This document shows positions 1-64,000 of a stretch of 64,000 nucleotides of DNA, one piece after another (the first letter of the stretch is position 1; the number at the start of each line of letters is the position of its first letter). The position numbers were made by a program, and so were the translations under genes. The notes beneath the pieces are model-generated. The model did not search any database. It saw only the letters and a program-made list of their open reading frames with translations, and was not told the DNA's origin. Origin of the DNA: Candidatus Marinacidobacterales bacterium (lineage in GTDB: Bacteria; Acidobacteriota; Vicinamibacteria; Marinacidobacterales; SMYC01); NCBI GenBank assembly GCA_965237955.1, contig OZ250169.1, positions 7,872,001 through 7,936,000 on the forward strand. The letters run 5' to 3'.

Positions 1-8
1 ATCATGAT

Positions 9-209
9 CTAGTCCAGCTGGAACCGTGCCAGATACATGTCGATTTCGTGCCGGGTGGCTTGCGGCTGGTCGTCCTTCTCAAGGAGGACGTTCCCGATGA
101 CGAGCGCATCCATGTTGGTGGCCATGAAGCAACGATAGGCGTCCTCCGGCGTACACACGATCGGCTCTCCCCTCACGTTGAAGCTTGTATTGATGATCAC
201 CGGGCACCC
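9..209 (-). pseudogene. C-terminal fragment of a NodU/CmcH-type carbamoyltransferase
   Basis: TGCPVIINTSFNVRGEPIVCTPEDAYRCF motif; 5' part cut off at end A (210). Confidence 0.85.
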
Positions 210-270
210 CGTCCTGTGCCAAAACTCGGCCCTTTTGAAATAGACCATTAATCAGCAGCTTAGTGTCTGT

Positions 271-460
271 TGTGCCTTCTATTTATTCATCCGCGCGTCC
301 CGAACTTGATTGATCTTCGGTCTACCAGCACCATGCCGGCATGATTTCGTCGTTGGTTCCCGCTCTCATCTCTGCCTTCAAGGTTCGTCGCGAGCTAGCT
401 CTCGAGAATGTCACTCTTCGGGAGCAGCTCGCCGTCCTCCACCATTCCGTGAAACGGCCG
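271..460 (+). mobile_element. End D (left) plus 5' remnant of a second integrase-core transposase
   Basis: TGTGCCTTCTATTTATTCATCCG, then ATG at 341 encoding MISSLVPALISAFKVRRELALENVTLREQLAVL; same end at 10790(-), 30001, 55203, 56098(-). Confidence 0.7.
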
Positions 461-744
461 CTGGTTTTGGTGCCGCGTAACCCGCTCGTGTGCTAGAGTT
501 TGAGCCTGATTTCGAGAGACGCAGTTCTTTCGGCGATGCGGGCTGGGCTGACCACACGGTGCCTGACGTTCAGAGACACCTTCGTGTGCACGCCGACATC
601 CTCATTAATGGCGTTCGCCGACACAGGCAGACCAGCTGACACTAGCATTCAAACACGGCGTAGCAACATATCTGGACTCCTCTAGTCAAGCCCCTTTCTT
701 AATAAATCTTCCATCGAAGCTGCGCATCCATCGCGTCGTGACGA

Positions 745-950
745 GTGGGTCAGACTGCAAACGTATCTTCGGCCTCAGTGAGGAGCGTCTTGGGTGCTCC
801 GGGCCATGATGGAAAATCCGCGCGCGAGGAGCCAATCACTTTGAACGACCTCTTAGGGCCAGTGTTGCTATCGGCTTGACCCCGCGCCGGTCCGACCGGT
901 ACGCCATCAGTTGGATGGGTATCGTCGCAGCCTCTTTTGGAAGGGAAAAA
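745..950 (-). ncRNA. Predicted bridge/seek RNA of the IS1111-type element (limits approximate)
   Basis: Contains segments matching the reconstructed target (861-870, 837-841) and the element's circle junction (806-814, 762-768). Confidence 0.8.
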
Positions 951-978
951 GGAAAACACGAAAGTGGAGCCTCTAAGT

Positions 979-2010
979 CTAAGCGGCCATCGGCGACTGG
1001 AATTCACTCTCGCGGGTGGAGACGGCCCAGACGATCCGGGCGAGTTTGTTGGCGACAGCAATCACGGCCTTGTTGTGTCCCCGCGAGCGGTGGACCTTCC
1101 GAGCCCAGGCGCGGAGCTTGTCGGGCGGGCTCTTACTGACGTTCGCCGCGCGGAGCACGGCGCGCCCGCCCTGGGTGAGGAGCATACGGAGGTAGGAGTC
1201 GCCACGCTTGGTGATGCGTCCGAGGCGGCGAATGTCGCCACTGGAGTTTTCCTTGGGAACTAGGCCGAGGTAGCTCGAGAAGCGGCGCCCCGATGGGAAG
1301 CGGCGAAGATCGCCGACGAAGCCCACGATGGCGGTCGCGGTCAGAAGTCCGATGCCGGGAATGGCGAGAAGTCGTTGGACTTCAGGAAGCTGCTTGGTGA
1401 GCGCCTTGAGCTCGTGCTCGATGCCAGCGCACTTGTCCTTGAGTTCTCGAATCTCGGAGCAGGCATCACGGAGATGCGAACGGAGCACGTCGGGCAAATC
1501 AGAATCAGCGTCTTCGACGAGTTCGAAGAGGGCGGGCACGACGAAGTGAGCGCCCTTTGGGATGATGAATCCGAGTTCGCGCAGGATCCCGCGTACGGCA
1601 TTGATGCGTGCGGTCCGTGTGGAGAGCCATCCTGAGCGCAGGCGATGGAGCGCGGCGAGGCTGTGCTGGTGCACGGACTTAATGGGCACGGGAAGAATCT
1701 CCTCGTTCCTGTAGGCCTCGAGCAACGCTTTGGCGTCGGCGCGGTCGTTCTTGCTCCCGCGTCGATAGGGCCTCACGAGGTGAGGTGGGAGCAGGACGAC
1801 GTCGTGTCCCAACCTTCGGAACGTCCTTGCCCAGAAGTGAGCAGAGCCGCAGGCTTCGAGAAGCACGGTGGCAGCGCTCTGTTTGGCAAAAAACGACACC
1901 AACTTGGGTCGACTCACACGGAGTTGCTTGGACACCTTCCCCGCTTCTCCCGAGATGGCAATCTCGAAGACGTTCTTTGCAAGATCCACAGCGATCGTCG
2001 TATCTTTCAT
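979..2010 (-). CDS. IS110 family DEDD recombinase/transposase
   Basis: IAVDLAKNVF, LLEAC, KNDRADA, YLGLVPKENSSG, ITKRGD motifs; AAGGAGG upstream of ATG at 2010. Confidence 0.95.
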   Translation of the reverse strand: MKDTTIAVDLAKNVFEIAISGEAGKVSKQLRVSRPKLVSFFAKQSAATVLLEACGSAHFWARTFRRLGHDVVLLPPHLVRPYRRGSKNDRADAKALLEAYRNEEILPVPIKSVHQHSLAALHRLRSGWLSTRTARINAVRGILRELGFIIPKGAHFVVPALFELVEDADSDLPDVLRSHLRDACSEIRELKDKCAGIEHELKALTKQLPEVQRLLAIPGIGLLTATAIVGFVGDLRRFPSGRRFSSYLGLVPKENSSGDIRRLGRITKRGDSYLRMLLTQGGRAVLRAANVSKSPPDKLRAWARKVHRSRGHNKAVIAVANKLARIVWAVSTRESEFQSPMAA

Positions 2011-2138
2011 TCGGACTCCTCCTTTTCGATGCGTATTCGACTGACTTTGGCACATCGATGCCGTCTATGTCAGCGGAGGAGTCCATTCCATCACTTGATG
2101 GCGGAAGCACTTGATGGCGGAAGCACCGAATAGAGTCC

Positions 2139-2798
2139 ATGCCGACGGCAAGAACCAGCGAGAGCCACCCACTGCGCATCACGGCTATGACCCTGGGCGA
2201 CGGCCGTGGCCGGATCGGCTTCTCGCAGTGCCCCGGTAGGATCGATCACTACGCAATATCCGGGCCCTGGAAGCGGGATCTCGACACCGACCTCGACGCG
2301 ATTCAGCGCTGGGGAGCGACTGCGGTGGTCAGCCTGATCACCCACGAAGAGATCCCCGATCTGAAGGTGCACGATCTCCCGAGGGCGGTTCGAGACCGGC
2401 ACATGGAGTGGTGGCATGCCCCGATTCCCGACGGAGAGGCACCGGAACAGGACTTCGAGCACGCCTGGAAGGCCACCGGCGAGTCCATCAGGAACCGGCT
2501 GCGGCTCGGCTTCGACGTGCTGCTCCACTGCCGGGGTGGTCTGGGACGCGCCGGGACCATCACAGCCCGCCTGCTGGTGGAGTTGGGCGTGCAACCGGAC
2601 GATGCGATCCGCCGCGTGCGCGACGCCCGCGAATGGACCATCGAGAACGGCTCCCAGCTGGCTCACGTGAGGCAGTGTTCGGCACAAGCACCATCGGTTC
2701 CATCCCGGACCGCGGACGACATCCACGACCGGGCGCTCGGGGCCTTCCTCGGTCTGGCGGTGGGCGACGCGGTCGGCACGACGCTCGAATTCTGCTCC
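2139..2798 (+). pseudogene. CDKN3/dual-specificity phosphatase fused to a truncated ADP-ribosylglycohydrolase
   Basis: HCRGGLGRAG P-loop; DRALGAFLGLAVGDAVGTTLEF start of the ADP-ribosylglycohydrolase domain, cut by end A. Confidence 0.85.
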
Positions 2799-4226
2799 CG
2801 TCCTGTGCCAAAACTCGGCCCTTTTAAAATAGGCCATAAATCAGCAACTTAGTGTCTGTGTTTGTGACCGGGCCAAGGGCCGTGGGCTTTACAATCGTCT
2901 TGGGCGGGCGGGTCGTCACCATGCAGATGACCACCTAGTCGAGAGCGAATATCGAAGCGTGTTCCTGAAGCTGTTTCCACGCTACGCCGGTCGAGCCCGC
3001 CGAGGGGCTACCGTCGCCGGCGACAATCTACGCGGCACGGCAGTAGTAGTTGAGAATGCCCCCAAGTCGCTCTCGCGACACGATGGGGCCAGCGTCATTC
3101 GCGCTTGCCGGCAGAGGTGTGAGGAGCTCGTTGCCGAGACCTTGGTGGTTCCGTTCTGTGTGATAGTGCACTACGTATTCGGTTACCGCTGTGCGCAGGT
3201 GTCGCTCACTGAGAGGTACGAAGCGGTCGAGACACTCTCGACGTATGGAGAGAACGAATCTTTCCGCATATGCGTTCAGATTCGGACTATTGGCGGGAAG
3301 GCGCAGGGGCTTCACGCCTGAATCTCTCAACAGCCCACGTACCGCCTCGGTGAATAGCGGGTCCCGGTCGTGGATGAGGTATCGCTTGCCAAGGAGGAAA
3401 CCATCCCACATGTCAGTGAGGTTTCTTGCCACCTGCTTCATCCACTCCCCGTTGGGGTCCGACGTTATCCCACCGATGCACACGCAGCGAGTGGCGATAT
3501 CGATGACAAACAGGACATGGTAGCGGACGAGCCCGAACGGGTTCACAACCTCGACGGTGAACAGGTCTGTCGCAGCGATGGCGCCCCAATGAGCCTTGAT
3601 GAAGGTGCTCCACGACATGCTCTTGCCCCGCTCCGGCGCAGGCGCGATACCGTGCTCGGCGAGGATCCTCTTGATAGTGTTGCGTCCGAGTTCATGTCCT
3701 AGGTTCTTGAGTGCGCCTCGCAGGCGCGTATATCCCCACGTCGGGTTCTCCTGCGCCACGCGCACAATGAGCTCACGGATGTCCTTCGCCGTCGGAGGCC
3801 GGCCTGGGCTCCGGTTCTTGCTGCCATCGTACTTGGCTGCGATGAGGCAGCGGTACCAACGCAGAAGCGTAGCGGGTGTGGCAACGGACGCAATCTGGGC
3901 CAGCGCCTCGCGGCCCAAAGCCTGGGCCTTGACGGCGAGCCTGCGCCGCTCGTCGTCCGAGAGCCTGAGACGCTTGCCCCGAAGCCCGGCTCGGAGCACA
4001 CGGTTCTCCTCTTGCAGGTAGTCGATCACATCCTGCTGCTGGCGGTTGACCCAGCCAGCTAGAACGAGCAGTAGGAATTGCACGTGGTACGTCATCATGG
4101 ATCTGAAGATAACACCCTCGGGCCAGACGATTGTAAAGCCTACGGCCCTTGGCCCCGGCGCAAACACAGACACTAAGCTGCTGATTTATGGTCTATTTCA
4201 AAAGGGCCGAGTTTTGGCACAGGACG
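2799..4226 (-). mobile_element. Complete rve (integrase-core) insertion element with ~100-bp terminal inverted repeats
   Basis: End A in inverted orientation on both sides of one DDE gene; no target-site duplication. Confidence 0.9.
3028..4098 (-). CDS. Integrase-core (rve) DDE transposase, 356 aa
   Basis: [17 protein letters not shown]; AATDLF / IHDRDP / [19 protein letters not shown] triad; [11 protein letters not shown]; [11 protein letters not shown]. Confidence 0.92.
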
Positions 4227-4509
4227 GGGAGCGGGCCGCTGACAAGGCCGTGCAGCGTCGGAAAAGAAGCCATCCGGGAGGCCCAAGAATCGAGCTCGGG
4301 GCTACCGCGGCGTAGCTGGCCTAGCCCGTTCTGGTCCAGGTGCGGCCCTGGCCTTATGGATATCCCGTCCTGTGCCAAAACTCGGCGCTTTTGAAATAGA
4401 CCATAAATCAGCAGCTCAGTACCTGTGTTTGCGACCGGACCAAGGGCCCATCGATAGGCGATCTTCTTTTATGCGGATCACAACGAGGCATGGCATACTC
4501 TGTAAGCGT

Positions 4510-5037
4510 ATGCATACCTTTGCTGAACGCGTCGTTGGCGCTGCCCGTCTGAAACCAAACATCTACGAGGAGGTCGAGGCGGATCCGAGAGCCACCGCGC
4601 AGGCGATGGGTGTGGTTGTCCTCTCGAGCGTGGCCGGCGGTATCGGCCTGGCGGGGGGCCAGGGCGCGGACTTCATCGTCGGCACCCTGGGGGCGCTGCT
4701 CGGCTGGCTCATCTGGGCTGTCCTGATCTACGTCCTCGGCACCAAGGTCTTCGCGCAGCCCCAGACGCGCTCCGATGTGGGGGAGTTGCTCCGGACCACC
4801 GGCTTCGCGGCGGCCCCAGGCGTGGTGCGCGTGCTTGGCATCGTGCCAGGGCTGCTCGGCGACCTGCTTCTTCTGGTGGTAGCGATCTGGATGCTCGTCG
4901 CGATGGTGGTGGCGGTGCGGCAGGCGCTTGATTTCACGACGACATGGCGCGCGGTGGTGGTGTGCGTGGCCGGGTGGGGTGTCATGCTCGTGCTGATCGC
5001 CGTGAGCGGCGGCTTCATGAGCCCTGTCGGCCAATAG
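4510..5037 (+). CDS. Yip1-like membrane protein
   Basis: YEEVEADPRAT followed by about 5 hydrophobic segments; LRTTGFAAAPG. Confidence 0.7.
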   Translation: MHTFAERVVGAARLKPNIYEEVEADPRATAQAMGVVVLSSVAGGIGLAGGQGADFIVGTLGALLGWLIWAVLIYVLGTKVFAQPQTRSDVGELLRTTGFAAAPGVVRVLGIVPGLLGDLLLLVVAIWMLVAMVVAVRQALDFTTTWRAVVVCVAGWGVMLVLIAVSGGFMSPVGQ

Positions 5038-5368
5038 CCGGATGGGGCACGCGGGCTGCACGGTGCCGCCGTGGTCGAGGACGGCATTGATGTCCGGGGA
5101 GTCAGACCGCAGGGGTTGCTTGAGTTGCACCTGTTGGGCTTCCGGCCTATCGCGGATGATGTCGATGACAAGAAGCTGCGAACGTGCAAATAAAACCCTG
5201 TGTTGCACGTTCGCATGTGGGAGGCTGGGTGTACGGCATTTTCACCCGCCTTCCCTCACAAGGGCGTCGTTGGGTCTTCGTCATACCCGCGACGCTATCA
5301 AGGGGCGCGGCGTCTCCCTGTTTCTCCTTAGGCGCTGCGCTCCTACCCCCTCTTGAAAGGAGAGTCGA

Positions 5369-5656
5369 ATGATGAAACGTGAGGAACGCGATCTACAGCA
5401 AGTCCTTGTAGGTGACGGTGTGGAATCGGCTGTGTTCGACAAGTCTCGAGCAATAGAACACAAGGTCGAACCGGGGACAGGGTTCGATCACACTCCGGGC
5501 GAGTCCCTTTGGGAAACCGAGTTTCACAATTATGTGCGCCCGGCCGACGGCAACGTGTGGGTGCAGATTAGCAAGAGCAAGGCTCATGCTTGGCTGTCTC
5601 ATCATGGCAAACACGAACACGTAAACGATGATGAGTTCAATAGGATTCTCATCTAA
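5369..5656 (+). CDS. Hypothetical protein
   Basis: 95-aa ORF with AAGGAGA upstream; no recognised motif. Confidence 0.35.
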   Translation: MMKREERDLQQVLVGDGVESAVFDKSRAIEHKVEPGTGFDHTPGESLWETEFHNYVRPADGNVWVQISKSKAHAWLSHHGKHEHVNDDEFNRILI

Positions 5657-5747
5657 GCCAGAGCATGAGGGGGGGACCCTGTTCGTGCATATAGAGGTTC
5701 CCTACAACGCTTTGGGGCTTGATTCCATAAACGGGGGTATCTGAGGG

Positions 5748-7187
5748 GTGCTGGACAGCCAGTTGAGGTCGTTTCAACGGACGTGGATTCGACGTTCTCT
5801 GGCTCCTGGTATTGACTTGGGAGTCCTGAGTATTCCGCGTGGAAACGGAAAAACGGCGTTAGCAGCCCACGTTGTTGCGCTGGCGATGACACCTGGCTCC
5901 AGTCTCTACAAGCCCAACAACGAGGTCGTGTTGATTAGCGGTAGCACGGCTCAAAGCAGGTTCGCTCACAAGTTTGTGAAACGGGAGCTTGAAGAACTGG
6001 GCCTGTACCGTTGGAGCTCGTCTCTAACTTCGATGGGCGCTCGGGACACTAAGAACGGCGTCGAGCTCCGGGTGATGTCGAGCAATCCGCGAACGGCTCA
6101 CGGGCTTGTCGGTGTGTCTATGGTTTTCTGCGACGAACCTTCAAGTTGGGAAAACCAAGCGGGCTCCGATATGTGGGACGCGATTCTCACGGCGCAAGGG
6201 AAGCCGTCGAGCAAACTCCGTGTTCTGGCCGTTGGCACTCGTGCGCCTTCGCGGCCGGGCTCATGGTGGCTTGCGCTTATCGACAAGGGCTCGGGCGGGA
6301 GCGTGTACGTTCAAGAGCTCCGCGGCCGTCTCGATCGCTGGGATTCATGGGCAGAGATTAGACGGTGCAATCCGCTCACTGAAATCTCGTCGGAGTTTCG
6401 CAAGAAGCTGTTGCAAGAGAGAGACGCAGCAAGAAAAGACGAGAGGTTGAAAGCCAGATTTTTGAGTTTTCGGTTGAACCTGGAAAGCACCGACGAATCC
6501 ACAATGCTGCTTACCGTTCCCGAGTGGCGAAAGTGCGAGGGCCGCGAGCTCGGGCCGGACTGCGGTGCGCCAGTGGTCGGCGTCGATTTGGGCTCGGGTA
6601 GGTCGTGGAGTGCAGCCACCGCCGTTTTTCCTGGTGGGCGTGTTGAAGCGGTCGCGATCACAAGCGGGCTTCCCGATATCGCAGCACAGGAAAAAAGAGA
6701 CGTTGCGGTGAGAGGAGCCTATCAACGGCTTGTTGATGAGGGCTCGTTGTTGGTAGACCGTGGCAGGAATATTCCACGGGTTTCCGTTCTGGCCGATGAA
6801 GTTCTTAGGCGATGGCCGGGGCTCGCGTTCTTGGTGTGCGATAGGTTTAGACTCCCCGAGCTCCTGGACGCCTTCGCCGGCAAGGTTCGCATTTTCCCAA
6901 GGGTAACTCGATGGTCGGAAAGCTCCGCCGATATACGCGCTGTACGTGCGCTTGCCTTGGATGGCGAGCTCAGTGTTGAGCCTTCGTCTCGGGCGTTGAT
7001 GCGCGTTGCGCTGGCGGCCGCGACGGTGCAGAGCGACACATCCGGGAATTGCAGACTTATCAAGGCTGGTACAAACCAAACCGAGCGAGATGATCCAGCA
7101 CATGCTTTTGTTCTAGCGGCGGGCGCGTTGTCGAGGTTTCGGAAGTCCGCTCCTCCGGTCCTTCATATCGTGAGGCGGACGGGTTGA
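5748..7187 (+). CDS. Phage terminase large subunit
   Basis: IPRGNGKT Walker A, VFCDE Walker B, VGVDLG nuclease acidic motif, RDDPAHAFVLA. Confidence 0.85.
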   Translation: MLDSQLRSFQRTWIRRSLAPGIDLGVLSIPRGNGKTALAAHVVALAMTPGSSLYKPNNEVVLISGSTAQSRFAHKFVKRELEELGLYRWSSSLTSMGARDTKNGVELRVMSSNPRTAHGLVGVSMVFCDEPSSWENQAGSDMWDAILTAQGKPSSKLRVLAVGTRAPSRPGSWWLALIDKGSGGSVYVQELRGRLDRWDSWAEIRRCNPLTEISSEFRKKLLQERDAARKDERLKARFLSFRLNLESTDESTMLLTVPEWRKCEGRELGPDCGAPVVGVDLGSGRSWSAATAVFPGGRVEAVAITSGLPDIAAQEKRDVAVRGAYQRLVDEGSLLVDRGRNIPRVSVLADEVLRRWPGLAFLVCDRFRLPELLDAFAGKVRIFPRVTRWSESSADIRAVRALALDGELSVEPSSRALMRVALAAATVQSDTSGNCRLIKAGTNQTERDDPAHAFVLAAGALSRFRKSAPPVLHIVRRTG

Positions 7188-7456
7188 GGCGTTCCCGTGA
7201 TAGGCGCTGGCAAGCGGGCTGGCAGCGGACAAGGCGCAAGGCGAAGGATAGAGACGATTGGCGCTGCCAGCGGTGCGGTCGCGTAGGCGGAAGCGTCGGC
7301 GGAAGATTGGAAGTTCACCACTTGCGGCCGGTGAAGGATGGCGGGGGGGACGAGCTCTCGAACCTCACTGTTTTGTGTAGAAGCTGCCATATCGACGGCC
7401 ATCGTTCCGAACCCAAAGGGAAAGCAGAGTGGAGGCGGTGGCTTCGTGCGTGTTGA
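7184..7456 (+). CDS. Phage HNH endonuclease
   Basis: RDDWRCQRCG...LEVHHLRP...NLTVLCRSCH. Confidence 0.85.
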   Translation: MRRSRDRRWQAGWQRTRRKAKDRDDWRCQRCGRVGGSVGGRLEVHHLRPVKDGGGDELSNLTVLCRSCHIDGHRSEPKGKAEWRRWLRAC

Positions 7457-7506
7457 GGTTGCACATTTTTTGTGCATGTGCACATTTTTTGTGCTATCGT
7501 CTTTTC

Positions 7507-7771
7507 ATGACCGCAAGCCAAAAATCGACCATCAAGCTGAGCTCCGCTCGGCAGAAGTTGAACGAATTACTAGCCATCGAAGAGCGCTCAGAAGAACAGA
7601 ACACCGAGCTTGAAACCCTGACGGATTCGGTGCAATCGCTCGAACCCGAGCTCAGGGCGAGCATCGCGGCCGCAGGTGAGGATGTAGTCGAGACGACGGT
7701 CGAGACTCCAGAGGGCCGCGAGCTCCGGTCGCTCATCGACAAGGCGAGCATCGGCGGGATCGTCTCTCACT
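7507..7771 (+). pseudogene. N-terminal coiled-coil (delta-domain-like) fragment of a probable major capsid protein
   Basis: MTASQKSTIKLSSARQKLNELL...EGRELRSLIDKAS directly after terL-HNH; joins rve transposase sequence at 7772. Confidence 0.5.
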
Positions 7772-8154
7772 GAGGTGGCGGTACCAGCGCAGAAGCGTAG
7801 CGGGTGTGGCAACGGACGCAATCTGGGCCAGCGCCTCGCGGCCCAAAGCCTGGGCCTTGACCGCGAGCCTGCGCCGCTCGTCGTCCGAGAGCCTGAGACG
7901 CTTGCCCCGAAGCCCGGCTCGGAGCACACGGTTCTCCTCTTGCAGGTAGTCGATCACATCCTGCTGCTGGCGGTTGACCCAGCCAGCTAGAACGAGCAGT
8001 AGGAATTGCACGTGGTACGTCATCATGGAGCTGAAGATAACACCCTCGGGCCAGACGATTGTAAAGCCTACGGCCCTTGGCCCCGGCGCAAACACAGACA
8101 CTAAGCTGCTGATTTATGGCCTATTTCAAAAGGGCCGAGTTTTGGCACAGGACG
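7772..8154 (-). mobile_element. Truncated rve element (end A plus 5' part of transposase)
   Basis: Near-identical to 3844-4226. Confidence 0.9.
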
Positions 8155-8298
8155 AGGTCCGCGTCGTGTTCAAAAAACACAAACGCGTTGCCAAGCCCTT
8201 GATGGTGGCGCTCTCCATGATAATGATAGATGAACTCGGCGACGGCCCCGCGCGCAGGTCTTAGAGTTCGTTTGTATTTTTGGACACGACGCGCTCGA

Positions 8299-9495
8299 CT
8301 AGGCGGGCTTGCTCCACCACCATCTCGGCGCACGCCGCGCGCCGCCGGCCAAGAGCGTATCCAGCAAGAGCATGGGTCGTCTCAGAAACGACCCCATGAG
8401 TCGGAAGCGGATCTTGTTCACCCAACGCGGGTAGCCCCGGTTGTAAGGACAGACTCTCAAGCAAATGGAACAATCGGTGACTTGCTTCACCCAAAAGCTG
8501 AAGCATTTTTCGGCGTCGGTGGTCCACTTCTTGACGCCGCGGATGTTGGATCGGTTGTATATCCGCTTCGATGGGTCGTCCCAGGTAATCGCCTGAGGGG
8601 GACACTCCGCGCTGCAGCGTCGGCATGTGTTGCAGAACTCTTTTACACCGAACCTCTTCGGCCGGTCGTGACCGAGCGGCAGATCGGTAAACACCTTTCC
8701 GATTCGTAAGCGCGGTCCCAGCTCTTCGGTGATGAGCAGACCGTGGCGGCCGTATTCGCCGAGTCCCGCCTTGATCGCGTAAGGAATGCTAGCCGCAGTG
8801 TCGTTCATACTGGCGTAGGCCCGATACCCCAGGTTGCGGATGTATTGCGCGAGTGCCAGCAAAGTCACTGCGTCTTTAGAATAGCCGACCCCGGTCGCGG
8901 TCCCGCTGAGAGCCGAGGGGACGGTCTTGAGGAGGTCATGATCCATCTCATGCACCACCACGATGACCGAGGTCATCCCCTCCGGGAGATCCATGGGCGC
9001 CTCGCCCTCGGTGGCCCGGTTATATTTGTGGCTATAGACCCATCGTTCGTCGTAATAGGTGATACCTGTCAGATCGGCCCCCATTAGCTTGGCGACCTTC
9101 TTGATCTCCCGACTCATCTCCTCCGGGTCGCGGATCTCGCGCTGCTCGCTCGCGCCCTCACGGTGTGCGGTCAGATAGTCGAGAAAACCCTCGCGTCGAT
9201 CTTCGTGAAGAAGCCTCTCGGCGAAAAAGTCTGCGACGTGCCAACCTGCGTTACGGAGGGCGAAGTCCTTTTGGTGATAGCCATCGACGTGACGCCATTC
9301 CTCCAAGGGGAGACGATAGGATTGATAGAACTTATCGGTGTCTTTCGACCGAATGGTGGAATCCCAGAAGGAACGGCTGAAGATGTCCTCTCTTTGATTG
9401 AAGCGGCGGAAATCTTCGCTGATTTCGAACCGGGCGTCCTCGTCGGTGGCACAAGGGCGTCGGCACGTCGTGCATTTCGAGTGGTGTTTGCTCAT
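8299..9495 (-). CDS. Reductive dehalogenase-like cobalamin/2x[4Fe-4S] protein
   Basis: AGLGEYGRHGLLITEELGPRLRIGKVFTDLPL; FCNTCRRCSAECP and C...CSICLRVCP ferredoxin motifs; GADLTGI. Confidence 0.85.
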   Translation of the reverse strand: MSKHHSKCTTCRRPCATDEDARFEISEDFRRFNQREDIFSRSFWDSTIRSKDTDKFYQSYRLPLEEWRHVDGYHQKDFALRNAGWHVADFFAERLLHEDRREGFLDYLTAHREGASEQREIRDPEEMSREIKKVAKLMGADLTGITYYDERWVYSHKYNRATEGEAPMDLPEGMTSVIVVVHEMDHDLLKTVPSALSGTATGVGYSKDAVTLLALAQYIRNLGYRAYASMNDTAASIPYAIKAGLGEYGRHGLLITEELGPRLRIGKVFTDLPLGHDRPKRFGVKEFCNTCRRCSAECPPQAITWDDPSKRIYNRSNIRGVKKWTTDAEKCFSFWVKQVTDCSICLRVCPYNRGYPRWVNKIRFRLMGSFLRRPMLLLDTLLAGGARRAPRWWWSKPA

Positions 9496-10009
9496 CTCAG
9501 GAATCGACTCCCGTTTCGCGACGGTAGGTGCTTCCGCAATTAAGTGTTGGCGGCCAGACCGTAACCGGTCTGCGTGCTAGAGTTTGAACCAGAATTCTGA
9601 AGACACAGTTCTCTCATCGTCAGGGCCGAGCCGAAGTGAAGAATAGCAGATGTCTCAATCCCCGTCGTGTCCAAAAACACGAACGAACTCAAGACCTGCA
9701 TCAGCCGGAGCGTTTCGGATAGACGCGTCTACGCTTGCTTCGCCAAGGGAAGCTGGAATGCTCGGTCATGAGCACGCCGATCCAACCCTGGGACGTTCTT
9801 GGTCGTCGCGGTAGAGGTATTTGAATGCTAGTGTCAGTTGGCCCAGGTGTGTCGGCGAACGCCATCGCCATTAATAAGGATGTCGGCGTGCACACAGACA
9901 CTGCCTTGGTGCATAAATACAGGTAAGTCATTGATTCCATTGACTCTGCTATTTTTGCACCAAAAACGTAACCTGCTGATTCCTTTAGAGTTGTCCAGAG
10001 CTATGCACC

Positions 10010-10225
10010 AAGGCAGGTCGTTGGTGGTGAGGTCTGGACTGATCAGGGTCCAGGTCGTTCCCATGTCCGTGCTGCGATGGACGAACTGGCTCCCGAAATA
10101 GAGCGCCCCGTCGTGCGGGTCGATCGCCATCCCTGGGTTCCAGTTGAACCGGAGCTTGGTCGCCTCGGGATGGGCCGGCACGATGGATTTGCGCTCGCCG
10201 GTTTGAAGATCGGACCGGACGACCC
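10010..10225 (-). pseudogene. Internal fragment of a BNR/VPS10-repeat glycosyl hydrolase
   Basis: RFNWNPGMAIDPHD...YFGSQFVHRSTDMGTTWTLISPDLTTND; cut by end A. Confidence 0.8.
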
Positions 10226-10617
10226 CGTCCTGTGCCAAAACTCGGCCCTTTTGAAATAGACCATAAATCAGCAGCTTAGTGTCTATGGTGCGCTCCCGTG
10301 AACGGCTTGGCGGGTTGCTACGTTTCTACCATAGGGAAGCCGCATGAGTATTTTGACCTTACGGGCACTCCCACAGGAAACGGGGAGAAACAGATAGGGC
10401 GCGCCTACGGAGCACCGTGCCAGCCCTCGACCCTACCGCGATGGAGCCTGACCAGAAGCCTGCTGGGCCGGACAGTTCCCCCGCTGATGCCCAGGGTGCC
10501 GACTATAATAGTGAGGGAGCCTCATCGGTGGGCCTTTTATTGGCCCGGTCGCAAACACAGACACTAAGCCGGTGATTTATGGTCTATTTCGAAAGGGTCG
10601 AGTTTTGGCACAGGACG
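10226..10617. mobile_element. Non-autonomous ~390-bp end-A miniature element
   Basis: Two inward-facing A ends with no transposase; left part repeated at 49506-49645. Confidence 0.8.
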
Positions 10618-10861
10618 GGGACCCCGAATCGCCGACATCGCCTCCGACACGCCCCAGAACTGGGGCTCGCCACAAGTCGATGACGATCGAAACGGCCCGG
10701 CGCGCCAGTCTTGAGTTCGTTTGTGTTTTTGGACAGGACGCCGGAGACTAATCAAGTTCGGTGCGCGCGGATGAATAAATAGAAGGCACAGCCATGCTAC
10801 GATGGGCTCGCATTTGTTTCCCGCGCGACGTTGTTGTAAGAGCAGGCTGAACTAAGCTGTC

Positions 10862-12073
10862 ATGCCAGATGTCAATCCAGAGATTTTGCGTTGGGCCCGC
10901 GAGACTGCGGGACTTGAGTCGGAGGAAGCGGTGGAGAAGCTGCAGCTCCGAGCAGCACGCGGCCAATCCGCTCTTGAGCGGTTAGCGGCGCTGGAGGCTG
11001 GTGACTATAAGCCGTCTCGGACCATGCTCGTAAGGATGGCGAGGCACTATCGACGCCCGCTCCTTGCTTTCTACTTGTCCGCTCCGCCTCGGCGCGGTGA
11101 CCGCGGCCAGGATTTCCGAACACTTCCGGAAAGCCACTCAGGTGCTGACGACGCACTGCTCGATGTTCTGATTCGCGATGTCCGGGCCCGTCAGAGCATG
11201 GTTCGGGCGCTAATGGAAGATGAAGAGGAGGCTGAACTGCTTCCCTTCATCTCATCCTTGAAGCTTTCCGACTCGCCGTCAATTTTCGTGAAGTCGATTC
11301 GTTCAACACTTCAGGTTAGCGTAGAAGATTTCCATTCTCAGCCGTCTCCACAGAAGGCCTTCGGTCTACTACGTCGCCAAGCTGAGAGCGTTGGCGTTTT
11401 CGTGCTCTTGATGGGCAACGTTGGTACTTACCACACAGCCATAGATCTTGAGACGTTCCGAGGGTTCGCACTGGCGGACGACGTTGCCCCGTTCGTCGTC
11501 ATCAACGATCAGGATTCAAGGGCCGCGTGGTCATTCACCCTCGTGCACGAACTGACGCATTTGTGGCTCGGACAAACCGGGGTCAGCGGCTATTTTGCAG
11601 AGCTCGCAGTCGAACGGTTCTGCAACGATGTCGCAGGCGAATTCCTTCTCCCAGCGGATGAGCTGCAGCAACTGCAGCTTGACGATAGACCCGATGAAGC
11701 AACACTCCAGGAGCGGATTGGTGAATTCGCTGCGGGAAGGAACGTGAGTGGATCGATGGTTGCCTACAGCCTGTATCGGAAGCGGATGATTGAGCAAGAA
11801 GTCTGGAAGCGACTCAGCGCGGCATTTCGCACTTTTTGGTCACGAGAACGGACATCCCAGCGAGACCGCGCGCGCGATGAAGAAGGCGGGCCGAACTATT
11901 ACGTTGTACGACGACATCGTCTCGGTCGCGCGTTGACTGATCTGGTCGGCCAGATGGTTACGGCAGGAGCGCTCACGTCCACTAAAGCAGCTAAGGTTCT
12001 CGGAGTCAAGCCCAAGCAGGTCCAGGTCCTGCTCGACACGGGCGAGCAGGGCGGTAAGCGGTCGCTGGCGTAG
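10862..12073 (+). CDS. XRE-HTH / ImmA-IrrE family metallopeptidase
   Basis: NPEILRWARE HTH; FTLVHELTHLWL HEXXH; ERFCNDVAGEFLLP. Confidence 0.9.
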   Translation: MPDVNPEILRWARETAGLESEEAVEKLQLRAARGQSALERLAALEAGDYKPSRTMLVRMARHYRRPLLAFYLSAPPRRGDRGQDFRTLPESHSGADDALLDVLIRDVRARQSMVRALMEDEEEAELLPFISSLKLSDSPSIFVKSIRSTLQVSVEDFHSQPSPQKAFGLLRRQAESVGVFVLLMGNVGTYHTAIDLETFRGFALADDVAPFVVINDQDSRAAWSFTLVHELTHLWLGQTGVSGYFAELAVERFCNDVAGEFLLPADELQQLQLDDRPDEATLQERIGEFAAGRNVSGSMVAYSLYRKRMIEQEVWKRLSAAFRTFWSRERTSQRDRARDEEGGPNYYVVRRHRLGRALTDLVGQMVTAGALTSTKAAKVLGVKPKQVQVLLDTGEQGGKRSLA

Positions 12074-12082
12074 AGACCACAA

Positions 12083-12586
12083 GTGCACTTGCTTGACTCT
12101 AACGTTCTCATCGACGCGAACCGCGACTATTATTCTATCTCTCGGGTACCAGAGTTCTGGAATTGGCTCGTCGATCTCGGCGCGAGGGAACTTGTCAAGA
12201 TACCACTGGAGATGTTTGAGGAGATCAAAGACGGCGACGATGATTTGGGAGAATGGATTCGGCAAGACGAAATCAAAGGTGCACTTCTGCTTCACGAGGA
12301 GGCTGATGTTGCGTTGGTTTCTCTGGTCACCAACGAAGGCTATGCACCTGATCTTACCGACGACGAGATAGAAAAGATTGGTCGTGACCCATTCCTAGTT
12401 GCGTACGGCCTCGGTAACGAAAACGAGCGCTGTATTGTTACTACGGAGACTTCCAGACCGTCTCGACGCCGCGCGAACCGACATGTCCCAGATGTTTGCA
12501 GTGGTCTGGGTGTTCGCTGTTGCAACACCTTTGAGTTCGTCCGCGAGTTCGACTTCACAACAAATTGGAAGCTGGGGCGGCGGTGA
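12083..12586 (+). CDS. DUF4411-type PIN-like protein
   Basis: HLLDSNVLIDANRDYY...PEFWNWL...DPFLVAY...VTTE...VPDVC; usual partner of HTH-ImmA genes. Confidence 0.8.
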   Translation: MHLLDSNVLIDANRDYYSISRVPEFWNWLVDLGARELVKIPLEMFEEIKDGDDDLGEWIRQDEIKGALLLHEEADVALVSLVTNEGYAPDLTDDEIEKIGRDPFLVAYGLGNENERCIVTTETSRPSRRRANRHVPDVCSGLGVRCCNTFEFVREFDFTTNWKLGRR

Positions 12587-12874
12587 AACGTGCTCCGATG
12601 CTGAATCCCGTCCTGTGCCAAAACTCAGCCCTTTTGAAATAGACCATAAACCAGCAGCATAGTTCACTTGATGGCGGAAGCACCGCACAGGACGAAGTCC
12701 GAATCGGAACTAGTTCATCTCCCTAACTATATATCCAAGAACTCGGCGAAACTGTCCGAACCATCGGACTGAATGGCGTATCGGAAACGGAGTTCGTCTT
12801 TGTCGTCACCACAGCTATCGTCCTTGATCTCAAGCGGAACGTGTCAACAACTTTGAGACACCCGCGGACTGCAT

Positions 12875-14008
12875 TTAGTGAGCCTCAATCAATGCAGTAA
12901 GACTCGTGGGCCCGGGGCGGTCACCGTCTGCGTGCGGCGAGATCTGGTCGCGTTGGCCTGAATCCGGGGGTACCCCAGGTGTGGACCACCTCGAGAAAGT
13001 GGCTCCGGCGGCCTCCTGGCGCGTCGTTTTCTCCGGCGGCGGGTTGATCCAGGCCTGAGGAGGCAAAACGGGGGGCTGTGGCATTCCGCGAACGAAGCGT
13101 TCGGGATGAGCCCGATGAGCTTCGAGGAGGATTTGGCGCCGGGCAGTGGTGAGCTGTTCCGCGAGACCATCGTGAACGGCGGCCGGTGTCATGAGGCCGA
13201 TTCCCGAGTGCCGGCGTTCGTGATTGTAGTAGTCGAGGAAGCCGCCGCAGAACAGCCGGCCGTCTTCGATGGAACCAAAACGGCTCGGAAACTGAGGGCA
13301 ATACTTCAGAGTCTTGAACTGGGACTCGGAGTAGGGGTTATCGTTCGAGACGTAAGGTCTGGAGTGGGTCTTGGTAACGCCGAGGTCAGCCAGGAGCATA
13401 GCTACGGACTTGCTTCGCATCGAGCTGCCACGGTCGGCGTGGATGGTGAGCTGGTCTGGTTCGATGTTCTGTTTGCGGCAGCTCTCGCTGATGAGACGAC
13501 GAGCGAGCTCAGCGCTTTCTCGTCGAGCCAACATCCACCCGGTCACGTAACGGGAGAAGATGTCCAGAATCACGTAGAGGTAGTAGTAGGTCCACTTGAC
13601 GGGGCCACGCAGCTTGGTGATATCCCACGACCAAACCTGGTTCGGCGCTTCGGCCAGCAGCTCCGGCTTTTGATAATTCGGATGTCGCAGCTGGTTCCGG
13701 CGCTCTCGGACCTCTCCGTTCTCCGCCAGAATCCGATACATCGTGCGGATCGAGCAGTAGTAGATTCCCTCGTCCAGGAGCGTGGCCCACACCTGAGCGG
13801 GCGCCTTGTCGACGAACCGCTCGGAGTGCAAGGCACCGAGAACCAGCTCACGTTCGGTCACATCGAGGGCTCGGTGCGACCGGCGTTTCGCATTGGACGT
13901 CACCGTCTGGCGCCTGCGATACAACGTGGAGCGAGCTATTCCAAGGGCCTCGCAGGCTTCCGCCGTCTGTCCAATTCGTCCCGCCAGCTCCTCGGCCGCC
14001 ACCATCAA
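12875..14008 (-). CDS. IS3 OrfB transposase
   Basis: PNQVWSWDIT, HADRGS, NDNPYSESQFKTLK. Confidence 0.9.
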   Translation of the reverse strand: MMVAAEELAGRIGQTAEACEALGIARSTLYRRRQTVTSNAKRRSHRALDVTERELVLGALHSERFVDKAPAQVWATLLDEGIYYCSIRTMYRILAENGEVRERRNQLRHPNYQKPELLAEAPNQVWSWDITKLRGPVKWTYYYLYVILDIFSRYVTGWMLARRESAELARRLISESCRKQNIEPDQLTIHADRGSSMRSKSVAMLLADLGVTKTHSRPYVSNDNPYSESQFKTLKYCPQFPSRFGSIEDGRLFCGGFLDYYNHERRHSGIGLMTPAAVHDGLAEQLTTARRQILLEAHRAHPERFVRGMPQPPVLPPQAWINPPPEKTTRQEAAGATFSRWSTPGVPPDSGQRDQISPHADGDRPGPTSLTALIEAH

Positions 14009-14472
14009 TCGTTCTCGTCGCTGTCTGGTGGATTCAGGGGGACCCCCAGAAGTTCGGAGGTTTTTTTTTGGATCTCTAGCATCGTCTCCACCCGAGCCAG
14101 GCGATGCTTCAATCGCGCGTTCTCGCGCTCGAGCTCCTTGACCCGTGGATCCTCTGCCTTCGCCTTCCGTCCTCGCTTCCTCGATGTCAACCCCGCCTTG
14201 GCAATCTTGTCACGTTGGCGACGCCAACTCGAAAGATGCGACGAGTACAGTCCCTCTCGACGCAGAAGAGCCGCAACATCCCCGTCACCCTTGCAAGCAT
14301 CGGCCTCGCGCACTATCCGCAGCTTGTACTCTGCGGTAAAGCGTCGACGCTTCGCTTGCTCACTCACTTCGGGATCCGGGACCCCTGCCGCATCGCGGCC
14401 GGCGCGATCTGCAGTCGCCCTACGGGCTCCTTCCGATCCCGCCGGGGTCATTCTCTCAATCAACGTAGTCAT
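14005..14472 (-). CDS. IS3 OrfA
   Basis: RRRFTAEYKLRIV...LLRREGLYSSHLSSWR, then coiled coil. Confidence 0.85.
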   Translation of the reverse strand: MTTLIERMTPAGSEGARRATADRAGRDAAGVPDPEVSEQAKRRRFTAEYKLRIVREADACKGDGDVAALLRREGLYSSHLSSWRRQRDKIAKAGLTSRKRGRKAKAEDPRVKELERENARLKHRLARVETMLEIQKKTSELLGVPLNPPDSDEND

Positions 14473-14537
14473 TCATGATCCTCCTCCGCCCTCTACACTA
14501 ATTTCAAGGGGCGAAGTGTCTCAAGGAGGTTGGCACA

Positions 14538-15295
14538 GAGGGAAGCAAGTGAACGGCGGCGTAGAAGCCTTTCACGTTGCGCCACACAACGATCTGTCCG
14601 AGACAAGGCGTCCGAACGCGAGATGTGTAGTCCAGCGACCCAGCATTTACTACTTGTGCGATGGACGTGCACCCTCGGGCCAGTGCAATACCGTTGATTG
14701 ACTGAGGATCGTTGTACACATGGATGCTCGTGTCGCTCGCTTTGGTCCATTCCGTTTCGAATTTCAGCACTTCAGAACCGATGACATAGCGACCGTTATG
14801 GCTACTGTAGTCAAACACAACCTCGCCGGCCGGGGAAGTCATTCTCGGGGGAGGCATTTCGGAAGCCTTACCATTGAAACGCTCGATTCCGAGCTTTTCC
14901 GCTATCGTCGCCGCAAGTTGTGAAGGCGTGTGTTCTTCGGCGCGTAAGAAGATAACGTCTTCCTGCAATCCAGGGACCGAAGTGTCATCGAAGCGCACCG
15001 GAAGAACATATTCTCTCTGTGCTCCGAGCGCGCGGCTCATGGCGGACCGTCTCTCATGACGCGTCCAAGCCTTGTCGACATATGCTTGGGAAATGAACAT
15101 CACGACATAGGCGGCCTGTTGCTCGAATGCTTGATGAAAGGCCTCCGCGCCGTTCTGGCCCCATAACGACACCTTCTCGAAGCCGTCGTAGAACACCGCG
15201 ATAGATCGCTCGTGAAGACACCGCGCTACCTCTTCAACGTAGCTCCGTTGTTCACCGGCAAAGGATAACGCCACTTGATACTGCATGTTCCTCAT
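14538..15295 (-). CDS. TIR-domain protein, C-terminus clipped by IS3
   Basis: YQVALSFAGEQRSYVEEVA...VFYD...WTRHERRSA...VLPVRFD. Confidence 0.85.
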
Positions 15296-15337
15296 CGTTC
15301 AGTGCTTGCGTCATTGACTGTTGCGGGGGTGCTTGCG

Positions 15338-15670
15338 GGGATGTCCCGGCCGCTGTTGAATTTGGTCGGGTAGCGGCGGCACCTGTGAATACTCTTAGGC
15401 AGCAAACTCATCGCTGTCAAGAGATTTCTGTTTGCTTCTAAGCGCGTGAACGAGAGCGCCCATATGGCGATAGCCTTTGATACGCCGGAACTCTTTCTCC
15501 GCCGTGACGACGCCGAGAGCGGTCCATCGGCGAACCATCGAAGGACTCTTCCAACGCTTGACGTTTCTCGATACTCTGCGAATGGTTCCGTTGAGATTCT
15601 CAATGGCGTTCGTCGTGGCAAGAGACTGGCGAAGTAAGGCGGGCAGCGTGAGCTTCACGACCGTGAGTGT
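15338..15670 (-). pseudogene. IS256 transposase 3' remnant with its end
   Basis: SLATTNAIENLNGTIRRVSRNVKRW...AEKEFRRIKGY; end TTCAACAGCGGCCGGGACATCCC. Confidence 0.8.
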
Positions 15671-16142
15671 CGCCTGCGAAGGTCCGGGCTCGCTGAGGCC
15701 GGACTCAACTAAAACACTCTCCGGAAAATCTGAGGGGTTCACCCTTTTCGTTTGTGATTTCTCCTTTGGGTTCCTCGGTGTTAGCGAATGGCCACAATAG
15801 TACTCGTTGCCATACTTTGGGCACCGTTATACTGTTTTGCCAGTCCTTTACTTCTTCTTGAAAGCTCTCTTTAAAGTACATGTCTGGGATGCGGCTCACC
15901 AGTGCTAGCCAACATTTGCAATCCGGATGTGTCTCTTTCCATTCGATGGCCTTTGGCGTCTTCTTCTCTATTGCGTCCACGATTGCTCTCCGCACCTCTA
16001 CTCCGGGTATGCATCCTTCGTAGCTCATTTCGATACCTATTCGTGGCACTAGCCCTCGTTCTGACTGCGTTTGATGCTGAACCTGCACTAGACCTAGTCG
16101 TACTCCACACTCTAGGGGTGCTTCCGCCATTAAGTGTTGGTG

Positions 16143-16262
16143 GGTACTGTCAAGTTGAGGCATTCAGGGCCGATCCGACCCCAAGATGTTGGCAACGCTG
16201 TGCGCTCAAGCCCCATCATCTAGCGGCCCGCTTCGAGCTTGAGACCTCAACTTGACAATACC
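16143..16262. mobile_element. 120-bp IS6-derived miniature element
   Basis: GGTACTGTCAAGTTGAGG ... CCTCAACTTGACAATACC, resembling the IS6 ends at 60534/61339. Confidence 0.75.
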
Positions 16263-16306
16263 CTCCGGTCACCGACCGGCAGTGTAGAATCGGCACCGGG
16301 GGGAAT

Positions 16307-17140
16307 GTGGCTCTCATACACGGCATCGATTTTTCCGGAGACGTACGGATGTGGAGGCCAGGCGTTCGGGGCTCAAACGTCTGGGTCTCAACGGCGCAGG
16401 TACACGAGCAGCTCATGGAGATCATGGAGCTACGGCCGGTCCAGAATCTACCAGGCGGGTCACACCCATTCCAGCGGCTAGTGACATTGCTCGTTAGAGA
16501 CGAATACCGCGCAGCAGGGATTGACGCACCCTTCGCTCTTCCGGCCCGTCACATGCCAGCGGGCGGGTTTCCGATGCTGCTGCAGGATGTCGCACAGTTC
16601 CCGACGGGGAATCGCCCGTTCGCCAAAGGGAAGGAGCTGGTCGCCTACGGGGAAGCGAACGCCTCTCTTGAAGAGCGAAAGCCAATGCGTAAGACGGAGC
16701 ACTTCTGGAGAAAAAGAGGCGTCAATGTCCGGTCGACCTTGTGGAACGGTCCTCGCGGCGGGGCACCCTTCACGGTAGCCAACCTTACACTCCTCGCCCA
16801 GGTAAGACGATCAGTTTGGCCTTGGTCCCGTGCCGTTCCGGGTCTTCTCGTTGAGTCCTTCCCAGCGGGCCAGCTACATCACTGGAACCTACCGCACGAG
16901 GGGTATGACGGACCGGACGGTAAGAGCGCACGAACGACTATTCTCGATGCGCTCTCGCCACGTATCCAGATTCCCGGCTACTTGCGGACGCTCTGCCAAG
17001 ACAGCGCTGATGCACTTGACGCGGTGCTCTGCCTGTTTTCGGCGAAGGCCGCGGCTGATGGCCTCGCAGTCGTTGACGATCCCGCAGCTGCTGAACGCGA
17101 GGGTTGGATCGCCGTACATCCGAGGATAGCGAATGAGTGA
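16307..17140 (+). CDS. DUF429-like RNase H-fold protein
   Basis: IHGIDFSG, AGIDAPFALP, LVESFPA, DALDAVLC, EGWI. Confidence 0.75.
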   Translation: MALIHGIDFSGDVRMWRPGVRGSNVWVSTAQVHEQLMEIMELRPVQNLPGGSHPFQRLVTLLVRDEYRAAGIDAPFALPARHMPAGGFPMLLQDVAQFPTGNRPFAKGKELVAYGEANASLEERKPMRKTEHFWRKRGVNVRSTLWNGPRGGAPFTVANLTLLAQVRRSVWPWSRAVPGLLVESFPAGQLHHWNLPHEGYDGPDGKSARTTILDALSPRIQIPGYLRTLCQDSADALDAVLCLFSAKAAADGLAVVDDPAAAEREGWIAVHPRIANE

Positions 17141-17209
17141 ATCACAAGATGGAATGCGAAAAGGACTCTCGCTAGGTGTGCTGATTATCGGGTCGCTTTA
17201 CTGGGACCC

Positions 17210-17663
17210 CGTCCTGTGCCAAAACTCGGCCCTTTTGAAATAGGCCATAAATCAGCAACTTAGTGTCTGTGTTTGCGACCGGGCCAAGGGACGTGGGCTT
17301 TACAATCGTCTTGGGCGGGCGGGTCGTCACCATGCAGATGACCTCCTAGTCGAGAGCGAATATCGAAGCGTGTTCCTGAAGCTGTTTCCACGCTACGCCG
17401 GTCGATCCCGCCGAGGGGCTACCGTCGCCGGCGACCATCTACGCGGCACGGCAGTAGTAGTTGAGAATGCCCCCAAGTCGCTCTCGCGACACGATGGGGC
17501 CAGCGTCATTCGCGCTTGCCGGCAGAGGTGTGAGGAGCTCGTTGCCGAGACCTTGGTGGTTCCGTTCTGTGTGATAGTGCACTACGTATTCGGTTTTATT
17601 TCACCAACACTTAATGGCGGAAGCACCGTCTATTTCAAAAGAGCCGAGTTTCGGCACAGGACA
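17210..17663. mobile_element. Internally deleted rve element (A end, 3' transposase remnant, C end, short A end)
   Basis: 17210-17594 matches 2799-3184. Confidence 0.85.
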
Positions 17664-17860
17664 CGGTCAAGTACAAGTACAAGGGCGGCAAAGTTCTGAC
17701 CGAAAAGTTATTTATTCGGAGATAGTTATAGAGATTCGGCCTCCCACGACGAAGGGCGCCGGAAATGATTTAGTTGAAACTGGCTCCGCTCCCGGCGAGC
17801 TGGTCTTGAGTTCGTTTGTGTTTTTGGACACGACGCGCATGAGTATTTTGACCTCACGCC

Positions 17861-17890
17861 TTGACATGCTAGACATTTGTCTGGTACGGT
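17861..17890 (+). promoter_or_regulatory. Putative sigma70 promoter with palindromic operator upstream of lexA
   Basis: TTGACA at 17861; AGACA-TT-TGTCT at 17871-17882; weak -10 TACGGT at 17885. Confidence 0.55.
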
Positions 17891-17895
17891 TAAAC

Positions 17896-18528
17896 GTGCC
17901 CAAGACACCTCCAGGTGAGACACGCGAACGGGTCTACGAGTTCGTCCGGGAGCGCCTGTGGAGCGGCCGACCGCCGACGATCCGGGAAGTGCAACACGCC
18001 TTTCACTTCCGCGCCGTCGAAACGGCACGGGCTCACCTCGAAGCCCTCGTCCAACAAGGTCTCCTGGTGAAACGAAACGGAGAGGCACGCGGGTATGCCC
18101 TCCCCGAGCTCGAGAGCAACCATTTGCCGAGGCTCGTTCCTATTCTGGGGCACGTCCAAGCGGGCGCTCTCAGCACCGCGGTCGAAGATCTCGAAGGCTA
18201 CGTTCCGGTCGAAGCCACCGGCTCCTCGCAAGAGCTCTTCGCTCTTCGGGTCCAGGGCGAGAGTATGACTGGGGCGGGCATCTACCCGAACGATCTCGTC
18301 ATCGTAAAAAGGCAAGCCACGGCGCACTCTGGAGAAATCATCGTTGCACTCGTCGAGGACGAGGCCACGATCAAGCGCCTCCGGATCCGAAACGGCCACA
18401 TCGAGCTCCATCCGGAGAATCCAGATTTCGACATCATCGTCCCGACCCGCTTTCAAAGCTCGATTCTGGGCCGGGTCATCGAGATTCGCAGGTTTTTGGA
18501 CAAAGCCTCGTCACCCATTCGCGATTGA
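17896..18528 (+). CDS. lexA: LexA repressor
   Basis: PPTIREV HTH, VQAG cleavage site, GESM serine, ATIKR lysine. Confidence 0.93.
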   Translation: MPKTPPGETRERVYEFVRERLWSGRPPTIREVQHAFHFRAVETARAHLEALVQQGLLVKRNGEARGYALPELESNHLPRLVPILGHVQAGALSTAVEDLEGYVPVEATGSSQELFALRVQGESMTGAGIYPNDLVIVKRQATAHSGEIIVALVEDEATIKRLRIRNGHIELHPENPDFDIIVPTRFQSSILGRVIEIRRFLDKASSPIRD

Positions 18529-18540
18529 AGTATTACCTTC

Positions 18541-19212
18541 ATGTTCATCTCGCGCGCTTTCGCCAAGGGACTTCTCTCCTCGTCTCCCTCTCTCGCCGAG
18601 AGCGTCAAGCAAGATTGGGGGCTCGCGCAGATGGCGGGCCGCCTCGTTGAGATTTCCGGAGAGCGTGCGTCGGCGAATTTGACGGTCGCGATAGGTCTCG
18701 TGCTCGAAGCCCAACAACGTGGTGAGCATGCGTCCTGGGTGACATTACGGCACAGTACGTTTTTTCCGCCCGATGTGGCCGCCTGCGGCGTTTCATTGAG
18801 GCATTTGGTCACCGTCCGCGTGGAGACGCTTCGTGACGCCACTCGAGCCGTCGTCGAGCTGACGCGCTCGGGCGGCTTCGACCTCGTCGTGCTCGACCGG
18901 GGTCCCGAAGCGCTCCTCGTGGGCAGAAGCTTTTCTCGGCTTTCAAAAAAGAAGCAGTATCGCGAGCGATTCTCGACTCCGCTTCTCACTAAGCTCGCCG
19001 GTTTAGCTCGAAAACATCGAACCGCCGTCGTCGTTCTGACGGAGAAAAACGAGCGGGCGAGCTCATTGAGTTCGCTCATTTCGCTGCGCGCCGAAACCAA
19101 ACGCGACAAGGACGAGCCTTGTCGACTGGAGATTCACTTGTTGAAAGACAAAAGGCGTGGGCCAGGACGACGTCATCACGAGGTATGCCATGCACCGGAT
19201 GGCCTGCGTTGA
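18541..19212 (+). CDS. imuA: ImuA/RecA-like protein of the mutagenesis cassette
   Basis: GRLVEISG with degenerate P-loop, FFPPDVAACGV, RSGGFDLVVLD; lies between lexA and imuB. Confidence 0.75.
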   Translation: MFISRAFAKGLLSSSPSLAESVKQDWGLAQMAGRLVEISGERASANLTVAIGLVLEAQQRGEHASWVTLRHSTFFPPDVAACGVSLRHLVTVRVETLRDATRAVVELTRSGGFDLVVLDRGPEALLVGRSFSRLSKKKQYRERFSTPLLTKLAGLARKHRTAVVVLTEKNERASSLSSLISLRAETKRDKDEPCRLEIHLLKDKRRGPGRRHHEVCHAPDGLR

Positions 19213-20686
19213 TATCCCGGCTTTCCCGTTACAGCTCCTGTTCAAGGAGCATCCCGATTGGCGCGAATTTCCCGCCGCCGTCGTCGCCGAAGAAAAGCCT
19301 CAAGCCTTCATCCTTTGGGTCAACGAGAAAGCGAGACATTTCGGGATCCGTCCGGGCCATCGTTACGCCTCCGGGCTCGCACTTTCACGAGAGCTGCGCG
19401 CAGGGGCCATCGGCGACGAGTTTGTTCGAAGAGAAGTTGCAGCGCTCACGGAAAGACTTCGCCAATTCACGCCCGAAGTCGAGCCCGCAGACGAAAAGTG
19501 GCACTCTCCCGGCCTTTTCTGGCTGAACGCTTCGGGTCTCGAGCGGCTGTTCTCCTCGCTTTCCACGTGGGGGCGCAACATCCGTGCCGCGCTCGACGCC
19601 ATGGAGTTTTTTTCTTCGGTAAGCGTGGGCTATACCCGCTTCGGCAGCTATGCCGTGGCTCGTGCTCATCGAGGCCTCACAGTCCTCAAAAGCCGCGACG
19701 AAGAAGAAAGCGCGGCACGCCGCGTGCCGCTCTCACGTCTCGACATTCCACCGGACGCCCAGGAATCCTTTCTCAAGCTCGGGGTGCGCACCGTCGCCGA
19801 TCTGCTCCACTTGCCCGCCAAAGGGCTTTCGAAACGATTCGGTCCCGAAGTCCATGACCTGCATCGTCTCGCGCGCGGAGATCTTTTTGGTCCGCTCGCA
19901 CCCAAGCCTCCGATCGAGCCTCTCGAAGAGCGGATGGAGCTTCCGGGGCCGGAGATCGACAGCGAGCGCCTGTTGTTCTTCATCAAGCGGCTCGTCGATG
20001 CCTTGCTCGAAAAACTCGACGCCAAGAGCCTCGCGTTGACCAGGCTCACCCTGAAGCTCGTGCTCGACGATCGAAGCACTTGTCAAGAAGAGCTTCGCCC
20101 CGACACGCCCACGCTCGATGGCCCCAAACTCTTGGGACTCATCCGGCTGCGGCTCGAGAGCGTGCAGCTTCCTGCTGGAGCGGTCGAGCTCGCCATCGGT
20201 GCCAAAGCATCCCGCAAGAAGAACGAACAACTGTCCTTAGTCACCGATAACCCGAAACGCGATCCTGAGAAAAGGGGGTTGGCCTTAGCGCGACTGCGCG
20301 CCGAGCTCGGAGACCACGCGGTCGTCTGCGCCCAGCTCACCGATGGGCACCTTCCCCGGGCTCGGTTTCAATGGACGCCTCTTACGAGCGCGGTCACCGC
20401 GGAAGTTCCAGCGACCAAGAGTCGTCGAACGCTGATTCGGCGCATCTACGACGCTCCCACGGCGCTTCCTCCGCGTTCCCGTCACGAGCCGGACGGCTGG
20501 ATGCTGCGCGGGCTCGAGTTCGGTCCGGTCCGCGATTTTCTGGGCCCCTACATTCTTTCAGGAGGCTGGTGGAAGCGTACCGTTCAGCGCGAGTACTACT
20601 TCGTGACCATGCAGCAAGGCGACATCTATTGGGTTTTCTACGATCGGTTCCGCCGCTGGTGGTTTCTGGAAGGACACGTGGAATAA
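19190..20686 (+). CDS. imuB: ImuB, inactive Y-family polymerase
   Basis: [36 protein letters not shown]...REYY. Confidence 0.88.
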
Positions 20687-20711
20687 GCCGCCTGGCACGA
20701 TCCTCTCTCTC

Positions 20712-23756
<3,045 letters not shown>

Positions 23757-24072
23757 TAATGTTGCGCCTTTACATAAGCTTGATCGGCGAGAACCACGTG
23801 TCCCTTCCCGTCCTGTGCCAAAACTCGGCCCTTTTGAAATAGACCACAAATCAGCAGCTTAGACGCCCTTGGAATCCGCGCAGAATCGAGGGCATTTCGC
23901 GCCGCAGGGCTGACTTACGACCCCTGGGCTGCGGGTGGCGAGCGACAGGCCCACCGGGGGTGCGCACGGCTGGCTCAAATCGGCTGCCGGGCGAGCTACG
24001 GGCAGCGGACTGCGCACCCGGAAGTCCCTCATTAGACTGGACTTTATCGAGCACAAGAGCGAACGTTCGGGG

Positions 24073-24504
24073 ATGCCGCAGGATACAGGGGTTGGCCGGA
24101 ACGTCGTTTTGGACGGTTTGGACTTCGCCAGCTTGCGGCGGGTCTGGGAGCAAACCTTTGGGGCTGCTCCCCCACGCTCGCTCTCGCGTGTTTTCCTGCG
24201 CCGCGTTCTTGCGTACGAACGCCAGTGCCGGACCCATGGCGGGCTTTCGGCTACAACCCGGCGCGCTCTGGCTGCCATGGCGAACGAGACACCAAGCTCC
24301 GGCGCTCTCGCAGGGTCCGTTTCTCCCGGCACCCATCTCGTCCGCGAGTGGAATGGCCGGACCTACCAGGTCGAGGTAATCGACAACGGCTATCGGTTCG
24401 ATGGCAAAACCTATCCGTCCCTCACTACCATCGCAAAGCGAATCACCGGCACCCACTGGTCTGGACCACGCTTTTTCGGTCTGACGCCCAAGCGCAAGGC
24501 CTAA
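24073..24504 (+). CDS. DUF2924 protein
   Basis: PGTHLVREWNGRTYQVEV...SLTTIAKRITGTHWSGPRFFGL. Confidence 0.85.
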   Translation: MPQDTGVGRNVVLDGLDFASLRRVWEQTFGAAPPRSLSRVFLRRVLAYERQCRTHGGLSATTRRALAAMANETPSSGALAGSVSPGTHLVREWNGRTYQVEVIDNGYRFDGKTYPSLTTIAKRITGTHWSGPRFFGLTPKRKA

Positions 24505-24505
24505 C

Positions 24506-25551
24506 ATGAAGAAGATCCGCTGTGCCATCTATACGCGAAAGAGTGCGGAAGAGGGTCTCGAACAGGAGTTCAACTCCCTCGATGCGCAGCGAGAAGCCTG
24601 CGCCGCGTATGTCGCGAGCCACAAGGCGGAGGGCTGGGTGCTGCTGCCGACTGTCTACGAGGACGCGGGGCTCTCGGGAGGAACCCTGGAGCGCCCGGGC
24701 CTCCAGCGCTTGCTCGCCGACATCGACGCAGGTCTCGTCGAGCAGATCGTGGTCTACAAGGTCGACCGGCTGACCCGTTCCCTCTCCGACTTTGCAAAGC
24801 TCGTCGAGCGGCTCGAGGCGGCCGGCGCGGTTTTCGTCTCGGTGACTCAGTCCTTCAACACCGCGACCAGCATGGGACGACTGACGCTGCATATGCTGCT
24901 GTCCTTCGCACAATTCGAACGCGAGGTCACGGCCGAGCGGATCCGCGATAAGGTCGCTGCCTCCAAGCGCAAGGGACTATGGATGGGCGGCCGCGTACCG
25001 CTCGGCTATGAGAAGGACGAGCGCACGCTGCGCATCAACGAGGCTGAGGCCGAAACGGTCCGGACGCTCTATGCGCTGTACCGAAAGCACGAAACGCTCC
25101 GGCAGGTGAAGGCCGAGGCGGACCGTCTGAGACTGCGCACCAAGCAACGCTTCACCGCTGATGGAACCCGAACGGGCGGGCTGCCGTTCCGTCGCGGACA
25201 CCTCCACTGCCTGCTGACCAATCCTCTCTACGCCGGCCGCATCCGGCACCAGAGGCGTGTCTACGAGGGCCAGCATCCATCGATCATTGCTCCGGAGCTC
25301 TGGGACGCGGTCCAAACGCAGCTGCAGGCAGGGGCTGCCAAACCAAGGAGACGCACGACGAAGGGCCGTGCAGCCCGTTCCCCACTGGCAGGCAAGCTCT
25401 TCGACGAGACCGCGGACCGGCTGACGCCGAGCCACACCAAAAAGAAAAACGGGCAACGGCTCCGCTACTACGTCTCCCGGCGCCTCATCCAGCACAGTGG
25501 CCAAAAGGACCTCTCCGGCTGGCGACTGCCCGCACCCATGCTGGAACAGAC
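24506..25551 (+). pseudogene. Large serine recombinase truncated by IS3
   Basis: RCAIYTRKS, SGGTLERPGL, VYKVDRLTRS. Confidence 0.9.
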
Positions 25552-25581
25552 TGAACCGCCCCGGGTTTTCCGGAGACTGTT

Positions 25582-26813
<1,232 letters not shown>

Positions 26814-26863
26814 GACTCCATCCTCTCAAGAGTTGGAGTCTCCGGAAAACCCGGGGCGGTTCA

Positions 26864-27237
26864 GTACCAACGCAGAAGCGTAGCGGGTGTGGCAACGGAC
26901 GCAATCTGGGCCAGCGCCTCGCGGCCCAAAGCCTGGGCCTTGACCGCGAGCCTGCGCCGGTCGTCGTCCGAGAGCCTGAGACGCTTGCCCCGAAGCCCGG
27001 CTCGGAGCACACGGTTCTCCTCTTGCAGGTAGTCGATCACATCCTGCTGCTGGCGGTTGACCCAGCCAGCTAGAACGAGCAATAGGAATTGCACGTGGTA
27101 CGTCATCATGGATCTGAAGATAACACCCTCGGGCCAGACGATTGTAAAGCCTACGGCCCTTGGCCCCGGCGCAAACACAGACACTAAGCTGCTGATTTAT
27201 GGCCTATTGCAAAAGGGCCGAGTTTTGGCACAGGACG
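26864..27237 (-). mobile_element. Truncated rve element (end A plus 5' transposase)
   Basis: Matches 3853-4226. Confidence 0.9.
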
Positions 27238-27240
27238 CGG

Positions 27241-27282
27241 TCAAACCTCTGCGAGTCACCCCGGCAGAGCCGGGGGTTTACC
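27241..27282. repeat. Hairpin resembling an IS200/IS605 end
   Basis: CCCCGGCAGAGCCGGGG hairpin; no TnpA/TnpB nearby. Confidence 0.4.
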
Positions 27283-27314
27283 TGTGATAATTAAAGATCC
27301 AGGGGACTAGTGGC

Positions 27315-28778
27315 ATGAGCACATCCAAAGAAGAGTTCACGTCTCGATGGGGGATCCTGCTGACCTCGATCGGCATGGCGGTCGGCACCGGGAACATCTG
27401 GCGTTTTCCACGAGTTGCCGCCGCGAATGGAGGAGGATCGTTTCTCATCCCCTGGGTGATCTTCCTGTTCGCGTGGGCGATCCCGCTGCTTCTCGTCGAG
27501 TTCGCTCTCGGCAAGACCACCCGCCGCGGCCCGGCGGGCGCCGTTGGAACGTTGATAGGAGAACGCTACAACTGGTTGGGCGTTTTCGTGGGACTGGTGA
27601 CGTGCTTCATCATGTTCTATTACTCCGTCGTCACCGGGTGGTGTCTGAAGTACTTTACCGTTTCCTTGGGCACGGTGTTCTCCGCCGACAATGCCGAGAG
27701 TTACTGGACGCGATTCACTAGTGATCCCATCCAACCGGTCATCTTCCACGCCATAGCACTCGCTATAGGATGCTCCATCATTTATAGAGGCGTCGTCCGT
27801 GGTATCGAGCGGACCAACCGCATCCTCATCCCGGCGCTTTTCGTGCTCCTCATCATCGCGGCCATCCGTGCGGTCACTCTTCCCGGGGCCGTGAAAGGCC
27901 TGGCCTATCTGTTCACGCCGAACTGGGAAGACCTCGGAAACTACCAAGTCTGGCTGGCAGCGCTAACCCAATCCGCGTGGAGCACCGGGGCGGGCTGGGG
28001 CCTGGTGACGACCTATGGCGTGTACTTCCGCAAGAAAGACACGTTCACGCTGACGACGCTCACGACCGCGTTCGGCAACAGTTCGGCTTCGCTTCTCGCC
28101 GGCATCGCGGTGATGTGTACCGTCTTCGCCCTTCTTCCCGAAGACCAGGCCTCGGCCGCTCTCGCTGCCGGCAACGAAGGCCTGACGTTCATCTGGATGC
28201 CGCAGCTTTTCTCGTCGATGCCCGGAGGGCGAATCTTTCTCCCCATTTTCTTCCTCGCGCTGAGCTTCGCGGCGATTTCTTCGCTCATCGCCATGCTCGA
28301 AATGGCGTCCCGCATGATGATGGACCTGGGTTTTTCGCGCGCCCGCGCCGTGCCCACGGTCGGCGTGGTGTCGTTCGTGCTCGGCCTTCCCTCGGCGTTT
28401 TTCATGGGCTTTTTCAAGAATCAGGATTGGGTCTGGGGCATCGGCCTCATGTTCTCCGGTTTCTTCATCGCGGTGACCGTCATCAAGTATGGAGCGGCGA
28501 AATTCCGGGAGGAGCTCATCAACACCGAAGATGAGAAGCATCCGATCGGTAGCTGGTTCGTGTGGGCCATCTCGATCGTCGTGCCGCTCGAGTTTCTTGC
28601 CATGCTGGCATGGTGGTTCTACCAATCGGCGACGCAATTCGATCCCGATGGCTGGTGGAAGCTCCGGAGTGAATCGAGCGTTGGGACCGCCGTCATCCAA
28701 ATTTCGGTGCTCGTCGTCGTGGTTGTCATCACCAACACCTACTGGGTCCACCGCCTGAAAAAGAGTAGCGGATCGTGA
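27315..28778 (+). CDS. Sodium-dependent transporter, NSS/SNF family
   Basis: GMAVGTGNIWRFP...NGGGSFLIPW; multiple transmembrane segments. Confidence 0.93.
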   Translation: MSTSKEEFTSRWGILLTSIGMAVGTGNIWRFPRVAAANGGGSFLIPWVIFLFAWAIPLLLVEFALGKTTRRGPAGAVGTLIGERYNWLGVFVGLVTCFIMFYYSVVTGWCLKYFTVSLGTVFSADNAESYWTRFTSDPIQPVIFHAIALAIGCSIIYRGVVRGIERTNRILIPALFVLLIIAAIRAVTLPGAVKGLAYLFTPNWEDLGNYQVWLAALTQSAWSTGAGWGLVTTYGVYFRKKDTFTLTTLTTAFGNSSASLLAGIAVMCTVFALLPEDQASAALAAGNEGLTFIWMPQLFSSMPGGRIFLPIFFLALSFAAISSLIAMLEMASRMMMDLGFSRARAVPTVGVVSFVLGLPSAFFMGFFKNQDWVWGIGLMFSGFFIAVTVIKYGAAKFREELINTEDEKHPIGSWFVWAISIVVPLEFLAMLAWWFYQSATQFDPDGWWKLRSESSVGTAVIQISVLVVVVVITNTYWVHRLKKSSGS

Positions 28779-28955
28779 GCTTGGAGCTCGCGGAGAAGGA
28801 CAAAGCACTCCTCGCGGGCGAACTCGGTCGTGCTGCGAAGATGGCGATGTCCATCCTCGTGCGCATGGCCGACGTGTACCGCGCGGAGCGCATGCTCGAC
28901 ATCACCGGCGCTCACGTCGACAGCACCATCTACGTTGGCGACGCTGGGCTCGAGT
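28775..28955 (+). pseudogene. N-terminal fragment of aconitase X (DUF521-like)
   Basis: LLAGELGRAAKMAMSILVRMA...MLDITGAHVDSTIYVGDAGLEF, then an abrupt junction. Confidence 0.7.
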
Positions 28956-29182
28956 TCAGATCAGATCCTCTTCGGTCTGGCTTTCATTGGGCGTCTTCCT
29001 CGTCGGAAAAAGGTTGAAAACGTCCCGGACGGAGGCTTCGATGGCGTCCTGTGCCAAAACTCGGCCCTTTTGAAATAGGCCATAAATCAGCAACTTAGTG
29101 TCTGTGTTTGCGACCGTGCCAAGGGCCGTGGGCTTTACAATCGTCTTGGGGCGTAGCCTCGTCTTAGCCCCAAAGTTCATGA

Positions 29183-29907
29183 TTACACTGCCTCAGCTTT
29201 CCAACGAACCGAGCCCAGTTCGATTGGCAACGCCTTGATCAGATCGTTAAGCCCATCAAGGTCATTGGTCACCTTTTTGTGAACGTAGGGAGTCAAAAGC
29301 CCAGGCACTGGTGCCACGTCGGCGTAGCGGAGAGTGATAATCGCGAACTTCTTGCCCTTCTTGCGCTTCTGAAGGACCGCATAGTCAACCTCTGTAGCCA
29401 AGTATTTTTCGTCGGTGAAACGTTCGGTGATGAAAAATATCGCGGCGCAAGACTCTTCGAATCCTTGCAAAAGCTCCCGCTCTAAGTTCGCACCAGCGGA
29501 CATTTCCGGCTCATCAAGCCAAGGATTGAAGCCGAGGGTTTTCAGAGCGTGGTAGTAGCGGTAGACGAGTGGCTTGTCGATGGACTTGTGGCTTAGAAAA
29601 ATTCGAACTTGGCGAGGGCGCGGAATACGACTGAGGGGAACGGCCTGCACAGCGCGCGCCTCCGGCGTCGCCAAATCGGCGGCGTCGCCAAGTCGCTGGG
29701 ACAGAACTTCTGCAAACGGGCGGAGCACGAGCGTCTGGAAAAACTCAACTGCCTCATCACGCTCGCGCTTCCCGTAGACAAGGCCCAATTCGAAGATCCG
29801 GATATCGTTTTCCCTAGCAGATCTAATAACCCGATAGCGCAGCACGAGCTCCTCATCTTGATCTGAAGGGAACGAAATTTTCGTCCTGCGATCTGTCGCA
29901 CCGACCC
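29183..29907 (-). pseudogene. Protein with a C-terminal TIR domain, 5' end removed by end A
   Basis: IFLSHKSIDKPLV...LGFNPWLDE...YLATEVDYA. Confidence 0.8.
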
Positions 29908-30107
29908 CGTCCTGTGCCAAAACTCGGCTCTTTTGAAATAGGCTACAAATCAGCAACTTAGTGTCTGTGTTTGCGACATCCCAAAGGGCCGTAGGCCGGC
30001 TGTGCCTTCTATTTATTCATCCGGGCGCCCCAAACTTGATTAGTCTCCGGTCTGCCGGCACCATGCCTGCTTGATTTCGTCGTTTGTTCGCGCTCTCATC
30101 TCCGCCT

Positions 30108-31192
30108 GGCGTTGTTGCACGGCCCGGAGCAAATCGCTGACCTCCCTGTGCCGGTTGCAGAGTCACCCGGCGCAGTACGTATCGGGCATCCCGAGCGCAG
30201 CCATCTTGTTGAGTATCTCGCACCCAATTCGGTGTTCAACTCGTTGCCTCGCCAACGTTCGAGCCCGCATCTCCGGCCCGATGATCGCCTTGTAACGATA
30301 GACCGCGTTCTCCGCCATGCTTCGCTTGGTGTAGCCTGAGAGCTTGTACCATTCACGTCGGCCGTGTCTTTCGATTGCACGAATATGGCGATCGCGCTCC
30401 TGCATGGCGGTGTTCGAATTCTGACTGAGCGTCGCGTTTCGTTGCGGCGGAATCACCACGCGCGTCCTTCGTCCAGGACTGTGCGCTTCGATGGCTTCGT
30501 AGACCGCTTCCTTGTCGTATGCACTGTCCGCCGCCACCGACACTAGAGGTGCTTGAATCTGTGTTAGCAAAGCGGGGACTCGGGTTGCGTCGCGAGCGCG
30601 TGACGCCGTCAGTTCGGACGCAACAATGTTCCCTGTCTCGCGATCAACGGCGATGTGCAACTTGCGCCATGCGCGCTGCTTTGGCGGTTTGCGGGCGTTT
30701 CCAACATGAATCCTCAAGCCCGTGCTATCGATCATCAGGTGGATGGGTTGAGTGCTCGCGGCTTTCGGAATCCGCAGCTTCTTGCGGAGCAACCTCGAGC
30801 GCCGACACAACGTCGAGTAGTCCGGGATCTCGATACCGAGCCCGAGAAGCGAGGCGATCGAGTGCAAGAAGCCTTCGGTTTGTCGGTAGGCGAGCTTGTA
30901 CACCATCCGGACAACCAGGCCCGTTTCAATCGCCATGTCTGAATAGACCCGTTGACCGCCAGGCTTACCGGTCTTGTCGGCCTTCCAGTTCGCGATTGCC
31001 TCCTCGTCAAACCAGACTGTCAAATCGCCCCGGCGGCGCAGCCCTTCGTTGTATTCCGCCCAGTTGTGAACGTGGTACTTCTTCTGCTTCGCGTGCTTGT
31101 ACTGGCAGCGCTTGGGATACTTCATGCTCGAACATACCTCGGCCACCACCATAGGCGGATTTCGCTCTCAGCCAGAGCGGTGCAACAACGCC
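30108..31192 (-). mobile_element. IS5 family, IS903-like element
   Basis: Inverted repeats GGCGTTGTTGCAC; abuts the end-D transposase start on its left. Confidence 0.9.
30163..31125 (-). CDS. IS5 (IS903 group) transposase
   Basis: NWAEYNEGLRRRGDLT, IDSTGL, WRKLH, ADSAYD, GYTKRSMAENAVYRYK. Confidence 0.92.
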   Translation of the reverse strand: MKYPKRCQYKHAKQKKYHVHNWAEYNEGLRRRGDLTVWFDEEAIANWKADKTGKPGGQRVYSDMAIETGLVVRMVYKLAYRQTEGFLHSIASLLGLGIEIPDYSTLCRRSRLLRKKLRIPKAASTQPIHLMIDSTGLRIHVGNARKPPKQRAWRKLHIAVDRETGNIVASELTASRARDATRVPALLTQIQAPLVSVAADSAYDKEAVYEAIEAHSPGRRTRVVIPPQRNATLSQNSNTAMQERDRHIRAIERHGRREWYKLSGYTKRSMAENAVYRYKAIIGPEMRARTLARQRVEHRIGCEILNKMAALGMPDTYCAG

Positions 31193-31336
31193 GATGAAAG
31201 TCGTCGAGCATCGAACACTGCACCCGTATCCCGAACAGCGACTGCGCGTCATGACCTGAGGTAGGAGCCCAGTGCGTTAGCAGCGCTCGCTGGGATCTGT
31301 GCGGGGGGCCGCCCGTAAGGGCGGTCCCTACCGCGA
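31193..31336 (+). mobile_element. Group II intron 3' remnant (maturase tail, domains V-VI)
   Basis: LHPYPEQRLRVMT*, then GAGCCCAGTGCGTTAGCAGCGCTCGCTGGGATCTGTGCGGGGGGCCGCCCGTAAGGGCGGTCCCTACCGCGA. Confidence 0.85.
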
Positions 31337-31438
31337 AAGACCGACCCCCAAGATACTAGGCTCAAGCCCGTGGTGAACCCACCATGCTGCGCATCAGAAA
31401 CGGCCGTCAGCCTCAACTTGACGATGCCGGTAAAAAGG

Positions 31439-32074
31439 CTAGGGCGCGGTGGGTAGCAACGCCCAGCCAATGCACCGCTCAGCATCATCAAGCAAACTTG
31501 CCGCTACGGGGTCCTCAAGCAGTGGTACTCCAAGCCTGACCAGACAACAGGGCAAGTCCAGCTCCGCCGGTAGCTCCGCCGCCAACCAGCGCACGCCCTT
31601 CGCTGCGCCCCCGACCGTCCAGGCCGTCACGCAACGAACCATGACTCGGCGCTCGGTTCCCTCAATGAGCCAGCCCACCGCGCCGATCCAGGTGTTCCTG
31701 ATGCTTAGAAAGTATTCGGTGAATCCGGGCAACGGCACCACATGGCCGCTGGTGGCCACCTTGATAATGGGCCGCAACGCGGCCAGCGTCTCAGGGCGAA
31801 CATCCGAGCGTGGCATCTGGGCCATGTGGCCCGTCGATAGGTGGTAGTGGTGCATCACCCCGTCGGCGAAACAACGCCCAAGGGTAGCAACCCGTTCGCC
31901 AACATCTCCCTCGCCCGTTAGCACCTCCGGTCGGATTGGTGGGGGCTCCGCAACCTGCAATGCTTTGGTTTTCGTCGGCTTCCCAGTGCTCGCCTTTGCC
32001 CGATCCTTTGCTCGCTTTTTACGTATAGCTTCCCGGGCAAATCGCCGATATGCATCCGGAGATCGGTAGAACAT
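31439..32074 (-). CDS. Hypothetical protein (paralog of 35113-35574); start uncertain
   Basis: Shared HYxLST...PRSDVRPExLAALR...LDDAERCIxWAL. Confidence 0.6.
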   Translation of the reverse strand: MFYRSPDAYRRFAREAIRKKRAKDRAKASTGKPTKTKALQVAEPPPIRPEVLTGEGDVGERVATLGRCFADGVMHHYHLSTGHMAQMPRSDVRPETLAALRPIIKVATSGHVVPLPGFTEYFLSIRNTWIGAVGWLIEGTERRVMVRCVTAWTVGGAAKGVRWLAAELPAELDLPCCLVRLGVPLLEDPVAASLLDDAERCIGWALLPTAP

Positions 32075-32154
32075 TCTTGAGGCGAAGTATACCCTCCGAG
32101 AAGGTGCTTCTGCCATCAAGTAGTGTTACACCGCTAGAGGCATTTGAATGCTAG

Positions 32155-32279
32155 TCCCCTGGGTCTTTGATTACTATACAAAGTTAGACTTTTAGCCAGC
32201 CCATAAGATTCATAAGAGTCATGCACTTAGAATGGTTTCGGCAAGCTCTGCTTTGTCTAGTTGTTTCTGCTACAGGGGA
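32155..32279. mobile_element. 125-bp miniature element with CTAG target duplication
   Basis: TCCCCTG...CAGGGGA between CTAG copies at 32151 and 32280; empty site TTTGAATGCTAGTGTCAGTTGG at about 9820-9841. Confidence 0.75.
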
Positions 32280-32660
32280 CTAGTGTCAGTTGGCCTGCGT
32301 ATGTTGGCGAACGAAATTGTCGGTCAGCCGATTCTGCTTAACTTGACAATAACCGCGGCGACCATGGCAGAAGCTGCATGTAGGCGACGGCGACTCCTCT
32401 GCCGCAGGCTCGCCGAAGGTCACGACGGTTTGATCTCGAAGGCCGCATCGATGCCATCGAATGCGAAGACTCTGGTCGCGTTTGCGGAGAGGGTCTGTCT
32501 CATTTTCTGAAGGGACACACCTCGCGCGACAGCCAGTCGCTCGGGCTGTTGTGGTGGCATGCCCTGCTCCGCCTATCGCGGAGCGCCATTGGCCGAGTCA
32601 CGACCAAGAGGACAACGATGGAGCCTGATCAGAAGCCTGCATGCAGTGCACCCTCAATCT

Positions 32661-32804
32661 TCGCGGTAGGGACCGCCCTTACGGGCGGCCCCCCGCACAG
32701 ATCCCAGCGAGCGCTGCTAACGCACTGGGCTCCTACCTCAGGTCATGACGCGCAGTCGCTGTTCGGGATACGGGTGCAGTGTTCGATGCTCGACGACTTT
32801 CATC
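32661..32804 (-). mobile_element. Second group II intron 3' remnant
   Basis: Reverse complement of 31193-31336. Confidence 0.85.
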
Positions 32805-33885
32805 GGCGTTGTTGCACCGCTCTGGCTGAGAGCGAAATCCGCCTATGGTGGTGGCCGAGGTATGTTCGAGCATGAAGTATCCCAAGCGCTGCCAGTACAA
32901 GCACGCGAAGCAGAAGAAGTACCACGTTCGCAACTGGGCGGAATACAACGAAGGGCTGCGCCGCCGGGGCGATTTGACAGTCTGGTTTGACGAGGAGGCA
33001 ATCGCGAACTGGAAGGCCGACAAGACCGGTAAGCTTGGCGGTCAACGGGTCTATTCAGACATGGCGATTGAAACGGGCCTGGTTGTCCGGATGGTGTACA
33101 AGCTCGCCTACCGACAAACCGAAGGCTTCTTGCACTCGATCGCCTCGCTTCTCGGGCTCGGTATCGAGATCCCGGACTACTCGACGTTGTGTCGGCGCTC
33201 GAGGTTGCTCCGCAAGAAGCTGCGGATTCCGAAAGCCGCGAGCACTCAACCCATCCACCTGATGATCGATAGCACGGGCTTGAGGATTCATGTTGGAAAC
33301 GCTCGCAAACCGCCAAAGCAGCGCGCATGGCGCAAGTTGCACATCGCCGTTGATCGCGAGACAGGGAACATTGTTGCGTCCGAACTGACGGCGTCACGAG
33401 CTCGCGACGCAACCCGAGTCCCCGCTTTGCTAACACAGATTCAAGCACCTCTAGTGTCGGTGGCGGCGGACAGTGCATACGACAAGGAAGCGGTCTACGA
33501 AGCCATCGAAGCGCACAGTCCTGGACGAAGGACGCGCGTGGTGATTCCGCCGCAACGAAACGCGACGCTCAGTCAGAATTCGAACACCGCCATTGCAGGA
33601 GCGCGATCGCCATATTCGTGCAATCGAAAGACACGGCCGACGTGAATGGTACAAGCTCTCAGGCTACACCAAGCGAAGCATGGTGGAGAACGCGGTCTAT
33701 CGTTACAAGGCGATCATCGGGCCGGAGATGCGGGCTCGAACGTTGGCGAGGCAACGAGTTGAACACCGAATTGGGTGCGAGATACTCAACAAGATGGCTG
33801 CGCTCGGGATGCCCGATACGTACTGCGCCGGGTGACTCTGCAACCGGCACAGGGAGGTCAGCGATTTGCTCCGGGCCGTGCAACA
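32805..33885 (+). mobile_element. IS5/IS903-like copy with frameshifted transposase
   Basis: Near-identical to 30108-31192; extra base near 33593; right inverted repeat clipped. Confidence 0.9.
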
Positions 33886-34082
33886 TCGTCGACCTTGAGG
33901 CCAGCATCCCACTCGCCAACGAGGTGACGCTGGCGGTCGGTGGCCAAAACATATTTGACGTTTTCTCGGACAGGATGGACCTTTTCGCTGCCGAGTTCGG
34001 CCTCCCCTACAGCCAGTTCACGCCGTGGGGTTTAAGTGGCGGGTACTACTACGCCCGCATCAACTACCAGTGGGGCCACTAG
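33886..34082 (+). pseudogene. C-terminal fragment of a TonB-dependent receptor
   Basis: VDLEASI...TLAVGGQNIFD...PWGLSGGYYYARINYQW beta-barrel terminus. Confidence 0.7.
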
Positions 34083-34298
34083 CTGTCATCAATCTATTCC
34101 GAAACGTCCCGGCGTGCCGATCTTGAGTTCGTTTGTATTTTTGGACACGACGCGTTCGCCGGCACAGGCAGGCCAACTGAAGCAACACTTGATGGCAGAA
34201 GCACCGAAATCAAGCTGTCGTGTGATAGATTCTTGGGTCCGGAAACCGATGCAACGTGTCCACGGGCTTGAGAAATGCCAGGAATTTGAGAGGTTTCA

Positions 34299-34709
34299 AT
34301 GAAAGACAATAAAACGATTGCCGAGCTGACATCGGAGTTGGTGGCACAGGTGGAGAAGCTGCTGCATAAGCTAGTTCCACGAATCACCGCTGTTCTTGCT
34401 GAGCCGGACGCTGCTGAGCCGGACGCTGCCGAGCCAGAGGCTGCCGAGCCGGACGCTGCTGAGCCGGACGCTGCCGAGCCGGACGCTGCCGAGCCAGAGG
34501 CTGCCGAGCTGGAGGTTGCCGAGCCGGACGCTGCTAAGCCAGACGCTGCCGAGCCGGACGCTGCCGAGCCGGACGCTGCCGAGCCAGAGGCTGCCGAGCC
34601 AGAGGTTGCTGAGCCAGAGGCTGCCGAGCCAGAGGCTGCCGAGCCAGAGGCTGCTGAGCCAGAGGTCGACGATGGCGATTCGCAATCCCCGGAAGACCGC
34701 GCAAAGTAA
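34299..34709 (+). CDS. Acidic pentapeptide-repeat protein
   Basis: GAGAGG upstream; short helical N-terminus, then (AEPDA/AEPEA)n. Confidence 0.55.
   Translation: MKDNKTIAELTSELVAQVEKLLHKLVPRITAVLAEPDAAEPDAAEPEAAEPDAAEPDAAEPDAAEPEAAELEVAEPDAAKPDAAEPDAAEPDAAEPEAAEPEVAEPEAAEPEAAEPEAAEPEVDDGDSQSPEDRAK
34398..34666 (+). repeat. 15-bp tandem repeat, about 18 units
   Basis: GC(C/T)GAGCC(G/A)GA(C/G)GCT units. Confidence 0.95.
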
Positions 34710-34814
34710 TGGAGGGCATAGAACTGAGGCAGGGGATATGATTCTTCCCCCGAACGCTGCGGGGATAGAACCCTTCTTCTACCGATGATTAAGTCGAAAC
34801 CCTCGGCCAGAGCG

Positions 34815-35084
34815 GGGAAGCTCGGCTCGGCAAACGAAAGTGGCACACAGAATCGGGCTACAGCAAACGGAGCAAAGTCGAGACAACGTTCCATCGCTTA
34901 CAAGGCTATCGTGGGCTCAGCAATGCGAGCGAGAGGGCTGGCGGCACAGAGAGTCGAGGCAAGGATCGGGTGCAAGATTCTCAACACGATGACGGCGCTC
35001 GGGATGCCTGATAGCGAGATGATCGGATGATGGGAGTCGGGGCCAAGCGAGTTCTCGGCCTCTATCGGAGTTGTGCACCAAGGC
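34815..35084 (+). pseudogene. 3' remnant of a second IS5/IS903-like variant
   Basis: YKAIVGSAMRAR...LNTMTALGMPDS; matches the reverse complement of 63413-63680. Confidence 0.8.
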
Positions 35085-35112
35085 AGCAGATCTCCGGCCA
35101 GGATGGCCCAGA

Positions 35113-35574
35113 ATGAGCGGCGGTGAGGTGATGTTCCACTACACCCTATCAACCTGCCACACAGAGAAGACGCCACGCTCGGATGTACGACCCGAGATGC
35201 TGGCCGCATTGCGTTCTACCGTCGAGGTAGCCATCGGTGGCAAGGCGGTGCCATTGCCAGGATTCCCCTATTACGCGCTCAGCATCAGGAACACCTGGAC
35301 CGGCGCGGTGGGCTGGCTTCTCGAGGGAGCCGAGCGGCGCGTCCTGGTTCGTTGCGTGACCGCCTGGACGGGCGGGGGCGTGACGAAGGGCTTGGCCTGG
35401 TTGGCGGCGACACTACCGGCGGATCTGGCTCTAGAGTTTCCCTGCTGTCTGGTCAAGCCTGGAGTAGCATTCCTTAAGGATTCCGGCGCGGCTAGTTGTC
35501 TTGATGACGCGGAACGTTGCATTAGCTGGGCGCTCGTCGATGCGAGCGCGCCCGACCCCGAGACGGCGGCCTGA
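35113..35574 (+). CDS. Hypothetical protein (paralog of 31439-32074), probably 5'-truncated
   Basis: Clear similarity to the paralog. Confidence 0.55.
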   Translation: MSGGEVMFHYTLSTCHTEKTPRSDVRPEMLAALRSTVEVAIGGKAVPLPGFPYYALSIRNTWTGAVGWLLEGAERRVLVRCVTAWTGGGVTKGLAWLAATLPADLALEFPCCLVKPGVAFLKDSGAASCLDDAERCISWALVDASAPDPETAA

Positions 35575-35641
35575 TTCGAGGCCAGGGTGGGTTGTCCATC
35601 ATCATTATGAGTCCGGGACTGGACTCTAGGGCCCGGACCGC

Positions 35642-35858
35642 TGTCCCTTCCATAAACTTGAGCTGCATGAGATTGTCAAACTGCCTGCAACCAGGACGCT
35701 CTGGTCATCTTCATGTAGGACGTTTTGAGAGCCGGCGTCGGCTCTACTCAGGGGTAGAGGTGTAAGCTGGTGCGAAGTTCTGCAGCCGTCCCGAGCAGAT
35801 CGGACTCAAGCAGCGCGTCGAGTGTAATAATGATGGAGACCACCAACCTTTGGAATGG
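35642..35858 (-). mobile_element. End D (right) plus integrase-core C-terminus
   Basis: TGTCCCTTCCATAAACT; minus strand encodes AIPKVGGLHHYYTRRAA*; repeated at 55257-55482 and partly at 53692-53760. Confidence 0.75.
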
Positions 35859-36020
35859 CGTCCTGTGCCGAAACTCGGCCCTTTTGAATGGTTGGAGAAG
35901 ATTGTGATCCGCAAAAAAGGAAGAACGCGTATCGGCGGGCAGAAGAAAACGCCCCCGATGCCGACACCCCATTAGACTCAGAACTCCTTTAAAACGGCAA
36001 GAAAAATCAAGCGCCAGAGT

Positions 36021-36356
36021 TTAACTCTTCAACGCAAATGTGAGCCTTTGGCCGTCTCCAAAGGTGCGTCCTCCGAGAGCATTGGGCTCGGCGAGCGTCA
36101 GCGCAAGGGCGTGACGGACTTTTGGCTCGTCCGGCGGCCTGAGCTCAACGACAATCTCGTCGGTCGATCTGTTTGCTATTGTGCCTGGGAGTTGGAGTTG
36201 GAGAATCGAACGGAAAAAAGTTAACCAATCCCTGGGATCTTTGTAGTGCTTGAAGAAGCGGCGGGCCAGTAGGCGCTCGGCATTATAAGTGGCGATTTTG
36301 ATGGCATTAACAAGGTTGCGTCGCTCGGTTCGCATCGTGGCTCGATAATTCTTCCC
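36021..36356 (-). pseudogene. C-terminal fragment of a probable transposase
   Basis: ERRNLVNAIKIATYNAERLLAR; cut by end A. Confidence 0.5.
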
Positions 36357-36527
36357 CGTCCTGTGCCAAAACTCGCCCCTCTTGAAATAGACCACAAATC
36401 AGCAGCTTAGACGCCCTTGGAATCCGCCGACCCTTGGGCTGCGTGGCGAGCTGCGGGCAGCGGACTTCGCACCCGGAAGTCCCTCATTAGACTGGACTTT
36501 ATCGAGCACAAGAGCGAACGTTCGGTG

Positions 36528-36959
36528 ATGCCGCAGGATACAGGGGTTGGCCGGAACGTCGTTCTGGACGGTTTGGACTTCGCCAGCTTGCGGCGGGTCT
36601 GGGAGCAGACCTTTGGGGCAGCTCCGCCAAGCTCGCTCTCGCGTATCTTCATGCGCCGCGTTCTCTTGCACGAACGCCAGTGCCGGACCCATGGCGGGCT
36701 TTCGGCCGCAACCCGGCGCGCTCTGGCCGCTATGGCGAACGAGACACCAGGCAACGCCGCTCCCGCAGGGTCCGTTTCTGCCGGCACCCATATCGTCCGC
36801 GAGTGGAATGGCCGGACCTACCAGGTCGAGGTAATCGACAACGGCTATCGGTTCGATGGCAAAACCTATCCGTCCCTCACGGCCATCACAAAGCAAATCA
36901 CCGGCACCCACTGGTCTGGACCACGCTTTTTCGGTCTGACGCCCAAGCGCAAGGCCTAA
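36528..36959 (+). CDS. DUF2924 protein
   Basis: Paralog of 24073-24504. Confidence 0.85.
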   Translation: MPQDTGVGRNVVLDGLDFASLRRVWEQTFGAAPPSSLSRIFMRRVLLHERQCRTHGGLSAATRRALAAMANETPGNAAPAGSVSAGTHIVREWNGRTYQVEVIDNGYRFDGKTYPSLTAITKQITGTHWSGPRFFGLTPKRKA

Positions 36960-36960
36960 C

Positions 36961-38623
36961 ATGAAGAAAATCCGCTGTGCCATCTATACGCGAAAGAGCG
37001 CGGAAGAAGGTCTCGAGCAGGAGTTCAACTCCCTCGATGCGCAGCGAGAAGCCTGCGCCGCGTATGTCGCGAGCCAGAAAGCGGAGGGCTGGGTGCTGCT
37101 GCCAACCGTCTACGAGGACGCGGGGCTCTCGGGAGGAACCCTGGAGCGCCCGGGCCTGCAGCGCTTGCTCGCCGACATCGACGCAGGTCTCGTCGACCAG
37201 ATTGTGGTCTACAAGGTCGACCGGCTGACCCGTTCCCTCTCCGACTTTGCAAAGCTCGTCGAGCGGCTCGAGGCGGCCGGCGCAGTTTTCGTCTCGGTGA
37301 CTCAGTCCTTCAACACCGCGACCAGCATGGGACGACTGACGCTGCATATGCTGCTGTCCTTCGCACAATTCGAACGCGAGGTCACGGCCGAGCGGATCCG
37401 CGATAAGGTCGCTGCCTCCAAGCGCAAGGGACTATGGATGGGCGGCCGCGTACCGCTAGGCTATGAGAAGGACGGGCGCACGCTGCGCATCAACGAGGCT
37501 GAGGCCGAAACGGTCCGGACGCTCTATGCGCTGTACCGAAAGCACGAAACGCTCCGGCAGGTGAAGGCCGAGGCGGACCGTCTGAGACTGCGTACCAAGC
37601 AACGCTTCACCGCGGATGGAACCCGAACGGGCGGGCTGCCGTTCCGTCGCGGACACCTACACTGCCTGCTGACCAATCCTCTCTACGCCGGCCGCATCCG
37701 GCACCAGAGGCGTGTCTACGAGGGCCAGCATCCATCGATCATTGCTCCGGAGCTCTGGGACGCGGTCCAAACGCAGCTGCAGGCAGGGGCTGCCAAACCA
37801 AGGAGACGCACGACGAAGGGCCGTGCAGCCCGTTCCCCACTGGCAGGCAAGCTCTTCGACGAGACCGGGGACCGGCTGACGCCGAGCCACACCAAAAAGA
37901 AAAACGGGCAACGGCTCCGCTACTACGTCTCCCGGCGCCTCATCCAGCACAGTGGCCAAAAGGACCTCTCCGGCTGGCGCCTGCCCGCCCCGATGCTGGA
38001 ACAGACCGTCGTGCATCTCATCCGACAGCATGTGGATGCTACGACCTTCTCGGCCTCGTTGATCCACACTCCGACGATGCAAGAGCTCGCCTCGGTGCGT
38101 CGCTTTTTAGACGGGCTGTGTTCCGGTAGTAATAAATGATAGTGCCTCGGCAGCCCCCCTGCTCCGTCTTATCCGGCGGGTCGACATCAGCCCCGGCTCT
38201 GTGTCCATCCTGCTCGACCGCAATGCGTTCGCTGCTTGCCTCTCTATGGGGCCCGAGCGCATTCGCGAGGATGCACTCCGCATCCTCGCACCGTTCCGCT
38301 TGCGTCGACGCGGCGTCGAGACCAAGCTCGTTCTGGGCAACCCCACGAAATCCGTCGACCGCACACTCCTGCGCAATATCAGAAACGCCCTCTCCTGGCT
38401 CGACCGAATCAAAGCAGGCAAAACCTATGAGCAGATTGCCACCGAAAACGCCATCCAAACGGACCGCGTGCGCAAGGCAATCCGTTATGCCTTCCTGGCT
38501 CCCGACATCGTCCGCGCCATTGTCGAAGGCCGCCAGCCCGTTGGGCTGACCTCGAGCTACCTCTTGCATCATCCGCTTCCCGACGATTGGGAGAAACAGC
38601 GAGTGCTCGTCAAAACGCTGTGA
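36961..38623 (+). pseudogene. Large serine recombinase, frameshifted near 38135
   Basis: Extra A relative to the intact copy at 61696-63357. Confidence 0.88.
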
Positions 38624-40439
38624 GCCTGCCAGCGCCCACTTCGTGAATGGGCTCGGTTAGCAGCAAGCTGCTCTCCGACACTGGCCTCCACCAATCAGCC
38701 TCAAACTGGCCCAAATTCCCTGTCATGGTTTCCAGACTCGGATAGCTCCTTGTACTGGACCGTCTGCGGAGTCATCTTCGTTTCCTCCGTAAAACTCCGC
38801 TGGATGAATTCGAGGTTTGGCCAATTCGAATTCCGCTATTCGCCTTCTCCTCAGGCGCGATCTAGGCGTTAAGCGTCTTCTCATTGTCTGCGCGATTAAG
38901 TGGAAAAACGTCCCGATAAGCCCCAAAATCGCCCCAAATTGCACGTTAATGGCTTGTTTAGCTCTGTTTCTGATCGTTTCCAGCCAAGAACCGGAAGCTC
39001 CACTCGAGCCTCCCGACTGCGATAGCCGGAAAGATGTTCCCGTCGACGAACATTCGCTGATGAGACGTAAAGCCTTTTGCGACAATGAGTAATGGTCGGA
39101 GCCGCCTCCGGAGGGCTTACGACACGGCCCTCTTTCAAGCGTCCAGGAGGTTGAGATTGCCGTATAAGAAATTTGATTGAAGCAAATTCGATTCCGGCTC
39201 GGAACGAGCACCCGCCGATGAGATGTGCGGGGACCAGCACGTGGTGGCTTCCGTTAAGTCACTGTAAAAAAACAGGATAGAACGCTGTGGGCATCAGGGC
39301 TTCTCTGAGTTTTCGCTACATTGCCCCAACCACGCGCACGGCCAAAAGTTCGATCCTGACTCCCAAAATTGCCAAAATACCTTTTGCCGAGACCGGATGG
39401 CTCGAGACTGCACCATCCACCACCCAGTCTTGCAAACTGTGGCACTGCAGAGACGGATGAGATTTTCCGCGCGGTTGGCGGGGTTTTGCAAGGGTAGGTG
39501 GCACCAGAGATGCGCTAGAAGGGCGGAACTGGCCTCATTTTCGGTTTTGGTCTCTAATCTCGATTTTCGAGTGCCACGTTTGCGCCAAATTGGGGAGAGG
39601 GCGCTGACCGGGCCAGCGGGTGGCGGGAAAAGAGGCCGCCCGAGAGGCTCAGAATCGAGGCCGGGGCTACTGCCGCGTAGCTGGCCTAGCACGTTCTGGT
39701 CCAGGTGTGGCCCTGGCCTCCTTTAATGTCCATCTTTGCCCAGGACCTGGATCCAGGTCTTCGCCCAGGGAGCGTAGCATCCCGTTGCTGGACGGTGTTT
39801 TCCCTGCGCGTGCGGAGAACCCGAATCGCCGACATCGCCTCCGACACGCCCCTGATCTGGGGCTCGCCACGGGGTGATGACGATCGAAACGGCCCGGCGC
39901 GCCAGTCTTGAGTTCGTTTGTGTTTTTGGACAGGATGGGGGAGCGGGTCGCTGACAGGGCCGTGCAGCGTCGGAAAAGAGGCCGCCCGAGGGATCCAGAA
40001 TCGAGGCCAGGGCTACCGTGGCGTAGCCGGCTAGCACGTTCTGGTCCAGGTGCGCCTCGGACTCCAGGCTCCCTGTTCGGCGGCCTGTTAAAATATACTG
40101 CCATGGCCCGGTCGCAAACACAGACACTAAACTGCTGATTGGTGGTCATTTCAAAAGGGCCGAGTTTTGGCACAGGACGGGGTACCGTGGTGTAGCGGGC
40201 GAGAAGTGATTCGGGCGGTAGTCCCGCACGGCACGGCTGAGAATCGCGAGAGATTCGAAGCTGTGATGCTGTGCTACGTCTCTCTCTATGAGCGTACCCG
40301 CGACGGGTACATCGGCGACGTGCTCACCCGGATCGGCTTGCGCTTCGGTGGCGAGCTGCTGGCGGCCTACGAACTCCAAACCTAGCGTTTGCGCTGATGA
40401 GAGGGGCGGGCGTTGGCAGACGCAGCTAGCTCGCGCACA

Positions 40440-40573
40440 GCGTCGCGACGCGCGCGCTGAGCATCCGCGATCGGGCCAGGCAGTACAGCATCCGGATCAA
40501 CGCGCACGGGCGGATTTATTTCCGGTGGTAAGATGACGGGCCAGGCGAGGTGGAGATCGTGGACTATCACTAG
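40440..40573 (+). pseudogene. HigB/RelE-type toxin remnant
   Basis: GQYSIRIN and EVEIVDYH* in different frames, upstream of higA. Confidence 0.7.
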
Positions 40574-40585
40574 GAGGTCAAACCG

Positions 40586-41017
40586 ATGACCGCGAACAAC
40601 GGTATGCGGCTGGTGCATCCAGGAGAGATCTTGCGTGACGAACTCCAGGCGCTCTGGCTGTCGGCCAATGCGTTGTCCAAGGCGCTGGATGCACCGGTGA
40701 ATCGGATCACGGCGACCCTGCACGGGCAACGAGGCGTGGCTGCCAACACGGCGGTCCGGCTGGCGCGCTATTTCGGGACGACGCCGCAGGTCTGGCTGAA
40801 CCTGCAAAAGACTCATGAGATGCGCCGCGCGAAGATCGCCGTGGGCCACCGAATCGCCGCATGCGTGAAGCCCTGGTGTACCCGGCAGCGTAGGCCGGGC
40901 GTGGCAGGAAGCGGTCAGTCGCGCGTCGATGCCGGCGGCCGATCTGGTCGAGTGACAACGACCACGCCCCGATCCGTCAGCGCGCCGGACGTTCTGAGAG
41001 GTAACGGATCTCGATGA
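40586..41017 (+). CDS. higA: HigA-family antitoxin
   Basis: VHPGEILRDEL...SANALSKAL...AVRLARYFGTTPQVWLNLQ. Confidence 0.85.
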   Translation: MTANNGMRLVHPGEILRDELQALWLSANALSKALDAPVNRITATLHGQRGVAANTAVRLARYFGTTPQVWLNLQKTHEMRRAKIAVGHRIAACVKPWCTRQRRPGVAGSGQSRVDAGGRSGRVTTTTPRSVSAPDVLRGNGSR

Positions 41018-44000
41018 CCGCCGACCCCAAAGGTCGAGGCCTCTTCATCGTCGACAACAGCGTTTCCGGCTGGACGGGGCTCCGCTATCTCGAAGAGTGG
41101 TCCGGCATCGCCAAGGCGTTCGATATTGCGACGGGGTACTTCGAGATCGGCGCCTTGCTCGCCCTCGATGGCCAGTGGCAGTCACTTGACAACATCCGGA
41201 TTCTGATGGGCGCCGAGACGACGTATCGCACGCGCACAGCGCTGCTCGACGCTGTGCGGGCGCACGCGGTTCAGATCCTCGACGGGAGCCTTGAGGCGAA
41301 CAAGGATACCAACCCGTTCTTGCACGGCGTCCCGGCGATTCTCGACGCGCTGCGCTCCGGTCAGATCGAGTGCCGTGTCTACGACAAGAACAAGTTCCAC
41401 GCCAAGGCGTACATCACGCACGCGAAGCTTGAGGTGGTCGGCTCGCAGGCGCTGGTCGGGTCGAGCAACTTCACAGCACCTGGTCTTACGAAGAACATCG
41501 AGCTCAACATTCAGGTCCAGAGCGCACGCGAGGTTGCCCAACTTCAGGAGTGGTTCGAGGCGCACTGGAACGAGGCGGTCGAGGTCACTGACGCGATCGT
41601 CGAGATCATCTCGCGCCACACTGACCGCTACACGCCGTTCGATGTCTACGCCAAGGCGCTGCAGGAATACTTCCGCGGCCACGAGCTGACTGCGACCGAG
41701 TGGGATGAAACTCGCTCGAAGATGTTTTCCAGGATCGACCGCTATCAGCAAGAGGCCTACCGGGTGCTCATGAAGATTGCCCGCCAGCATGGCGGCGCGT
41801 TCCTGTGCGACGGCGTCGGCCTCGGCAAGACCTTCGTCGGCCTGATGCTGATCGAGCGGTTGGTGCTGCACGAAGGGAAGCGCGTGGTGCTCTTCGCTCC
41901 CAAGGCGACGAAGGAGGGCGTCTGGGAACCGCACCTGCGCGAGTGGTTGCCGCACATCGGCGGCGTCGGTGGGAACGCGGACTTCAGCAACCTCGCGGTC
42001 TTCAGCCACACGGACCTCGGACGCAAGGGTGACTTCCCGGAGAGGTTCCGACGCATCGCCGAGCTTGCAGACATCGTGGTGATCGACGAAGCGCACCACT
42101 TCCGCAACCCAGGGACACGGGGCGACGATGATGAGGACGCGGAACCGTCGCGCTACTATCGCCTCTACGACCTGCTCGACAACGCGGAGCGGCCCAAAAC
42201 CCTTTTCATGCTCACCGCCACGCCGATCAACAACCGGCTGAGCGACTTTCGGCACATGGCCGAGCTGTTCACGCGCCGAGACGAGACGTACTTCGCCCGC
42301 ACGTTGGGCGTCAACAACCTGCGCGCGCACTTCAACCAGATGGAGAAGGCCCTGCGCAATCGAGTCGGACACGACCTGACCGATGTCTCCGAACAGTTGA
42401 CCGAGACGCATGAGATCCTCTTCTCCGACCAGATCTTCCGCCACCTCGTCGTGCAGCGCAGCCGCGCCTACGCGCGCGAAAGCCAGATCCGCGAGACGGG
42501 GAAGACGGTCGCCTTCCCCGAGCGCAAGCCGCCGCAGGTAGCCGCGTACTCCATTCGTAAGACCTACGGGCGGCTGCTCGACATGTTCGAGAACGCGTTC
42601 ACGCGGCTGAACCCGCTGTTCGCGCTCCCGATGTACTACCCACTCGCCTGGTACAAGGGACCGGACACAAGCATCGATCCGTTCGAACAGAACCGGCAGA
42701 AGCAAGTCGTTGGCCTGATCCGTACGAACTTCCTCAAGCGCTTCGAAAGCTCCGTTGTCGCGTTCGAACTCTCCTGCGACCGGCTGCTCCGGAAGCTTCT
42801 GGCCTTCCTCAAGGTTCACAGCGAGACCGCTGCGGAGAAGAAGAAGCTTGAGCACTGGAAATCCGACAACGCTGAGATCCTTGGCTACGCACGTAGTCGG
42901 CAACTCGAGTTTTGGGGTCAGGACGGAGACGAGTCGGAGGACGAAGACATCGTTCCCCCGGAGATGCTAAACGCTGTTAAGAGGCTGGACAGAAAGCAGT
43001 TTGATGTACCAGCCATGATCACGGAAACTTTTCGTGATCTTGACCAGCTTGCGCACTTCACTGCCGAGGCCCGGAAGTTCGAGCCCAAGCACGACGATAA
43101 GCTCCAGAAGCTCAGTCGGCTGCTCAAGGCGAAAGAACTTGCCGACCAGAAGGTCCTCATCTTCACCGAGTTCGCCGACACTGCCCGCTACCTGAGGCGC
43201 CAACTCGGTCAAGCCGGCATTGACGGCGTCGCCCAGGTCGACAGCGCCTCCAAAGGCAACCGCGCCGACGTCATCCAGCGCTTCTCGCCCTACTACAACG
43301 GCCTCTCCTCGGCAGAGCTCGCTGAGAAGGGCCGCACGGAGATCCGCGTCCTCATTTCCACGGACGTCCTGTCCGAGGGCCTGAACCTCCAGGACGCGTC
43401 GCGAATGATCAACTACGACATCCACTGGAACCCGGTTCGTCTGATGCAGCGCATCGGCCGCGTGGATCGGCGCATGAATCCGGAAATCGAGAAACGACTG
43501 GTCGCCGACCACCCGGAGGTCGCTGGCTCCCGTGGGAAGGTGAGCTTCTGGAACTTCCTGCCGCCTGACGAGCTGAACGAGATCCTCACGCTCTACACCA
43601 AGGTCACGCAGAAGACGCTGCTGATCTCGAAGACGCTCGGGATCGAGGGCAAGAAGCTCCTGACCCCCAAGGACAACTTCGCCGCGCTCAAAGAGTTCAA
43701 TCACGCCTACGAGGGCACCAAGACCGCGGTCGAAGACATGCACCTCAAGTACCAGGCGCTGCTTCAGGCCGACCCCGAGCTGGAGGTGCGCCTCAAGCGC
43801 CTGCCCGGCGCCACCTTCAGCGGCCGTAAGCGCGTGGCCCAAGGGGCGCGCGGCGTGTTCTTCTGCTACACGCTTCCCGCCCTCGACAAGGAGGCGGGCG
43901 AGTTCACCGAGGCGGCGGGCACGACCCGCTGGTACCTCTACGACCTCGAACGCAAAGCCATTCTCGAAGAGCCGGGCGAGATCGTCGCGAGCATCCGCTC

Positions 44001-44163
44001 GAAGCCCGAGACGTCCCGGCGCTGCACCACGGAGGAGAAGACGCTCCTCCACATCCGCAAGCAGATCGAGAGGCACATCAAAAACAGCTACCTGAAGCGC
44101 GTGGACGCCCCCGTCGGCGTCAAGCCGCAGCTTCGCTGCTGGATGGAACTGAACGAGGGCTGA
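41014..44163 (+). CDS. PLD-nuclease / SNF2-like helicase fusion
   Basis: FHAKAY...GSSNFT PLD motif; DGVGLGKT; DEAHH; LTATP; SEGLNLQ; QRIGRVDR. Confidence 0.92.
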   Translation: MTADPKGRGLFIVDNSVSGWTGLRYLEEWSGIAKAFDIATGYFEIGALLALDGQWQSLDNIRILMGAETTYRTRTALLDAVRAHAVQILDGSLEANKDTNPFLHGVPAILDALRSGQIECRVYDKNKFHAKAYITHAKLEVVGSQALVGSSNFTAPGLTKNIELNIQVQSAREVAQLQEWFEAHWNEAVEVTDAIVEIISRHTDRYTPFDVYAKALQEYFRGHELTATEWDETRSKMFSRIDRYQQEAYRVLMKIARQHGGAFLCDGVGLGKTFVGLMLIERLVLHEGKRVVLFAPKATKEGVWEPHLREWLPHIGGVGGNADFSNLAVFSHTDLGRKGDFPERFRRIAELADIVVIDEAHHFRNPGTRGDDDEDAEPSRYYRLYDLLDNAERPKTLFMLTATPINNRLSDFRHMAELFTRRDETYFARTLGVNNLRAHFNQMEKALRNRVGHDLTDVSEQLTETHEILFSDQIFRHLVVQRSRAYARESQIRETGKTVAFPERKPPQVAAYSIRKTYGRLLDMFENAFTRLNPLFALPMYYPLAWYKGPDTSIDPFEQNRQKQVVGLIRTNFLKRFESSVVAFELSCDRLLRKLLAFLKVHSETAAEKKKLEHWKSDNAEILGYARSRQLEFWGQDGDESEDEDIVPPEMLNAVKRLDRKQFDVPAMITETFRDLDQLAHFTAEARKFEPKHDDKLQKLSRLLKAKELADQKVLIFTEFADTARYLRRQLGQAGIDGVAQVDSASKGNRADVIQRFSPYYNGLSSAELAEKGRTEIRVLISTDVLSEGLNLQDASRMINYDIHWNPVRLMQRIGRVDRRMNPEIEKRLVADHPEVAGSRGKVSFWNFLPPDELNEILTLYTKVTQKTLLISKTLGIEGKKLLTPKDNFAALKEFNHAYEGTKTAVEDMHLKYQALLQADPELEVRLKRLPGATFSGRKRVAQGARGVFFCYTLPALDKEAGEFTEAAGTTRWYLYDLERKAILEEPGEIVASIRSKPETSRRCTTEEKTLLHIRKQIERHIKNSYLKRVDAPVGVKPQLRCWMELNEG

Positions 44164-44167
44164 ACCG

Positions 44168-47100
44168 ATGCCGACCGACCACCGCGAACGCCTCGCACGC
44201 ATCCGCCGCTTCGACCAGCTCATCGCCTACCTGCGCGACGAGCTCGGCTGGCCGATCGATTCGGACGACTTCGAGGAGCTGACCTTCGAGTACACCCCGG
44301 AGGAGCTCGGGATCGACGCGAAGAACGCGGCCAAGATCCAGGAGATCAAGCGCCTGCGCCCGCTCGTGCCGGGCCAGCCCTGGGGCATCTTCTTCATCAA
44401 GTTCGAGCCGAAGCGCCTGCCCGTGGTGGCGCTGCGCCGCATCCTCGGCCAGGTGGCGCTCAAAAAGCGCGCCTCGGCCAACAAGTCCGAGCGCCAAGCC
44501 TGGGCCGCCGACGACCTGCTCTTCGTGTCCAACTACGGCGAGGGCGAGGAGCGCCGCATCGCCTTCGCCCACTTCTCGAAGCCCCAGGACGGCCACGACT
44601 TGCCGACCCTCAAGGTGCTCGGATGGGACAACCTAGACACGCCGCTCCACCTCGACGCCGTCGCCCGCGAGCTGAGCGACCACCTCGCTTGGCCCGATGA
44701 CGAGGAAGACACCGACGCCTGGCGCGAGCGCTGGCGCGACGCCTTTAAGCTGCGCCACCGCGAGGTCATCACCACCTCGAAGGAGCTCTCCGAGCGCTTG
44801 GCCGAGCTAGCCCGCGCGATCCGCGACCGCATCCGGACGGCGCTCGCCATCGAGACCGAGACTGGTCCGCTCACGAAGCTCATGAAGGCGTTCCAGACCG
44901 CACTCGTCCACGCCCTGGACAAGGCCGGCTTCTCCGACATGTACGCCCAGACGATCGCCTACGGCCTGCTCTCGGCCCGTATCACCGACCCCGCGCGGCG
45001 TACCGCCGACGACTTCGCCGCCCACATGCGGACGAACCCGTTCCTCCGGGAGATGATGGAAACCTTCCTGCGCGTGGGCGGACGCCGCGGCAAAGCCGGC
45101 GGGTCAGGCATCGACTTCGACGAGCTGGGCGTCTCCGAGGTGGTGGAGCTCCTCGACCGGGCCAACATGGAGGAGGTGGTCCGCGACTTCGGCGACCGCA
45201 ACCCCCAGGAAGACCCGGTCATTCACTTCTACGAGCACTTCCTCGCCGCCTACGACAAGAAGCAGAAGGTGAGCCGCGGCGTCTTCTACACCCCGCGCCC
45301 CGTGGTCTCCTACATCGTGCGCTCGGTGGACGAGCTGCTGCGCACAGAGTTTGGGCTAGAGGATGGCCTCGCCGACACCACGACCTGGAGCGAGATGGCG
45401 AGGCGCCACGAAGATCTGGAAATCCCGGAAGGCACCTCGCCCGATCAGGCCTTTGTCCAGATCCTCGACCCGGCCACCGGAACCGGCACTTTCCTCGTCG
45501 AGGTCATCGACCTCATCCACGACACGATGGTCGAGAAGTGGAAGGCCCAGGGTCACGGCGAGAAGAAGATCCAGGCGCTCTGGAACGAGTACGTCCCGAG
45601 GCACCTCTTGCCGCGCCTGCACGGCTACGAGCTGCTGATGGCCCCGTACGCCATCGCCCATCTCAAGATCGGCCTCAAGCTCTCCGAGGCCGGCTACCGC
45701 TTCGCAAGCGACGAGCGGGCGCGGGTGTACCTGACGAATGCGTTGGAGCCAGCGGGGGACGAGCAGCTCATGCTCGACTTCCTGCCCGCGCTGGCGCACG
45801 AGGCCAAGGCGGTCAGTGAAGTCAAGCGAAAGCATCGGTTCACGGTCGTGATTGGGAATCCGCCGTACTCAGGGCTCTCCTCGAACATGGGGCCCTGGGT
45901 AGACGGCCTCCTGAAGGGTCGGCTACCCGATGGAACCCGGACCGAGAGCTACTACCATGTCAATGGGGAGCCGCTGGGCGAACGGAAGGTGTGGCTGCAA
46001 GACGACTACGTGAAGTTCGTTCGGATCTCCCAGTGGCTTCTGGACCGTACGAGCGTCGGGATTCACGGCTACATCAGTAACCACGGGTACATCGACAACC
46101 CCACGTTCCGCGGCATGCGCTGGTCTCTGATGCGCTCTTTCAACCGGGTTCGTGTGCTCGACCTCCACGGGAACCTTAAGAAAAGAGAGATTGCGCCGGG
46201 AGGGGGGCGGGACGTCAACGTGTTCGACATCCAGCAAGGCGTGGCGATCGGGCTGTTCACGAAGCTTGGCTCGGCGGCCGCACGCGTCAGCCACTCCGAT
46301 CTCTGGGGCGAGCGGGAAGATAAGTACGGCTGGCTTCTGGATCATGACTCCGGCGATACCGAATGGACCGAGTTCACCCCCGGCGCGTCCTTCTACCTCT
46401 TTAAGCCGTTCGACGACACGGGCGTTGACAGTTACTACGATTGGCAGGCAATCAACGAAGTCATGCCCGTGAACGTGACGGGCATCGTCACTGCGCGGGA
46501 CGACTTTGTTATAGACTTGGACCGGGAATCTCTTCGAAGTCGTATCGTGGACCTCCGTTCCAAATCCCTGTCCGACGACGCGATCCGGAAGAAATACTTC
46601 ACTGGAAAGGGCTCCAAGAAGTATCCGCCAGGGGATTCCAGGGGTTGGAAACTACCCGAGGCTCGGCGGAAGATCCGCGAAGACCATCAGTGGGACCGAC
46701 GGTATGTCCCGGTGCTTTATCGCCCGTTCGACATACGTGAGATGTACTACGTCCCCTGGATGGTGGATTGGCCCCGGACGAAAGTCATGCGACATATGCT
46801 GGCAGGGGAGAATCTCGCGCTGATTACTTCCCGCATGACGAAAGGTGAGGTCTTTAAGCACGCTCAGGTGACTCGGAACATCGCTGAAGTCATCTGTATG
46901 TCACCTAAGACTTCGAACAACGGGTTCGTCTTTCCAATCTATCTCTACCCCAGCGTCGGAAAGGTCGACGCGTCGCTGTTCAGCCGCTGGCCCAAGGGGG
47001 AAGGTGGTCGCACGCCGAACTTGGACTCAGACTTCATCGATCGGTTGGTGACTGCCGTGGACCTGCACTTCGTTAGCGACGGCCGCGGTGACCTCCGTCG

Positions 47101-47659
47101 GTCTTTCGGTCCAGAAAATGTCCTCGCCTACATCTACGCGGTGTTCCACAGCACCGGATATCGAGAGCGCTACGACGCACAGCTCAAGCTCGACTTCCCC
47201 CGCGTGCCGCTGCCTGGGGGTGCCGACCTCTTCCGGAAACTGGTGAAGGCCGGCCATGACGTGCTCGCCCTTCACCTCCTCGAGTCAACGAAGCTCAACG
47301 AGTTCATCACCACCTACACCGGACCCCCGAATCCCGATGTCGGCCGCGTCGGTTGGTCGAACGGCACCGCGTGGGTCAACGCCGGCAAGACCAACGCCCG
47401 CGAAGGCCATTACGCCACCAAGCCCGGGACTTTTGGCTTCAAGGGCATGCCCGAGGAGGTCTGGAGCTTTCACATCGGCGGCTACCAGGTCTGCCACAAG
47501 TGGCTGAACGACCGGAGGGGTCGCACGCTCGCAGATGAGGACATCGCCCACTACAACAAGATCGTCGTCGCCCTCGCCGAAACGCTCCGACTGATCAAGG
47601 AGATCGACGACGTCATCGAGAAACACGACGGGTGGCCCGGGGCTTTTCAGGCCGCTTAG
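44168..47659 (+). CDS. N6-adenine DNA methyltransferase with Type ISP-like C-terminal specificity domain
   Basis: FYEHFLAAYD...RGVFYTP, ILDPATGTGTF, IGNPPY, YRPFD, IGGYQVCHKWL. Confidence 0.92.
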   Translation: MPTDHRERLARIRRFDQLIAYLRDELGWPIDSDDFEELTFEYTPEELGIDAKNAAKIQEIKRLRPLVPGQPWGIFFIKFEPKRLPVVALRRILGQVALKKRASANKSERQAWAADDLLFVSNYGEGEERRIAFAHFSKPQDGHDLPTLKVLGWDNLDTPLHLDAVARELSDHLAWPDDEEDTDAWRERWRDAFKLRHREVITTSKELSERLAELARAIRDRIRTALAIETETGPLTKLMKAFQTALVHALDKAGFSDMYAQTIAYGLLSARITDPARRTADDFAAHMRTNPFLREMMETFLRVGGRRGKAGGSGIDFDELGVSEVVELLDRANMEEVVRDFGDRNPQEDPVIHFYEHFLAAYDKKQKVSRGVFYTPRPVVSYIVRSVDELLRTEFGLEDGLADTTTWSEMARRHEDLEIPEGTSPDQAFVQILDPATGTGTFLVEVIDLIHDTMVEKWKAQGHGEKKIQALWNEYVPRHLLPRLHGYELLMAPYAIAHLKIGLKLSEAGYRFASDERARVYLTNALEPAGDEQLMLDFLPALAHEAKAVSEVKRKHRFTVVIGNPPYSGLSSNMGPWVDGLLKGRLPDGTRTESYYHVNGEPLGERKVWLQDDYVKFVRISQWLLDRTSVGIHGYISNHGYIDNPTFRGMRWSLMRSFNRVRVLDLHGNLKKREIAPGGGRDVNVFDIQQGVAIGLFTKLGSAAARVSHSDLWGEREDKYGWLLDHDSGDTEWTEFTPGASFYLFKPFDDTGVDSYYDWQAINEVMPVNVTGIVTARDDFVIDLDRESLRSRIVDLRSKSLSDDAIRKKYFTGKGSKKYPPGDSRGWKLPEARRKIREDHQWDRRYVPVLYRPFDIREMYYVPWMVDWPRTKVMRHMLAGENLALITSRMTKGEVFKHAQVTRNIAEVICMSPKTSNNGFVFPIYLYPSVGKVDASLFSRWPKGEGGRTPNLDSDFIDRLVTAVDLHFVSDGRGDLRRSFGPENVLAYIYAVFHSTGYRERYDAQLKLDFPRVPLPGGADLFRKLVKAGHDVLALHLLESTKLNEFITTYTGPPNPDVGRVGWSNGTAWVNAGKTNAREGHYATKPGTFGFKGMPEEVWSFHIGGYQVCHKWLNDRRGRTLADEDIAHYNKIVVALAETLRLIKEIDDVIEKHDGWPGAFQAA

Positions 47660-47721
47660 TAATTGTGGCGACCCCGGCTCTCCGGCTCGTGGAAGACATC
47701 GAGGATCGCCCGCTGGTACCC

Positions 47722-48038
47722 CGTCCTGTGCCAAAACTCGGCCCTCTTGAAATAGCCGATAAATCAGCAGCTTAGCGTCTGTGTTTTGCGACGGTGCCAA
47801 GGGCTGTGGGCTTTACAATCGTCTGGCCCGAGGGTGTTATCTTCGGATCCATCATGACGTACCATGTGCAAATCCTACTGTTGGTCAGGCAGCCGTTGTT
47901 CGATCGGGCAGCCCTGCTGCTCACACAGACCTCATGGGTGCTTCCGCCATTAAGTGTTGGTAAAATGACGCTAAGACTTTACGGTGCATTAAATTACAGC
48001 CATGGTCTTTCAAAAGGGCCGAGTTTTGGCACAGGACG
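47722..48038. mobile_element. Deleted rve element (A end, transposase start, C end, short A end)
   Basis: Inward-facing A ends; MTYHVQILLL at 47854. Confidence 0.8.
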
Positions 48039-48052
48039 GGGTAGCCTTTTTC

Positions 48053-48946
48053 TCAGAGGTCATCTGGATAGGCCTGGACGAGACGATTCAGGTCGTTGCC
48101 ATCAATCGTCCCGTAGTAGGCTGGCGTTCCGCTCATCGACTTCGCGACGCTGAACGCTTGGAGTTGCTCGGTAATGCTCTCGTCTATCTTGCCGTGGTAC
48201 ACAACGAAAAAAACCTCTGCGGCGCTGCCGATCAAGCGCGCGATCTGATCTCCGTTCTTGCCCATCATTTTCGGAGTTAGAGTGCCCTTGGTCCCTTTTC
48301 CCTTGAACGCGAACGCCGCCGCTTTTCGCTTTCCGTCCAGTTTCAGCTTCTTGGTGAATAGGTCGTTCTTCTCCCCGCCCCAATCTTTGAACTCGTAGCC
48401 TTCGCCAATGATCTTTTGGATTCTCTTCTTGATGCGACTTTCCGCCCAAGCGCCGAGGCGCAGAGACTTGTCGATGGTATTGACGGAACGAACTTTGCAA
48501 AAAGAGTCGACGTCGTCGATCGTGATCGGCTTAGCTTTGGGTCGCTTGCCGGGTACGACGATGTTGTAGGTCGTCGACGCCGCTGCGCCCTTGGGAGCCT
48601 GCTTGGTCGGGAACTTCTTTACCTTGGATGGATCGTCGACGAGTCTAAGGATCTTGTCCCTGTGGCGTGAGTAGAACTCGTCTTTCAGGTAGGCGTAGGT
48701 ATTCGTGCCATCTAGCTTCTTTCTTCCCACGATTTGATCGGCGTAAAGTTTTTGCGCTTCCTGGTTTGTGCGCACTATGGAAAGCCCCGTCGCCGCCATA
48801 ATCTCCATGATGGTCTTCGCCTTTTTCTTGCCGCGGTAGATCGCTTCGAAGACCTGACGTCGATGCCTTGAGCGTCCGATAGTGTTCACCGCGTGAACAA
48901 TGTTCTCGTTCGAGTTTGCTCGGACGTCCGCAACCTTGGTCGGCAT
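48053..48946 (-). CDS. Hypothetical protein: wHTH-like N-terminus, restriction-endonuclease-like C-terminus
   Basis: RRQVFEAIY...TIMEIMAATGLS; E...DWGGEKNDLF...AFAFKG...GKNGDQIARL. Confidence 0.55.
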   Translation of the reverse strand: MPTKVADVRANSNENIVHAVNTIGRSRHRRQVFEAIYRGKKKAKTIMEIMAATGLSIVRTNQEAQKLYADQIVGRKKLDGTNTYAYLKDEFYSRHRDKILRLVDDPSKVKKFPTKQAPKGAAASTTYNIVVPGKRPKAKPITIDDVDSFCKVRSVNTIDKSLRLGAWAESRIKKRIQKIIGEGYEFKDWGGEKNDLFTKKLKLDGKRKAAAFAFKGKGTKGTLTPKMMGKNGDQIARLIGSAAEVFFVVYHGKIDESITEQLQAFSVAKSMSGTPAYYGTIDGNDLNRLVQAYPDDL

Positions 48947-48966
48947 GGAGGAAAACCACTAAACTA

Positions 48967-49179
48967 CTACTTCTTCCCGGTCTTCTTCGCGGCGTTAAGT
49001 TGTTGTATAATCTTGCTGACTCGATTCATGTCGCCGCCGACGATCTCCCGTATTTTGCGGGTCGGCACCTTCTCGATGCCGAGTATGGTAATGAGGAGGT
49101 TCTCCAGAATCTTCACCTCGTCGGATTTGCGCTTTGCCTGCTTCTTTTGCGCCGCTTTCTTCCCGGTCTTCTTCGCCAT
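48967..49179 (-). CDS. Small basic HTH-like protein
   Basis: GGAGA upstream; PTRKIREIVGGDMNRVSKII. Confidence 0.55.
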   Translation of the reverse strand: MAKKTGKKAAQKKQAKRKSDEVKILENLLITILGIEKVPTRKIREIVGGDMNRVSKIIQQLNAAKKTGKK

Positions 49180-49703
49180 AGAGTTCTCCCGGATTATTGT
49201 TGATTCCCACTACATCGTGGGCGCCGCCCAGCCGCGAGCACCAATTGTTAGTACTTTTTCGAGTCTAGGCGAGCGCTCTTAGTATTGTCAACCCCAATTG
49301 CGCGCGCTTAGCAGAGAGCGCCGACGATCTCGAGACAGCCGTGATCCGTAAAAAAGAAGATCGCGTATCGACGGCCAGACAACCATGAGAGCGAGATCCT
49401 GCGAATTCGTCTTCGCCTCGGTGGAACTTCTGCACGCTTTCGCCGTCGGTTCATCGACGCAATAACGTTCTGGAGAAAGAACGCGTTGTTCGCCACGAGT
49501 AACCTCGTCCTGTGCCAAAACTCGGCCCTTTTGAAATAGACCATAAATCAGCAGCTTAGTGTCTATGGTGCGCTCCCGTGAACGGCTTGGCGGGTTGCTA
49601 CGTTTCTACCATCGGGAAGCCGCATGAGTATTTTGACCTCACGGGAGCAAGGAGTTTCTCGAGCCGGGGCACCTAGAAATCTCCCTTCTGTGCGTCCGCG
49701 TGA

Positions 49704-49888
49704 GGCGTTGTTGCACGGCCCGGCGCAAATCGCTGACCTCCCTGTGCCGGTCGGAGAGTCACCCGGCGCAGTAAGTATCGGGCATGCCGAGCGCGGTCAT
49801 CTTGTTGAGTATCTCACACCCAATTCGGTGTTCAACTCGTTGCCTCGCCAACGTTCGAGCCCGCATCTCGGGCCCCATGATCGCCTTG
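49704..49888 (-). pseudogene. IS5/IS903-like 3' remnant interrupted by IS21
   Basis: GGCGTTGTTGCAC inverted repeat and ...LGMPDTYCAG. Confidence 0.85.
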
Positions 49889-49894
49889 TGCGTA

Positions 49895-50046
49895 TTCCGG
49901 GGCATCGTGAACGCAGATTCCAGCCGAAGGTGAACATCCATTCCAAAGCATCGTGAACACGGATTCCGGGGATCGTGAACATCGATTCCGGGGAAGGTGA
50001 ACACGGATTCCAGGCAACGTGAACGCCGGTTCCGGCATCGCGAACG
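49895..50046 (+). repeat. Seven 21-23-bp IS21 left-end repeats
   Basis: ATTCC-N(7-9)-GTGAAC units. Confidence 0.85.
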
Positions 50047-50108
50047 CTCATCGATAGCACGTTTCAAGGCAACTCTAGGTCGTACCCGGAAGGAGGACGA
50101 TCTAGGAA

Positions 50109-51665
50109 ATGGCAGCTAAGAGGTTATCGATGAGAAAAATACGAGAGGTTCTAAGGTTAAAGTACGAGCTGGGTTTTACTCACCGCATGATCGCAAAGGC
50201 ACTTCGCGTGGCGGTTGGAACGGTGAGTGAGTACCTGGCCAAGGCGAAGAAGGGTGGTCTGAGCTGGCCGCTCCCGGAGGAGCTGAGCGACGGGGAGCTG
50301 GAGGCAGGGCTGTTTCCGCCGCCGGGCTCGTCTGGCGCACGGCCGGGTCTGGACTATGCCCACATCCACGAGGAGCTGAGGCGTCACCGAGAGCTGACGT
50401 TGCTGCAGCTGTGGGTGGAGTACGCGGAGAATAAGCCGGGAGCGTACGGCTACAGCCGTTATTGCGAGCTGTACGGTCAGTGGAAGAAGAAGCTGAACCC
50501 GACGATGCGTCAACGGCATCGAGCAGGCGAGAAGACATTCGTCGATTTTTCGGGGAAGAAGCCTCACATCGTCGATCCGAAAACGGGAGAGCTCGTCGAA
50601 ATGGAGCTGTTCGTCGGGACGTTGGGCGCGAGCAGTTACACCTACGTCGAAGCGACACTGAACCAGTCGCTGGAATCGTGGGCGAAGGCCCATAAGGGGA
50701 TGTCGGATTACTTCGGTGGCAGTACGGAGATCTGGGTTCCGGACAACTTGAAGAGCGGCGTGGATTTGGTGGACCGTTACGAGCCAGGGATCAACCGGAC
50801 GTACGAAGAGCTGGCGACGCATTACGGTGCGGTTGTGGTCCCGGCTCGGGTGTTCAAGCCGAAAGACAAAGCGAAGGTGGAGTCGGCAGTGCAGGTGGCG
50901 CAGCGCTGGATCCTGGCGGTGCTTCGTCATCGCACGTTCTTCAGCCTGGCGGAACTGAACGAAGCCATCTGGGAGAAGTTAGAGGTCCTGAATGCGCGTC
51001 CGATGCAGAAGCTCGGTGTGAGTCGGCGGGAGTTGTACGAAAGGCTAGACCGGCCCGTACTGAAACCGCTACCGCAGGAGAGCTACGAGTTATCGACGTG
51101 GAAGCGGTGCAGAGTGAACATCGACTACCACGTGGAGGTGGAGAACAACTTGTACAGCGTTCCCTATCAGCTCATTCACGAGAAAGTCGAGGCACGGGTG
51201 ACGGCCTCGGTGGTGGAGGTCCTGTTCAAGGGAAAGCGCGTCGCGTCGCATCCCCGCAAGAAAGGAAAGGGGCACTACTCCACGAACCCGGAGCATATGC
51301 CACGTTCGCATCGGGAGCACCTGGAGTGGACGCCGTCGCGGCTGCTCCACTGGGCGGAGCAGTCAGGTCGCGCCACGGGAAGGCTGGTTGCGGGGATTCT
51401 AGAGAGTCGGCCTCACCCGGAGCAGGGATTTCGCTCTTGCCTGGGAGTCATGCGACTAGGCAGCCGCTGGGGCAGTGAGCGTCTCGAGGCCGCTTGCGCA
51501 CGAGCGGAAGCTTTGAGCTCTTACAGCTATCGCACGGTGAAAAACATTCTCTCGGCTGGTCTGGATCGTGTGGTGCTCGAATCGGACGCCGAAGCGAAAC
51601 CGCGAGAGGAGCACGAGAACATCCGAGGCGCGGATCACTACGAAGGAGGAGAGTCCCGATGCTGA
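50109..51665 (+). CDS. istA: IS21 transposase IstA
   Basis: MRKIREVLRL, FVDFSG, VPDNLKS, KPKDKAKVESAV. Confidence 0.93.
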   Translation: MAAKRLSMRKIREVLRLKYELGFTHRMIAKALRVAVGTVSEYLAKAKKGGLSWPLPEELSDGELEAGLFPPPGSSGARPGLDYAHIHEELRRHRELTLLQLWVEYAENKPGAYGYSRYCELYGQWKKKLNPTMRQRHRAGEKTFVDFSGKKPHIVDPKTGELVEMELFVGTLGASSYTYVEATLNQSLESWAKAHKGMSDYFGGSTEIWVPDNLKSGVDLVDRYEPGINRTYEELATHYGAVVVPARVFKPKDKAKVESAVQVAQRWILAVLRHRTFFSLAELNEAIWEKLEVLNARPMQKLGVSRRELYERLDRPVLKPLPQESYELSTWKRCRVNIDYHVEVENNLYSVPYQLIHEKVEARVTASVVEVLFKGKRVASHPRKKGKGHYSTNPEHMPRSHREHLEWTPSRLLHWAEQSGRATGRLVAGILESRPHPEQGFRSCLGVMRLGSRWGSERLEAACARAEALSSYSYRTVKNILSAGLDRVVLESDAEAKPREEHENIRGADHYEGGESRC

Positions 51666-51917
51666 CACCCGAAACGATAGAAAAGATGAACGCCATGAAG
51701 TTGTTCGGCTTGGTGTCCGCGTTCGAAACCCCGTCCTGTGCCAAAACTCGGCCCTTTTGAAATAGACCATCAGTGTCATGAATTGACGGACACGAGCTAC
51801 CCTCAAAAGGAGTGGAAATGAAGTAAAGGAATTGGAATCCTTCGTTCAAGGGGAAACCGTAGTACCCTAAGAGCGTCTTTCAATGCAGAAGGGGGCAGTG
51901 CCATTTGGAGGAGGACT

Positions 51918-52169
51918 ATGGCCAAAGCGCGAGTGTTGACGAGGTCGGAACTAGCCGAGCATTTGGGCGTCGATAAACAGATGGTAACAAAATGGGAGCG
52001 GTCTGGGATGCCGGTCCACACTAGAGGGCGCGGCGTGGCGTCTCAATTCCGTCTGCGGGAGGTCCGGGCTTGGCTAAAGGTGCGGGAAGCCAAGGCCAAA
52101 GCGGCGGAGAAGGCAAAGGTGCGAGAAGCCAAAGCGGCAGAGAAGGCGAAGAAGACAGCGAAGCAATAA
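51918..52169 (+). CDS. Nu1/terminase-small-subunit-like wHTH protein
   Basis: GGAGGAGG RBS; LTRSELAEHLGVDKQMVTKWERSGMP...FRLREVRAWL. Confidence 0.6.
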   Translation: MAKARVLTRSELAEHLGVDKQMVTKWERSGMPVHTRGRGVASQFRLREVRAWLKVREAKAKAAEKAKVREAKAAEKAKKTAKQ

Positions 52170-52223
52170 GACGCGGCGGCGATGAGATGAGACAAGTCTG
52201 ACTGCGCGAGTCCTTGGAACTCG

Positions 52224-53380
52224 CTAGTCTCGCGGCTCGCGGTTGAGATTCTCCAGAGCATTGGTCGTGCGAATCGATTTCCACATGACACGAGGGAATT
52301 CGTAGAAGGTCAGCAGCTGATTACCGGCCTGCTCTAGGCTTCGGACGACGGCCGGTGTGAGAGGCGTCCACTTGGCGACGAGTTCGTCATAGGCTTTGCG
52401 AGCATCGATGCCGTTCTTGGCGTAGACGATCCGGTTGTAGTCACGCCGGAGCTCACGGCGTGCGTGCGCCGGGCAATGTTCGAGCAAGTTGGCGCGCTTG
52501 TGCTCGGTACATCGCTGCACCCGGCACCCCGGCCACTTCTCGAGCGCTTTCGTCAGCCCCTTGTGGCCATCGCTAATCACTAGCTTGGGAGCCCGGAGTC
52601 CTTGCGCCTGGAGTCCCTCCAGCATGGAGCCCCAATGCGTCGAGGCTTCGCTCACCGCCAGACGCAATGACTACAGACGTTTCTGCCCGTCTGGCGTGAC
52701 CCCGAGCGCGGCCAGTACGGGTACGCTGATCACACGCTTCGCCATCCGCACTTTCAGGTGGAAGCCGTCCAGGTAAACGATCGCATAGACCTCCTCGCTG
52801 AGATCACGGTTCTGCCATTCTTCGAAGCACTCCTTCAGACGACTAACCACGCGAGACACCGCGCTCTTCGATAGGTGCTCCTCACCGAGCAGTGGTTTCA
52901 GCGCTTTGCGGATCCGGCGGCTATTTGTGCCCGACAAGTAGGTCCCCAAGATCGCCTCGTCGACCTCACGAGTCCGGCGTGCATACCGGGGCAACAGCTC
53001 GCTCCTGAACTCTGTCGTTTCTCCCGTTTCCTCGTCTCGCACGCGGGCTCGTGGCACCCGGAGCTCGCGAGTTCCCACCGACGTCGTCACGCGACGGGTT
53101 TCGGCTCCGTTGCGATATCCACGGCGGTCTTCCGCACGCTCGTAGCTACCACACCCCAGCGCTTGGTTGACTTCTTCCTCGAGCACGACCTCGATCGCCT
53201 CCAGTACCCGCTTACGCAGCCGAAGTTGGACGAACTCCCGGTACTCGCTTACAGACTCCTTCGATATGGTGGTAGGCTTCTTCATGGCGTAATCCTCCTC
53301 CTCGCCTTTACAGGCGTGGTTTGGTTTTTCTTAACCGGAGGTTACGCCATTCTTATTTCCACGGGAATCGGGACAGATCC
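52224..53380 (-). pseudogene. IS256 element, frameshifted near 52670 and 3'-truncated
   Basis: RGYRNG, VYLDGF, VISDGHKGL, QRCTEH, IRTTNALENLNRE. Confidence 0.88.
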
Positions 53381-53798
53381 GCGCGTCCTGTCCAAAAACA
53401 CAAACGAACTCAAGACTGGCGCGCCGGGACGTTTCGGATCAGAGACGTCTGAGGCTTGGTTGGCCAATGGAAAGCTAGAATCCTAGGTCATGAGGAGGCA
53501 GAGCCAGCCCTGGACATAGTTGGTCGTCGCCATCCCTGGTTGGATCCAGCGTGACCAACAGGCCGCTATTCGTTTGTGTTTTTGGACACGACGCCTGACG
53601 ATGAGAGAACTGTGTCTTCAGAATTCTGGTTCAAACTCTAGCACGCAGACCGGTTAGGGGTTGGCCGCCAACACTTAATTGCGGAAGCACCAAACTGCCT
53701 GTAACCAGGATGCTTTGGTCGTCTTCATGTAGGACGTCTTTAGGGTCGGCGTCCGCTCCATCGGCTATTTCAAAAAGGCTGAGTTTTGGCACAGGACG

Positions 53799-54485
53799 GG
53801 TTCACCACCTCGACGGTGAACAGGTCTGTCGCAGCGATGGCGCCCCAATGAGCCTTGATGAAGGTGCTCCACGACATGCTCCTGCCCCGCTCCGGCGCAG
53901 GAGCGATACCGTGCTCGGCGAGGATCCTCTTGATAGTGTTGCGTCCGAGTTCATGTCCGAGGTTCTTGAGTGCGCCTCGCAGGCGCGTATATCCCCACGT
54001 CGGGTTCTCCCGCGCCACGCGCACAATGAGCTCACGGATGTCCTTCGCCGTCGGAGGTCGGCCTGGACTCCGGTTCTTGCTGCCATCGTACTTGGCTGCG
54101 ATGAGGTGGCGGTACCAGCGCAGAAGCGTAGCGGGTGTGGCAACGGACGCAATATGGGCCAGCGCCTCGCGGCCCAAAGCCTGGGCCTTGACGGCGAGCC
54201 TGCGCCGGTCGTCGTCCGAGAGCCTGAGACGCTTGCCCCGAAGCCCGGCTCGGAGCACACGGTTCTCCTCTTGCAGGTAGTCGATCACATCCTGCTGCTG
54301 GCGGTTGACCCAGCCAGCCACAACGAGCAGTAGGAATTGCGCGTGGTACGTCATCATGGAGCTGAAGATAACACCCTCGGGCCAGACGATTGTAAAGCCT
54401 ACGGCCCTTGGCCCCGGCGCAAACACAGACACTAAGCTGCTGATTTATGGCCTATTTCAAAAGGGCCGAGTTTTGGCACAGGACG
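53799..54485 (-). mobile_element. rve element truncated by another end A inside its transposase gene
   Basis: Matches about 3540-4226; end A abuts at 53798. Confidence 0.9.
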
Positions 54486-54605
54486 CGGTCGGCCCTGAAT
54501 GCCTCAACTTGACAGTAGTTTCCGGATTCGGTAGTGCCGCAGTATCAAACTGCGGCACTACCCCGGATTCGCAACAATAGCGCATCCTTTCCCTGGGGAT
54601 TCGCG

Positions 54606-54983
54606 ATGAAGATTTATCGCCTCTGTCGGAAACCCGCCGTCACCGTCCCAGCCCTCGCTTCGGTCAAAGAAGCGCTTGAATTGATGACGAAAGAGAAAGT
54701 CGGCGCGGTCGTGGTGCTTGAGAACGAGGAGGCCGCTGGCATGTTCACGCGCCGAGATGCCATCGAGCGCGTGGTGCTCGAGAAGCTGTCTCTCGGCGAG
54801 CTGGGCGACGCCCTGAAGATGATGGTGGCAAGGCCCTTCAACCACATCCCGGTCGTCGACTCCGAATCGAAGGTTGTGGGCCTCGCCACAACGAAGCCTC
54901 TGATGAAACAGACTATCGAGAAGCTCTCAGACGAGGTGGGGTCACTCGAAGCCTACATCACCGCCGACGGGATTGGTGGTTGA
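54606..54983 (+). CDS. CBS-domain protein (possibly internally deleted)
   Basis: SVKEALELMTKEKVGAVVV...GMFTRRD; NHIPVVD...VVGL. Confidence 0.75.
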   Translation: MKIYRLCRKPAVTVPALASVKEALELMTKEKVGAVVVLENEEAAGMFTRRDAIERVVLEKLSLGELGDALKMMVARPFNHIPVVDSESKVVGLATTKPLMKQTIEKLSDEVGSLEAYITADGIGG

Positions 54984-55653
54984 CGGGTTCTTTCGCCATC
55001 AAGTGCTAGCGACTGCGGGCAGAGGCACGATGTCGGGAGAGAGCGGGTTGCGCGCCTCCGTGAACAGGAATACCTCAACCCCGAGAGCCGATGCTCTGTC
55101 GTCAGGACGTCAATGGCCTGACGACGTGCGGCCGGCGTTACCGTTTTCGGCTTAGAACATCCTTGATTGCGGCGTTCTCGAGGGCGAGTTCGGCGTACAT
55201 CCTGTGCCTTCTATTTATCCATCCGCGCGCACCGAATTTGACTTGTCCCTTCCACTTGTCCCTTCCATAAACTCGAGCTGTATGAGATTGGCGAACTGCC
55301 TACAACCAGGATGCTTTGGTCGTCTTCATGTAGGATGTTTTAAGAGCCGGTGTCGGCTCTACTCAGGGGTAGAGGTGTAAGCTGGTGCGAAGTCCGGCAG
55401 CCGTTCCGAGCGGATCGGCTCAAGCAGCGCGTCGAGAGTAATAATGATGGAGACCACCGACCTTTGGAATGGCCCTCACTCCCGTCCTGTGCCAAAACTC
55501 GGCCCTCTTGAAATAGACCACAAATCAGCAGCTTAGACGCCCTTGGAATCCGCCGACCCTTGGGCTGCGTGGCGAGCTACGGGCAGCGAACTTCGCACCC
55601 GGAAGTCCCTCATTAGACTGGACTTTATCGAGCAGAAGAGCGAACGTTCGGTG

Positions 55654-55951
55654 ATGCCGCAGGATACAGGGGTTGGCCGGATCGTCGTTTTGGACGGTTT
55701 GGACTTCGCCAGCTTACGGCGGGTCTGGGAGCAGGCCTTCGGGGCTGCTCCCCCACGCTCGCTCTCTCGCGTTTTCATGCACCGCGTTCTTGCGTACGAA
55801 CGCCAGTGCCGGACCCTTGGCTGGCATTCGGCCACAACCCGGCGCGCTCTGGCTGCCATGGCGAACGGGACGCCAGGCAACGGCGCCGCCGCTCCCGCAG
55901 GGTCCGTTTCTGCCGGCACCCATCTCGTCCGTGAGTGGAATGGCCGGACCG
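55654..55951 (+). pseudogene. DUF2924 gene truncated by end A
   Basis: Ends at VREWNGRT. Confidence 0.8.
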
Positions 55952-56174
55952 CGTCCTGTGCCAAAACTCGGCCCTTTAGAAATAGACCACAAATCAGCAG
56001 CTTAGACGCCCTTGGAATCCGCGCAGAATCCAGGGTATTTCGCACCGCAGGGCTGACTTCCGACCCATGGGCTGGCGGATGAATAAATAGAAGGCACAGG
56101 CTGGTGGACGCCTCCGAGGCTGGCTACGCGGTGGAGGAGCTTGATGCCATTGTAAGGGTTGGGAGGCTACCGAA

Positions 56175-56987
56175 ATGCCAGAATTACCGGAAGTAGAAAT
56201 CTGGCGAGAAAACCTCGAACGCTGGTTGAAAGGACGTCGCATACAACGCGCCAGCGTTCCCGACGCGCTGCTACGTGGCAGGCAATCTCGCCGCAAGGTG
56301 GAAGCCGGGCTCGAGGGCGCGAGAGTCTGCGGGGTCGAAAGACGCGGCAAGTTCCTCGTTTTTGATCTGGGACGAGCGCGTTCGGCGGTGCTCGTGCACT
56401 TGGGGATGACGGGGACGTTCGCGCGCGTGACTAAAAAGGCAGAGCTCCCCAAGTTCACCCGCGCGACGCTCGAGCTGTCTCGCGGCGAGCGCATTGCTTT
56501 TCTCGACCGACGACGGCTCGGGGAGTTTCGCCTCGTTACGGACAAGGAAAAAAAGCGCCTCGACGCGCTCGGAGTGGAGCCTCTGGAGCGTGAGTTCACA
56601 CCCGCTCGCCTTTACGAGCTCGTGCAAAAGTCCGCGCGTCCGATCAAGATTTTTCTCATGGATCAGAAACGCATCGCGGGGATTGGAAACATCCATGCCG
56701 CCGAAGCTCTTTTTCTCGCCGGTATCCATCCGGAGCGAAGCGCGTCCGGACTGACACGAGAAGAAAGCGTGCTCCTCGCCCGTTACATCCGCCGCGAGCT
56801 CCGGGCTGAGATCGCGCGATCGCGCTCGGAAAACCTCAGGTATCTACAGCAGGGCGAAGCGAACCGGTTCCGGGTGTACGGGCACGCGGATGAGCCGTGC
56901 CCGCGATGTGGTGCGTCGATTGCAAAACTCGTCCAAGGGGGGCGATCCAGCTACTATTGCCCCGAGTGCCAACCCAAGAGGAAATGA
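56175..56987 (+). CDS. mutM: Formamidopyrimidine-DNA glycosylase
   Basis: MPELPEVE, RRGKFL, HLGMTG, GIGNI, CPRC...CPECQ zinc finger. Confidence 0.92.
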   Translation: MPELPEVEIWRENLERWLKGRRIQRASVPDALLRGRQSRRKVEAGLEGARVCGVERRGKFLVFDLGRARSAVLVHLGMTGTFARVTKKAELPKFTRATLELSRGERIAFLDRRRLGEFRLVTDKEKKRLDALGVEPLEREFTPARLYELVQKSARPIKIFLMDQKRIAGIGNIHAAEALFLAGIHPERSASGLTREESVLLARYIRRELRAEIARSRSENLRYLQQGEANRFRVYGHADEPCPRCGASIAKLVQGGRSSYYCPECQPKRK

Positions 56988-56988
56988 C

Positions 56989-57777
56989 ATGAACCGCGAA
57001 GATCTGAGCCTGTCGACACGAGCCATCCATTCAGGCGCGAGTGGACCGCGCGAGAATCGACCCGTCGTCCCGCCCATCCATTTGTCCGCGACGTTCGAAT
57101 CGAAAGACGTCGACGAGCAAGTTGCCATCGAAGAGGCGAAAGCCGATATGTTCTACACCCGCTACGGCAATCCTACCCTCACGATTGCCGAGCGCACCGT
57201 CGCCTAGCTCGAAGGAGCAGAATCGGCCGCGGTGTTCGGCTCGGGGATGGCCGCCATTACCACGACGCTTCTCGCGCACTTGCAGCGGGGCGACCACGCG
57301 GTCTTTCAGCGCGAGGTTTACGGCGGAGTCCATCGATTTGCCTACGAGCTCCTTCCGCGCTACGGCGTCGACGTCAGCTGGTTCGAGGCCACCGATGTCT
57401 CCGGCTTCGAAAGCGCGATTCGAGACAACACCAAAGTGGTGTACGTAGAATCACCGACGAACCCGACGTTGAAGCTCGTGGATATCGAGCGCGTCACGTC
57501 GGTAGCGAGACCACGAGGCATCGTCTCACTCATTGATTCGACGTTCGCCACTCCGCTCAACACCCAGCCGCACACGCTCGGCGTCGACGGCGTCCTGCAC
57601 TCCGCTACGAAGTACTTGGGCGGCCATTCAGATTTGCTCGGGGGCGTCGTCACCGGATCGCGCGAGCTCGTCGATTGGCGTGAAATCGTTCATGCGGGTG
57701 CTCGGCGGCATCCTCGACCCGCACGCGAGCTACCTCTTGATCCGCGGGATGAAGTCTTTGGGACTTCGGGTCGGACG
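56989..57777 (+). pseudogene. Cys/Met metabolism PLP enzyme (methionine gamma-lyase / cystathionine gamma-synthase type)
   Basis: YTRYGNPT, SGMAAI, ESPTNP, HSATKYLGGHSD; TAG at 57205, frameshift near 57680, cut by IS5. Confidence 0.88.
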
Positions 57778-58861
57778 GGCGTTGTTGCACCGCTCTGGCT
57801 GAGAGCGAAATCCGCCTATGGTGGTGGCCGAGGTATGTTCGAGCATGAAGTATCCCAAGCGCTGCCAGTACAAGCACGCGAAGCAGAAGAAGTACCACGT
57901 TCGCAACTGGGCGGAATACAACGAAGGGCTGCGCCGCCGGGGCGATTTGACAGTCTGGTTTGACGAGGAGGCAATCGCGAACTGGAAGGCCGACAAGACC
58001 GGTAAGCCTGGCGGTCAACGGGTCTATTCAGACATGGCGATTGAAACGGGCCTGGTTGTCCGGATGGTGTACAAGCTCGCCTACCGACAAACCGAAGGCT
58101 TCTTGCACTCGATCGCCTCGCTTCTCGGGCTCGGTATCGAGATCCAGGACTACTCGACGTTGTGTCGGCGCTCGAGGTTGCTCCGCAAGAAGCTGCGGAT
58201 TCCGAAAGCCGCGAGCACTCAACCCATCCACCTGATGATCGATAGCACGGCTTGAGGATTCATGTTGGAAACGCTCGCAAACCGCCAAAGCAGCGCGCAT
58301 GGCGCAAGTTGCACATCGCCGTTGATCGCGAGACAGGGAACATTGTTGCGTCCGAACTGACGGCGTCACGAGCTCGCGACGCAACCCGAGTCCCCGCTTT
58401 GCTAACACAGATTCAAGCACCTCTAGTGTCGGTGGCGGCGGACAGTGCATACGACAAGGAAGCGGTCTACGAAGCCATCGAAGCGCACAGTCCTGGACGA
58501 AGGACGCGCGTGGTGATTCCGCCGCAACGAAACGCGACGCTCAGTCAGAATTCGAACACCGCCATGCAGGAGCGCGATCGCCATATTCGTGCAATCGAAA
58601 GACACGGCCGACGTGAATGGTACAAGCTCTCAGGCTACACCAAGCGAAGCATGGTGGAGAACGCGGTCTATCGTTACAAGGCGATCATCGGGCCGGAGAT
58701 GCGGGCTCGAACGTTGGCGAGGCAACGAGTTGAACACCGAATTGGGTGCGAGATACTCAACAAGATGGCTGCGCTCGGGATGCCCGATACGTACTGCGCC
58801 GGGTGACTCTGCAACCGGCACAGGGAGGTCAGCGATTTGCTCCGGGCCGTGCAACAACGCC
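57778..58861 (+). mobile_element. IS5/IS903-like copy with frameshift near 58250
   Basis: Both inverted repeats present; unrelated flanks. Confidence 0.9.
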
Positions 58862-60533
58862 CTCCGACGATGCAAGAGCTCGCCTCGGTGCGTCGCTTTT
58901 TAGACGGGCTGTGTTCCGGTACTAATGATGATAGTGCCTCGGCAGCCCCCCTGCTCCGTCTCATCCGGCGGGTCGATATCAGCCCCGGCTCTGTGTCCAT
59001 CCTGCTCGACCGCAATACGTTCGCTGCTTGCCTCTCTATGGGGCCCGAGCGCATTCGCGAGGATGCACTCCGCATCCTCGCACCGTTCCGCTTGCGTCGA
59101 CGCGGCGTCGAGACCAAGCTCGTTCTGGGCAACCCCACGAAATCCGTCGACCGCACACTCCTGCGCAATATCGCCAACGCCCTCTCCTGGCTCAACCGAA
59201 TCAAAGCAGGCAAAACCTATGAGCAGATTGCAACCGAAAACGCCATCCCAACGGACCGCGTGCGCAAGGCAATCCGTTATGCCTTCCTGGCTCCCGACAT
59301 CGTCCGCGCCATTGTCGAAGGCCGCCAGCCCGTTGGGCTGACCTCGAGCTACCTCTTGCATCATCCGCTTCCCGACGATTGGGAGAAACAGCGAGTGCTC
59401 GTCAAAACGCTGTGAGCCTGCCAGCGCCCACTCCGTGAATCGGCTCGGTTAGCAGCAAGCTGCTCTCCGACACTGGCCTCCACCAATCAGCCTCAACTTG
59501 GCCTAAATTCCCTGTCATGGTTTCCAGACTCGGATAGCTCCTTGTACTGGACCGTCTGCGGAGTCATCTTCGTTTCCTCCGTAAAGCTCCGCTGGATGAA
59601 TTCGAGGTTTGGCTAATTCGAATTCCGCTATTCGCCTTCTCCTCAGGCGCGATCTAGGCGTTAAGCGTCTTCTCATTGTCTGCACGATTAAGCGCAAAAA
59701 CGTCCCGATAAGCCCCAAAATCGCCCCAAATTGCACGCTAAGGGCCTGTTTAGCTCTGTTTCTGATCGTTTCCAGCCAAGAATCGGAAGCTCCACTCGAG
59801 CCTCCCGACTGCGATAGCCGGAAAGATGTTCCCGTCGACGAACATTCGCTGATGAGACGTAAAGCCTTTTGCGACAAGGAGTAACGGTTGGAGCCGCCTC
59901 CGGAGGGTTTACGACACGGCCCTCTTTCAAGCGTCCAGGAGGTTGAGATTGCCGTACAAAAAATTTGATTGAAGCAAATTCGATTCCGGCTCGGAACGAG
60001 CACCCGTCGATGAGATGTGCGGGGACCAGCACGTGGTGGCTTCCGTTAAGTCACTGTAAAAAAACAGGATAGAACGCTATGGGCGTCAGGGCTTCTCTGA
60101 GTTTTCGCTACATTGCCCCAACCACGCGCACGGACAAAAGTTCGATCCTGACTCCCGAAATTGCCAAAATACCTTTTGCCGAGACCGGATGGCTCGAGAC
60201 TGCACCATCCGCCACCCAGTCCGGTAAATTGTGGCACTGCAGAGACGGATGAGGTTTTCCGCGCGGTTGGCGGGGTTTTGCAAGGGTAGGTGGCACCAGA
60301 GACGCGCTAGAAGGGCGGAACGGGCCTCATTTTCGGTATTCGTCTCTAATCCCGATTTTCGAGTGCCACGTTTGCGCCCAAATAGGAGACGGACGCTGAC
60401 CGGGCCGTGCGGCCGCCCAAAAGAGGCCACCCGAGAGGCCCGGAATCGAAGCCGGGGCGACCGTGGCGTAGCTGGCCTAGCAAGTTCTGGTCCAGTTGCG
60501 GCCCGGGCCTCCTTTATGGCCATCTTTCCACAG
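58862..60533 (+). mobile_element. 3' half of the serine recombinase module plus conserved downstream region
   Basis: Matches about 38070-39735. Confidence 0.88.
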
Positions 60534-61339
60534 GGTATTGTCAAATTGAGCTGGTGACTGACAGAATGGTCCAATGAAGACCGATGCGCCGAGCTACCAC
60601 GGCTATCGATTTCCACCGGAAATCATCAGCCACGCCGTCTGGCTCTACCACCGATTCTGCGTGAGCTTTCGAAACGTCGAAGAGTTGCTCGCTCAGCGAG
60701 GCATCACGGTTTCTTACGAAGCGGTCCGACTGTGGTGCATTAAGTTCGGGCCGGAATACGCTCGACGACTGAAGCGTCGGCAGGGTCGTCTCGGTGACAC
60801 ATGGCACCTGGACGAGGTCTTCATAAAGATACAAGGTGAACGCCAATACCTCTGGCGCGCAGTAGACCAAGATGGTGATGTAATCGATATCCTCGTCCAG
60901 CCTCGCCGTGATCAGAAAGCCGCCAAACGATTCTTCCGCAAGCTGTTGAAGGGGCAAGGCCGTCCGCCCTGGCAGCTGGTCACCGACAAACTGAGAAGCT
61001 ACATCGCCGCTCACCGCGAGGTCATGCCGTCCGTCGTCCACGACACTGACCAGTACAGAAACAACCTAGCCGAAGTCTCGCACGAACCGACGCGACAACG
61101 GGAACGACAGATGCGGAAGTTTAAAGCTCCTGGGCAGGCGCAACGATTCTTGACCGTGCATGGACTCGCGCAAAATCTCTTTCGCGTCGGACGGCATTTG
61201 TTGCAAGCGCATCACCATCGGGAGCTACGAGACCGCGCTTTCATCATCTGGCAGGAGGTAACCTGTGCCGTCCGATGAGAGCAAAGGAAGGCAGCTCGAC
61301 GCGATAGGTTCGCTCGCTCAACGTCAACTTGACAATACC
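60534..61339 (+). mobile_element. IS6 family element
   Basis: Inverted repeats GGTATTGTCAA...TTGACAATACC. Confidence 0.92.
60574..61278 (+). CDS. IS6 transposase
   Basis: YRFPPEII, WHLDEVFI, YLWRAVD, VTDKL, NNLAEVSH. Confidence 0.93.
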   Translation: MKTDAPSYHGYRFPPEIISHAVWLYHRFCVSFRNVEELLAQRGITVSYEAVRLWCIKFGPEYARRLKRRQGRLGDTWHLDEVFIKIQGERQYLWRAVDQDGDVIDILVQPRRDQKAAKRFFRKLLKGQGRPPWQLVTDKLRSYIAAHREVMPSVVHDTDQYRNNLAEVSHEPTRQRERQMRKFKAPGQAQRFLTVHGLAQNLFRVGRHLLQAHHHRELRDRAFIIWQEVTCAVR

Positions 61340-61694
61340 TTTGGGGCTGCTCCGCCAAGCTCGCTCTCGCGTATCTTCATGCGCCGCGTTCTCTTGCACG
61401 AACGCCAGTGCCGGACCCATGGCGGGCATTCGGCCACAACCCGGCGCGGCTCTGGCTGCCATGGCGAACGGGACGCCAGGCAACGGCGCCGCCGCTCCCG
61501 CAGGGTCCGTTTCTGCCGGCACCCATCTCGTCCGCGAGTGGAATGGCCGGACCTACCAGGTCGAGGTAATCGACAACGGCTATCGGTTCGATGGCAAAAC
61601 CTATCCGTCCCTCACTACCATCGCAAAGCGAATCACCGGCACCCACTGGTCAGGACCACGCTTTTTCGGTCTCACGCCCAAGCGCAAGGCCTAA
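61340..61694 (+). pseudogene. DUF2924 gene, 5'-truncated by IS6
   Basis: C-terminal GTHWSGPRFFGL retained. Confidence 0.8.
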
Positions 61695-61695
61695 C

Positions 61696-63357
61696 ATGAA
61701 GAAAATCCGCTGTGCCATCTATACGCGAAAGAGCGCGGAAGAAGGTCTCGAACAGGAGTTCAACTCCCTCGATGCGCAGCGAGAAGCCTGCGCCGCGTAT
61801 GTCGCGAGCCACAAGGCGGAGGGCTGGGTGCTGCTGCCAACCGTCTACGAGGACGCGGGGCTCTCGGGAGGAACCCTGGAGCGCCCGGGCCTGCAGCGCT
61901 TGCTCGCCGACATCGACGCCGGTCTCGTCGAGCAGATCGTGGTCTACAAGGTCGACCGGCTGACCCGTTCCCTCTCCGACTTTGCAAAGCTCGTCGAACG
62001 GCTCGAGGCGGCCGGCGCGGTTTTCGTCTCGGTGACTCAGTCCTTCAACACCGCGACCAGCATGGGACGACTGACGCTGCATATGCTGCTGTCCTTCGCA
62101 CAATTCGAACGCGAGGTCACGGCCGAGCGGATCCGCGATAAGGTCGCTGCCTCCAAGCGCAAGGGACTATGGATGGGCGGCCGCGTACCGCTCGGCTATG
62201 AGAAGGACGAGCGCACGCTGCGCATCAACGAGGCTGAGGCCGAAACGGTCCGGACGCTCTATGCGCTGTACCGGAAGCACGGAACGCTCCGGCAGGTGAA
62301 GGCCGAGGCGGACCGTCTGAGGCTGCGCACCAAGCGACGCTTCGCCGCGGATGGAACCCGGACAGGCGGGTTGCCGTTCCGTCGCGGACACCTCCACTGC
62401 CTGCTGACCAATCCTCTCTACGCCGGCCGCATCCGGCACCAGAGGCGTGTCTACGAGGGCCAGCATCCATCGATCATTGCTCCGGAGCTCTGGGACGCGG
62501 TCCAAACGCAGCTGCAGGCAGGGGCTGCCAAACCGAGGAAACGCACGACGAAGGGTCGTGCAGCCCGTTCCCCACTGGCAGGCAAGCTCTTCGACGAGAC
62601 CGGGGACCGGCTGACGCCAAGCCACACCAAAAAGAAAAACGGGCAACGGCTCCGCTACTACGTCTCCCGGCGCCTCATCCAGCACAGTGGCCAAAAGGAC
62701 CTCTCCGGCTGGCGACTGCCCGCCCCGATGCTGGAACAGACCGCCGTGCATCTCATCCGACAGCATGTGGATACCACGACCTTCTCGGCCTCGTTGATCC
62801 ACACTCCGACGATGCAAGAGCTCGCCTCGGTGCGTCGCTTTTTAGACGGGCTGTGTTCCGGTAGTAATAATGATAGTGCCGCGGTAGCCCCCCTGCTCCG
62901 TCTCATCCGGCGGGTCGATATCAGCCCCGGCTCTGTGTCCATCCTGCTCGACCGCAATGCGTTCGCTGCTTGCCTCTCTATGGGACCCGAGCGCATTCGC
63001 GAGGATACACTCCGCATCCTCGCACCGTTCCGCTTGCGTCGACGCGGCGTCGAGACCAAGCTCGTTCTGGGCAACCCCACGAAATCCGTCGACCGCACAC
63101 TCCTGCGCAATATCGCCAACGCCCTCTCCTGGCTCGACCGAATCAAAGCAGGCAAAACCTATGAGCAGATTGCCACCGAAAACGCCATCCCAACGGACCG
63201 CGTGCGCAAGGCAATCCGCTATGCCTTCCTGGCCCCCGACATCGTCCGCGCCATTGTCGAAGGCCGCCAGCCCGTTGGGCTGACCTCGAGCTACCTCTTG
63301 CATCATCCGCTTCCCGACGATTGGGAGAAACAGCGAGTGCTCGTCAAAACGCTGTGA
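61696..63357 (+). CDS. Large serine recombinase, intact (553 aa)
   Basis: Resolvase domain (YTRKS, DRLTR), recombinase domain (LTNPLYAG), RYYVS, C-terminal AFLAPDIV. Confidence 0.93.
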   Translation: MKKIRCAIYTRKSAEEGLEQEFNSLDAQREACAAYVASHKAEGWVLLPTVYEDAGLSGGTLERPGLQRLLADIDAGLVEQIVVYKVDRLTRSLSDFAKLVERLEAAGAVFVSVTQSFNTATSMGRLTLHMLLSFAQFEREVTAERIRDKVAASKRKGLWMGGRVPLGYEKDERTLRINEAEAETVRTLYALYRKHGTLRQVKAEADRLRLRTKRRFAADGTRTGGLPFRRGHLHCLLTNPLYAGRIRHQRRVYEGQHPSIIAPELWDAVQTQLQAGAAKPRKRTTKGRAARSPLAGKLFDETGDRLTPSHTKKKNGQRLRYYVSRRLIQHSGQKDLSGWRLPAPMLEQTAVHLIRQHVDTTTFSASLIHTPTMQELASVRRFLDGLCSGSNNDSAAVAPLLRLIRRVDISPGSVSILLDRNAFAACLSMGPERIREDTLRILAPFRLRRRGVETKLVLGNPTKSVDRTLLRNIANALSWLDRIKAGKTYEQIATENAIPTDRVRKAIRYAFLAPDIVRAIVEGRQPVGLTSSYLLHHPLPDDWEKQRVLVKTL

Positions 63358-63412
63358 GCCTGCCAGCGCCCACTCCGTGAATGGGCTCGGTTAGCAGCAA
63401 GCTGCTCTCCGA

Positions 63413-64000
63413 TGCCTTGGTGCACAACTCCGATAGAGGCCGAGAGCTCGCTTGGCCCCGACTCCCATCATCCGATCATCTCGCTATCAGGCATCCCGAG
63501 CGCCGTCATGGTGTTGAGAATCTTGCACCCGATCCTTGCCTCGACTCTCTGTGCCGCCAACCCTCTCGCTCGCATCGCTGAGCCCACGATAGCCTTGTAG
63601 CGATGGAACGTTGTCTCGACTTTGCTCCGTTTGCTGTAGCCCGATTCTGTGTGCCACTTTCGTTTGCCGAGCCGAGCTTGTGCTGCAATGTTGCGATTGC
63701 GCTGTCGGCTGCTCGCCGGCCCCGATGCGAGCTGGGCGCCCTTGCGCGGCGGTATCAGCACCCTCGGCGAGCGATGAGCGCTGTGATTCTCGATCGCCTC
63801 ATAGACGCCGCTGGCGTCGTATGCGGTGTCAGCTCTGGCCGATGAGATGGGACTGTCGATCTGTCCGACAAGCGATGCAACCCGCGATGAATCGCGGGCT
63901 CTTTTGCTCGTCAGCTCGCCGGCGACGACTTCGCCAGTCTGCTCGTCGACACACAGATGGAGCTTGCGATAGTCCCTGCTATTTGGTGCTCTGCGCAGCT
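63413..64000 (-). mobile_element. IS5/IS903-like variant running off the window edge
   Basis: YRKLHLCVD, ADTAYD, IPPRKGA, GYSKRSKVETTFHRYK. Confidence 0.85.

Follow-up and report, generated by a model that had tools for sequence, protein, structure and literature searches.

Transposases of the DDE class typically join both ends of an element at a single, near-symmetric target site. The first step of copy-out transposition in the IS3 family joins a donor end to the end side of the target. One-ended gene capture, employing one end alone or together with a cryptic end-like site, is a feature of ISEcp1 (IS1380) and of IS91/ISCR; ISEcp1 makes 5-bp duplications and IS91 has an HUH rolling-circle enzyme. 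Elements of the IS481 family are described as making target duplications of 2–15 bp, mostly 6 bp (PMC10045372). The targeted conservative mode of IS26 needs a second sequence-identical IS end, and its copy-in mode gives an 8-bp duplication (PMC10433875). In addition, IS-Del and Dup-IS-Dup products of IS5 and IS481 have been presented as occasional events beside normal insertions (PMC11708052), while IS1549/IS1634 generate variable duplications of 8–514 bp, for which the account in that paper proposes no mechanism (PMC2266710).

The stretch of DNA analyzed here (64 kb, hereafter the window) was portrayed in a preliminary description as an integron-like gene array delimited by about 52 transposon ends. 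We believe, with a probability of roughly 60%, that it was instead shaped by single-end polar strand transfer and selective trimming, helped by adjacent deletions of IS1, IS5 and IS6 elements.

Distribution of the Ends

A relaxed scan, in which positions matched by both A and B patterns were merged and two false D matches in recombinase genes were removed, yielded 53 ends in 210..56098 (25 A, 10 B, 8 C and 10 D), practically the number first reported; our C and D are, respectively, the D and C of the preliminary description. Raw matches amounted to 80 in the window, compared to 0–5 in ten resampled windows and 1–9 in twelve 64-kb core windows. The A termini are located at 210+, 2799+, 4226-, 4366+, 8154-, 10226+, 10617-, 12609+, 17210+, 17663-, 23809+, 27237-, 29045+, 29908+, 35859+, 36357+, 40179-, 47722+, 48038-, 49506+, 51732+, 53798-, 54485-, 55483+ and 55952+, and the B termini at 8162+, 8291-, 9663+, 10740-, 17835-, 33977- (weak), 34152-, 39937-, 53384+ and 53593-. 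C ends were found at 271+, 10790-, 30001+, 35642+, 55203+, 55244+, 55257+ and 56098-, with an additional 10-bp C stub at 23799 that is not among the 53, and D ends, which are IS1-like and not of the rve type, at 2111-, 2127-, 9527+, 12684-, 16117+, 17627-, 32103+, 34205-, 47937+ and 53691-. Orientations are mixed.

The whole genome carries approximately 986 A–D ends, which are clustered and not spread: 14 islands (1.67 Mb) hold 651 of the 686 A/B ends, and 39% of the island DNA is multi-copy. The idea of a local gene array does not survive this count, the window being just 64 kb of about 1.7 Mb of similar DNA. Nine relatives contain 29–511 end copies each.

Transposases and Whole Elements

A whole element of 1,428 bp (2799..4226, minus strand; terminus 5'-CGTCCTGTGCC) has an A end on each side and lacks a target duplication. 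It is one of 23 in the genome, and the flanks differ in every copy. Its cognate transposase, P0001 (3028..4098, minus strand; 356 aa), is a single ORF with N-terminal helices, an HTH and an RNase H-like core. Residues D178, D244 and E279 (also D246) are invariant across 76 aligned sequences, corresponding to a DDE triad in an integrase-like fold, and Foldseek matches include Mos1, IstA, TnsB and retroviral integrases. The best-scoring known family is IS481, at 99.3 bits against a cut-off of 224 (NF033577; 79.9 bits for the C-type paralogue), while the IS3 profile NF033516 gives 83 bits against a cut-off of 160 and the IS6 profile gave no match to P0001 at E 0.01. The cognate genes of B are paralogues of P0001 (47–58% identical) located elsewhere in the genome, and that of C is a paralogue of 339–351 aa with about 29% identity to P0001. 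Ends A, B and C serve as terminal inverted repeats for an unclassified DD(34)E transposase family that is IS481/IS3-like and falls under both cut-offs. Homologues in this family number at least 7,990, reaching Myxococcota, Gemmatimonadota and Streptomyces plasmids, and A-like termini border homologues of 59–87% identity in other phyla. The A element itself, at 94–99% DNA identity, is present in nine of 16 genomes, and these nine are precisely the ones in which A ends abound.

D ends border a different gene, whose frameshifted pieces match NF033558 (E 2e-10, under the cut-off) and the IS1 zinc domain. IS1 elements have GGT-type ends, and the D ends are classed here as IS1-like. An IS110-family gene (979..2055, minus strand) lies behind a doubled D end, and the genome contains roughly five complete D-IS110-D units of 1.67 kb. 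Furthermore, IS5- and IS6-type elements without target duplications occupy the same islands. It had been proposed that one or a few rve transposases act in trans, with only one cognate copy intact. The latter is correct within the window, but genome-wide we counted 23 near-full, stop-free A-type genes (at least 90% identity). Together with the separate B and C paralogues, the IS1-like gene at the D ends and the IS5- and IS6-type elements, these argue against the former.

Miniature elements are also present, namely a B-B element of about 130 bp at 8162..8291 (termini from the scan; a 129-bp B-B family has 10 other copies), an A-A element of 392 bp at 10226..10617 (family of six) and a B-B element of 210 bp at 53384..53593 (family of nine), copies of which are often the same at one flank and different at the other. 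Finally, an A end is followed by DUF2924 and a large serine recombinase at 23809..25585 (plus strand), where the unit is split by an IS3-type element, and by DUF2924, a serine recombinase and small ORFs at 36357..39937 (plus strand), where a B end closes the unit. This DUF2924-serine recombinase unit has about 22 near-full copies in the genome, and their far ends vary.

Target Site Polarity and Absence of Target Duplications

The A terminus was mapped by comparison of filled and empty sites and starts with CGTC. Comparison of 156 A ends with vacant copies of their flanks shows identity dropping from 90 to 37% on reaching the first C of CGTC, and the empty site reads A63 C61 C83 C70 | N G63 T54. 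The target is thus polar (gACCC|NGT), gACCC being the joined, kept side and NGT the dropped side. C at -2 was found in 409 of 461 distinct A flanks of this genome and in 211 of 234 A flanks at loci of other genomes. No symmetry of the A site was detected at any stagger of 0–10 bp (largest asymmetry at least 0.52 at each), and the flanks at the two ends of a single element are unrelated. Ends of the mirror class were estimated at 1.4% or less by a mixture model that is partly circular, its profile having been derived from the same flanks.

The earlier observation that no clear target duplication is present holds genome-wide, as none of 4–40 bp was found in 120 facing A/B pairs. Likewise, none longer than 3 bp was found in 25 whole elements from other genomes; among 73 multi-copy elements, 21 showed matches of 1–3 bp, but these did not agree in length. 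Rejoining the flanks gave no contiguous empty site in any of the 55 testable pairs, i.e., those with both flanks present elsewhere, and no reciprocal junctions without an end were identified.

In a partner test, the other half-site of each end was searched for elsewhere in the genome, with IS families of the same genome as controls. It was recovered for 36 of 54 IS21 ends at 5–8 bp. Among 61 IS5-type ends it was recovered five times, always at 9 bp, and among 35 D ends three times, at 8 bp. In contrast, only 16 of 199 A/B ends had a partner, at scattered offsets and with no 8-bp class. The commonest offset was -3 (4 of 22 rows, three events), so a rare two-ended 3-bp mode may exist for A/B. 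IS21 behaves normally in this genome, keeping its target duplication in 8 of 14 island copies. Duplications are also absent or inconsistent among the IS5-type (50 copies, none consistent), IS6 (0 of 10) and D elements of the islands; missing duplications alone are therefore not special to A/B, and only the polarity is.

Genes Adjacent to the Ends

Ends tend to spare genes: they interrupt a coding frame in 27 of 159 cases (17%), compared to 65% in both nulls, the coding model being our own and not a curated gene set. In addition, 19 of 159 ends lie within 60 bp of a stop, compared to less than 2% in the nulls. The individual distances were reproduced on remeasurement. An intact reductive dehalogenase (8299..9495, minus strand; TIGR02486 over the cut-off) has a B end 7 bp past its stop and a D end 31 bp before its start. 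Between a C and an A end lie genes for an ImmA/IrrE-like peptidase and a DUF4411 (PIN) protein (10862..12586, plus strand), the ImmA start being 71 bp from the C end and the PIN stop 22 bp from the A end. The lexA-imuA-imuB-dnaE2 operon (17896..23756, plus strand) is located between a B end, 25 bp from the lexA -35 box, and the C stub and A end, 42 and 52 bp from the dnaE2 stop. Another dnaE2, at 5.95 Mb and without ends, shares 77% identity with this one, and the copy here was therefore likely imported. An A end also lies 14 bp past the stop of a 297-aa gene (48053..48946, minus strand) with no Pfam, NCBIfam or PADLOC match. The block of higA, a PLD-SNF2 helicase and a type IIG restriction-modification gene (40586..47659, plus strand) has an A end on each side, as described, and sits on the target side of both (40179 and 47722).

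Most of the genes said to be cut exactly at an end are indeed so. A carbamoyltransferase C-terminal fragment (9..209, minus strand; PF16861) is cut by the A end at 210, and a phosphatase-ADP-ribosylglycohydrolase fusion (2139..2798, plus strand) by that at 2799, leaving the first 19 residues of the second domain, up to 2798 (PF03747, weak). A TIR gene is cut at 29908, and istB, named from its place behind the IS21 istA, after about 23 codons at 51732. The fragment called a glycosyl hydrolase had no Pfam match, and its name could not be confirmed. Trimming is seen in a sodium:neurotransmitter symporter gene (27315..28778, plus strand), which is 96–97% identical to a locus without ends at 4.26 Mb: A ends shorten its two island copies to different depths, cutting the second about 41 bp further in. 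A 99.3% copy of the host fpg region (56164..57777, plus strand) has borders that are not at A–D ends; an end-free copy lies at 2.18 Mb, and the region is single-copy in five of five relatives.

Ends also mark rearrangement breakpoints, in agreement with the proposed reshuffling, as 35 of 386 duplication boundaries coincide with ends (null mean 1.6). Cassettes are another matter: just one of 193 low-copy duplications has A–D ends at both borders, and every cited cargo block lies outside the mini-elements, on the target side. The same cargo was found elsewhere in one case, the dehalogenase, which has a second identical copy in the genome and a 99% copy in another genus, albeit with other ends.

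Long Duplications and Shared Flanks

Two composites lie within long direct repeats whose limits coincide with the termini. The first (2,843 bp) has an 88-bp repeat (97%) and is located between core genes that are collinear in genomes G005 and G015; the second (14,806 bp) has an 869-bp repeat (100%). Such duplications are what two separate joins would give. Of the 12,739 end pairs tested, these two were the clean cases; five other matches were ambiguous, and the 761 end pairs of other genomes gave none.

Miniature families share a flank on one side and differ on the other. Different end bodies occur in 34 of the 59 shared-flank clusters, which gives weak support to end-for-end swapping. Among seven junctions with different canonical ends, six can be explained by hotspot re-use, because empty copies of these multi-copy sites exist.

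Proposed Mechanism and Alternatives

A, B and C ends likely each join target DNA alone, at a polar site resembling the junction of an end with its flank. The chemistry suggested here is read from end products. The transposase would nick one end and join that strand to an end-like target at its scissile position; replication or host junction processing would then complete the crossover. One joining event could give a deletion, an inversion or a cointegrate, while two would put an element or composite at the junction of two independent sites, with deletions or duplications of any length, as in the two composites. On repetition, element bodies would shrink to end-only remnants and neighboring DNA would be nibbled until a useful gene is reached; we propose that ends lie near intact genes because selection halts the nibbling there. 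The D (IS1-like), IS5-type and IS6 elements would contribute ordinary adjacent deletions in the same islands.

An ordinary IS graveyard, in which two-ended or replicative transposition was followed by adjacent deletion and by homologous recombination among copies that erased duplications and swapped flanks, is unlikely but deserves consideration. The IS5-type, IS6 and IS1-like neighbors have also lost their duplications, much of the island DNA is multi-copy, and both processes are given as standard causes of missing duplications (PMC11708052). However, the IS5-type and IS1-like elements retain a few partner half-sites at one fixed stagger, whereas A/B do not, and IS21 has retained its duplication in over half of its island copies. 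Moreover, deletion and recombination are unable to make the kept half-site polar. The polar consensus outside the termini could not be created by misjoins within repeats either, which makes an assembly chimera extremely improbable, even though the genome is a single contig with 6.2% marker duplication and none of the records matched to 8100..24000 runs from a cargo block through an end into the next block. Against a chimera, contigs of four runs from three studies carry the same cargo and continue 23–50 letters into the same ends. The C-ImmA junction is spanned by one record that extends more than 31 letters to either side (the best-matching sample may be the source sample), and nine other assemblies each have tens to hundreds of copies of these ends, whose flanks show the same bias.

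Serine recombinases are not known to leave duplications, and the DUF2924 unit might be the enzyme, with A ends as relaxed attachment half-sites and the rve gene as a passenger. Nearly all of its copies lie 600–700 bp behind an A end, and copies of 94–98% identity occur in all nine end-rich relatives and, at that identity, in none of the other seven. We nevertheless consider this very improbable, as the outer site bases are symmetric around one base and not around a 2-bp core, with no fixed dinucleotide, rve homologues of other phyla have A-like ends directly beside them, and B and C each come with separate rve paralogues and target profiles. Import and reordering of end-bounded cassettes as units by a transposase in trans, as first proposed, would accord with the ends near intact genes, with the recurrence of the dehalogenase among other neighbors and with the two composites inserted as units. 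This appears very improbable given the near absence of two-sided borders among duplicated segments, the position of the cargo on the target side of its nearest ends, the different borders of the same cargo in other genomes and the mixed end orientations, with no common promoter or fixed entry site seen.

A broader version of single-end polar strand transfer is advanced tentatively, as we hold it somewhat less probable than its opposite: this DDE family may have abandoned two-ended insertion and become a relaxed polar single-end recombinase, building, in these acidobacteria, more than one fifth of the chromosome as a shared, self-trimming gene-exchange zone that spreads between genera and families. 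If true, one-at-a-time joining to a polar 7-bp site would add a reaction mode not known before in the commonest class of mobile-DNA enzymes. It could account for puzzling long variable duplications, for missing duplications and for the very many family-less "integrase core domain" genes, and would offer a mechanism for megabase variable regions beyond short-read assembly.

Comparison With Known Systems

The IS481 family is similar in having a single-ORF DDE transposase with an rve core and HTH, as well as terminal inverted repeats (NF033577; PMC10045372). Of its TGT...ACA termini, TGT lies 5 bp inside the A/B terminus and forms the C terminus. Membership of A/B was rejected on the sub-threshold score, their CGT start and the polar target; moreover, the 2–15-bp duplication class is missing here. 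IS3 membership was rejected as well, considering the score, the one ORF instead of two frameshifted ones and the lack of a 3–5-bp duplication, and the donor end here joins the flank side, unlike in the IS3 copy-out first step. For the D ends, an 8–9-bp duplication would be expected of IS1, and 3 of 35 had a partner at 8 bp. CGTC-tagged REP repeats, described as short stem-loops without a dedicated transposase (PMC3733652), were also rejected, since a 1.43-kb transposase element has these ends as its inverted repeats.

Integrons resemble the islands in being variable regions that hold many defense, repair and detoxification genes and have short repeats close to the borders of genes, but here there are no unit cassettes, orientation is mixed and the enzyme is a DDE transposase rather than a tyrosine recombinase. 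No IntI was found beside the array; the one genome match over the TIGR02249 cut-off is at 3.346 Mb, about 3.6 Mb on the circular map from the window (7.87–7.94 Mb). IS1549/IS1634 have IS4-related enzymes and repeats around single copies, while here repeats surround two clean composites and no whole 1.43-kb element. IS-Del and Dup-IS-Dup likewise place an IS at a deletion or between long duplication copies without a target duplication, yet here no other pattern was seen across hundreds of junctions, and the target is fixed and polar. IS26/IS6 elements resemble the system proposed here in their DDE enzyme, one-end single-strand transfer, cointegrates, adjacent deletions and mosaic regions, as far as described (PMC10433875; PMC4471558; PMC7986276). 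Membership was rejected on the missing IS6 match and 8-bp partner class, and, in contrast to IS26, the targets are short cryptic sites in any DNA, with no duplication mode seen.

Distribution of the ends in the window, the genome and related genomes

The preliminary description had counted about 52 transposon ends of four types (A to D) in the window, and a relaxed scan arrives at practically the same figure, with 25 A, 10 B, 8 C and 10 D ends (53 in total; our C and D are its D and C, respectively), far above the 0-5 matches in ten resampled windows and the 1-9 in twelve core windows. The repeats are genuine and the window occupies positions 7,872,001-7,936,000 of one contig of 8.13 Mb. Genome-wide, 503 A, 183 B, 115 C and 185 D ends were found, and the clustering suspected from the window was borne out, as 651 of the 686 A/B ends fall inside fourteen end-dense islands that together cover 1.67 Mb. 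The large islands flank dnaA (2,352,347-2,353,693) on both sides, at 7.8-8.1, 0.1-1.15, 2.0-2.4 and 2.8-3.7 Mb, and the stretch 4.7-7.3 Mb in the half opposite dnaA is free of them. GC skew is about zero in the islands at 0.1-1.2 Mb. Two islands share a 19.9-kb segment as a 99.8% duplicate (136621-156501 and 495924-515812), the borders of which are not at A-D ends, and a small A/B-end island lies about 4.5 kb from an integron integrase match that scores above the cut-off and is split over two frames (3346207-3347146). A comEC gene is also present in the genome.

The A motif was detected in 10 of 40 relatives, nine with 29-511 copies and one with 2, the reversed control giving zero. The transposase gene occurs at 94-99% DNA identity in the nine A-rich relatives, which span two families, and is not found in seven others. 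A degenerate end motif gave a single match in each of two among 250 other genomes of the phylum, which equals the reversed-control level, so that among the genomes searched no arrays were found outside the order.

Transposase families associated with the ends

A ends bound a 1,428-bp single-gene element, of which there are 23 whole copies. Its 356-aa transposase, P0001 (window 3028-4098, minus strand), is encoded by 23 near-full, stop-free copies at at least 90% identity, accompanied by 11 more distant full-length paralogues; residues D178, D244 and E279 are invariant and the fold is integrase-like. Paralogues at 47-58% have a B end about 123 bp ahead, while a 339-351-aa paralogue has a C end about 70 bp ahead. 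D ends bound a frameshifted IS1-like gene and also an IS110 gene, the latter in about five copies. The IS110 gene lies 20 bp inside the D end of whole 1.67-kb D-D units, of which there are about five (window 979-2127; genome 876953-878621), and may represent an IS1111-type element targeting the IS1-like end. A bodies are mostly shortened, with about 40 of 181 of the main subtype at full length. The third A subtype runs into a DUF2924-large serine recombinase unit, found in the window at 36357-39937, 23809-25585 and 61337-63357 and in the genome in about 22 near-full copies, its identity across two families being 94-98%. A link of the ends to CGTC-tagged REPs was considered and rejected.

P0001 has at least 7,990 homologues, those listed being named just 'transposase' or unnamed, and on plasmids it matches 'integrase core domain' proteins, most of them from Streptomyces. 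Termini resembling A surround about half of 20 inspected homologues, which are 59-87% identical to P0001. No end array was seen at two Streptomyces plasmid loci (L129 and L130); at L130 the gene is enclosed by one 31-bp inverted repeat.

Junction signature

Many ends interrupt DNA whose unoccupied copy exists elsewhere in the genome. When 156 A ends were compared with the empty copy, identity stayed at 90-95% as far as the base preceding CGTC and was 37% at its first C, a drop that fixes the A terminus at CGTC. The empty site of these ends reads A63 C61 C83 C70 before the joint and N G63 T54 after it. In whole A elements the ACCC side forms the flank at both ends, and C stands at position -2 in 409 of 461 distinct A flanks in this genome and in 211 of 234 in other genomes. 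A two-ended insertion requires a statistically symmetric target; with staggers of 0 to 10 bp the A site stayed asymmetric throughout. Mirror-class (GGG) ends make up at most 1.4%, by a mixture estimate that is partly circular. B and C have asymmetric target profiles of their own, drawn from smaller samples (43 and 26 empty sites, respectively). That the CG is a duplicated dinucleotide or the core of a crossover was also considered and rejected, since C occupies that position in just 38% of the empty alleles. A further repeat class, starting with GGTAGG, follows CCC-type flanks at at least 17 places in the genome (e.g., 292745, 368548 and 436334) and could represent an additional end type of this family.

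The absence of target duplications noted in the window extends to the whole genome, none of 4-40 bp being found at 120 facing A/B pairs. Similarly, none of the 55 pairs with both flanks recurring rejoins to a contiguous empty site, and a search for reciprocal end-free junctions identified none, the matches being other repeat ends. Long duplications do occur: among 12,739 end pairs there were two clean cases and five more ambiguous ones, with none in 761 pairs from other genomes. At 2.55 Mb, two core genes enclose a composite of 2,843 bp. A direct repeat of 88 bp (97%) flanks it, stopping at one B terminus and beginning at the other. This core locus was judged by comparison with relatives; in G005 and G015 the genes are collinear around a gap filled by other DNA, and in G013 and G018 they are apart. 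Another composite, of 14,806 bp with a whole element on each side, lies inside another IS and has an 869-bp repeat.

Ends relative to genes and cargo

The gene-to-end distances of the preliminary description were reproduced. Pfam, NCBIfam and PADLOC name as cargo a reductive dehalogenase, an ImmA-like peptidase with DUF4411, two TIR genes, lexA-imuA-imuB-dnaE2, higA, a PLD-SNF2 helicase and a type IIG restriction-modification gene, while the name glycosyl hydrolase lacks Pfam support. Of the 686 A/B ends, 159 have a unique flank with no other end in it, and these 159 were evaluated with our own dicodon coding model against 800 motif-matched core sites and 800 island sites. A coding frame is cut by 27 of them (17%) vs. 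65% of null sites, 73 (46%) follow a stop vs. 12-16%, and 19 (12%) lie within 60 bp of a stop vs. less than 2%. In addition, an A/B terminus marks 35 of 386 low-copy duplication borders (null mean 1.6, maximum 6).

The same cargo was found next to other ends in other genomes: the dehalogenase has a 99% copy with different ends in another genus, and its two identical copies in this genome have upstream DNA that leads to B in one and to A in the other. The imu operon was likely imported, judging from its identity of only about 77% to a second, end-free copy; no near-identical full-length copy was found in other genomes, and ImmA-PIN has no close copy among 15 other genomes. The fpg region (window 56164-57777) duplicates the host's own locus at 99.3% identity, with borders not at A-D ends, and the symporter gene (27316-28957; end-free copy at 96%) has two island copies, which A ends truncate at points about 41 bp from each other. 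Such island copies of host core loci could add to the 6.2% marker duplication of the genome. An intact, single-copy 297-aa gene between two A ends (48053-48946) has no Pfam, NCBIfam or PADLOC match. At 5748-7773 lie a terminase-like gene, an HNH gene and the first part of another phage-like gene, which an element remnant truncates; an identical second copy is found at 0.90 Mb of the genome. A tandem 15-bp repeat array (34337-34723) lies within ORF 34094-34894.

Proposed mechanism and alternative explanations

The terminus, the polar target, the unrelated flanks, the missing short duplication and the bias away from genes are established. We infer the reaction itself, and believe, with a probability of roughly 0.6, that single-end polar strand transfer combined with selective trimming accounts for them. 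P0001 would nick one end, which would then be transferred to the scissile position of a target resembling the end-flank junction, the crossover being completed by replication or host enzymes. One such event could give rise to a deletion, an inversion or a cointegrate, and two to a replacement or a long duplication, while selection would retain the junctions that spare useful genes. There is a weak hint of end-for-end swapping. Whether this would constitute a new reaction mode for a DDE transposase is a tentative matter, for which we would give somewhat less than even odds.

Ordinary two-ended or replicative transposition, with duplications later lost by adjacent deletion and recombination, appears unlikely, even if the IS5-type, IS6 and D elements in the islands are likewise without duplications, which we counted against single-end transfer. 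The IS5-type family has no consistent duplication in 50 copies, five split 9-bp half-sites remaining, and its 126 ends are all located within or close to the A/B islands. IS21 still has a match of at least 4 bp in 22 of its 34 copies (8 of the 14 within islands; boundary slip allowed). A search for the other half-site gave 36 of 54 ends for IS21 at 5-8 bp, 5 of 61 for IS5-type, all at 9 bp, 3 of 35 for D at 8 bp, and 16 of 199 for A/B with scattered offsets, the commonest (-3) comprising three doubtful events. Since duplication loss is common to IS5-type, IS6 and D elements, it is polarity of the target, not loss, that sets A apart. In the window, two inverted IS5-type elements (30090-33888) form a 934-bp perfect inverted repeat.

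The large serine recombinase is present in all nine end-rich relatives; we regard it as an improbable candidate for the enzyme acting at the ends. Integron-like unit cassettes seem slightly less probable still: only 1 of 193 duplicated segments has ends at both borders, and each cargo block is found on the target side of the ends closest to it, so the earlier reading of the cargo as end-bounded units is not upheld. That the arrangement is an assembly artefact is very improbable, given that contigs of four runs from three studies carry cargo 23-50 letters into the same ends and one of them formally bridges a junction, although these contigs cannot confirm block order and the run that matches best may come from the source sample itself. 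Several small-share runs are labeled sponge metagenome; this concerns the label alone and no habitat is claimed for the organism.

Comparison with known systems

The literature searched, of partial coverage and hence not implying absence from print, held no account of the transposase family or the islands. P0001 scores below the profile cut-offs of IS481 (99 vs. 224 bits) and IS3 (83 vs. 160 bits), and its element falls outside IS481, IS3, IS6 and integrons (IS481 features after PMC10045372). By profile scores and junction features, the P0001 family appears to be set apart from IS481 and IS3. The A/B ends resemble the duplication-free IS-Del and Dup-IS-Dup events (PMC11708052) in their missing duplication, and the long composite duplications recall the long repeats of variable length at IS1549/IS1634 (PMC2266710). 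Finally, the proposed A-end reaction would be similar to the single-end exchange proposed for IS26 (PMC10433875), but unlike IS26 its targets would be cryptic.

Follow-up and report, generated by a model that had tools for sequence, protein, structure and literature searches.

An insertion sequence (IS) of ISPa25 type, from the IS1111 group, stands at one position in the right terminal repeat that an IS1-like element shares with its MITEs, and its predicted bridge RNA very probably guides the recombinase to that position by base pairing. We studied it in a 64,000-nucleotide stretch of Candidatus Marinacidobacterales DNA (contig OZ250169.1, positions 7,872,001 to 7,936,000), here called the window, and in related copies and genomes. 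The system illustrates a known mechanism clearly in its natural setting and is not a new one, and it offers a natural experiment in which a likely target switch has been caught within one genome.

The IS occupies positions 669 to 2093 on the minus strand (1425 bp). Its left end (2076 to 2093, minus strand) consists of a subterminal repeat at 2076 to 2086 and a 7-bp extension at 2087 to 2093 that includes an IS-owned CA; its right end (669 to 682, minus strand) consists of a 3-bp extension at 669 to 671 and a subterminal inverted repeat at 672 to 682, with the right donor at 669 to 673. The two repeats match at 10 of 11 positions. We set these limits because the repeats and extensions fit the rule applied for the IS1111 group (subterminal inverted repeats of about 11 to 13 bp, with 7-bp left and 3-bp right extensions), which follows the description in PMC11187229. 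The initial annotation had given a span of 661 to 2127, which covers the IS but also takes in flanking target DNA at either end, together with a 16-bp duplication. Full-length copies in the genome number 17; of these, 10 are identical and one is a 91% variant (L001).

A minus-strand gene at 979 to 2010 encodes a DEDD recombinase of 343 amino acids with matches to PF01548 and PF02371. The protein has both the DEDD (RuvC-like) and the Transposase_20 domains by which the IS110 family is recognized, and it carries D9, E52, D89, and D92 and an SSG at 256 to 258, residues with putative roles assigned by motif. Noncoding DNA is longer downstream of the gene (310 bp) than upstream (83 bp), and the IS copies lie at a single site in a single orientation without a true target duplication, all of which are traits of the IS1111 group. 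The domain matches, an NF033542 score above its cut-off (308.9 bits; cut-off, 140), and the IS1111-type ends bear out the earlier claim of an IS1111-type element. Judged by its sequence, the window element is an IS1111-group IS110 whose closest named element is ISPa25 (47% amino acid identity, the best named match), with which it shares its left end, subterminal repeat, and RNA layout. Its closest relatives are from Candidatus Marinacidobacterales, and the RNA region was matched in 7 of the 31 genomes searched, the source genome included.

The host of the insertion, named end C in the initial annotation, is the right inverted repeat carried by an IS1-like element and by its MITEs, a terminal repeat found at about 219 ends in the genome. 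The autonomous host is 1197 bp long (G000:3086457-3087653), with terminal inverted repeats around one transposase gene. A PF03400 search of the genome was empty, and the host transposase was found by reading open reading frames. Because its best match was the IS1 profile NF033558 yet its scores lie under the curated cut-offs (78.8 bits against 100 for NF033558 and 21.2 against 24.1 for PF03400), we call it IS1-like. Members of the IS1 family make target duplications of 8 to 9 bp. None of 37 adjacent host repeat pairs in G000 had a target duplication of at least 4 bp, and no 9- to 10-bp split halves around the host were found genome-wide; rearrangement may have erased the duplications. Several MITE classes of 105 to 244 bp share the IS1-like repeat. 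The remnant in the window (471 to 668, plus strand) is a 244-bp MITE of this family that has lost its left repeat, which stands before 471 in other copies. It matches an empty MITE at G000:704979-705222 at 96.7% over 215 bp and has the repeat and 61 bp of the left end in common with the 1197-bp element.

The left target TAGCAA and the target-derived dinucleotide CA lie at 661 to 668 (plus strand), and the outer part of the host right repeat, with its terminus at 2127 and a 16-bp tandem duplication inside it, lies at 2094 to 2127 (plus strand). The targeted subtype is the right end of the host, in whose autonomous form the transposase gene stops at the TAG of TAGCAA. Insertion of the IS, for which parasitism of the other element had been proposed, leaves the host transposase gene intact. 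The left end of the IS rebuilds positions 19 to 24 of the host repeat with one mismatch, and the rebuilt repeat has 23 of 24 consensus positions.

The bridge (or seek) RNA is predicted at 745 to 936 on the minus strand, with approximate ends and with a target loop followed by a donor loop. The four guides that had been read from the minus strand are all present where they were placed. The left target guide UAGCAACACU (861 to 870) has 6 nt before the dinucleotide, against 7 or 8 in most relatives; the right target guide AAGUG (837 to 841) is followed by a handshake AU (836 to 835) that complements the donor AT, giving a feature at 835 to 841. The left donor guide is UUCCAUCAU (806 to 814), and the right donor guide AGAUACG (762 to 768) continues into a handshake UU (761 to 760), which complements the target AA here, giving a feature at 760 to 768. 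Folding 745 to 950 alone, as had been proposed, was not significant (z, -1.68), and in this single-sequence fold part of the left target guide pairs with the right target guide region. A scan of Rfam gave no meaningful family match to the RNA region. In the RNAalifold consensus of 33 relatives, two stem-enclosed internal loops hold the four guides, and the position of the guides relative to such loops had been named beforehand as a point on which the bridge RNA reading could fail. Across the 28 named pairs of this covarying consensus, 94% of cells are paired and 16 pairs have two-sided changes. None of 500 shuffles reached the observed pairing and slid controls gave 37 to 43%, figures to be read in light of the structure having been derived from the same alignment. 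RNA run X15 had low-depth coverage of parts of the IS, too low to show transcription.

We compared guides with targets, reducing 40 aligned rows to 20 distinct guide sets with both ends. Each comparison took the best of three registers, for observed and shuffled pairs alike, and one mis-picked end was kept in. The left guide agreed with the left target at 0.93 (shuffled, 0.58) and the right guide with the right target at 0.86 (shuffled, 0.37), and 0 of 10,000 shuffles, which ignore kinship among the sets, were as high as observed. With the mis-picked row replaced, the right donor pairs with its guide in 20 of 20 sets, with three alternative sequences covarying. The first handshake base of the target loop pairs with donor position 7 in every set as well and covaries in L052. 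The proposed logic of a target loop and a donor loop thus held up, with the guides in two internal loops and tracking target and donor across the 20 sets. A donor-loop handshake was rejected as a family rule; it holds in 5 of 20 sets, the window element among them. A decayed orphan RNA region with the left guide TAACTTTCG was seen at L002:1464-1648 (G000 about 5560960-5561150), without recombinase or ends.

Removing the IS restores TAGCAA-CA-CTTGATGG, as had been claimed, and the empty site, with 666 joined to 2108, is present in contigs of two of four public runs. The comparison site offered near 34181 is empty and reads AAGCAA-CA-CTT, with one mismatch. When the sites of other copies were listed, 18 of the 25 right-end junctions in the genome adjoined TAGCAA-CA, 6 adjoined IS-internal sequence, and 1 was a diverged variant; left ends adjoined the host repeat in 25 of 26 cases. 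Perfect-match ends were occupied at 18 of 19 places, and ends with CA-CTT and one or two left mismatches at 0 of 89; among 194 empty ends, only 1 was a perfect match. Some of the occupied sites depend on one another (the 18 stand on 14 distinct 40-nt host flanks, and truncated copies give no left flank to compare), and the contrast in occupancy gave a Fisher p below 1e-15 even at 14 distinct flanks. Two further exact 11-mers outside the repeat census were empty. In a related genome, TAGCAA was found at 29 of 30 loci with a readable junction and CGCCAA at the remaining one. A sister lineage is looser and is found also at guide-matching sites outside the repeat (L088, L090, L091), which argues that sequence and not a host protein picks the site. 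In the in-genome variant L001, the guides are changed and the target is changed to match. With nearly all perfect ends filled and guide-target agreement across the 20 sets, the central proposal of guide-directed insertion into the multicopy end of another element stands, and the pattern is an apparent case of single-base discrimination among about 200 near-identical ends.

Near-identical IS copies stand on those 14 flanks in three host types, and one IS variant (L083, L084, L099) is found in three host types as well. These observations, together with the sequence-reading step that filled perfect sites and empty near matches require, speak against the copies being mostly passengers, in which one or a few insertions would have come first, with the composite then multiplied by the IS1-like transposase or through segmental duplication. 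Such spread would fit the nearly complete rebuilt repeat, the one outer flank common to four copies, and the ten identical IS copies; we consider it unlikely. The same filling of nearly all perfect right ends could be taken to mean that the IS caps the right ends of the very abundant IS1-like family and in this way acts, or has been retained, as a brake on it, and one of three near-full-length host transposase genes does end in an occupied repeat. However, the host repeat is nearly rebuilt, and in L102 a host end has cut into an IS1111 body, so the host enzyme was active afterwards; a braking role is very unlikely. Of 10 empty TAGCAA ends, 9 have an altered core or right target, but the overall figure for altered TAGCAA ends (9 of 28) does not clearly exceed that of untargeted ends, which gives no hint of an arms race. 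We rejected an arms-race reading of the mutated empty sites, which survivor bias explains. Also rejected was the truncation at window position 1787, common to several loci and genomes, as proof of rebuilt-end mobility, this being a hot spot for an unrelated end.

L001 is a 91%-identical sister in the same genome, with guides TAACAATCG and GCAGCG and the site TAACAAT-CA-CTG. Its reconstituted site folds attC-like, with 20 outer pairs, against 0 outer pairs at the window site. In this ad hoc hairpin test, based on attC box motifs, 30 sites were scored: 10 were attC-like (18 or more outer pairs), 7 were intermediate, and 13 were not, with 9 loci unscorable; by the same test, the window IS lacks the attC site that marks the IS1111-attC group. 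An integron integrase lies in the genome, about 1.9 Mb away. No empty copies of the L001 target were found with three patterns. In a 37-row tree, four repeat-targeting rows (monophyly, 97/74) group with L001 (100/97) and then with L005 (100/99), whose guide also starts with TAAC and which is without readable ends. According to PMC11187229, ISPa25, ISKpn4, and ISPst6 are IS1111-family elements that target attC. The attC-like site of L001, the tree, and the attC targeting of ISPa25 make a switch from attC to the IS1-like end likely. Retargeting likely came about through a few substitutions and a shift of one base in register, and it is likely recent. The left end of the IS, being common to ISPa25, is older than the switch. 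Compared with ISPa25, then, the window IS targets an IS1-like right repeat instead of attC, has a left guide with 6 nt before the dinucleotide, and has 17 full copies in one genome.

The CA at 2092 to 2093 belongs to the IS and the CA at 667 to 668 to the target. The element had been described as having a CA core, which does not hold for the family: the two junction dinucleotides are unequal in 16 of 20 related guide sets and also in ISPa25, where they read CG and CA. The dinucleotide on the right-end side is CG, GG, or TG in 18 of 20 sets, and that on the left-end side is CA in 17 of 20. An identical core is therefore no family requirement, though it is true for the window copy, where CA at both junctions is a coincidence. 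The one mismatch noted earlier in the right donor guide is present, but it is systematic and matches the target-side dinucleotide. In all 20 sets, the right donor guide reads CG; its second core base agrees with the target side in 18 sets and with the donor side in the other 2. In one sister lineage, the right donor guide AGAUAUG is the exact complement, mutated to read CA. The mismatch thus reads CG, the dinucleotide of the presumed ancestral target.

Recombination of the strictly reciprocal kind modeled for IS621, over a CA core common to target and donor, would agree with the CA at both junctions of the window element and with the matched cores used in work on IS621 and IS622. Against it are the unequal dinucleotides of the guide sets and of ISPa25 and the case of L088, whose target guide is the same and whose two junctions read CG and CA, and we regard it as improbable. 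We infer that the junction pattern agrees with the no-duplication view of IS1111 ends (PMC11187229) and with top-strand transfer (bioRxiv 2025.10.25.684509) and that it departs from matched-core practice for IS621 and IS622. If unequal cores are truly tolerated, this clade would relax the matched-core rule of bridge editing designs. The junction patterns also bear on a disputed point, whether exchange is reciprocal and involves four strands or proceeds by top-strand copy-out.

Further evidence on the mode of transfer comes from duplications anchored at the cut sites. In the window, the 16-bp tandem duplication (2094 to 2109 and 2110 to 2125) begins exactly at the first base after the left-end CA, and the same duplication is found at two further loci with this flank in common. 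From 27 duplication rows, we kept 15 distinct joints after removing same-joint repeats, a probable single-base variant, a neighboring MITE, and an attC array. Right-end duplications account for 11 joints (29 to 565 bp, most with the RNA gene) and left-end duplications for 4 (16 to 79 bp). All 15 joints end in C-N (background for C, 0.28), and 10 of them end in CA. The joints resemble the left guide weakly (0.53 versus 0.42; p about 0.001), and their match to the right target or right donor was not significant among these 15. The best account of the duplications, though about as likely as not, is that they are one-sided top-strand transfers fixed by replication, and not reciprocal events or assembly errors; a near-cognate or polymerase-made 3' end would have been joined to an enzyme-bound 5' end. 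The constant C in the first position of the dinucleotide, the enrichment for the left guide, and the presence of duplications at both junctions and in three assemblies favor one-sided transfer, as does the count of reciprocal deletions, with a single candidate (L107) beside 11 duplications at the right end, although deletions may be harder to recognize (L087, L093, and L103 are ambiguous). Short reads gave one more joint, from 1201 to 669 and with CG at its end, in one contig at depth 5 with 34 letters on the short side. One-sided transfer also fits the top-strand and direct-transfer results of bioRxiv 2025.10.25.684509. However, a full insertion into a similar site within the IS, with a homologous deletion afterwards, would leave the same right-end structure. 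Two larger arrays were seen: at L003 (G000:C1:3051912-3054422), three right-end fragments of 396, 292, and 396 bp, each with the RNA gene, stand ahead of a full IS, and at G000:C1:2861923-2862345, seven tandem units of 48 to 62 bp each begin with the outer host repeat at the cut site.

The mechanism that we propose is as follows. Copy-out would join the left end (…TTCCAT-CA) to the right end (TATCT…), and the circle joint would form a promoter (TTGACT, 18 nt, TG-extended TGGAAT) from which both the recombinase gene and the RNA downstream of it could be transcribed. This promoter-like sequence was read by eye from the predicted junction; a promoter scan of the linear element found none. The 2093-to-669 circle joint was not in contigs of four public runs, which as contigs cannot show absence. 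The target loop would open TAGCAACA^CTT while the donor loop holds the circle joint, and the top strands would be cut 3' of the dinucleotide and swapped, with handshake pairing helping. With such a cut, the target would keep its own dinucleotide on one side and the IS would bring CA to the other. The lineage would descend from attC-targeting elements retargeted by a few guide changes and the register shift. The left end would restore the host repeat to within one base, with the cut just after the host stop codon, and the host may therefore stay mobile. A broader joint reading is, to us, doubtful: that ISPa25-type recombinases perform top-strand transfer without a shared core, that the donor loop reads the target dinucleotide, that guide registers of 6, 7, or 8 nt are tolerated, that one-sided duplications anchored at cut sites record the copy step, and that the lineage moved from integron attC sites to an IS1-like end, which the left end of the IS itself rebuilds, so that it rides a 200-copy family without disabling it.

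IS4321 and IS5075 are IS1111 elements that, as Partridge and Hall reportedly described in 2003, insert into the terminal repeats of another mobile element. The window IS differs in its host, an IS1-like IS and MITE family instead of Tn21, and in that its end rebuilds the repeat to within one base. Targeting of the ends or genes of other mobile elements is already known from IS4321/IS5075 and ISEc21, and natural redirection is known too. In PMC11187229, ISEc11/ISXne4 and ISEc21/ISMch6 are cases of natural redirection, close relatives with changed guides and targets, and ISEc21 targets another IS, in IS3-family transposase genes. In contrast to those pairs, the two versions here, 91% identical, coexist in a single genome, and the change of target is one of class, from an attC-like site to an IS end. 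The window IS is like IS621 in having two internal loops, four guides, and a target-loop handshake with donor position 7, and it is unlike IS621 (PMC11208160, PMC11208158, and PMC13626964) in the RNA being downstream of the gene, the long subterminal repeats, and a shared core not being required. The IS621 protein gave a weak C-terminal match to the window recombinase and nothing more. Top-strand copy-out and direct transfer by CazIS110-1 (bioRxiv 2025.10.25.684509) and the modular circles of ISPpu9 (PMC12288879) resemble the present case in one-sided transfers, with tandem repeats as by-products, and in RNA-bearing submodules; the window lineage differs in variable-length partial duplications from either cut site, fixed in genomes and without dedicated internal end boxes. 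The literature searched yielded no report of IS110/IS1111 elements in IS1 ends or of partial duplications anchored at cut sites, and the target-list supplements of PMC11187229 and PMC11208160 may hold cases.

Other elements were seen in the window and in relatives. A second, more abundant end (…CGTCCTGTGCCAAAACTC…) lies at 206 to 275 and in at least 20 more places in the window, with 486 matches in G000, and is linked to IS481-like rve genes such as that at 3028 to 4173. In several genomes, it is found repeatedly at fixed positions inside the IS1111 element (window positions 1787 and 884), and it in turn repeatedly contains IS1-like ends at one of its own positions. In G009, L153 and L159 are related ISs with an CAACTGCG-type left guide, and their left ends adjoin a different repeated target. 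Other multicopy IS110-family elements, at about 28 to 34% identity, lie at G000:C1:4337923, 5210036, and 5883373-5888855, among others, with three copies clustered within 6 kb. Elsewhere in the window, a dual-specificity phosphatase open reading frame at 2139 to 2852 looks truncated, its 3' end entering the abundant second end; a terminase large subunit-like open reading frame at 5748 to 7187 lies amid IS remnants; and an open reading frame at 34397 to 34680 contains a 15-bp repeat array.
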